From NCBI GenBank assembly GCA_003645115.1, contig QNEG01000001.1:1-29517 (forward strand): DNA of 29,517 nucleotides, read 5' to 3'. The notes beneath the pieces are model-generated. The model was given only the letters and a program-made list of their open reading frames with translations, had not been told where the DNA came from and did not search any database. This DNA is from a bacterium. Its GTDB lineage: Bacteria > UBP14 > UBA6098 > B30-G16. A program made the position numbers and the translations under genes. This document shows, piece by piece, positions 1 through 29,517 of the stretch (within the stretch, counting starts at the first letter, position 1; each line of letters starts with the position of its first letter).

Positions 1-2610
1 CTTCAGGTCTATCCCGACGGTGAGTGTGAAAATTGTATGTCGTCGGCTATTTATAATTATATGGACGATGGATTTCCCTCACTGAATTTCAAAATATATC
101 TTATGCCGATTTCTGAATTCAATGTTAGTGCGGTAACCGATAGTTCGTTTCTTTTGGTGCAGTTTATCGATTCGGCAGGAGCAATTTATGAACCTGAAAC
201 ACTGCAATTTTACTTCTTCGATGTGGTTATGTTCGGTGTTTCAGATTGTTATGCTTCTCACTCACTCTCCACATCTTATGATTTGACTCCCACCTCGGCA
301 AATGCGGTTAGAGAATTTGTCCTTGCCGGTAAAGGTATTTTGTTGACTCATGATACTGCTATTAACCACACCGGATGTTATGGCGGCGGATATCATACAA
401 ATTTCCTATCCTTATCGGAAATTACCGGTTTAACCGCTGTGGACGCAAGTATCGGTTCATCCGGCGGATTATTTACATCGGTTCACCGTGTTTTCACCGG
501 TGCTCATTCGATTTTTAATATTCCATTTGAAATTCCCGATTCATTCTCCACAATTAGCACTCACGCTTTGGGTCAAAGATTGGTAGCAGGCGACATTCTA
601 TACAGCGGCGATACCGGTGCGGATGATAGTATTTGCATCTATTGGCAAAACTATCATAATCTTGAATTAAACACATTCTCAAGTTTCTTCAGCTATGGAC
701 ATACAGCAACAGTTCCAGCGGAATGGGAAGCGAAAGCGATGATAAATTCTATATACTATTCATATCACGGCGGTATCGGTTCTGGAGTATATACCAGTGA
801 AGCAATAGAATTCAGTTCCAGTGGAATGCTTATGGTAAATTGGAGTGCGGATGTTCCCACCGGTGCGTCCATTAATATAGAAGTCGCTATCGATACTTGC
901 CTTGGAACCGAGGAATGTTGGACTGAATGGTTCACTCCCAGTGCAGTCCCGGAAATCGCGTTCGATAAACTAAAATATCGTGTGGGGATGTCACCCAATG
1001 CCGACGATGAAAGTCCAATATTACACTGGATACAATTTGCCACCGGCGCTACATCTGCCGACACTATTTTCGCCGATGGCATACTGGATACTCGACCACC
1101 CACTGTATCGGCAGAATGCCCACCCGATACTGTCCAATATGGAGATACTATATCATTGGATTGGGAAATCGACGATTTATTCCCCAACAGCGATGAACCC
1201 TGCTCGATATTTGTAAATTATTGTGAGGGAATGGATACATTTTTATCCACAGAACCGATGGTTTGGACACCGCTTCCGGTGGTTTGCGAAAGTGCCTATG
1301 TGGCAATCTCCGCACCAGATTCATTCTGCAATTGGGGCTATGATACCTGCCGATTCACCATACTAGCGGCGGGAAGTATTCGAGTGGCATTTCCGGAAAC
1401 ATCTGCTCTCGCCTGCGATACAATCGATATACCAATCGATATAGTGGATATGTATCTTCCACTGGCACAAGAATTCACCATATGGTTCAGCATCAATAGT
1501 TCGGTGGCGACACCACTGGAATTTATCCCAGAAATAACACCGCCTGCCGATTCTGTAGAATTCGGTGGTGCTGGAAACTATTGGTATATCAAATTCCTCT
1601 GGGATTCCCGTGTCTATTTCGAAAACGATATATTCGGGAACTTACGATTGGCAATAAATTGTTCTTCTATAGGAGGCGATTTTACTCCACTACATTTCGA
1701 TTCCATTTCTACCGATTTGATGGAAACCTATTGGGATAACGGACTTATCGCTATAGAATACAATCCAGCGCAGTGGATACAGGTGCTTCGTTTCGATGAC
1801 CCCAGTGAAGAGAAGCCACGCGCTACACTGGGATTTGGAAATGCTACCGATGCCAGCGATGGTTATGACCCAGCTTATGATATTATCTATGTTCCACCGC
1901 CACCGACCGATATTGGTGTCTGGTTCGCATTGGATGACCCTGCCATTACAAGATTAAAGCGAGATGTGAAAGATATGGAACCGATTAATACCTGGACTGT
2001 GATAAATACAGAAAGTCGTGAATTATATGTCCACTGGGACCCCCGTGGTTTCGATGAAGGACTATATTTACTCAATGGATATCAGGATATGAATGCGGAC
2101 ACAGATTACTATTCAGAACCTTACGAGACGCTGATTATCACCTGGTCACTGCCAGACTGGGAACGAACCACTATAAATCTTTATCCAGGTTGGAATTTGG
2201 TTTCAATACCGGTTCGGAATCCCAGTGGTTCTCCAGAATCTATTTTCCCGGGAATACTTTTCGGTCCATTGGGATATAATGCTATGACCAGAGGTTATTA
2301 TCTTGCCAGCAGAGTTGCTGGTGGCGCTGGATATTGGGTATTCAGCCTGGATGAAACAGAAATCCCAATTATCGGTCTCCCTATGGAAAATTATTCACGA
2401 AATGTATTCCGTGGCTGGAATTTGGTGGGTGCGACTATAATTCCCACTCCAGTGGATTCTACGGAAATTTCACCAGCTGGCTCTATTTTATCCACTTTCA
2501 AATACAATACAGGAACAAGAAGTTATGATATTGCAGATACATTTAATCCCGGATTGGGATACTGGATATTTGTAACTAATGATGGTATCCTTTGGGTGCC
2601 TATCGAATAG
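1..2610 (+). CDS. Large modular secreted/surface protein, 5'-truncated by the window edge. N-terminal DUF5057/class-I-GATase-like region; C-terminal cohesin-like domain and two GWNL..GYW repeats; paralog of 4469..7693
   Basis: Frame 1 is open from base 1 (LQVYPDGECENC-MSS...), so the ORF-track start at 37 is internal. Motif 'FDVVMFGVSDC...REFVLAGKGILLTHDT'. Residues from base 1087 to the end align with 6161..7693. Confidence 0.85.
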   Translation, partial: LQVYPDGECENCMSSAIYNYMDDGFPSLNFKIYLMPISEFNVSAVTDSSFLLVQFIDSAGAIYEPETLQFYFFDVVMFGVSDCYASHSLSTSYDLTPTSANAVREFVLAGKGILLTHDTAINHTGCYGGGYHTNFLSLSEITGLTAVDASIGSSGGLFTSVHRVFTGAHSIFNIPFEIPDSFSTISTHALGQRLVAGDILYSGDTGADDSICIYWQNYHNLELNTFSSFFSYGHTATVPAEWEAKAMINSIYYSYHGGIGSGVYTSEAIEFSSSGMLMVNWSADVPTGASINIEVAIDTCLGTEECWTEWFTPSAVPEIAFDKLKYRVGMSPNADDESPILHWIQFATGATSADTIFADGILDTRPPTVSAECPPDTVQYGDTISLDWEIDDLFPNSDEPCSIFVNYCEGMDTFLSTEPMVWTPLPVVCESAYVAISAPDSFCNWGYDTCRFTILAAGSIRVAFPETSALACDTIDIPIDIVDMYLPLAQEFTIWFSINSSVATPLEFIPEITPPADSVEFGGAGNYWYIKFLWDSRVYFENDIFGNLRLAINCSSIGGDFTPLHFDSISTDLMETYWDNGLIAIEYNPAQWIQVLRFDDPSEEKPRATLGFGNATDASDGYDPAYDIIYVPPPPTDIGVWFALDDPAITRLKRDVKDMEPINTWTVINTESRELYVHWDPRGFDEGLYLLNGYQDMNADTDYYSEPYETLIITWSLPDWERTTINLYPGWNLVSIPVRNPSGSPESIFPGILFGPLGYNAMTRGYYLASRVAGGAGYWVFSLDETEIPIIGLPMENYSRNVFRGWNLVGATIIPTPVDSTEISPAGSILSTFKYNTGTRSYDIADTFNPGLGYWIFVTNDGILWVPIE
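1087..2610 (+). repeat. Copy 1 of a duplicated ~510-aa C-terminal coding block (copy 2 at 6161..7693)
   Basis: Colinear protein matches, e.g. DWEIDDLFPN/DWEIDDYFPN, DSFCNWGYDTCRF/DSFCNWGFDTCRF, LLNGYQDMNADTDY/LLNGYQDMRADTDY, PGWNLVSIPV/PGWNLVSVPV. The DNA is diverged, so the duplication is old. Confidence 0.9.
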
Positions 2611-2620
2611 ATAAAATAAA

Positions 2621-3307
2621 ATGAACAAACTCGTGCTGATAACATTACTTTTTATCGGTTTGCTATTCGCTGATGGAAATATGCGACAGGAACGGATATT
2701 CTCCGGGCAAACTTTCGCCGAGGAGGACGAAGCTGGTAAACCTAAAAACACCTGGACTGCCATTGGGCTTTCTTTGCTACTTCCTGGAATGGGAGAAAGA
2801 TATCTGGGAGTAAAATCATCGGGAATACCGTTCACTATCGCCGATGGAATTATCTGGTCTTCTGCGGTTTCATTCGCCGTTGCGGGATATTGGAAAGAAA
2901 GTGAGTATAAAACTTTTTCTGCAAAATATGCTGGAGTGCAGGTTGTCGGAAAAGATGATGAATTCTTCCGAACTATCGGTCTATATTCTGATAGGGATAC
3001 ATATAATTATATCTCTCGTTTGGTGTATCGTGAAGAGGCATTCATATATCCGGAGACAGCGGAGTGGAATTGGAATTGGCGAACAGAGGAACAACAATTA
3101 AGATATTATGATATGTGGACATCATCGGAGCGAATGTGGAGAAATTTTAAAATCGCACTAGGCGCCGCCGCAGTAAACCGAGTGGTTAGTGTAATAAATG
3201 TATTTCGATTAGCTCGTGGAGGCGCAGGATGGAATGTCTCCGCATATACATATCCAACTCCTAACAATGATATTACTGTTTCGGTATCTATCGATATCGA
3301 TTTTTAA
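2621..3307 (+). CDS. Signal-peptide membrane protein, DUF5683-like, with a C-terminal Phe (possible outer-membrane beta-signal)
   Basis: Signal peptide MNKLVLITLLFIGLLFA; 'AIGLSLLLPGMGERYLG' resembles the S(A/L)xLPGxGQxY motif; ends VSVSIDIDF. Confidence 0.65.
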   Translation: MNKLVLITLLFIGLLFADGNMRQERIFSGQTFAEEDEAGKPKNTWTAIGLSLLLPGMGERYLGVKSSGIPFTIADGIIWSSAVSFAVAGYWKESEYKTFSAKYAGVQVVGKDDEFFRTIGLYSDRDTYNYISRLVYREEAFIYPETAEWNWNWRTEEQQLRYYDMWTSSERMWRNFKIALGAAAVNRVVSVINVFRLARGGAGWNVSAYTYPTPNNDITVSVSIDIDF

Positions 3308-3325
3308 AATAACTATGGGGGAACG

Positions 3326-4429
3326 ATGAAAAAGATATATATAATTGTTTTTTTAATTCTGGGAGCAATTTATTCGCAGGAATATGTCTCTCTCAGTAAT
3401 GGTTATGTGGGAATAGTAGTGGATAAATCCACTGGCCAGTTTGCAATCGGAGATATGTCCAGTCGAGGAGTTATCGAGGGTTATCCTAATGACCCCGCAT
3501 ATACACACTTCTGCCTGAAATTTAACGAAAGTTTTTACTGCAACGATACCACTATCGGCGACGAACACTTTATAATCAGAGATTCTGCTCAAGTAGTTGA
3601 AAACACTATCTCTATGGTCTGGAATGTCGGCACCAACCGGGTCTGGGAAAAATTTTACACTCTCGAGGACGACAGCCTGACAGGTTTTATTTATATCGAA
3701 TATGTATTCTACAACGACCATCCATCAGAAAGTGCCATAGTTGGATTTACCGAATATATGGATATTCGTATCGGCGATAATGACGACCCCACAATAGTTC
3801 TTCCCGCACAAATCCTGGAAATCGAGCGAAAATTCGTGGACTTTCAGGTGCCCGCATACTGGACATTTTTTGAGGATTATGAGGACACCAATTCATTTCT
3901 CGGACAAGGTGTCCCATTTGGCAGAGAAGAAATTTATGTCGATGCCGTGATTTTCAGCGATGTGGAGTATATCGATACCATTACCTGGGATTATATGGCA
4001 TTGGCTCGCACTATCGATGACCTGGCTATATTTATGCGATGGAATACGAGAGTGGTAAATCCATACGAATTATATGTAATGGGACATTATTATGGACTGG
4101 GCTATCCCGATGCCAGTATCCAGGAGATGCTGGAAAAATTAGTCCCATCCAAATTTATATTGGGAGCACCATTCCCTAATCCTACTAATGGCGTAACTTC
4201 CATTAAAATCGAGATATTAGACTATAATCAGGATATAGATATAGAAATAATAGATATTCAGGGTCGGCTGGTGGATAAGATATATTCGGGTAGTTTAAAA
4301 CCGGGGACATATTATTATCGATGGGATTTGAAAGACCACACCGGACAGGATGTCCCATCGGGAATTTACTATTTCCGTGTCCATTCTAATCCAGGAGTAA
4401 ATTGCCGCCCTGTGATAATTGTAAGATAA
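3326..4429 (+). CDS. Secreted protein: uncharacterised ~240-aa head domain plus T9SS type A / FlgD-Ig-like C-terminal domain
   Basis: GGGGGA SD; signal peptide; C-terminus 'FILGAPFPNPTN...IEIIDIQGRLV...RWDLKDHTGQDVPSGIYYFRV...VIIVR'. Confidence 0.85.
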   Translation: MKKIYIIVFLILGAIYSQEYVSLSNGYVGIVVDKSTGQFAIGDMSSRGVIEGYPNDPAYTHFCLKFNESFYCNDTTIGDEHFIIRDSAQVVENTISMVWNVGTNRVWEKFYTLEDDSLTGFIYIEYVFYNDHPSESAIVGFTEYMDIRIGDNDDPTIVLPAQILEIERKFVDFQVPAYWTFFEDYEDTNSFLGQGVPFGREEIYVDAVIFSDVEYIDTITWDYMALARTIDDLAIFMRWNTRVVNPYELYVMGHYYGLGYPDASIQEMLEKLVPSKFILGAPFPNPTNGVTSIKIEILDYNQDIDIEIIDIQGRLVDKIYSGSLKPGTYYYRWDLKDHTGQDVPSGIYYFRVHSNPGVNCRPVIIVR

Positions 4430-4468
4430 AACATAACAAACATAGTTTACTTTTAGGGGGTTTGAATT

Positions 4469-7400
4469 ATGCATAACAAATTTATTTTTACCCTATTATT
4501 ACTATTGTCGATTTCTGGTTTCCTGTGGGCAGAATATCCTGCCGGATATTTCTATGCTATATTTCGGGGCGATACTTTCTGTCTGGAGCCGGTTATCACC
4601 GATTCAGTCACCGAGGCAGAATGGTTCGATTACACATCGGCGAGTATGCACACTGGTTTTGAAACTGAATATGAAACTCATTTCTTCTTCTTCTATAATC
4701 CGATGACTGGAAATATCGGTTTTGTAGTCCAGCATAATATAGATGAATTCGGCACCACCGATGCTACTTGTATTCTCTATCTGGATGGATTACCTTCAGG
4801 TTGTTCACTCGCTATGAGTGATGATTCAGGAGAATTCGATTTGTCCGCATACCCGCAAGGTAATTGGCACTGGTGGGATAATACCGATGGTGGCGCATTC
4901 TACATTCCCAGAGATGAATGGCAATTTACTCTGCGCACCACTTTCGGAAGCATTGACCCCATCCGCTCTATGTGGTTCATATCCGGAAATGATGGCAGTG
5001 ATGAAATATACATAGATACCGTGATAATCGACCAAGAGGATACCATTTTGGTGGGACACGGTTTCCTGCAATTGTTAACATTTGTCGATACTATCGGTTT
5101 CGATAGTTTGAATGTCCACAGCGCAGATACTTTTCTTTTCCCGGTGTGCAATTCCGATGAAACTATCGATACTTTAAGAATTGGGTCGATTACAAATAAT
5201 CATCCCGAGTCATATACCATAGCGGATTATCCGGAAGTGCTTGCTCCCGGTGATTGCGGTGATATTATGGTGATATTCCATCCCGCCGATACCGGAACAA
5301 TCCGGGATACTATGGTTATCAATACAGAAATCCCTTGTGATTCCAGCACTAAAGTGCCTATATATGGTCGCTCTATACAACCGAGAATAGATTCGGTCTG
5401 GTTCTGGGAGGAAACCGATTGTGATGGACAGAATATTGTCGAAATATGCTATGATTTCTATGGTGATGAAGAATCATTCTTCCCTATAGATGTTCAATTT
5501 ACTCTGGACACATCATCTGGAATGTGGTTCGATTTCACTGAATATACAATACAGGATTACGAAGGAGATATCGACGACTCTGTCCATCCGGGCGAACATT
5601 GTTTCCAATGGATTATGAGCGAAGATATGCCCGATGTGGAAACTGCCGATTTTACTGTCCAGGTATCTGTAGAAATTTCGGAAATACTTACTTTAGAAAT
5701 TCCCAGTCTATCCACTACCACAGAATACTGGGATACTATAACTATGAGTTGGGTTCCTGCTGTGGAAGTATATTATTCTGGTTGGGGTAGCCGAATATTA
5801 CCCGGTTCATCCTGGATATGGGACAGTGTATATAGTGGCGCAATTTATGACCGATGTCTCACTTTCAGGACTATAATCGAGACTCCATCCGATGCTACTA
5901 TCGATTCTGCATCGATTAGTTTCTACGCGGACAACACCGCCACAGTTTATATGAATGGCGATTCTGTTGGCGCAGATACCGATGGTGCTACTTGGACAAC
6001 TATATGGACTTTCGATTTAGCACCATTTATGCACGGTGGCAGTGATACTTTGACCATCGAGGCTTGCGACCTTACTGGTGTCGCAGTGGGATTGGATTTC
6101 TTGGTGAATTTAATCTATGAATCCTATGTCCCAGACCCGGTTATTACTACTGGTCCGGTGGATTCTCATCCACCACTGGTGGAAATCCCCTGCGAATGGG
6201 ATTCTATATTCTACGGCGACACGGTCAGTTTCGACTGGGAAATCGACGATTATTTCCCCAATGCATCTGAACTATGCACCACTGTGGTATTTTATTGCGA
6301 TGGCGCAGATACTTTTATCACCGATGAACCTGTGGAATGGACACCGCCGATGGTGGTGTGCGATAGTGCATATTTTGCTGTTTCTGCCGCTGATTCTTTC
6401 TGCAATTGGGGTTTCGATACCTGTAGATTTTCAGTTATCGCATCGGGTAGCCTGACTGTTAATTTCCCAGAAACATTGGCACTTCCCTGCGACACTATCG
6501 AAATTCCCATATATGCTACCGATATTTTCCTTCCGGTGATGCAACAATTTTCTATCTGGTTCAGAATAAATGATGATATAGCAAGTGTAGTGAATTTTAC
6601 TCCCAGTATCGCACCTGTGCAAGATTCTTTCGATTTCGGCGGTAGCGAGGATAACTGGTATATCCATTTTATCTGGGATGGCAGAATAATTATGGAGAGC
6701 GATACTTTCGGATATCTGAAAATCGCACTGGATTGCGACCTTTCCGGTGGCGATATCACGCCACTTTATATCGATTCGGTAAGCACAGATATTATAGATG
6801 TCTATTATAATAATGGGTTCGTGTTAATCGAATATACTCCCGAGCAGTGGTTACATGTAATCCGGTTGGATGACCCCGATTATGAAAAGGACCAGGTCAG
6901 TCTCTCATTCGGCAATGCCAGTGGTGCCAGTGATGGCTACGATGCTTCGTATGATATAATTTATGTCACTCCTCCCCTGTCGGATATCGATGCTTGGTTC
7001 TGGTTGTCCGATTCGGGATATCCAGCATATAGAAAATTGTCCAGAGATATCCGTGATATGGAACCTGTAAATGAATGGCGACTGATAATAAACGAGGGAA
7101 GAGATTTATATGTCCACTGGGATAGGCGAACTCTGGATGAGGGAATCTATCTGTTAAATGGATATCAGGATATGCGAGCGGACACCGACTATTTTGCCGA
7201 GCCATACGAGACATTGACTATCACCTGGTCGATGCCTGAACTGGAAGTTTCCACAATCGATTTATTCCCTGGATGGAATCTGGTTTCCGTGCCGGTGCAT
7301 AATCCATCCGGAGATATGACTGCTATTTTCCCCTGGATAGTGGTCGGTCCATTGGGATATAATGCGGAAACCCGCTCATATTATATTGCCGAGAGAATCC

Positions 7401-7693
7401 AACCCGGTGCGGGATATTGGGTATTCTCATCGGAGGAGATGGAAATCCCTATGATAGGCACTCCAGTGGAAAATTACGCATTGGAGGTGAAAACAGGCTG
7501 GAATCTGGTGGGTGCGACCATTTCTCCTGTTCTATTAGATGAAATCGCAGTATTGCCCACTGCATCTATAATTTCGCTATTCAAGTATAATGCAATATCG
7601 CATTCATACGATATAGCAGACATATTACAGCCCGGACGGGGATATTGGATATTTATCACTAATAATGGCACATTATTGGTCCCAGCAGATTGA
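4469..7693 (+). CDS. Large modular secreted protein (1074 aa): N-terminal unknown domain, ASH/choice-of-anchor-D-like Ig domain, galactose-binding-like beta-sandwich, cohesin-like domain, two GWNL..GYW repeats
   Basis: AGGGG SD; signal peptide MHNKFIFTLLLLLSISGFLWA; 'FPVCN...LAPGDCGDIMVIFHPADTGTIRDTMVINT' (ASH-like); 'WIW...TFRT...YADNTATVYMNG...GSDTLTIEA' (sugar-binding-like); C-terminal half paralogous to ORF 1..2610. Confidence 0.85.
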   Translation: MHNKFIFTLLLLLSISGFLWAEYPAGYFYAIFRGDTFCLEPVITDSVTEAEWFDYTSASMHTGFETEYETHFFFFYNPMTGNIGFVVQHNIDEFGTTDATCILYLDGLPSGCSLAMSDDSGEFDLSAYPQGNWHWWDNTDGGAFYIPRDEWQFTLRTTFGSIDPIRSMWFISGNDGSDEIYIDTVIIDQEDTILVGHGFLQLLTFVDTIGFDSLNVHSADTFLFPVCNSDETIDTLRIGSITNNHPESYTIADYPEVLAPGDCGDIMVIFHPADTGTIRDTMVINTEIPCDSSTKVPIYGRSIQPRIDSVWFWEETDCDGQNIVEICYDFYGDEESFFPIDVQFTLDTSSGMWFDFTEYTIQDYEGDIDDSVHPGEHCFQWIMSEDMPDVETADFTVQVSVEISEILTLEIPSLSTTTEYWDTITMSWVPAVEVYYSGWGSRILPGSSWIWDSVYSGAIYDRCLTFRTIIETPSDATIDSASISFYADNTATVYMNGDSVGADTDGATWTTIWTFDLAPFMHGGSDTLTIEACDLTGVAVGLDFLVNLIYESYVPDPVITTGPVDSHPPLVEIPCEWDSIFYGDTVSFDWEIDDYFPNASELCTTVVFYCDGADTFITDEPVEWTPPMVVCDSAYFAVSAADSFCNWGFDTCRFSVIASGSLTVNFPETLALPCDTIEIPIYATDIFLPVMQQFSIWFRINDDIASVVNFTPSIAPVQDSFDFGGSEDNWYIHFIWDGRIIMESDTFGYLKIALDCDLSGGDITPLYIDSVSTDIIDVYYNNGFVLIEYTPEQWLHVIRLDDPDYEKDQVSLSFGNASGASDGYDASYDIIYVTPPLSDIDAWFWLSDSGYPAYRKLSRDIRDMEPVNEWRLIINEGRDLYVHWDRRTLDEGIYLLNGYQDMRADTDYFAEPYETLTITWSMPELEVSTIDLFPGWNLVSVPVHNPSGDMTAIFPWIVVGPLGYNAETRSYYIAERIQPGAGYWVFSSEEMEIPMIGTPVENYALEVKTGWNLVGATISPVLLDEIAVLPTASIISLFKYNAISHSYDIADILQPGRGYWIFITNNGTLLVPAD
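6161..7693 (+). repeat. Copy 2 of the duplicated ~510-aa C-terminal coding block
   Basis: Aligns residue-for-residue, with one small indel, to 1087..2610. Confidence 0.9.
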
Positions 7694-7895
7694 TTACAAA
7701 ATTGCGGAGAAAATGGGGAAGAATTATTGTTTGGTAAAAATTCAAAGATTGCCTAAACCAGCCTGTTGGTTGAAATCAACTGCAATGAATAAAAAACATC
7801 GAACACACAACATTTTCATTGCCGTCCTGCCGCATTGGCATAGAATAGATGGAAATCCAGATGGATGATTTGCGGGGGAATGTTGTAGGTGCGAC

Positions 7896-7909
7896 CCCGA
7901 CGCATCGGG
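7896..7909. repeat. Small GC-rich palindrome CCCGA-cgca-TCGGG, preceded by GTAGGTGCG (REP-like appearance)
   Basis: Perfect 5-bp stem with a 4-nt loop in an AT-rich intergenic region; GTAG tetranucleotide at 7885. Only one copy in the window. Confidence 0.3.
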
Positions 7910-7976
7910 ATTCCCAGATTTGCCGATTACATCTTGTGGATATAAAACCGCATTTCTTCCTTTTTTTAAAAAATAG

Positions 7977-8005
7977 TTGGAATATTATAAGAGATATGCT
8001 ATATT
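7977..8005 (+). promoter_or_regulatory. Putative sigma70-type promoter for the S8 protease (extended -10)
   Basis: TTGGAA(7977-7982)-N17-TATATT(8000-8005), with TG at 7997-7998; GGGGGA SD just before the ATG at 8051. Confidence 0.45.
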
Positions 8006-8050
8006 TATATAATTTATGATAAAAAACTTACATTAAACTGGGGGGATAAA

Positions 8051-11000
8051 ATGAAAAAACTATTTTTCCTATTATTGCTATTCTCGTTTATCATTACACC
8101 AGTTCCCGCTCGGGATAATAATTTCGAGACTAAATTATCCGAAAGACTATCCCAGAAAATACTTACCCTGAAACCCGAAAATAAAATCGATATATTAGTA
8201 TGGCTTACCGAGCCCGATGGCTGGCGGCAAAGACGAGCAGAACTCGAGCAGATGAGGGGTGAGCGTCGAAGAGAATATGCTGTCCAATCGCTTAAGGAAT
8301 TCTATTTTGCTCACTCCACATCTGTTCTGGAATTGGCTGACAGATTGCAAAAGGAGGATGAATTCGCATTCGGTAAGCATCTCTGGGGTGGGTTCTCATT
8401 TTCGGGAAAGGCAACTATTTATGGTATCTGGGCGATTGCTCAACATCCCGATGTCAAATTAATTATGCTAGATGAACCTTTTCCACGCAGATTTATGCTC
8501 CCTTATGATATTGCCGACCCATTTGAAAAAATTAAAATTAGTCTTACTAACTCCGAATACGCTACCCAGGATTTATGCAGAACCACCACTGCCAACGCCT
8601 GGCAGATTACACATACTAATGTCGATGACGCCTGGTCCACTGGATATACCGGAGAAGGAGTGGTGGTCGCAATTATGGATACCGGAATCGATTACGACCA
8701 TCCGGATTTGACAAACAGGATGTGGACTAATCCAGGTGAGACCCCCGGCAATGGTATCGATGATGATAGCAATGGTTATACCGATGATTACTATGGTTAT
8801 GACTTTTTCGACCACGATTCCGACCCGATGGATAATCCCTCCGATGTGCATCACGGGACAATGTGTGCTGGAATGGCAGTCGGCGATGGAGCCTCGGGAT
8901 GGAACACTGGTGCAGCACCAGGTGCGCGGGTAATGGCTATTCGTGTGGGTAATGGCTCTTCATTCGCAGGCTCTTCCGATGAAATCGATGCATTCCAATA
9001 TGTAGTGGAAAATGGCGCCGATGTCGCCAGTATGAGTTATGGTTCATATCCAAACAATAGCGTGAAGGATTACTATCGATATGTAATAAATGCGATATTT
9101 GGTGCTGCCGGTGTTCCACTGACAGTGGCAGCTGGAAATGGCAATGGCGCCGGTGGACATTATTCACCGCCTTATGATATTTCTACGCCTGCAGATATAC
9201 CACCACCCTGGTATAATGCATCTACATCAGACCCCGCAGGACCAGTGCTGGCGGTAGGCGCTACCAACCTTTCCGATGAAATCGCAGATTTCTCATCATA
9301 TGGTCCCACAGTATGGGATTTCAATAGCAGCTATACATCCGGCTGGCACGATTATCCAGCATCCAGTCCACTTATGAAACCGGATATTTCAGCGCCAGGT
9401 GACAATATAATCACCACTTCCTACGGCGGAGGATATGAATATTCCTGGGGAACTTCATTCTCCTGTCCATTCTTAGCCGGAATCACTGCTCTTTTACTGT
9501 CAAAAAACGGAGAATTGACTCCACGAGAAATTGATTCTGTTCTCGAAGTAACTGCGTTGGATATCTCTGACCCGGGACGAGATAATTACTCTGGCGCTGG
9601 TATGGTAAATGCAGATTCTGCGTTATATCTGGTTTCAGGGAAAGCATTGGCAATCGATTCGGTTAGATTCGATGATAGTGCTACTGGCGATGGTGATAAG
9701 AATCTCGACCCAGGAGAAACTGGCAATGTGATTATTTATGTGCGTAATGCCGGTTCTGCATCCGCTTCAGATGTCCAGGTTACTATGACATCTGTCTCCA
9801 ATCCCGATGTATCCATAGTAGATGCCAATTCCAGTTATGGCACTATGTCGCCCGGAGAGACACGAGATAATTTCTCTGACCCTATTCAACTTTCCATATC
9901 TGCTTCTGCAAATTACACAGAATATTGTATGTGTTATCTGAATATCAGCGATGGCAGTGGATATTCTCGACCGGATTCGTTTGCATTCAGGATAGGGATA
10001 TACCCATTGGAAGCTATGTGGCATGACTCACTGGCTACACTCTATATTAGTATTACCAACTGGGCAGGAATCGCCAATCCCGGTGGGATGGCATGGCCCT
10101 GGCCCTCGGATAGTGCCAATCTTCTATATGGCGCATATCCGATGACCGGTAATAGTTCTGCCTATGTCGCCGATAGCTGGGAGGATTTCTGGCCCCTCGA
10201 TTCTATATGGGAATACGAACCAGGTGGTTTCGCCGATAAGGAAACATACACATCCTGTATCGATACCACAAATGACTATTACATCAAGCAATACACTTAC
10301 CAATGGCGTTCTGCTCCCAATGAGGATTTCATCATCTTTTTCTACAAAGTATATAATCGAACCGCATCCACTTTATCCGGAGTTCGAACCGGTTTCTATG
10401 CCGATTTCGATATCAGCCCATACGACTCCAATTATGCGGTCTGGGATGATGCCAACCAATGGGCTTATATGTATGAATCCACTTCCGGTCCATATTGCGG
10501 AATTGTCTCACTGGATGGATATAATTTAGGCAGTGTGGTGGATAATGTCCAATATGTTTATGAGGATACCGGAATGGGCTGGACAGACGATGTGAAATGG
10601 AGTTTCCTAAATGGCACATATAGTGCTGCCACTGGCGCAACACCCAAGGATTGGTCGGTAATTTTATCTTTCGGTCCGTATAGCATACCATCGGAGGATT
10701 TTATTTCATATTGTGCCGCTATCGTGGCGGGAAATAACCTTACCGATTTCCAAAATAACGCAGACCAGGCAAGGACAATATATTCATCGTATGAATTAAC
10801 AGTCGATGACCAACAGAAAATCCCGGAAGATGTATTCCTGTTCGGTGCACATCCAAATCCATTCAACTATGCCACCGAATTGCGATTTGCACTAACCGAA
10901 CCCGCCAGAGTTAAGCTGGAAATATTCGATTTGCGTGGCAGAAAAATTAAAACTCTGACCGACGAGATGAAACAAAGCAAGTTATATTCTGTTAAATGGT

Positions 11001-11104
11001 ATGGCTGTGATGAAACCGGGATTCCAGTTCCCACCGGTATATATTTTGCAAAGCTTAAGACCGAAAAGACCACTGCGATTCGCAAATTGCTACTCACAAA
11101 ATAA
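8051..11104 (+). CDS. Subtilisin-family (S8) serine protease with propeptide, Ig-like domain, beta-rich accessory domain and T9SS type A / FlgD-Ig-like CTD
   Basis: Signal peptide; catalytic triad D210 (VAIMDTGID), H268 (HGTMCAG), S469 (GTSFSCP); oxyanion AAGNG; Ca-loop NGIDDDSNGYTDDYYGYDF; CTD 'AHPNPFN...EIFDLRGRKIKTL...GIYFAKL...KLLLTK'. Confidence 0.95.
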   Translation: MKKLFFLLLLFSFIITPVPARDNNFETKLSERLSQKILTLKPENKIDILVWLTEPDGWRQRRAELEQMRGERRREYAVQSLKEFYFAHSTSVLELADRLQKEDEFAFGKHLWGGFSFSGKATIYGIWAIAQHPDVKLIMLDEPFPRRFMLPYDIADPFEKIKISLTNSEYATQDLCRTTTANAWQITHTNVDDAWSTGYTGEGVVVAIMDTGIDYDHPDLTNRMWTNPGETPGNGIDDDSNGYTDDYYGYDFFDHDSDPMDNPSDVHHGTMCAGMAVGDGASGWNTGAAPGARVMAIRVGNGSSFAGSSDEIDAFQYVVENGADVASMSYGSYPNNSVKDYYRYVINAIFGAAGVPLTVAAGNGNGAGGHYSPPYDISTPADIPPPWYNASTSDPAGPVLAVGATNLSDEIADFSSYGPTVWDFNSSYTSGWHDYPASSPLMKPDISAPGDNIITTSYGGGYEYSWGTSFSCPFLAGITALLLSKNGELTPREIDSVLEVTALDISDPGRDNYSGAGMVNADSALYLVSGKALAIDSVRFDDSATGDGDKNLDPGETGNVIIYVRNAGSASASDVQVTMTSVSNPDVSIVDANSSYGTMSPGETRDNFSDPIQLSISASANYTEYCMCYLNISDGSGYSRPDSFAFRIGIYPLEAMWHDSLATLYISITNWAGIANPGGMAWPWPSDSANLLYGAYPMTGNSSAYVADSWEDFWPLDSIWEYEPGGFADKETYTSCIDTTNDYYIKQYTYQWRSAPNEDFIIFFYKVYNRTASTLSGVRTGFYADFDISPYDSNYAVWDDANQWAYMYESTSGPYCGIVSLDGYNLGSVVDNVQYVYEDTGMGWTDDVKWSFLNGTYSAATGATPKDWSVILSFGPYSIPSEDFISYCAAIVAGNNLTDFQNNADQARTIYSSYELTVDDQQKIPEDVFLFGAHPNPFNYATELRFALTEPARVKLEIFDLRGRKIKTLTDEMKQSKLYSVKWYGCDETGIPVPTGIYFAKLKTEKTTAIRKLLLTK

Positions 11105-11117
11105 AATAAAAAAAACG

Positions 11118-11143
11118 AGGCGAGTAAATTACTCGCCTTTTTT
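11118..11143 (+). terminator. Rho-independent terminator, possibly bidirectional
   Basis: Stem AGGCGAGTA / TACTCGCCT (9 bp, loop AAT), followed by a T run and preceded by an A run. Confidence 0.9.
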
Positions 11144-11201
11144 ATTTGTTTTCCAACAAATAAAGTTTATCTTTAGTTAATTTAGGAAAGGGATTTCTAT
11201 A

Positions 11202-12011
11202 ATGAGAAAATATCGCAATGCACCATTGGGCATATTCGATTCTGGAGTAGGCGGATTAACAGTAGTTAAGGAAATATCGAGACATCTTCCTCAAGAGGAC
11301 ATAATATATCTTGGCGATACCGGTCGCTATCCCTATGGACCTCGTTCTGCCGAAATCGTCCGAAAATTCTCACTCCAGAATGCAAGATTTCTTATGGGTT
11401 TCGGAATAAAAGTGCTTATAGTAGCCTGCAATACAGCATCCAGTGTAGCACTCGATGAATTGACAGAATGGATAACAGTTCCCATTATGGATGTGATTAA
11501 ACCGGGAGCCAGAGCTGCTGTTGAGGTTACCCGCAATGGCAAAATCGGAGTAATCGGCACGGTGGGAACTATTTCATCTGGAGCATATCAGGATATTATT
11601 ATGCGACTTAAACCCGACAGTAAAGTTTTTACCAAATCCTGTCCGTTATTTGTTCCACTCGCCGAGGAAGGCTGGCTCGATGGCGAGATACCGGAGAAAA
11701 TCTCCCGCTACTATCTGAATGAATTGCAACAAAAATCTATCGACACTCTAGTGCTGGGATGCACTCACTATCCATTGTTGAAAAATGTAATCCAAAAAGT
11801 TATGGACGAAAATGTGCAAATTATCGATTCTGCTACTGCGTTAGTCGAGGAATTAAAAAATTTTCTTGTCGGCGAAAATTTATATTCTGACTCGAACCAA
11901 GGGCAAACAAAATATTTCGTAACCGATGCACCACAACGATTTGCAGATATTGGAACTCGATTCCTGGATAGAAAATTATCACAAATTAATTTAATCCAAA
12001 TTGACAATTGA
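11202..12011 (+). CDS. murI: Glutamate racemase
   Basis: GIFDSGVGGLTV, YLGDTGRYPYG, catalytic Cys motifs VACNTAS and LGCTHYP, FVPLAEEG. Confidence 0.97.
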   Translation: MRKYRNAPLGIFDSGVGGLTVVKEISRHLPQEDIIYLGDTGRYPYGPRSAEIVRKFSLQNARFLMGFGIKVLIVACNTASSVALDELTEWITVPIMDVIKPGARAAVEVTRNGKIGVIGTVGTISSGAYQDIIMRLKPDSKVFTKSCPLFVPLAEEGWLDGEIPEKISRYYLNELQQKSIDTLVLGCTHYPLLKNVIQKVMDENVQIIDSATALVEELKNFLVGENLYSDSNQGQTKYFVTDAPQRFADIGTRFLDRKLSQINLIQIDN

Positions 12012-12024
12012 TTTAGCTTTACTC

Positions 12025-12052
12025 TTGATTTTTATCTGGTTTTATATATTAT
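12025..12052 (+). promoter_or_regulatory. Putative sigma70-type promoter for the giant-protein operon
   Basis: TTGATT(12025-12030)-N16-TATTAT(12047-12052). The context is very AT-rich, so specificity is low. Confidence 0.3.
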
Positions 12053-12099
12053 TATATTGAAAAAGTGTGTTAAATTTGAAAATATAGATGGAGGAAATT

Positions 12100-15000
12100 A
12101 TGAATATTAAGAAGATATTCTGTATTATTTTATTGCTTGGGTTTGCGGGAACTGTATTCGGTGATGGTGGATATGCGAGTTCTGCCGGCACTGGTGAGGA
12201 TTATCGCTCACCCGGTAAAGCCTGCTGGTGGACACAACGAGATGATATCGAGTATCCTGTGAGAATCGAAGTTATGGACTCGTCGGTGGGACTCCTCTCT
12301 AATTTCAGGGGTTCATTTGGAGTGGGTGGAATCGGTCCGTTATATGTTCCACTAGCCAGAAATTTCCATTGGCCTGATAGTTTAGCTGGACAGCATTTTG
12401 TCCTCAATATCGATGGAATTTATTATTCATTCGCTAATTATACCAGCGCACAATTGAATGTGTGTGGCACGCCTCAAACACTCAGGCAAATTGATGACTA
12501 TTTCCAGGGAACCGATACCTCTACTGTGGATGGTCAAGTTCAGATTCGTTCTCATTGGAGAATACCGGTTTTGGATGGCTTTATCGATTTCTATCAATAT
12601 ATTAGACCAGTATTTATGGTATTTGGACCGGATAGTTGTGGAATGGCGAGAATTCATTTCAGAGCGATTAATAACCATTATGAATCTCACTCAGTAGGGA
12701 TTAAGATGATGATGGATGTGTATATAGGAACTGGAACTACTCGTGATAGACCGAAAGTGATGATTGCGGGAAGTTATACCGAATTAAGCCAGACCTATAC
12801 TGCGCCTGTCCCTGCATACTGGCAGGGTGCCGATGAAACATATTATTATCCAGGCATTACTGTTGCCAGAGGAGTCCTGCGTGGTGGTGATGCTACTCCA
12901 CCAGATTATTTTATTATCGGAGACCAAATGGGACTATGGCGTCATATCTGGGTGCGAACTGATTGTGAACCCGATTCTACTTGGTGGATGGAAACATTCC
13001 CCGGATTTGCCACTGGCGATGCCGCATTTCTCATTCAGTGGAATCCATATTCCATTCCAGCTGGTGGAAATTTCAACTGGATAACCTATTACGGTTTCGG
13101 TTCGTTCTATGTTCCGCCGAGTGAAATCGAGGTTTCACTTATACTCCCAGACATTAGTTGTCATGATTGTATGTTGGATACTTTGGTGGAAGCCAGCACT
13201 ATCATCGCACAACACGATGATTTAGGCGCAACTTACTATAATGATACTATTTGCCTATATCCACCATCGCCACTGGAAATCGACTCGGTCTATTGGGATA
13301 CCACTATCGTAGGAGGAGAGATACTCAGTGACAATTGTGTCCTTTTCGACAGTCTTCCACCGGATGTAAATGTAAGCATTGGGTGGTGGATATATGTCCC
13401 CCCAGATCTTCATTTAACTGGACTTACCGGTGAAATAGAATACTATGCTAATTCCGGTGATGTAACTACCGCCACAGATTCTTTTGAAACTATTACTGTC
13501 CCTATGTTTTCAGGTATCGGTCCAACTATGGAATTGTTAAATGATACTCTAATGTATTTCAGTTGCACTACATTTACTGTGGATATAAGATATACCGAAG
13601 ATGATTTAGGAATCGACCAGAGTTCGGTTCTTCCCAGTGTGAATGGATATTCCAGCGATGATTTCTTGATATGGGATACACCAATCGACCCGATGTTGGA
13701 TACTTTCCATATATTTGTTCCCGGAACATTGTTCACTGTGGATAGTGTGGGTTCTGCATTAGTAGTAATCCCACCTATAGCAGATGCCTGTGGCTGTCTA
13801 TCTCCGGATACACTTCGAACATTGATATACTGGGATGACCAACCACCAGTGCTGACCGATATGTCACCACCCGATAGTGGATATGTGAATACTCCTAATC
13901 CGGATATTAGTTTTACTATTTGCGATTCCGTATCCGGAATCCAAATAGACAGTATAGATTTTTATTATTCCTATGGTTCCGATATTATCGAGCTTACATC
14001 CAGAGATTTCGGCATAGTCCGCATTCCCAATTCTGATACTTCCTGTGTGGAAATATCTTTCACTCCCACAGACATTCCCAGCGAGACCACTGTCACTGTA
14101 TGTGTGACTCGAGCATTAGATTTTATCGACCCGCCTTGTTCACCCAATGTGATGGATACCATTTGTTGGTCATTCCTGGTGGATTATACCGGTCCGAGAG
14201 TGGAATTTATCGAACCACCAGATACTGTTGCCTATGTCAGTTGTGATACTCCCGAAGTTTGCTTTGTGGTGGAAGATATGAATGGCTTACTCACCGAACC
14301 TTGTGAAAGTTTGGAAGTGTGGATTGGAAGCACTGTATATGATGCCTGTGACCCAAATATGTCCATAAGCGGAGATACAGTATGTATTCTGGATGTATAT
14401 AATTCTCCATATAGTAGTGGCGCTACTGTGGATATCACCATAATGCATCTTTCTGATACCCTGGGCAATTCAGCCGACGCAGTAGGATATTCGTTCGAAA
14501 TGGATACCGAAGGACCCTGGGTATCTGTCGTTGACCCACTGGAATGGTCATTTGTCAATATTCCATCGCCATCCAGTCCGGTCTGTTCTATCCTGGTTAA
14601 TGATGACCTATCGGGTATTGGACTGGATTATGTTACTATAAGAATGTCTATCAATGACGGAGAGGATACAGTTCTCACCTATCCGGAAGATATGGTTTTT
14701 ACCTCCGGATGGCTTAGTATATTTACCGACCTATCCGATGCCGATTATTTGGATACGGTATGTTTCACTCTGGACACTATATTCGATAATGCCCAGGTAT
14801 GTCCGCCCAATATTATCGACCCGCCATTCGAATGGTGCTATGTTATAGATAATCAACCGCCCGAGGCTGAACTGGTTCAACCCGAGGAGGGAGCTGTCTG
14901 GGCTTGCGATGTCACCGAGGGATGGATTTGTATCGATTTTATCGATGTTACCGATGTGGAAAGTGGCAGTATCGTGGTCACTGTTGGAAATTCATCACCA

Positions 15001-18000
15001 GTATCCACAGGGTGGATATATTATTCCGATGTTAATCGCTATTGCGGACCGATACCTGTGGATGCCGAAATCACCTCCTGCGAACCTATACCTATAATAA
15101 TTATGCAGGTCGCTGACACACTGGGCAATGTGGCTTCATATTCCGATACATTCTATATAGTCTCCGACCTCGAACCACCTTATGTCGGCTTAATGTATCC
15201 CGATGACACTACTTTAGCTTATGATTCAATCGCAATAGAAATAATCGATGATTGCTCGCCGATTATCCAAAGTCAAACTTGTTTCGATATATTGGTGCGA
15301 AATATGGGCACCGATGTGGTAAATCTGGAAGTATGTGGAGATAACTCCGATATAAACTGGCATCCTGGACCGTATTCATCCACAGATACTGCATTCTTCT
15401 TTGTGAATTCCATCTTAGATTCTGTGGGAATGGCACTCAGCAACGGCGACAGCATTTACATTTGCGTGACACAATCCTCGGATACTTTGGATGATAATTC
15501 CTGTGGATACAACCAATTTACCGATACCACCTGTCTCGATTTCTTCTACAGTCTGGGTGGACCATCTATTTCCATAGTGGAACCGCCCAGTGGTTCTGCG
15601 ATTTCCTGCGAAAGTCTGTGTGTTACTTTCGCCACTCAGGATAGTGATGGTGTAGATTCCTCCACTGTATATTTGTCCTATCAAATCAATAGCGGACCAG
15701 TCCAGATTGCCACTATAGAATCCTCGTTTGTAACCTGGGTTCCGGGAACTCCAACATCCGCTCCAGATAATATTATTATCTGTATCCCCGATATGTTGAT
15801 GGATGGCGATGAGATATTCATTTCGGTGGATTCATTAGACGATATGTTAGGTGTTCCAACCACTACCGGGCGAAGTGGCACTTATTGGATAGATTGGGAA
15901 CCGCCGAATATCAGCAACTATTGGCCCTCCGATGGCGAGGAAATCGAAACCGCTCAACCATTGATTTGGGTGACTGCTAATGACCTAATCGCTGGAATCA
16001 ATCAGGAAACTGCCTGTTTTACATTCAATTCTACCGTTACTTATTGCTGGGACGATTCTATAGTATATTGGTCTGGTGATGGCGATACTGTATATTTTAG
16101 TTCGGTAGAAGCAGGTGAATTTTTCTCCGGCGGAGATACTATCCAGGTATGTCTCGAACTCGCTGATAATGCCATTTTGTGCGATTCCAATTACACCGAG
16201 TATTGCTGGGAATTCTCTATCGCCGCAGGTGGACCTCTCGCCGATGCTGTAGAACCGACGGAAAGTTCCATCGTCACCTGTGATACTATCTATTCTTTGA
16301 TTATAACAGCTTATGATACCAATGGAGTCGATTGGAATACATTTCATATTATTATCGATGGACCGGGCTCTTTCTATTATGATATCAGTTATCCCGACCC
16401 TGCTTTAACTTTAGCCAATGACACTTTAACAGCGGATGCTATAATCGCCGAGGAGGGAACAGTATGGGTCACCATAGAGGTTCAGGATAGTCTGGGCAAT
16501 GATATTTCTGGTGGAAGTTATGAATACTGGTTCGTAATCGACCATTCTGCTCCGGTAATAGTGGAATATATTCCATTGTGCGATTCCACTGCTATCGATA
16601 TTCCGGAAACTTTATGGGTTATTGCTGAAGACCCATTCGGATATCCCGACCCCGACCTGTTCTGTGTGGGGATAATAGATACCGCCGGTGATACCATTCG
16701 AATATGTGGCGATGAAACCGGTGCGATAGGCAGCAATCTCGATACTATTTTTGTTATACTCGATTCACTCGATTTGGATTTCCACGGTGGCGATACTATA
16801 GTTTGGTGGATAGAGCAACTCGCCGATTATTCCGATATGTGCACTCCGAATTTTGGGCTAACCGGTGATACTTGCACGATTCCAATTTCCGCTACCGGTC
16901 CAGCGGTAGAATTGATAGAACCGATAGATATAAACGGTGATGGATACATATATTTCGGCTGTGAATACCCATATATTTTCCAATTCACTCTGGATGACCC
17001 GGAAGGATACGATACTTCCTCCATTTGCATATACTATTTCTGTATCGATAGTGCTACTGGCGACACCATATCCCGCGAGAATGAATGTTGGCCCGACCCG
17101 GACTTATCCTTATCGGGTGATACATTACTCTGGGATGTGCTTACATTCCCCTGCCCGGAGGGAAATGAATTACACATCACTGTGGAAGTAATGGATAATT
17201 TGATGAATCCACAACGACCAAATAATTTCATAGTAATTATAGATACTTCGGCGCCGGGATTCGAAATAATATCTCCTGCGCCAGAAGAAAGTGTATTGAC
17301 ATTGACACCGGTTATTACACTCGGTTTTCCCGACCCTGCGGGACCGGACACCAATCTGATATGTGTAGAACTTCAATGGGGTGGCTCTACACTTGAGGTA
17401 TGCAATTCCGGCGACACTATAACCTGGTCGTATGATACTCTATTCCTGCACACTCCACCGGGACTTTTCAGCACCGGCGATACTGTAACCATTTGCGTAG
17501 ATAGCGTTTGGGATGCCGCCGATGCCTGCCCAAATTCTGCATTATTGGACACCTGTTATTGGGTATTTATTGCACAGGGCGGTCCGGAAGTTATTATAAC
17601 ATATCCAATCCCTGATTCGGTGGGATTGATTTGTGCCAATGATACATTTATATTCGTATTCTCCGACCCCAATGGATTGGATACCACCACTGTGCATTTT
17701 GCCGATGATGGCACCGAATATCCAATCGGGTCCAATCCATACTGGGCTGATGAAACCACTCTGGTTTATGTTCCATCGTCGCCATATAGCTGGTCGCCGG
17801 TGGAAATTTCCATCTGGGGACACCAGGATATGCTGGGATACGAATCCGATTCGATTGTATTCACATTGGATATGGATGTCCAACCGCCTACTGCTACCTG
17901 GGTTAGTCCCGGTTCGCCACCAGAACCGATTACTATTCCACCTGGAACACCCATAATTCAGATAGAAATTACTGATTCCCTTAATCTGGTGGATAGCACC

Positions 18001-21000
18001 ACTATATTGCTCTGCACTCACGGACTGGATGAATATTGCTATCCTGTGGATGCAGAAGTAGGTATCGATGATACATTGACCTGGGATTGGTTCGAGGGAA
18101 TGCTTACTTATTTTGCAGAATTTTCCAACGATACATTCCTGGCGGGAGATTATGATTCCGTTTGCCTGATTGTCGGCGATGACCCGAACTGTGGTGATTA
18201 TTACAATCTGGATACTATTTGCTGGAGTTATAATGTGTCTGCTGCTGAGGGACCGACACCGACATTGATTATTCCGACTCCGGATAGTGCTACTATCGCC
18301 TGCACAGATTCTTTCTTTATCGCATGGAGTTGTATTACCTCGATAGGACTTCGACATTCCAATGCGGAAATATCTATGCAAATCGGTTCCGATGTTCCGG
18401 TGACTTATGATGACGCCTCGGGAAGAATTTCATATAGTGGTGATACATTATTCTTCAGTCCCGATATGTCGGAACCATTTTCCGATGGCGATACGCTAAC
18501 TATACAAATCCTTCATATCGAGGATGCGCTGGGCAATCCTACCGAGGACCCAGAAACATATACTTACACTTTCTTTATCGATTGGTCGGGACCAGCACTG
18601 ATAGATGCATCACCGGTAGGATTGAGTCTCGACCCATCTCCAACTATATGGTTTTATTTTGAGGATATCAGCGAAATCGACACTATGTCATCGGTGGTGA
18701 CTATCACTGTAGCTGGTGAAACACCTACCACTTATCGAATCACCGATACAGAAATGTTCTGGAATATGGATACGCTATTCATCGATGGGTTGTCATTCGC
18801 AGGTGGAGATTCGGTTATTGTTTGCCTGGACTCCATAGCCGATATTCCCGACACCTGCGGACCGAACTGGACTACCGATACTTGTTTCACATTCTGGCTC
18901 CCACAGGGTGGACCTCTCGCCGAACTGGTTATTCCGATAGATAGCACTACTACTTTCTGCGAGGACCAAAACATAGTTATAGCGTTATGTGATAGTCAGG
19001 GAATATTACTGGACAGTCTGAGATTCTATATCCAGCACAGGGTTAGCGGAGTTACCGACTCATTCGATGCCGACCATATCACAAATCTGGGAATGATAGA
19101 CCATATTTTAGATACATCTGGCACTACTTTCTGTGATACTATTATTGTTCCGCCATTATCATCGTTTGCCGATGGAGAAACGGTTATAGTTACTCTGGAA
19201 AGAGCTATGGATACATTATTCAATCCATCATTCCCATACCAGTGGATGTTCGTGGTAGATTTATCTCCACCCATTGCGGACAATTATGTTCCCGCAATGA
19301 ATGAAACTGTTTATAACTGGAGTCAGCATATTTCCGTTCAAGTCTGGGATGTATTCAGTTGGCTGGATACTATCGCATTGGCGGTGGAAATACTGGACAA
19401 TGGTTCGCTATGGTTCACATTCCGATGGGATTCCACTCAACTCTGGTATGATAATTCCGATTCTACTGTTCATATTCAAATCGATACATTATGGCAAGAA
19501 TTCCACCAATATTGCATAAATATATTCGCACAAGATACCACAGACACCGTGCTATGTCCTGCTAATGATACCGTGTTCTCCTGGTGTTTCTATGTGGGCG
19601 ATGATGATTCTATCGCTCCAGAAATTACTCTGGAGGATTCCTGTTTCTGGCCCGGAATGGTCACAGATTTCTACATCGCTTGCACATTGAGTGATTCATC
19701 TGGAATATACGACGATGCTACCGATACCGCAGGTCAGGGTATTTTCGTGGTATATGATACTACCAATTGTCCCGAAATGGAAACTGGCGACTTTCTGGGT
19801 ATCGAACAGATGGTTTATACTCCGGTCGATTCATACTGGGGAACAGCTATTACTCCCACTGGTGCATTCCCGCAATTCCCGCCGGGGACTCATTTGTATT
19901 ATATAATTTATGCTTACGATAACGATTTCGATTTCGAGAACGAATTGGATAGAGCACAGGCATATTCAGTTTGTGGGACTTGTTATTTCCACGATATCGA
20001 CCCGCCTACTATCTGGGCGATAGACCCCGATAGCGGTTATTTCTATTCCTGCACCTGCGGAACCCAGGAACTGCTGATTGGAATGCACGATTATGATGGC
20101 GTGAGTATCGATGCAGGAACTCTCGCAGTAAATAGTATCTCATATCCGCTGGACACCACCATTTCACCACAAATATCATTTTCCGGCAATGTGGGAATGC
20201 CAGGAACTGTATATGTCCATTTCACTCCCCAGGAATGCTGGGAACACTATGACACTATATCTGTGGATATCTGGGGCTGGCAAGATATATATGAAAATCT
20301 GTATGAAGATTCAATTTATCATTACGACTTTGTGGTAGATTGGGAACCGCCCGAGGTATATTATGAAAATTGCGCTGGCGAGGGTGATACTAATCTGTAT
20401 CTGGAGGAATTCGACACCATCGTGATTCAAATTACCGACCAACCAGCTGGTGTAGAACCAGACAGTATCCAGATAGTGATAAATGGTAAGCATATAAGTA
20501 ATGGTTCATATCCCTCGAGCTATGATTATACTCATATATACACTATCGCCGATAATGGAGTGGAATACGATTCCGCATCTGGCGAACTCGAATTGATTAT
20601 CCCTCGTCTGCCCTATCTTGAAATCGAGAATATGGATTCACTGTGGATAGTGGTTGGACAAGTTTGCGATATATCGCAATCCTGCGGACCGAATTGTGTC
20701 AGCGATGCTATGACCTGCCCGAGATATATAGTAGCAGAATTCGAATGTCGGACACATCCTAATCCATTCACACCTAACAATGATGGTTCTAATGATGAAT
20801 TATTCATCCAGTTCCCCAAGATGGTATTCCGTGATGCCACTGTTTATATATATGATATGGCGGGAATAGAAATTAAGAAAATCACAGTCGGTGATGCTCA
20901 TACTTATGTCTGGGATGGCACCGATAGTCAGGGCAATGATTGCAGACCGGGTGTATATTTGTATGTTATCAAAGTCGATGGCGAGGTTATTTGCACCGGT

Positions 21001-21021
21001 TCGTTTGTGCTGGCGAGATAA
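12100..21021 (+). CDS. Giant secreted repeat protein (about 2973 aa): head domain, linker domain, ten A/B pairs of Ig-like repeats plus one odd module, T9SS type B (gliding-motility-associated/CHU_C-like) CTD; putative stalked adhesin
   Basis: GGAGG at 12090-12094 favours ATG 12100 over 12088; signal peptide MNIKKIFCIILLLGFAGTVFG; recurring GP/DxxPP module starts; C-terminus 'PNPFTPNNDGSNDEL...IYDMAG...WDGTD...GVYLYVI...VLAR'. Confidence 0.9.
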   Translation: MNIKKIFCIILLLGFAGTVFGDGGYASSAGTGEDYRSPGKACWWTQRDDIEYPVRIEVMDSSVGLLSNFRGSFGVGGIGPLYVPLARNFHWPDSLAGQHFVLNIDGIYYSFANYTSAQLNVCGTPQTLRQIDDYFQGTDTSTVDGQVQIRSHWRIPVLDGFIDFYQYIRPVFMVFGPDSCGMARIHFRAINNHYESHSVGIKMMMDVYIGTGTTRDRPKVMIAGSYTELSQTYTAPVPAYWQGADETYYYPGITVARGVLRGGDATPPDYFIIGDQMGLWRHIWVRTDCEPDSTWWMETFPGFATGDAAFLIQWNPYSIPAGGNFNWITYYGFGSFYVPPSEIEVSLILPDISCHDCMLDTLVEASTIIAQHDDLGATYYNDTICLYPPSPLEIDSVYWDTTIVGGEILSDNCVLFDSLPPDVNVSIGWWIYVPPDLHLTGLTGEIEYYANSGDVTTATDSFETITVPMFSGIGPTMELLNDTLMYFSCTTFTVDIRYTEDDLGIDQSSVLPSVNGYSSDDFLIWDTPIDPMLDTFHIFVPGTLFTVDSVGSALVVIPPIADACGCLSPDTLRTLIYWDDQPPVLTDMSPPDSGYVNTPNPDISFTICDSVSGIQIDSIDFYYSYGSDIIELTSRDFGIVRIPNSDTSCVEISFTPTDIPSETTVTVCVTRALDFIDPPCSPNVMDTICWSFLVDYTGPRVEFIEPPDTVAYVSCDTPEVCFVVEDMNGLLTEPCESLEVWIGSTVYDACDPNMSISGDTVCILDVYNSPYSSGATVDITIMHLSDTLGNSADAVGYSFEMDTEGPWVSVVDPLEWSFVNIPSPSSPVCSILVNDDLSGIGLDYVTIRMSINDGEDTVLTYPEDMVFTSGWLSIFTDLSDADYLDTVCFTLDTIFDNAQVCPPNIIDPPFEWCYVIDNQPPEAELVQPEEGAVWACDVTEGWICIDFIDVTDVESGSIVVTVGNSSPVSTGWIYYSDVNRYCGPIPVDAEITSCEPIPIIIMQVADTLGNVASYSDTFYIVSDLEPPYVGLMYPDDTTLAYDSIAIEIIDDCSPIIQSQTCFDILVRNMGTDVVNLEVCGDNSDINWHPGPYSSTDTAFFFVNSILDSVGMALSNGDSIYICVTQSSDTLDDNSCGYNQFTDTTCLDFFYSLGGPSISIVEPPSGSAISCESLCVTFATQDSDGVDSSTVYLSYQINSGPVQIATIESSFVTWVPGTPTSAPDNIIICIPDMLMDGDEIFISVDSLDDMLGVPTTTGRSGTYWIDWEPPNISNYWPSDGEEIETAQPLIWVTANDLIAGINQETACFTFNSTVTYCWDDSIVYWSGDGDTVYFSSVEAGEFFSGGDTIQVCLELADNAILCDSNYTEYCWEFSIAAGGPLADAVEPTESSIVTCDTIYSLIITAYDTNGVDWNTFHIIIDGPGSFYYDISYPDPALTLANDTLTADAIIAEEGTVWVTIEVQDSLGNDISGGSYEYWFVIDHSAPVIVEYIPLCDSTAIDIPETLWVIAEDPFGYPDPDLFCVGIIDTAGDTIRICGDETGAIGSNLDTIFVILDSLDLDFHGGDTIVWWIEQLADYSDMCTPNFGLTGDTCTIPISATGPAVELIEPIDINGDGYIYFGCEYPYIFQFTLDDPEGYDTSSICIYYFCIDSATGDTISRENECWPDPDLSLSGDTLLWDVLTFPCPEGNELHITVEVMDNLMNPQRPNNFIVIIDTSAPGFEIISPAPEESVLTLTPVITLGFPDPAGPDTNLICVELQWGGSTLEVCNSGDTITWSYDTLFLHTPPGLFSTGDTVTICVDSVWDAADACPNSALLDTCYWVFIAQGGPEVIITYPIPDSVGLICANDTFIFVFSDPNGLDTTTVHFADDGTEYPIGSNPYWADETTLVYVPSSPYSWSPVEISIWGHQDMLGYESDSIVFTLDMDVQPPTATWVSPGSPPEPITIPPGTPIIQIEITDSLNLVDSTTILLCTHGLDEYCYPVDAEVGIDDTLTWDWFEGMLTYFAEFSNDTFLAGDYDSVCLIVGDDPNCGDYYNLDTICWSYNVSAAEGPTPTLIIPTPDSATIACTDSFFIAWSCITSIGLRHSNAEISMQIGSDVPVTYDDASGRISYSGDTLFFSPDMSEPFSDGDTLTIQILHIEDALGNPTEDPETYTYTFFIDWSGPALIDASPVGLSLDPSPTIWFYFEDISEIDTMSSVVTITVAGETPTTYRITDTEMFWNMDTLFIDGLSFAGGDSVIVCLDSIADIPDTCGPNWTTDTCFTFWLPQGGPLAELVIPIDSTTTFCEDQNIVIALCDSQGILLDSLRFYIQHRVSGVTDSFDADHITNLGMIDHILDTSGTTFCDTIIVPPLSSFADGETVIVTLERAMDTLFNPSFPYQWMFVVDLSPPIADNYVPAMNETVYNWSQHISVQVWDVFSWLDTIALAVEILDNGSLWFTFRWDSTQLWYDNSDSTVHIQIDTLWQEFHQYCINIFAQDTTDTVLCPANDTVFSWCFYVGDDDSIAPEITLEDSCFWPGMVTDFYIACTLSDSSGIYDDATDTAGQGIFVVYDTTNCPEMETGDFLGIEQMVYTPVDSYWGTAITPTGAFPQFPPGTHLYYIIYAYDNDFDFENELDRAQAYSVCGTCYFHDIDPPTIWAIDPDSGYFYSCTCGTQELLIGMHDYDGVSIDAGTLAVNSISYPLDTTISPQISFSGNVGMPGTVYVHFTPQECWEHYDTISVDIWGWQDIYENLYEDSIYHYDFVVDWEPPEVYYENCAGEGDTNLYLEEFDTIVIQITDQPAGVEPDSIQIVINGKHISNGSYPSSYDYTHIYTIADNGVEYDSASGELELIIPRLPYLEIENMDSLWIVVGQVCDISQSCGPNCVSDAMTCPRYIVAEFECRTHPNPFTPNNDGSNDELFIQFPKMVFRDATVYIYDMAGIEIKKITVGDAHTYVWDGTDSQGNDCRPGVYLYVIKVDGEVICTGSFVLAR
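13519..20718 (+). repeat. Array of 10 alternating A/B Ig-like protein repeat pairs (about 100-130 aa per module), with one non-repeat module at about 19597-19992
   Basis: A modules start (G/P)P...xC and end with a DxLGN-like motif; B modules start DxxPP/AP/GP, contain DxxSG(I/V), and end C-x-PN...D-x-C-W-x-F. Seen only at protein level. Confidence 0.8.
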
Positions 21022-21053
21022 TAATAAATTTGGTTAGCAATAAACTAAATTGA

Positions 21054-21506
21054 ATGTGGAAAAGGAATATATACATATTTATTATTGCCATTGGAATCTG
21101 GATATGGATTTATGGCTGTTCGACACAGGATAACAATGATGAAAATGGTAGTCAGATTCCATCACCGGAATTGATAAATTTTTCTGTGAGCGAGAATTGC
21201 AGCGAATGGAATGCCACACAGATAAATGTGGATGAGTGTAATATTTCGATAGAACATTATGCTATGTTCGGTGCATCGGCAGATTCTATTGTGGTAAATT
21301 TTGAGGTATCTGCGGAAACGCTTAAGATTATTGAAAAAGGATACCAGAGTTCTTTCGATGATAGTATATGCTATTTTTGCGTTTCTGCCGATATTTTAGT
21401 ATATATGACCGGAACATATTATTTGAAAATATTTCGGCAGATAAATGAAGGAGTGCAATCATTGGAATGGTCGGGCAATGTAAATATTACCAGTTGTGGA
21501 GAATAA
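21054..21506 (+). CDS. Small lipoprotein of unknown function
   Basis: Basic N-region, hydrophobic stretch, lipobox IYG-C22, polar linker STQDNNDENGSQ, beta-rich remainder. No obvious SD. Confidence 0.75.
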   Translation: MWKRNIYIFIIAIGIWIWIYGCSTQDNNDENGSQIPSPELINFSVSENCSEWNATQINVDECNISIEHYAMFGASADSIVVNFEVSAETLKIIEKGYQSSFDDSICYFCVSADILVYMTGTYYLKIFRQINEGVQSLEWSGNVNITSCGE

Positions 21507-24500
21507 ACAGGAGGATTATTATTACTAATATATCGGGAATAAAACAAATACTCGTATTACTTCTGATTGTCCTATTCGGTTTTATATACGGTCAGGAAGT
21601 AGAATTAGATAAGGAATCCATATACGGTGCAGGTTCTGCGAAATCATCCATTCTGCTACGAACTGAAAATGATAGCGTGGGCGCAGTGGTCAGAAGTTCG
21701 GGAATATTCTCTATCGGCACTACTGGTGGAAGACCATTGCTGTTCGGTTATCCCTATACAGCTCAAACTTCTCATACTCATTTCTATGTGGATGGAGAAG
21801 TTAAGGGGAATTATCTGGATACCCTGGTCGGACACCCATTACCAGCCGAAATTATCACCGCACCGCATCTGGTGGACAGCACAATCATTTGTTCGTGGAA
21901 TGTAGCGGGAGTAGAATTCACTCAAACTATACTCCCAGTGTATGTGGGCGCCGACCCGCAAATTAAAATCCAATATGATATATCCAATACCGACCATATC
22001 ACTCATTCCGCAGGATTACTGCTATTTCTGGACACTATGATAGATTCGAACGATTGCGCACCGATTGCTACGCCACTGGGCTATTTCGAGACTGAACAGG
22101 AATTTATCGATGATATTCCATCGTTCTGGCAGGCATTCGAACAAAATCCATTCCAGCCCCCAGAGAGATTGGTCGGACAGGGAATATTAATCGGTTTCGA
22201 GGCTACTCCACCTGATATATTGGTATATGGAGACTTTTGGAATTATCGCACTACACGATGGGACTATACTTTCGCTGGTGGATTATATAGCGATAGTGCT
22301 GTCCTTTTGCGATGGAATCCGGTCCCATTGCCGCCGGGAACATCCAAAACTATCATCACATATTACGGTATCGGTGTGGCAGATAGAACGATAGGAGAAA
22401 TCTCTATGTCGATGACATACCCGGAAGAGATATTGCCCGAAGGTTGTAATGGTTTCAATCCCGATACTTTTGTGGTCACTTTGTTAATATCTGCCGAGGA
22501 TACTGTGGGTGGTGCAATAGCCACATTGAACACTCCCGATTTCCTGAGATTATTGGATGAGGAAACACTATCTATTCTACCCACTATATTGATGCCTGGA
22601 GATATGGGTTCGGCATCCTGGCAGGTAGCAGTGGAACCATCCGCTATCACACAAATCGGAACACTATTTGTGGAATTATCCTCGCCGGGATATTCTCCAA
22701 CCACTATGCGACGAGAAATTAGATTATTCGCTCCCGATGGTGAACCACCTATTATTTCATTGATATCTACTATTCCATCTCCTGTGGTGCGCGATACTTT
22801 AACTGTGCGATTTGATGTTTCAGATGACAGCGAAGTCGATTTTTCATCCACCACGATTACTTTGGATGGCGAGGAAATTCCAGCAGAAATAGCAGGAACG
22901 AATATAATTATATCTCTATCGGATTTAAGCGAAGGCATCCACCAGTTGATTGTCGATAACATATCCGATATCTACGGTTGTGAAAGTGAACCCTACGAAA
23001 TTTCATTGGATGTAGAATTGCCACCAGCACCGGAACTCACCATTTTATCACCCGAACCGGGAACATTTTCCAGCTGTGAAGAAGATACTATCGCCATTCA
23101 TTTCAATTCCTCTGCCCCATTGTCTATGGAGTTATCGCACCTTACTATCGATGGTGAGGAGATTCCGTTTGCCATTCGAGCAGATACTATATTTACTTTT
23201 GCCACTTCGCTATCCGAGGGAACTCATTCTATCCATTTTTTAGCCACAGATGAATTCGGTCTCTCCAACGAATTAGAATGGCAATATACTATCGATAGAA
23301 CTTCACCTCGACTCGAACCATTTACAGAAATATATACATTGAGTTCGCCTTATGACCCATTGCAATATTTACTCGATGATGCTATCTCAGGAGTGGATGA
23401 ATCATCCATAACAATCCGGTGTGCTCTCGATGAGGATACATTTACATTCATTCCCGATTCACCGGGAATAACTTTCTCCTCTGGCAATCTAACTATAATT
23501 CCTGGTGAAACCGAACTGGAATTTACCGGATGCTCACATTTCTCACTATGGATAATTGTAGGAGATAATATCCAGAGTTGCGGACCGAACATATTGGACA
23601 CACTGGCGTATTCTATGTCCATTCCGTGCACTCCGCCGGATATTATATTGCTCGAACCGGAGGGTGTTTCCGCCTGCGATACAGTGAAAGTGATTATGCT
23701 GATGCAAGACGATGAAGAAATAATCGCAGATTCTGCCTGGGTAGAATTCGAAGGACATCGTTATGACTTGAGTTCACATAATTTAATTCTTTCCAGCGAC
23801 ACTTTGATATTCAAATTGCCATCGACTCACATTCCCGATGGAGATGTATCTATTAGAATAGGCGGTATCGAGGATAGCTGGGGAAATGAAATCAGCGCTG
23901 GCACCAGTATTTCCGTGACTATCGATCGGACAGCGCCAGAAATATTGGGAATTTATCCCGAAATTGAGCTAACCGGGACGGAAACAGTGCGATTCCGATG
24001 TTTCGATGAGGTCAGTGGAATATCCGCAGAACAAAGTTATATCGTGTGCAATGATGACACTATGTCCATCGGTTATGGAATGGGTTTCGATGGCGAAAAT
24101 CTATTCGTTCCCTCTGCATTCTGGCTTTCCGCACTGGTTAGTGATACACTCGGTGTATGCGCTCATATTTTTGACAATGTCTCTGACTGTGAACCCAATT
24201 ATACCGATACCTGTGTGGAATTTATAGTCGAACAAAGTGGTCCAGCATCGGTTATTATTGCTCCACCGACCGATGTTTATTTGGGATGTGATACACATCG
24301 AGTGAAATTGCTCTGGTTCGACCCCGATGGAGTGGATAGAGCAAGTTCATCGATTAGTATAAATGGAGTTTCCAATTCTGCCAGCAGTCCGATGTTCCAC
24401 TGGACTGCGGATACGGTCGATTTCGATATCGCCACTATCGATGAAGATATAATCGAAATTATACTAACCGGATACGATGAATTGGGATTCTCATCGGTGG

Positions 24501-26323
24501 ATACTTTTATTCTTCGCATAGATAAAAATCCACCGGAAATTTTATCTATAAATCCATTACCCGATGACGAATTATATCAGATAACGAATAGCTGGAAAAT
24601 AGTGCTCGAGGACAATCTTTCTGGAATAGATTGGCGAAGTCTATCTTTTCTGGTGAATGGAAACTTGTTCACTATCGCCGACGAGGCTCTTAATGTTCGA
24701 GCAGATACACTGATTTTTAATCCCGGAATGGCAGGAATCACTTATTATAACGATACTATTCGATGTGCGATTTATACCTCCGATAAATCATTTCATTGTG
24801 CAAACACGCTGGATACAATGTGGACATATACCTTGTTTACTCCCGATTTCTGGTGGGAATTAATAAAGCCTCAGGGAGTATCCGCCTGTGAAACAGTGGA
24901 GGTTCAAGTGGTATTTCATACAAATTTCGATATAGATTTTGATTCGCTTTTCACCGCTATCAGCAACAATTCATTCAATCATTCTCATCGAGGAGATACA
25001 TTGAATATCGATATTCCCGCCAGTTTCCTGATTTCTGGGGTAAATACACTAACCGTATGGAATATCACCGATGAGGAGCACATAGTTTCACTGCCGGAAA
25101 GTATATTTGTCCCCATTTTGTATGATGGATTGCCACCGAGGATATTACCGATATATCCTGCGCCGGGACAGCAAATCAGCTCCGAGAGTTCAGTAATCGC
25201 TCTGGTGGAGGACAATTACACTGGAGTGGATAGGTCTGGTGTAATAATCGAGTTCGATGGTGCGTCATACTTTCCTGACTCTATAAACTGGCAGGGCGAT
25301 ACATTGATTTTTCCGTTGCCCGAACAATTATTGGGAGATGTGCAAATATGTATCACCGCATCGGATATGCCGGATAATTGCGAACCGAGGAATACTCGTA
25401 TTTGCTGGGAATTCACTATCCCAGGTGCCGGTCCAGATATTTCTATTATTCGACCTTATAACTACCAATATACACATAATCCCAGGCAGGATATATTATT
25501 CCAAGTGAATTCAGAAAACCAAATCGACTGGAATACATTGACTATTACAATCGACCAAATCATATATACTCATAATTTAGATTATATAACTATTTCAGGG
25601 GATACAGTTCGTTTCGCACCGAGTCAAAATTGGTCCGATGGAGATACAGTTCGATTTTCCATCGCTATCAGTGATGATATCGGGCTTTCCTCAGCAATTA
25701 GTTCGCAATTTATATGCGATTATTCTGCTCCAGTCTGTTCCGAACCATATCCACAGGGAATCGTTCAAAATATCCCCGACAATATTTCTGTCCGAATCAC
25801 CGATGAAGGTGTTGGTGTTGACCCATTTTCTATCGTATTTCAGATTGAGGATTTATTCATTCCTTACGATAATTATTCATTAACATATGACCACCAAATT
25901 GCCACTTTGGATTTAAATTCGGCTGGAATTCATCTATCCCCACAAGTCGGGATGGACACAGTAAATGTATGCGTGCTGGCAACAGATTTGAATACTAATC
26001 TGGGAATTCCAAATGTGATGGAAAATTATTGTTTCTGGTTCCTGCCTGTTAAGGGCGGATGTTCGGTAAATCCGAAAACTTTCACTCCTAATAACGATGG
26101 TTTCAATGATATAGTGACATTTGAGGTATATTCTGACTATGAGATTTTAGTTAAATTATTTACTTTGGAAGGTGCATTGGTGAATAAATTATATGGAAAC
26201 TACACCATTACCTGGGATGGAACAGATAACAACGGTAAACCAGCACCACCGGGTCCATATATTTATACTGTGGAATCACGGGGGAAAAATTTATGCAAAG
26301 GCACTATTATTATTGCCAGATAG
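21467..26323 (+). CDS. Second large secreted repeat protein (about 1600 aa), paralog of 12100..21021: head domain, linker, one extra module, five A/B pairs, T9SS type B CTD. True start may be ATT at 21521
   Basis: Signal peptide KQILVLLLIVLFGFIYG/QE; same head-domain motifs and repeats as the 2973-aa protein; C-terminus 'NPKTFTPNNDGFNDIV...WDGTDNNGKPAPPGPYIYTV...IIAR'. Confidence 0.88.
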   Translation: MVGQCKYYQLWRINRRIIITNISGIKQILVLLLIVLFGFIYGQEVELDKESIYGAGSAKSSILLRTENDSVGAVVRSSGIFSIGTTGGRPLLFGYPYTAQTSHTHFYVDGEVKGNYLDTLVGHPLPAEIITAPHLVDSTIICSWNVAGVEFTQTILPVYVGADPQIKIQYDISNTDHITHSAGLLLFLDTMIDSNDCAPIATPLGYFETEQEFIDDIPSFWQAFEQNPFQPPERLVGQGILIGFEATPPDILVYGDFWNYRTTRWDYTFAGGLYSDSAVLLRWNPVPLPPGTSKTIITYYGIGVADRTIGEISMSMTYPEEILPEGCNGFNPDTFVVTLLISAEDTVGGAIATLNTPDFLRLLDEETLSILPTILMPGDMGSASWQVAVEPSAITQIGTLFVELSSPGYSPTTMRREIRLFAPDGEPPIISLISTIPSPVVRDTLTVRFDVSDDSEVDFSSTTITLDGEEIPAEIAGTNIIISLSDLSEGIHQLIVDNISDIYGCESEPYEISLDVELPPAPELTILSPEPGTFSSCEEDTIAIHFNSSAPLSMELSHLTIDGEEIPFAIRADTIFTFATSLSEGTHSIHFLATDEFGLSNELEWQYTIDRTSPRLEPFTEIYTLSSPYDPLQYLLDDAISGVDESSITIRCALDEDTFTFIPDSPGITFSSGNLTIIPGETELEFTGCSHFSLWIIVGDNIQSCGPNILDTLAYSMSIPCTPPDIILLEPEGVSACDTVKVIMLMQDDEEIIADSAWVEFEGHRYDLSSHNLILSSDTLIFKLPSTHIPDGDVSIRIGGIEDSWGNEISAGTSISVTIDRTAPEILGIYPEIELTGTETVRFRCFDEVSGISAEQSYIVCNDDTMSIGYGMGFDGENLFVPSAFWLSALVSDTLGVCAHIFDNVSDCEPNYTDTCVEFIVEQSGPASVIIAPPTDVYLGCDTHRVKLLWFDPDGVDRASSSISINGVSNSASSPMFHWTADTVDFDIATIDEDIIEIILTGYDELGFSSVDTFILRIDKNPPEILSINPLPDDELYQITNSWKIVLEDNLSGIDWRSLSFLVNGNLFTIADEALNVRADTLIFNPGMAGITYYNDTIRCAIYTSDKSFHCANTLDTMWTYTLFTPDFWWELIKPQGVSACETVEVQVVFHTNFDIDFDSLFTAISNNSFNHSHRGDTLNIDIPASFLISGVNTLTVWNITDEEHIVSLPESIFVPILYDGLPPRILPIYPAPGQQISSESSVIALVEDNYTGVDRSGVIIEFDGASYFPDSINWQGDTLIFPLPEQLLGDVQICITASDMPDNCEPRNTRICWEFTIPGAGPDISIIRPYNYQYTHNPRQDILFQVNSENQIDWNTLTITIDQIIYTHNLDYITISGDTVRFAPSQNWSDGDTVRFSIAISDDIGLSSAISSQFICDYSAPVCSEPYPQGIVQNIPDNISVRITDEGVGVDPFSIVFQIEDLFIPYDNYSLTYDHQIATLDLNSAGIHLSPQVGMDTVNVCVLATDLNTNLGIPNVMENYCFWFLPVKGGCSVNPKTFTPNNDGFNDIVTFEVYSDYEILVKLFTLEGALVNKLYGNYTITWDGTDNNGKPAPPGPYIYTVESRGKNLCKGTIIIAR
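22736..26042 (+). repeat. Array of 11 Ig-like protein modules (one extra plus 5 A/B pairs)
   Basis: B modules IDRTSP, IDRTAP, IDKNPP, YDGLPP and CDYSAP, each with D-x-x-(S/T/V)G(I/V), alternate with A modules ending in DEFG, DSWGN, DELG, DEE or DDIG. Confidence 0.8.
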
Positions 26324-26356
26324 AAAAATATTTTTATTAAATAGAGAGGAGCAAGT

Positions 26357-29278
26357 ATGAAAAGAGCAATATTTATTATATCACTATTAAGCATTGTATT
26401 ACTTGCACAGGATGGAATACAATTGGAGAGTGTTAGAGGTGCCGGGATGGGTGAAGCATCGGTAGCACTCGCCGGCGATGCATACACTTCGGCTAATAAT
26501 CCCGCTGGATTGTTCCAATCCAAGAGAATGCAATTGTGCACATCATATTCAAAATTTTTCGCTGGACTCGATGTCGGTTCTATCGCCGAGGGCAATTTTT
26601 TCTTTAATCCACTGCCCGGAAAGTATTTTGCATTCTCGTTGGCAGGTTCATATTTCTTTCAGGATATATTCTCACAAATGCACCTGGATTTATCGGTGGG
26701 AAGAAAATTGCTCCGATTTAAGGAGGGAAATGGTTTCCTCGCTATCGCACTAACTGGAAATATTTATCGTATCGGATATAATATAGATAATGCAGTATAT
26801 GACACACTTCTGGGCGATGACCCCAATGACCCTCTTTGGAACAATGGCACCGACAAAATCGCTTTCGGCGGTGGAGTCAGCGCATTCGCCAGAGTGAAAG
26901 ATGCTACATTCGGACTGAAATTTCTCAACCTCAATGAACCCAATATCGCCATATCTGATGACCCCGCTGGCGCATTACCTCGTAAAATGCGCGCTGGATT
27001 CTCCTATGAATACAGGGATTTTATACTGGGCGCACTGGATATCGAAATGCCACTTCGCTCACCCACTATTCAGGACCCGATGAAACTCGGTTTCGGCGTG
27101 GAGGGAAAACTGCTGGAAAATAAAATCTTACTTCGAACTGGATACAATATGGACATCGGCGAAGGTGGAAAAGGTTCATTCCATCTCGGCTGTGGATTTC
27201 GAAGTCTTACCAGTCATAACATCGGCTTCGATTACGCACTTATATTACCCAGTGGCGAGATTTCCGGACACCCTCACCATAAATTCGCATTGATTTATGG
27301 ATTTCCTATACCACCACCGAAAGAAGTCGATTTAATGGTATTTGCCGATAGTTTATCCACACAACCGAAAATCCTATGTCCGGACTCTGTTGGGACTATC
27401 CGAGCCGTAATCGCTAATTTGGGCAAGGACGATGCAAAAAAATTCTATACGCGTATCTTCTATATCGATGCGGACAGCAATTACGGCTTAATCGAAAAAA
27501 GAAAAATATCGAGTTTGCCCAGCGACGAAACGATGAATTTGGATATCGATTGGATTCCCCCCGAAAAAGGATATTACGATATCTATGTCTCTGTGGATGA
27601 TGTCTCTGACGATGGATTGACTCGTGAAGGTGTTTTACCTGATATAAACACAACCAATAATATCGCCAGTTTCAATGTGCCTGTATTTGCTCCGCCTTCT
27701 ATAGAAAAACCACCTCAATTACTCAAGAGTATGTTGAAATTGTCTGAGATAAATTATATTCGTGAGGAAGTTCCTATGGTGCCTTTTGTGTTTTTCGATA
27801 AGGCAGATACAATGATTTCGGACAGGTTCTTTGCACCGATGCAAGAGGTCAGCAAGAGATTACAAAAAAATCCCAATGCCGCATTGGTCCTTCGTGGTTA
27901 TGTTGACAACCCCAGCGAAGAAGGTGAATTTTCTGATTTAGAATGGCTTGCCAATGCGCGCGCTCGCTCGCTAAAAAGATATTTAATCGAACTGGGAATT
28001 CCCGAAAGACAAATAATAATCGAGGATGCATCGGAATATGATTACACTCAACCTCGAGCCGGAAAGAAAAATCGTCGTCGAACCAGTCAATACGAGGAAA
28101 TGATTGCCGAGGAAAATCGTCGAGTAGAAATCAGAACACAAATAATAGATTTCCCCGACTCTATATTGATATGCTGTGTAAATTATCGAATCGGGGAAAC
28201 AGAGATTCCACCGGAAGGAAAAATAGAAATAGAAAATTCGATGAGACTGACTAAAAATTTGCTGGAACAAAATCCAGATGTAATAATATTATTTCACGGA
28301 ATGAGCACACCCACCGATGGCGCAAAATGGGAGCGTGCATTCGCTCGCGCTGTCAATGTCAGAAATTATGCGGGACAATTAGTATCGCAGCGCACCGCTA
28401 ACAGAATGATGGTGTATGCATCGGCACCGGATACTGCCGATATGGTAGCAATAGTGATGAGCGGAGATGCGACAATTTTCCGACCTCGTGGTTCTGCTCG
28501 CGCCGCTCAAGGATTCCAGGTAGCGGCACGAGAAAAAAATGAAATTCAACTGGAGGGTTTAAAGGTGGATGCGGGAGTAGATTCATACTATATCGCTATA
28601 GTAGATGATATTATGAACGAATTCAAGTTGCTTGCTGCCGGACACGGTTTCCCACCATCTGATATTCCCTGGGATTGGCATGGAAACGATGGTGAACCAC
28701 CAGAACCGAACAAAAATTACTTTGCATATCTATATGTGAAAGATAATGTCGGTCAGATATTGGAAATAAAATCAGAACCTGTAAAAATGAAAATTACTCG
28801 TCAGGAGAAACGAGAGGAACTCATCCTGGTTAATTTCACATTCGGTGGAGCATTTCCGCAATCTCCTTATTTGGAGGGCAGAATGGAACGAATCGCATCG
28901 GATTTTATCCAGAAAGCCGTTCAGCGAAAGACTATATTTAAAGTAGTAGTGGGTGGACATACAGATATTATCGGCAGTCCGGAAGCGAACCAACGATTGA
29001 GTTTGCAGCGAGCAAAACGCGAGGAACGAAATCTTCGCGAATTGTTGATTACGATGTTAAAGCTCAGGGGCGATGCCGAATTGAATATGTGGCTTGCAGA
29101 CCATAATGTCTCTATCGATGTTAAAGGTTTTGGATATTCCAAACCGTATAAAGTTCGAGTCTGGGAAAGAGGTTATTTTAAAGACATATTAATCGGAGAT
29201 AATGATTATCCCGAGGGACGATTTGTAAATCGTAGAGTCGCTCTCGAATACGAAATAATAAAACACTATGAACGATGA
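26357..29278 (+). CDS. Outer-membrane beta-barrel (PorP/SprF- or PorV/UPF0164-like) fused to CARDB-like Ig, two degenerate OmpA-like domains, a FlgD-like Ig domain and a canonical C-terminal OmpA-like domain
   Basis: AGGAG SD; signal peptide; 'RGAGMGEASVALAGD...NNPAGL', 'GLKFLNLNEPN', barrel-type end 'HKFALIYGF' (aa 316); CARDB-like 'VIANLG...DINTTNN'; 'GHTDIIGSPEANQRLSLQRA...GFG...EGRFVNRRV'. Confidence 0.85.
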   Translation: MKRAIFIISLLSIVLLAQDGIQLESVRGAGMGEASVALAGDAYTSANNPAGLFQSKRMQLCTSYSKFFAGLDVGSIAEGNFFFNPLPGKYFAFSLAGSYFFQDIFSQMHLDLSVGRKLLRFKEGNGFLAIALTGNIYRIGYNIDNAVYDTLLGDDPNDPLWNNGTDKIAFGGGVSAFARVKDATFGLKFLNLNEPNIAISDDPAGALPRKMRAGFSYEYRDFILGALDIEMPLRSPTIQDPMKLGFGVEGKLLENKILLRTGYNMDIGEGGKGSFHLGCGFRSLTSHNIGFDYALILPSGEISGHPHHKFALIYGFPIPPPKEVDLMVFADSLSTQPKILCPDSVGTIRAVIANLGKDDAKKFYTRIFYIDADSNYGLIEKRKISSLPSDETMNLDIDWIPPEKGYYDIYVSVDDVSDDGLTREGVLPDINTTNNIASFNVPVFAPPSIEKPPQLLKSMLKLSEINYIREEVPMVPFVFFDKADTMISDRFFAPMQEVSKRLQKNPNAALVLRGYVDNPSEEGEFSDLEWLANARARSLKRYLIELGIPERQIIIEDASEYDYTQPRAGKKNRRRTSQYEEMIAEENRRVEIRTQIIDFPDSILICCVNYRIGETEIPPEGKIEIENSMRLTKNLLEQNPDVIILFHGMSTPTDGAKWERAFARAVNVRNYAGQLVSQRTANRMMVYASAPDTADMVAIVMSGDATIFRPRGSARAAQGFQVAAREKNEIQLEGLKVDAGVDSYYIAIVDDIMNEFKLLAAGHGFPPSDIPWDWHGNDGEPPEPNKNYFAYLYVKDNVGQILEIKSEPVKMKITRQEKREELILVNFTFGGAFPQSPYLEGRMERIASDFIQKAVQRKTIFKVVVGGHTDIIGSPEANQRLSLQRAKREERNLRELLITMLKLRGDAELNMWLADHNVSIDVKGFGYSKPYKVRVWERGYFKDILIGDNDYPEGRFVNRRVALEYEIIKHYER

Positions 29279-29517
29279 AAATAATCCTATATTACATCGT
29301 TGTTTTTATATTCTTAACCAGTGTTTTCGCTGGCAATGGGAATTTGATGTATTTTCCCAATGAACCAGTTATATATGGAAATTTCCGATATTATATGTCC
29401 GCTTCTTTCTCCAAGCCATTTTTGGGAATTGGTGATGAATTACACCTTGCCAGGGTGAAAATGTTCACTGGAAATATGAAATTCGGCTCAATTGGATTGG
29501 CTGTCGAGCACTCCGGA
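29275..29517 (+). CDS. Secreted protein, 3'-truncated by the window edge; probable second PorP/PorV-like barrel
   Basis: Not in the ORF track. The ATG at 29275 overlaps the upstream TGA (ATGA) and the frame stays open to the end: MKIILYYIVVFIFLTSVFA-GNGNLMYFPNEPVIYGNFRYYMSASFSKPFLGIGDELHLARVKMFTGNMKFGSIGLAVEHSG. Confidence 0.7.
   Translation, partial: MKIILYYIVVFIFLTSVFAGNGNLMYFPNEPVIYGNFRYYMSASFSKPFLGIGDELHLARVKMFTGNMKFGSIGLAVEHSG

Follow-up and report, generated by a model that had tools for sequence, protein, structure and literature searches.

Does one kind of head domain, carried on stalks of different lengths and sorted through two signals, stand at several distances from the surface of this uncultured sediment bacterium? 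The question is raised by three forward-strand ORFs in the window (the whole stretch of 29,517 nucleotides analysed here), for which the earlier note had proposed a shared head shown at three heights, with stalk length acting as a ruler. Our preferred answer, to which we assign a probability of roughly 0.6, is that they are members of an extensive family of T9SS cargo paralogs, spread across the phylum and built from head, neck, stalk and sorting domain, in which the head is a ligand-binding module.

The shortest of the three proteins (367 aa; 3326..4429) consists of a signal peptide (MKKIYIIVFLILGAIYSQ, by reading of the sequence rather than by a predictor), a head (head-profile match at nt 3374-4141) and a type A T9SS CTD (aa 283-361) that abuts the end of the head (aa ~272), without a stalk. 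The longest ORF (12088..21021; 2977 aa, hereafter the giant) encodes a signal peptide, a head (profile match at nt 12256-13131), a neck (aa 349-579), a stalk of 19 alternating A and B Ig-like domains plus one ~137-aa segment outside both types (aa 580-2874) and a type B CTD (aa 2891-2977); most likely it starts at ATG 12100 (2973 aa), for which a GGAGGA Shine-Dalgarno and a database copy speak, rather than at 12088. The third protein (1618 aa; 21467..26323) has a signal peptide, a head (profile match at nt 21647-22414), a CARDB/NEW3-like neck and pre-stalk (aa 317-608), an A/B Ig-like stalk (aa 609-1508) and a type B CTD (aa 1536-1618); its start codon is uncertain (ATG 21467, or ATT near 21521 downstream of AGGAGG).

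The heads (~250 aa, N-terminal in all three proteins) are homologous. In pairwise BLASTP the head of the 367-aa protein matches that of the 1618-aa protein at 1e-25 (29% identity, 265 aa) and that of the giant at 1e-5, and the heads of the giant and the 1618-aa protein match at 3e-22. The alignment and HMM that the earlier note suggested were built, all three regions align significantly, and the head profile matches them at 1e-73 to 1e-128, with bounds within a few codons of those first drawn (3386-4102, ~12280-13101 and ~21650-22375). At least 70-98% of 169 members conserve G37-x-F39-x-x-G42, N130, G140, D146, P176, G195, D232-x-A234, W239 and Y255-Y256-G257-x-G259 (numbering of the 367-aa protein), and the motifs quoted originally are all present and coincide with family-conserved positions. 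The polar or aromatic positions conserved family-wide are N130, D146, N152, D153, E167, D206, W221, D232, W239, Y255 and Y256. Because the window heads are mutually only 24-29% identical, we take them for old paralogs that probably do not represent 'the same' tip. The C-terminal region of the S8 peptidase, with 'GFYADFDI'-like motifs, was considered as a fourth head and rejected, as it gave no head-HMM match at E<=1e-3.

The assignment of a type A CTD to the stalkless protein and of type B CTDs to the two long ones is borne out by Pfam scores above cut-off: PF18962 at 28.8 bits (cut-off 27) for the 367-aa protein (TIGR04183 at 27.8 bits, cut-off 23), and PF13585 at 41.5 bits for the giant and 33 bits for the 1618-aa protein (cut-off 27); TIGR04131 falls slightly short of its 35-bit cut-off in these two (32 and 31.7 bits). 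Bacteroidota either attach type A cargo to anionic LPS through its newly formed C-terminus or release it, and type B cargo is held by a PorP-like barrel (PMC9143113, PMC12618676). The genome has PorU (460 bits, cut-off 420), SprA_N (108 bits) and a PorV-like match (95 bits, below cut-off); GldL and GldM were undetected in all 26 genomes of the phylum, and as control genomes were silent too this is not evidence of absence.

A putative anchor or shuttle for type B cargo is encoded 33 nt downstream of the 1618-aa ORF on the same strand (26357..29278; 973 aa, with orthologs of 972 aa in L023 and L024): it has a putative PorV/PorP-SprF-like barrel (aa 26-316), a CARDB domain (325-415) and two OmpA-like domains (478-593 and 851-895), and matches, in both cases below cut-off, NF033709 (PorV/PorQ; 46 bits) and TIGR03519 (PorP family; 28.5 bits). 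A second anchor-like gene, of which the contig end leaves the start only (29275..29517, forward strand), overlaps the preceding stop by 4 nt, and relatives carry a 926-aa OmpA protein at its position. Anchors were found in all 26 genomes. The pairing of type B cargo gene and candidate anchor is repeated in relatives, and a head-bearing type B ORF on contig C14 (6138-9236) is closely followed by a 965-aa PorP-like frame (5158-5892); each type B gene appears to be matched by a fused PorP-OmpA anchor. Two further forward-strand genes lie near the short head protein: an S8 subtilase with a type A CTD and no head (8051..11104), its conserved neighbour in relatives, and, directly upstream of the short head gene, a gene for a 228-aa membrane protein with a weak DUF5683 match (2621..3307), at whose position relatives have a gene of 197-246 aa.

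Three heights proved too few: the source genome (60%-complete) has at least 13 head-bearing ORFs (333-3151 aa) with stalk-domain counts of 0, 1, 4, ~9, ~12-13 and ~19. Each of the phylum's 26 genomes has 3-16 head copies, which fall into recurring size classes of open frames (short, 363-417 aa; medium, ~1593-1624 or ~1742-1801 aa; giant, ~2712-3011 aa). What does stand is the core of the earlier reading, that one homologous head is joined to differing stalk lengths and to both sorting signals. The strongest example of one head at two heights and through two signals comes from outside the window: the heads of the giant and of a 442-aa type A protein without a stalk (contig C74) are 66% identical (E 4e-166). 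The giant's head is only 43-48% identical to those of its presumed orthologs, the 2940- and 2944-aa giants of other assemblies (for giants of such sizes, synteny was established in L023 and L025). Proteins of 800 and 1125 aa, whose type A CTD matches are weak and below cut-off, also carry the head subtype of the giant. Paralogs of 442, 708, 1188 and 1285 aa have a signal peptide and end in a CTD of the type A or FlgD_ig-like kind, with only some of these matches reaching the Pfam cut-off.

Self-BLAST of the stalk found no repeats, and HMMs for the A and B domains were afterwards built from motif-defined segments. With these the giant's stalk reads ABABABABABABABABABA, with the ~137-aa segment (2495-2631) matching neither type, and that of the 1618-aa protein BABABA(weak B)ABA, i.e. 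~19-20 versus 9-11 domains. The first count of 10 and 5 A/B pairs was therefore approximately right (about 9.5-10 and 4.5-5.5); the 5:10 ratio, which the earlier note had allowed might be chance, is not a fixed one, since A/B matches in the medium class number ~9 in the source's family and ~12 in families elsewhere in the phylum. An AF2 model of an A-B pair (pLDDT 90.4) gives two β-sandwiches resembling tandem Ig/Fn3, and at Pfam E<=0.01 the two long proteins contain, besides the CTD, weak bacterial Ig-like domains only. Orthologous stalks are nearly gap-free at 44-50% identity (the stalk of the 1618-aa protein has four gapped residues per 900 against its ortholog, at 50% identity), and the giants of 2940, 2944 and 2977 aa have 18-19 A/B matches each. 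This comparison across homologous loci, one of the checks first proposed, shows that the number of A/B domains is fixed within each orthologous group.

Such constancy, together with the phylum-wide conservation of the size classes and the agreement of head clades with them, favours stalk length as a functional ruler that sets adhesin or sensor tips at discrete graded distances, e.g. for clearing a surface coat or sampling layers. We consider this reading doubtful: the head region is equally gap-poor, the medium class of one family in the phylum differs from that of another by about one A/B pair, proteins of the wider family range continuously in length from ~330 to 3151 aa, and no signalling or sensor module is found in the head proteins. 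Moreover, the repeats are too diverged for recombination (the self-BLAST being empty), so a static length may reflect absent slippage and ordinary domain-level constraint.

The head itself is predicted to be a galactose-mutarotase-like β-supersandwich of a sequence family without a name. Its AF2 model (pLDDT 89.8, pTM 0.88) has as Foldseek neighbours GH94-type domains, YidC P1 and mutarotase-like proteins (E 3e-9 to 1e-5), and in VIA-align more than 50 supersandwich chains score Z 13-17.5, including GH94 N-domains, amine oxidase D4 and mutarotases (13.6-16.3 for several mutarotase or mutarotase-like structures), with a match that spans essentially all of the 255-residue model (TM 0.5-0.7); this is the supersandwich fold that had been proposed for testing. 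Unnamed domains fused to VWA, HYR, DUF11 and CBM3 in AFDB clusters have TM 0.77-0.84, and the ESM Atlas gave TM 0.89 (sub-0.9 scores only in a feature search). The earlier note could not name a family for the head, and searches of Pfam (E<=1), NCBIfam (E<=0.1) and a PDB sequence profile (E<=10) likewise returned no match. PF06165 (GH94 N-terminal domain) is among the Pfam families with no match at E<=1, and the domains C-terminal to the heads are Ig-like or CTD, not GH94 catalytic. At E<=0.1 none of the three proteins matches an NCBIfam choice-of-anchor model. A literature search found no supersandwich head on T9SS cargo.

Most of the fold neighbours are parts of carbohydrate-active enzymes, the neighbours also include stand-alone mutarotases and a GH174 fucanase, and acidic and aromatic residues are strongly conserved between subfamilies only 20-30% identical; the head could then be an enzyme acting on glycans, similar to an epimerase, lyase or hydrolase, with the stalk positioning an enzyme rather than an adhesin. 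This we think unlikely. Aldose 1-epimerases catalyse with two His and a Glu, but no His is among the positions conserved in at least 70% of the 169 members, and neither Pfam nor NCBIfam places the head in a mutarotase family; in addition, the domain is non-catalytic in most neighbours (GH94, GH15, GH36, GH97), and the head is 5-13% identical to every one of them, with none standing out.

At E<=1e-3 the family comprises 1,749 clusters (representatives at 50% identity); the head is N-terminal in 150 out of 170 sampled members (88%). Fusion partners among 40 representatives are CHU_C (12), FlgD_ig (11), Por_Secre_tail (7), OmpA (7) and CARDB (5); fusions to cohesin and NEW3 occur too. Heads on T9SS cargo occur in the source phylum and in members labelled by NCBI as Candidatus Delongbacteria and Gemmatimonadota; a Cytophagales member is a thioredoxin-head protein with no CTD detected. 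NCBI names for family members rest on the CTD alone. Some relatives are built as signal peptide, head-head-OmpA, or as thioredoxin...head-OmpA, which probably places the domain in the periplasm, and the domain is therefore not restricted to a distal surface tip. These tandem and OmpA-linked copies, the near-invariant N-terminal position, the conservation of one set of core residues in all subtypes and the many paralogs per genome would suit a structural or assembly module, either an N-terminal folding cap after export or a homotypic contact tying unequal fibres into a coat. We see little prospect for this reading, as the many old head subtypes (mutually 20-37% identical) are better explained by differing ligands, and fusions to CBM3, VWA, cohesin and NEW3 suggest binding of a substrate or partner.

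The reading as a paralog family of T9SS cargo with a ligand-binding head would work as follows. The type A CTD would sort short and mid-size members and the type B CTD long ones, for which cognate PorP/SprF-like-OmpA genes directly downstream would supply the anchor. By analogy with Bacteroidota, where T9SS cargo is anchored by its C-terminal end, the C-terminus would be cell-proximal and the N-terminal head distal; at ~4-4.5 nm per Ig-like domain the heads would stand roughly 0, 40-50 or 80-95 nm out. Fold and fusion partners suggest that the head binds a ligand, most likely a glycan. Head subtypes may have moved between scaffolds by duplication or conversion, so that a single subtype would be presented at the end of a long type B fibre as well as, through type A sorting, near the membrane. 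Against this stand several points: the conserved polar and aromatic positions could equally form a Ca2+ site or structural core, the OmpA-fused relatives are probably periplasmic, type A cargo is often released (so that 'height zero' for the 367-aa protein is an assumption), GldL and GldM escaped detection (as in the silent controls), and TIGR04131 and TIGR03519 score under their curated cut-offs. It is improbable that the arrangement serves length-graded capture, with one head subtype both on a PorP-anchored fibre and on the outer membrane, polymeric or particulate substrate caught far out being passed to proximal copies and to neighbouring enzymes secreted by T9SS (the S8 protease next to the locus, for example), and stalk domain number selected as a spacer.

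Type B cargo with PorP/SprF-like partners is known from SprB-SprF of F. johnsoniae and PG1035-PorP-PorE of P. gingivalis (PMC9143113, PMC12618676). The locus resembles these systems in its large, repeat-rich cargo with a CHU_C-type CTD, in the putative PorP/SprF-like barrel gene directly downstream and, as for PorE, in an associated peptidoglycan-binding OmpA-like module; it differs in that the candidate barrel and OmpA are fused in one ~970-aa protein, that the cargo joins a head of supersandwich fold to a stalk of A/B Ig-like domains, and that the host belongs to a small phylum outside Bacteroidota, with GldL/GldM undetected (controls silent). With the gingipains of P. gingivalis (type A cargo; TIGR04183/PF18962) the short protein shares a signal peptide, a C-terminal type A CTD and a PorU sortase gene in the genome; its functional domain, however, is an unnamed supersandwich, and by analogy either LPS anchoring or release may apply. 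The head has the same predicted fold as PF06165, aldose 1-epimerases, YidC P1 and copper amine oxidase D4, but shows no HMM-level match to them and no conserved His pair, and is a free N-terminal module rather than part of an enzyme.

In the 'choice-of-anchor' families of NCBIfam, a given extracellular domain at the N-terminus is combined with one or another C-terminal sorting signal; the cargo described here follows that logic, although no model of these matches the head. Reach matters in long Ig-repeat adhesins such as Salmonella SiiE, and the length of YadA matters relative to the injectisome needle. As in these, a tandem Ig-like rod would keep a terminal binding region off the outer membrane; in contrast to their T1SS and T5SS, the system here is T9SS, with a graded paralog set that shares one head family. 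The design of head, Ig stalk and CTD, and module shuffling as such, are already familiar; the head domain family is the new part.

The analysis defines a large domain family that Pfam and NCBIfam leave without a name, and with a family model many proteins annotated as 'T9SS sorting domain-containing protein' would gain a recognisable architecture. One head subtype is carried both by a type A protein that lacks a stalk and by a type B fibre of ~3000 aa, which offers a natural test bed: how two T9SS sorting routes set final placement, and whether fibre length matters, are questions that can be addressed at this locus.

The ten long ORFs in the window are all co-directional, and three encode proteins in which a hydrophobic signal sequence is followed by a shared N-terminal domain of ∼250 aa (the head): H367 (P0001, 367 aa; 3326-4429, + strand), the giant protein (P0002, 2977 aa; 12088-21021, + strand) and H1618, the medium protein (P0003, 1618 aa; 21467-26323, + strand). 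The earlier note had proposed that the three regions are homologous, and they do align (BLASTP E-values: 1e-25, with 29% identity across 265 aa, for P0001 and P0003; 3e-22 for P0002 and P0003; 1e-5 for P0001 and P0002), with mutual identities of only 24–29%. A head profile of 13 sequences matches 3374-4141 (4e-128), 21647-22414 (3e-84) and 12256-13131 (1e-73), where the note had placed the heads; the shared motifs it listed are present, at positions conserved in 70–98% of 169 head-family members. Domain searches also recovered the T9SS C-terminal sorting domains (CTDs) it had assigned: in P0001 a type A CTD (PF18962 and TIGR04183, above cut-off) adjoins the head without a stalk, and P0002 and P0003 carry type B CTDs (PF13585 above cut-off, TIGR04131 slightly under it). 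The true start of the giant is probably ATG 12100 rather than 12088: GGAGGA lies 7 nt upstream of this ATG, and the database copy also begins there. The start of H1618 is ambiguous; it may be ATG 21467, which would make the gene overlap the upstream 150-aa ORF, or an ATT ∼6 nt past AGGAGG near 21521.

Pfam, NCBIfam and PDB sequence searches with the head gave no match, and hence no sequence-level family. An AF2 model with 13 homologs is all-beta (pLDDT 89.8, pTM 0.88). Foldseek against PDB returned the GH94-like domain of cyclic glucan synthase, YidC P1, GH94 phosphorylases and mutarotase-like proteins; a structure search independent of Foldseek gave Z scores of 13–17.5 to more than 50 supersandwich chains (5–13% identity), with no standout. 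The head therefore has a galactose-mutarotase-like supersandwich fold, as had been put forward for structural testing. Close structural matches in AFDB and ESM Atlas (TM 0.8–0.89) bear no domain name and occur in fusions with VWA, HYR, DUF11, CBM3, cohesin and NEW3/CARDB. Based on the fold and the fusion partners, we predict a ligand-binding role for the head, with a glycan as the likeliest ligand; that it is an enzyme is unlikely, and that it is a structural module is equally so.

An exhaustive HMM search for the head collected 1,749 clusters at E<=1e-3 (1,053 at E<=1e-10), and the head is N-terminal in 150 out of 170 sampled members. Domains found in 40 scanned representatives include CHU_C (12), FlgD_ig (11), Por_Secre_tail (seven) and OmpA (seven). 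Delongbacteria, Gemmatimonadota and Cytophagales supply the named members; annotation labels the T9SS proteins of this group by their CTD alone and the Cytophagales one as a thioredoxin family protein. One subfamily has a signal peptide and a head–head–OmpA arrangement, and another is thioredoxin...head–OmpA. Proteins from other metagenomes (P0063, P0080, P0082, P0090, P0112, P0113 and P0137) have one or two heads and end in an OmpA-like domain; in some of them a thioredoxin stands at the N-terminus. The head–OmpA subfamilies are probably periplasmic or peptidoglycan-associated versions, and the head is therefore not intrinsically a distal tip.

In the window's own genome (2.15 Mb in 401 contigs, 60% complete), 13 or more ORFs of 333–3151 aa bear the head, always at the N-terminus. 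Paralogs with a type A or FlgD_ig-like CTD (some matches under the Pfam cut-off) are 367, 442, 708, 1188 and 1285 aa long, and those with a type B CTD 1033, 1618, 2272, 2977 and 3151 aa; counts of A/B units (two alternating Ig-like stalk domain types) among paralogs are 0, 0, 1, 1, 4, 4, ∼9, 12+, 13 and 19. Besides its head, the 3151-aa paralog (contig C27, 231-9683; locus L019) has an InhA-like MAM domain and a CHU_C-associated Ig_7 domain, along with 12 or more A/B units and a CTD of type B. All 26 phylum genomes examined contain head copies (3–16 each), with recurring size classes that are tracked by head clades.

Relatives keep a gene order of small membrane protein, short head protein, S8 peptidase, MurI, giant, medium protein and two OmpA proteins of ∼930–970 aa. 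In relatives (loci L025 and L026) the short head protein and the S8 peptidase adjoin, but in the window a 1074-aa gene (4469-7693) separates them; compared with the conserved order, a gene has thus been either inserted or lost. The 150-aa ORF (21054-21506) that lies between the giant and the medium gene in the window has no family match; at that site relatives carry a 78-aa ORF and a HicA toxin, and their medium protein is followed by a HicB-like gene (locus L023, 9475-9916 and 15263-15914). The 1074-aa ORF shares a C-terminal module of ∼515 aa (58% identity) with the 869-aa ORF at 1-2610, and no CTD match was found in this module. By visual comparison of its C-terminal residues, a 961-aa head-bearing ORF (contig C178, 2-2884; locus L022) ends in a similar 'platform', possibly a third type of C-terminal module with which the head is combined.

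Heads have been exchanged between scaffolds. The giant's head is 66% identical (E-value 4e-166) to that of the stalkless 442-aa protein (contig C74; its type A CTD match, at 22.7 bits, is under the Pfam cut-off), and the first ∼170 residues are clearly more alike. It is closer to this head than to those of its presumed orthologs, giants of 2940 and 2944 aa in other assemblies (43–48%). Proteins of 800 and 1125 aa, whose type A CTD matches are weak and under the cut-off, bear the same subtype, and the heads of the 3151-aa paralog and the 961-aa 'platform' protein are 67% identical. One head at two heights with two sorting signals is therefore borne out for pairs such as the giant and the 442-aa protein, but not for those the earlier note had compared (24–29% identity).

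The stalk repeats are too diverged for self-BLAST, but HMMs from the giant's segments separate two alternating types of ∼100–120 aa: A, ending D...C-x-P-N...D-T-C, and B, ending D-x-L-G-N. The giant has 19 alternating units plus a ∼137-aa segment matching neither HMM; H1618 has BABABA(weak B)ABA, preceded by a CARDB/NEW3-like neck. Modelled by AF2, one A–B pair (pLDDT 90.4, pTM 0.74) forms two beta-sandwiches, with tandem Ig/Fn3 modules as structural neighbours (e.g. titin Z1Z2 and CbhA Fn3-like modules). Assuming ∼4–4.5 nm per Ig-like domain, the heads would stand at ∼0, 40–50 and 80–95 nm. That stalk length acts as a ruler setting graded head distances, the strong form of the earlier view, is plausible but unproven. 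Domain numbers and lengths are conserved between orthologs: giants of 2940–2977 aa have 18–19 A/B matches each, the giant and its ortholog differ by 46 gapped residues in 1915, and H1618 aligns collinearly with its ortholog (52% identity; best in the head, 70%) with four gapped residues in the 900-aa stalk. However, repeats this diverged are unable to slip, indels are equally scarce in the head, and from one family of the phylum to another the medium class varies by roughly one A/B pair (∼9 matches in this family of genomes, ∼12 in others).

T9SS genes in the genome include PorU (above cut-off), SprA and PorV-like genes, and the part of the PorU model that covers the CTD is matched by 45 or more ORFs. 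Neither GldL (TIGR03513) nor GldM (PF12081, TIGR03517) was matched in the 26 genomes, and control genomes also gave no valid match; this may reflect divergence rather than absence. Directly after H1618 lies an anchor-like gene (26357-29278, + strand) encoding a putative PorV/PorP-SprF-like barrel, to which CARDB and two OmpA domains are joined. A second, of the PorP/SprF-like barrel and OmpA type (29275-29517, + strand; cut by the contig end), begins at 29275, which makes two anchor-like genes after two type B cargo genes. Each of the 26 phylum genomes has 2–8 such PorP-like fused frames of ∼900–1000 aa. Type A CTDs use PorV and are linked to A-LPS, and type B cargo binds cognate PorP/SprF-like proteins, with peptidoglycan binding contributed by PorE (PMC9143113, PMC12618676). 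The locus is consistent with these published rules in its CTD types and its downstream PorP-like–OmpA genes. Since both anchoring routes hold the C-terminus, the head would be the distal end of these proteins. The reading of the heads as adhesin or sensor tips at graded heights stands only in part: distal display is likely, the lengths are conserved, and the ruler is no more than plausible. The overall design is already known; new here is the head-domain family, which is large and sits on a neat natural series of scaffolds.

Follow-up and report, generated by a model that had tools for sequence, protein, structure and literature searches.

Two open reading frames on the forward strand of the window, the whole stretch of 29,517 nucleotides that was analysed, encode proteins (P0001 and P0002) built from units of about 220 aa, each composed of one domain A followed by one domain B (AB units), and a cysteine of domain A (A Cys) and a cysteine in a loop of domain B (B loop Cys) are gained and lost together with very few exceptions. 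Both proteins are best described as putative, very acidic giant cell-surface proteins that would be exported by the type IX secretion system (T9SS) with a type B (CHU_C) C-terminal signal. The full reading, in which T9SS-exported stalks are made of AB supradomains carrying an interdomain A/B disulfide and an optional second disulfide between the VC and CW motifs of domain B, is considered probable.

Layout and fold of the repeat proteins

The P0001 gene (12088..21021, + strand, 2977 aa), delimited from the ORF list, the translation, Pfam matches and the unit parse, encodes, in this order, a signal peptide, a head of about 450 aa, nine AB units, an insert, a tenth AB unit and a CHU_C domain. 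Units 1-9, defined by unit alignment and HMM parse, occupy 13513..19641 (+; aa 476-2518) and carry the A Cys at aa 493, 719, 940, 1174, 1398, 1625, 1849, 2072 and 2291; the real B loop Cys of unit 9, as read from the translation, is that of 'LCPAN' at aa 2500. Units 9 and 10 are separated by the insert of about 120 aa (19642..19998, +; aa 2519-2637), an unassigned domain with no Pfam match; it recurs ahead of the final AB in most family members, where the domain strings of this genome and its relatives show a gap of about 100-130 aa. Unit 10 (19999..20748, +; aa 2638-2887), with its A Cys at aa 2655 and its B loop Cys at aa 2866, is followed by the C-terminal CHU_C / T9SS type B sorting domain (20749..21021, +; PF13585 at aa 2891-2964).

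The P0002 gene (21467..26323, +, 1618 aa) encodes a signal peptide, a head, five AB units and a CHU_C domain, and its orthologues are of equal length with 33-58% identity. Units 1-4 (23024..25420, +; aa 520-1318) have the A Cys at aa 537, 737, 941 and 1141, and unit 4 (aa 1124-1322), the one chosen for modelling, contains exactly four cysteines, at aa 1141, 1295, 1305 and 1313. Unit 5 (25421..26062, +; aa 1319-1532) is a Cys-less variant with 'THNPRQ' at the A Cys site and 'LGIPN' at the B loop Cys site, a state kept in six of six orthologues, and its A/B linker bears a CX6C motif (aa 1417 and 1424). The C-terminal CHU_C / T9SS type B sorting domain (26063..26323, +; PF13585 at aa 1536-1608) closes the protein, and the only Pfam matches of the ORF directly downstream (26357-29278) are CARDB and OmpA. 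The PF13585 scores, 41.5 bits for P0001 and 33.0 bits for P0002, pass the Pfam cut-off of 27, and TIGR04131 is a near miss over the full model length (32.0 and 31.7 bits, respectively, against a cut-off of 35).

The repeats match no family in Pfam or NCBIfam above cut-off: Big_7 (PF17957; 20.6 vs 24.1 bits) and Big_13 (PF19077; 19.8 vs 27 bits) fall short and concern one P0002 unit only, P0001 gives zero Ig-family Pfam matches, and a PDB profile search with the repeats returned a best E no better than 0.006. Domains A and B are homologous by hhalign (probability 98.3%, E 1.3e-14) and are diverged copies of one Ig-like domain. The AlphaFold2 model of one AB unit (P0002 unit 4; pLDDT 95.1, pTM 0.84) has 7-8 strands per domain, and Foldseek searches with it gave 182 PDB matches at E<=0.001, all of them tandem Ig, cadherin or BIg domains, the best being tandem I-set and cadherin-like Ig domains with modest TM-scores of 0.3-0.5. 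Each unit is thus modelled as two beta-sandwich domains with an Ig-like strand order. A BA construct with an equally deep alignment reached a pTM of 0.69 against 0.84 for AB, a comparison of one construct each with differing sequences.

The order of domains in the HMM parse (AB 405, BA 336, AA 6, BB 4) amounts to near-strict alternation, much as the preliminary description of this DNA had it. That description also saw in a disulfide the reason why modules are gained and lost as AB units. A disulfide is not needed to account for the alternation, which is an old trait found throughout the class; in-register duplication of a two-domain unit would yield an equal pattern. About 40 AB-type proteins are encoded in the genome, AB units occupy about 7% of the assembly, and 1395 metagenome protein clusters match the unit at E<=1e-30; since a unit of such abundance has neither a Pfam nor an NCBIfam model, it merits a family definition.

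Joint occurrence of the cysteines

In the window, the 14 A-module cysteines and the 14 B-loop 'CxPN' motifs reported from the letters alone were all found in the translations at their places, and the single pair said to lack both ('YQYTHNPRQ', 'NLGIPN') is P0002 unit 5. Among the 106 full units of the same genome, 97 have both cysteines, 7 neither, 2 the A Cys only and none the B loop Cys only; the corresponding numbers are 699, 16, 8 and 0 for the 723 units of 26 genomes, and 662, 34, 9 and 2 for 707 further units from metagenome cluster representatives. This genome, 25 class relatives and the metagenome representatives, pooled with Cys shifts of up to 4 columns allowed and units with long inserts left out, gave 1368 units, of which 1316 have both cysteines, 45 neither, 4 the A Cys only and 3 the B loop Cys only, so that independent loss of the two cysteines is rare (7 of 1368) in these larger alignments as well. 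Most of the A-only cases are alignment slips near the insert of about 120 aa, or cysteines displaced by a few residues, and a few units, in P0029, P0043 and P0134, have the A Cys and only the CW Cys, without the loop Cys, a point against the A/B bond. The Cys-less units exchange both residues jointly, for D/N at the A position and Y-G at the B position, keep this state in all orthologues, and share the motif set T-[SH]-[DN]-x-x-Q and [YLM]-G-x-P-N.

As a partner for the B loop Cys, the A Cys of the following unit was discarded, the association being weak (306 both; 3, 2 and 1 in the other classes; p 0.04). The same weakness bears on a most improbable alternative, in which bonds of the two cysteines run between molecules or between non-adjacent units and thereby cross-link a surface mesh; both cysteines lie in loops and are possibly exposed, and some 40 proteins of this type are encoded in the genome, but the two cysteines are lost together within one unit, whole arrays hold equal numbers of each, and the confident two-domain model places them at an intramolecular junction.

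The second pair, VC...CW, which had been noticed in most B modules, does recur there: 11 of the 15 units in the window have both cysteines, three have one and one has none, and the 723-unit set contains 563 units with both, 127 with neither and 33 with a single one. Phylogenetic contrasts for this pair are numerous (32 independent, about 26 in the same direction, 0 opposite, p ~3e-8). In a set of 397 units, two further optional pairs behave alike, columns 80/97 with 26 units having both and 0 a single cysteine, and columns 197/207 with 30 having both and 1+1 a single one. Both hairpin pairs are centred on the middle of the loop (192+212 = 197+207 = 404), so that column 203, that of the B loop Cys, falls at its tip. 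Cross pairings reach no significance in the first two sets of units (p 0.09-0.72). Their p values fall as low as 0.002 in the 723-unit set and lie between 1e-4 and 1e-7 in the representative set, in which entire proteins are without Cys; the proposed pairs, at p 3e-47 and 3e-138, are far stronger. Hence the proposed partners, A Cys with B loop Cys and VC with CW, agree with the co-occurrence, and the cross pairings are uncorrelated or far weaker. Additionally, the number of cysteines per unit is even in 974 units and odd in 456 (p 2e-43). The cysteines of AB units come and go in pairs with an even-number bias, as expected of a disulfide-bonded exported protein.

Shared ancestry would give a similar picture if one old Cys-less AB subfamily had lost both cysteines for unrelated reasons and the two were not neighbours elsewhere. 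The common motif set of the Cys-less units is what such a history would leave, and the contrast test is powerless for the A/B pair, because only about 5 supported independent contrasts exist (2.5-2.9 in the same direction, 0 opposite, p 0.25; an earlier version of the test had 2). Nevertheless, the Cys-less units fall into 9 separate clades among the 723 units in the best trees built with the two regions masked, each of the two traits changes about 20 times in a tree of 1368 units, and no contrast runs in the opposite direction. Coevolution was assessed by mean-field direct coupling analysis (DCA) of 1430 units, which puts columns 18/203, the A/B pair, in 3rd place among 9494 interdomain pairs and in 26th place among all 19935 column pairs, level with the intradomain Cys pairs. 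DCA makes no correction for phylogeny, a point in favour of ancestry. This run was made without gappy columns; an earlier one on 723 units, dominated by gap artefacts, had placed the pair 174th. The neighbouring columns 16-17 likewise couple with domain B, at column 130 (ranks 2 and 4), all other Cys positions in AB units have spatially sensible partners, and the predicted secondary structure sets both cysteines at one junction, so that ancestry as the sole cause is regarded as distinctly unlikely. Among the top 100 interdomain DCA pairs, loops at the top of A against the bottom of B are not enriched (6 observed vs 4.1 expected), and DCA therefore gives no general interface map.

Position of the pair and its redox state

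In the AlphaFold2 model of the AB unit, Cys18 lies between strands 15-16 and 20-29, Cys182 between strands 167-177 and 186-195, and Cys172 and Cys190 within the latter two strands. On the model, the A Cys would occupy the A'-B turn, and the tip of the F-G hairpin would carry the B loop Cys. An I-set-like fold, the topology drawn from DSSP and the Foldseek matches and presumed in this assignment of poles, would bring both to the A-to-B junction. A complex prediction with domains A and B as separate chains scored 0.02, which speaks neither for nor against a contact. The A Cys, which immediately precedes strand B in domain A, would then sit at the C-terminal pole of that domain, and the B loop Cys, on the apex of the long F-G hairpin (the D-x-P-D-x-C-x-P-N loop), at the N-terminal pole of domain B. 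The two would lie opposite one another across the junction, most likely joined by an interdomain disulfide; VC...CW would be a second, optional disulfide joining strands F and G of domain B directly behind the tip, with more optional cross-strand pairs at symmetric hairpin positions.

Such a staple would fix the A-to-B hinge and enclose about 185 of the 220 residues of a unit in a covalent loop, and tension would pass from strand A of domain A through the S-S bond into strand G of domain B. The stalk would thereby become stiff, with little extensibility, and keep the N-terminal head tens of nanometres off the cell. The analysis shows the architecture, the joint occurrence of the cysteines, their direct coupling and where each lies in the predicted secondary structure; we infer that the two cysteines actually touch, that they are oxidised in vivo and that the bond has a mechanical role. 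The interdomain disulfide, first proposed from the letters of this DNA, is judged likely; the co-occurrence, the DCA rank, the predicted junction position and the higher pTM of AB than of BA favour it, whereas the phylogenetic contrasts are too few to add support and the expected oxidation enzymes DsbB and VKOR were not found.

Neither VKOR nor DsbB was detected in any of 22 class genomes (0/22 each), 18 of which are at least 90% complete, and control genomes behaved as expected; DsbA, searched for through the DSBA and Thioredoxin_4 domains, gave no more than marginal matches in the five genomes checked. The family also encodes a reducing module of the DsbD/CcdA type, and the relatives appear to be metagenome-assembled genomes from hydrothermal or marine sediment, which suggests a likely anoxic habitat. 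P0020, a secreted double GILT/DsbA-like protein, was considered as the missing oxidase and rejected, being found in only 7 of the 22 class genomes.

In such a setting, the two cysteines might touch across the junction and stay reduced in an anoxic, sulfidic habitat, as a packing contact or a metal-bridging thiolate pair. The enzyme survey, the reducing module and the sediment origin of the relatives would all suit a reduced pair, as would the invariant Asp/Asn residues around the junction (acidic residues are also invariant at the domain poles). On the other hand, paired gain and loss of cysteines is a classic disulfide signature, and a metal site made of just two thiolates would be a poor one. 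No fewer than five column pairs gain or lose Cys strictly by twos at cross-strand hairpin positions, the per-unit counts show the even-number bias, and in the Cys-less variant the B partner is Gly, which is no metal ligand. A reduced pair is considered unlikely, and the interdomain disulfide remains the preferred reading.

Stapled stalks throughout the class, with an interdomain disulfide at every second junction and 1-3 hairpin disulfides per unit, in genomes with neither DsbB nor VKOR and, in the five checked, no clear DsbA, would imply an unrecognised oxidation route for exported proteins; this is possible, though on balance doubtful. If the bonds form, they could arise through an oxidase of a new kind, through oxidation linked to type IX secretion or through chemical oxidation at the cell surface. 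The clear disulfide signature, set against the results of this survey, poses a testable question about oxidative folding in anaerobes, and several percent of each small genome in an uncultured class would, if the proposal is true, be spent on stapled stalk proteins.

Comparison with known surface fibres

Bacterial surface fibres are known to be covalently stiffened by intradomain isopeptide, ester and disulfide bonds, and Ca2+ sites serve them as well. Were a disulfide to span consecutive Ig-like domains and define a repeat of two domains, it would solve the same mechanical problem in another way, and in the AB unit, if the proposal is true, a disulfide would play the part that the isopeptide clamp plays in Gram-positive pili.

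By their secretion signal, P0001 and P0002 resemble SprB and other giant cargo with a type B CTD (CHU_C/TIGR04131) of the Bacteroidota T9SS, with which they share the CHU_C domain, the character of giant repetitive surface proteins and a gene for an OmpA-domain protein directly after the cargo gene. Their repeats match neither SprB repeats nor any Pfam family and, unlike SprB-type cargo, they come from a host class outside the named Bacteroidota records.

By fold, the AB arrays resemble the Ca2+-rigidified Ig-like repeats of the RTX adhesins MpIBP (region II; PMC4083281) and SiiE (PDB 2yn3); among two-domain Foldseek matches, SiiE has the highest TM-score (0.51). The repeats of these adhesins are near-identical single domains with Ca2+ as a stiffener at each linker, and their export is by type I secretion. 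MpIBP and SiiE share with the AB arrays tandem Ig-like domains of about 100 aa as a stiff extender for a distal head, and acidic residues that are invariant at the poles of the domains, but the AB arrays alternate two diverged domain types and have a Cys pair at every second junction. The tandem Ig domains of the titin I-band (PDB 3b43, 2a38) are among the top Foldseek matches and share the I-set-like topology, a likeness of fold only at 10-14% identity; in the titin I65-I70 structure, the domain interface is reportedly shaped by conserved N-terminal Pro-rich and F-G hairpin motifs. Unlike the proposed AB unit, titin is eukaryotic and cytoplasmic and is not known to have an interdomain disulfide.

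Gram-positive fibrillar adhesins and pilins, like the AB stalks, are long arrays of two kinds of Ig-like domains with covalent cross-links, which are proposed here for the AB stalks. The 7651-aa adhesin of Mobiluncus mulieris has Ig-like arrays of two kinds with intradomain ester, isopeptide and disulfide bonds and a linker described as flexible; its cross-links are thought to resist mechanical and proteolytic stress, and a cross-strand disulfide joins adjacent strands (PMC10619420). In P0001, Lys and Arg together make up only 1.8% of residues, so that Lys-based isopeptides are unlikely here. In contrast to the Gram-positive adhesins, the main bond proposed for the AB unit spans the domain boundary, and secretion would proceed by the T9SS.

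Two giant surface proteins and their repeat family

The window contig belongs to a genome bin of 2.15 Mb (401 contigs, about 60% complete) and encodes two giant proteins on the forward strand, P0001 (12088-21021, 2977 aa) and P0002 (21467-26323, 1618 aa). Both have a signal-like hydrophobic segment at the start and a C-terminal CHU_C/type B T9SS sorting domain (PF13585, 41.5 and 33 bits, respectively, cut-off 27), and TIGR04131 scores just below its cut-off for each. Other T9SS cargo is encoded nearby, namely a subtilase and a 367-aa protein with a Por_Secre_tail domain, and an OmpA-domain protein is encoded downstream. P0001 is extremely poor in Lys and Arg (Lys+Arg 1.8% versus Asp+Glu 15.2%), and the corresponding values for P0002 are 4.0% and 14.0%. 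The number of mature Cys, after subtracting one signal-region Cys each, is even in both, 92 in P0001 and 28 in P0002. Between them lies P0003 (21054-21506, 150 aa), whose N-terminus (…WIYGCS) is lipoprotein-like and which contains six Cys but matches no family; its overlap with the annotated P0002 start amounts to 40 bases, and P0002 may therefore begin elsewhere.

Both proteins carry repeated AB units, that is, an Ig-like domain of type A followed by one of type B. When P0001 and P0002 were sliced at the A-module Cys, the alignment of the resulting 15 pieces gave units of roughly 220 aa (P0001) or 200 aa (P0002), with four recurrent Cys positions: A, some 18 residues from the unit start; B1, within a strand (vC); B2, in the loop D-x-P-D-x-C-x-P-N; and B3, in the final CW. 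Every motif listed in the preliminary description was recovered in this way, as was its single pair devoid of both the A and the B2 Cys, unit 5 of P0002.

The A and B domains are homologous (profile-profile comparison 98.3%, E 1.3e-14), and HMMs seeded on one A or on one B each match modules of the other type. Their profile alignment sets the 'GN' loop of A against the 'C-x-P-N' loop of B and holds no counterpart of the A Cys in B. With separate models, neighbouring domains were ordered AB 405 times, BA 336, AA 6 and BB 4. This strict alternation is old and class-wide; the idea that a disulfide is the reason for it is not needed, as in-register duplication of a two-domain unit accounts for it equally well. 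A frequent architecture runs from a head through a series of AB units and an insert (about 100-130 aa) to a final AB unit and CHU_C. The insert, conserved in most family members and provided with its own Cys, occupies aa 2519-2637 of P0001 (19642-19998), where it has no Pfam match, and is found at the equal position in relatives (for example, loci L008, L009 and L018).

An AB-unit HMM detected 106 full-length units in the source genome, spread over 40 ORFs that account for 7.3% of the assembly; the same incomplete bin has 39 CHU_C matches, an unusually heavy commitment to a single family of surface proteins. Dozens of matches were found in each of the 25 class genomes searched and none or weak ones in 15 more distant genomes, and a profile search among 1.84 billion cluster representatives returned 1395 proteins (E<=1e-30). 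Pfam and NCBIfam have no model for the repeat, and the best E in a PDB profile search was 0.006. The AB repeat is a widespread family without annotation.

Co-occurrence of cysteines

The preliminary description proposed an interdomain disulfide between the A and B loop Cys of each unit, and a second pair, VC...CW, within B. The A and B2 Cys are both present in 97 of the 106 own-genome units (neither in 7, A only in 2, B2 only in 0), in 699 of 723 distinct units from 26 genomes (16, 8 and 0, respectively) and in 662 of 707 further units from 125 metagenome representatives (34, 9 and 2). With a Cys tolerance of 4 columns and long-insert units left out, the proposed co-presence holds in 1316 of 1368 units, 45 having neither Cys and seven being discordant (4 A only, 3 B2 only). 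By inspection, the A-only cases are mostly units with a Cys displaced by a few residues or the unit preceding the insert, in which the insert causes misalignment and the HMM runs beyond the true 'LCPAN' loop Cys. For B1/B3, the 723-unit set gave 563 with both, 127 with neither and 33 with one. Cross pairings are far weaker than these two: they were not significant in two earlier sets, reached p ~0.002 in the 723-unit set, and ranged from 1e-4 to 1e-7 in the metagenome-representative set, which includes whole proteins without any Cys, versus 3e-47 and 3e-138 for the proposed pairs. B2 of one unit and A of the next are weakly associated (306, 3, 2, 1; p 0.04), and, of 1430 units examined, 974 have an even number of Cys (p 2e-43).

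Further pairs were seen among 397 units, at columns 80/97 (26 both, 0 single), 197/207 (30 both, one single of each kind) and 144/157. The B-domain pairs are symmetric about a single centre (192+212 = 197+207 = 404), which makes them rungs of the F-G hairpin, with column 203 as its tip. In four units the A Cys and the CW Cys persist, the loop and VC Cys are missing, and the F-G loop is different and acidic (P0029 aa 2740-2973 and 3184-3430, P0043 aa 2113-2356, P0134 aa 604-833); they may represent a re-paired interdomain link or simply exceptions.

For the A/B2 pair, the weakness lies in how independent the events are. Cys-less units occur at 25421-26062 (P0002 unit 5), on own-genome contigs C11, C12, C45 and C134, and in the proteins P0115, P0138 and P0161, every unit of the last two being Cys-free. 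Their shared alternative motif reads T-[SH]-[DN]-x-x-Q around the A position and [YLM]-G-x-P-N around B2; a Cys-less subfamily has Asp or Asn instead of the A Cys and, instead of the loop Cys, a Gly that follows an aromatic residue (D-Y-G-x-P-N). Unit 5 of P0002 is Cys-less in six of six orthologues, counted as one event. Exactly at its A/B linker there is a CX6C motif, 'CDYSAPVC' (aa 1417-1424, 25715-25738), with the first Cys invariant and the second present in six of seven orthologues, which may be a local stand-in for the absent interdomain staple.

Cys-less units fall into 9 clades in a tree of the 723 units with both Cys regions masked, and the 1368-unit tree implies about 20 changes per trait, deep branches being poorly supported in both. 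On supported branches, A/B2 yielded only 2 and then 5 independent contrasts, 0 opposite (p 0.25-0.5). There were 32 supported contrasts for B1/B3, about 26 of them concordant and 0 opposite (p ~3e-8), so the B1-B3 disulfide is well supported and VC...CW does behave as a second pair. The A-B2 link rests on near-perfect raw co-occurrence together with structural reasoning.

Predicted structure and direct coupling

An AlphaFold2 model of P0002 unit 4 (aa 1124-1322, exactly four Cys), built on an alignment of 150 unit rows, had pLDDT 95.1 and pTM 0.84. DSSP assigned strands at 5-11, 15-16, 20-29, 39-42, 49-52, 55-61, 68-75 and 90-96 in domain A, and at 102-107, 119-125, 137-140, 143-145, 151-153, 156-160, 167-177 and 186-195 in domain B. 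In this model Cys18 lies in the turn immediately ahead of strand B of domain A, Cys182 in the F-G loop of domain B, and Cys172 and Cys190 inside its strands F and G. Foldseek matched it best to titin Z1Z2 and I65-I70, cadherins, LdtMt2 BIg domains and SiiE. If the sandwich is I-set-like, its C-terminal pole carries the A'-B turn and its N-terminal pole the F-G tip, and from this topology we infer that the A and B loop Cys would face each other across the A-to-B junction. A control B-then-A construct (P0002 aa 822-1020, alignment of equal depth) gave pLDDT 94.7 and pTM 0.69, which suggests, in a single comparison of two different sequences, a higher prediction confidence for the A-to-B than for the B-to-A junction. 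A matching two-domain arrangement (TM 0.73, 21-22% identity) is seen in two AlphaFold DB cluster models, whose sole annotation is as T9SS or HYR proteins.

Coevolution, which the preliminary description had put forward as a check, was analysed by mean-field DCA of 1430 units (effective number 1357). The A Cys/B loop Cys columns, 18/203, rank 3rd of 9494 interdomain pairs and 26th of 19935 overall, with phylogenetic signal staying in the ranks; columns 80/97, 192/212 and 197/207 rank 15th, 25th and 34th overall. Columns 17 and 16 are coupled to domain B column 130 (interdomain ranks 2 and 4), and the other couplings between the domains fail to match the expected interface.

In the most likely mechanism the AB unit is a two-domain supradomain: one or two cross-strand disulfides would hold the F-G hairpin of domain B together, and a bond from the Cys at the hairpin tip to the A'-B turn of A would act as a staple that fixes every second hinge. 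The covalent loop would enclose residues 19-202, so that tension would bypass most of both domains. The Cys co-occurrence is confirmed, and the pairing scheme, A/B2 and B1/B3, is very probably right; the A-B2 bond itself is likely, and its Cys may be oxidised in vivo.

Thiol-redox genes and comparison with known stalks

Neither VKOR nor DsbB was found in 22 class genomes, 18 of them at least 90% complete, with control genomes giving the expected result, and DsbA-type domains were absent or marginal in five genomes checked. The family has a DsbD/CcdA membrane module. Just two periplasmic candidates for thiol redox were seen in the source genome and its 25 relatives: a Trx-Trx-CcdA fusion with two CxxC thioredoxin domains in one relative (P0021, L108:1534-3111), and a secreted double GILT/DsbA-like protein carrying CPYG and CPFS motifs (P0020, L107:631-2091), encoded in the source genome and in only 7 of the 22 class genomes. 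In bacteria, an even-Cys bias among exported proteins usually goes together with DsbA plus DsbB or VKOR (PMC12453122), and the strong pairing here, hundreds of paired Cys in exported proteins of the class, is therefore at odds with the missing pathway. Either an oxidation route of unknown type exists, or the Cys pairs are retained for another reason. The nearest relatives are sediment bins, for which isolate names, by our own reading, suggest hydrothermal sites.

Asp occupies the A-to-B linker in all 397 units, followed four residues on by Pro in 395 of them (HMM columns 103 and 107), and several loop Asp/Asn are near-invariant, including those of D-x-x-S-G-[IV]-D and D-x-P-D-x-C-x-P-N. These residues resemble the Ca2+-binding linkers of cadherins and BIg repeats and might form putative Ca2+ sites. 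The AB unit may be compared with the Ig repeats of RTX adhesins, which are stiffened by Ca2+ (PMC4083281). Its proposed staple has a conceptual parallel in the isopeptide clamp of pilins from Gram-positive bacteria, in which the known cross-links are intradomain (PMC10619420). P0001 and P0002 would represent a new variation on cross-linked Ig-like adhesin stalks.
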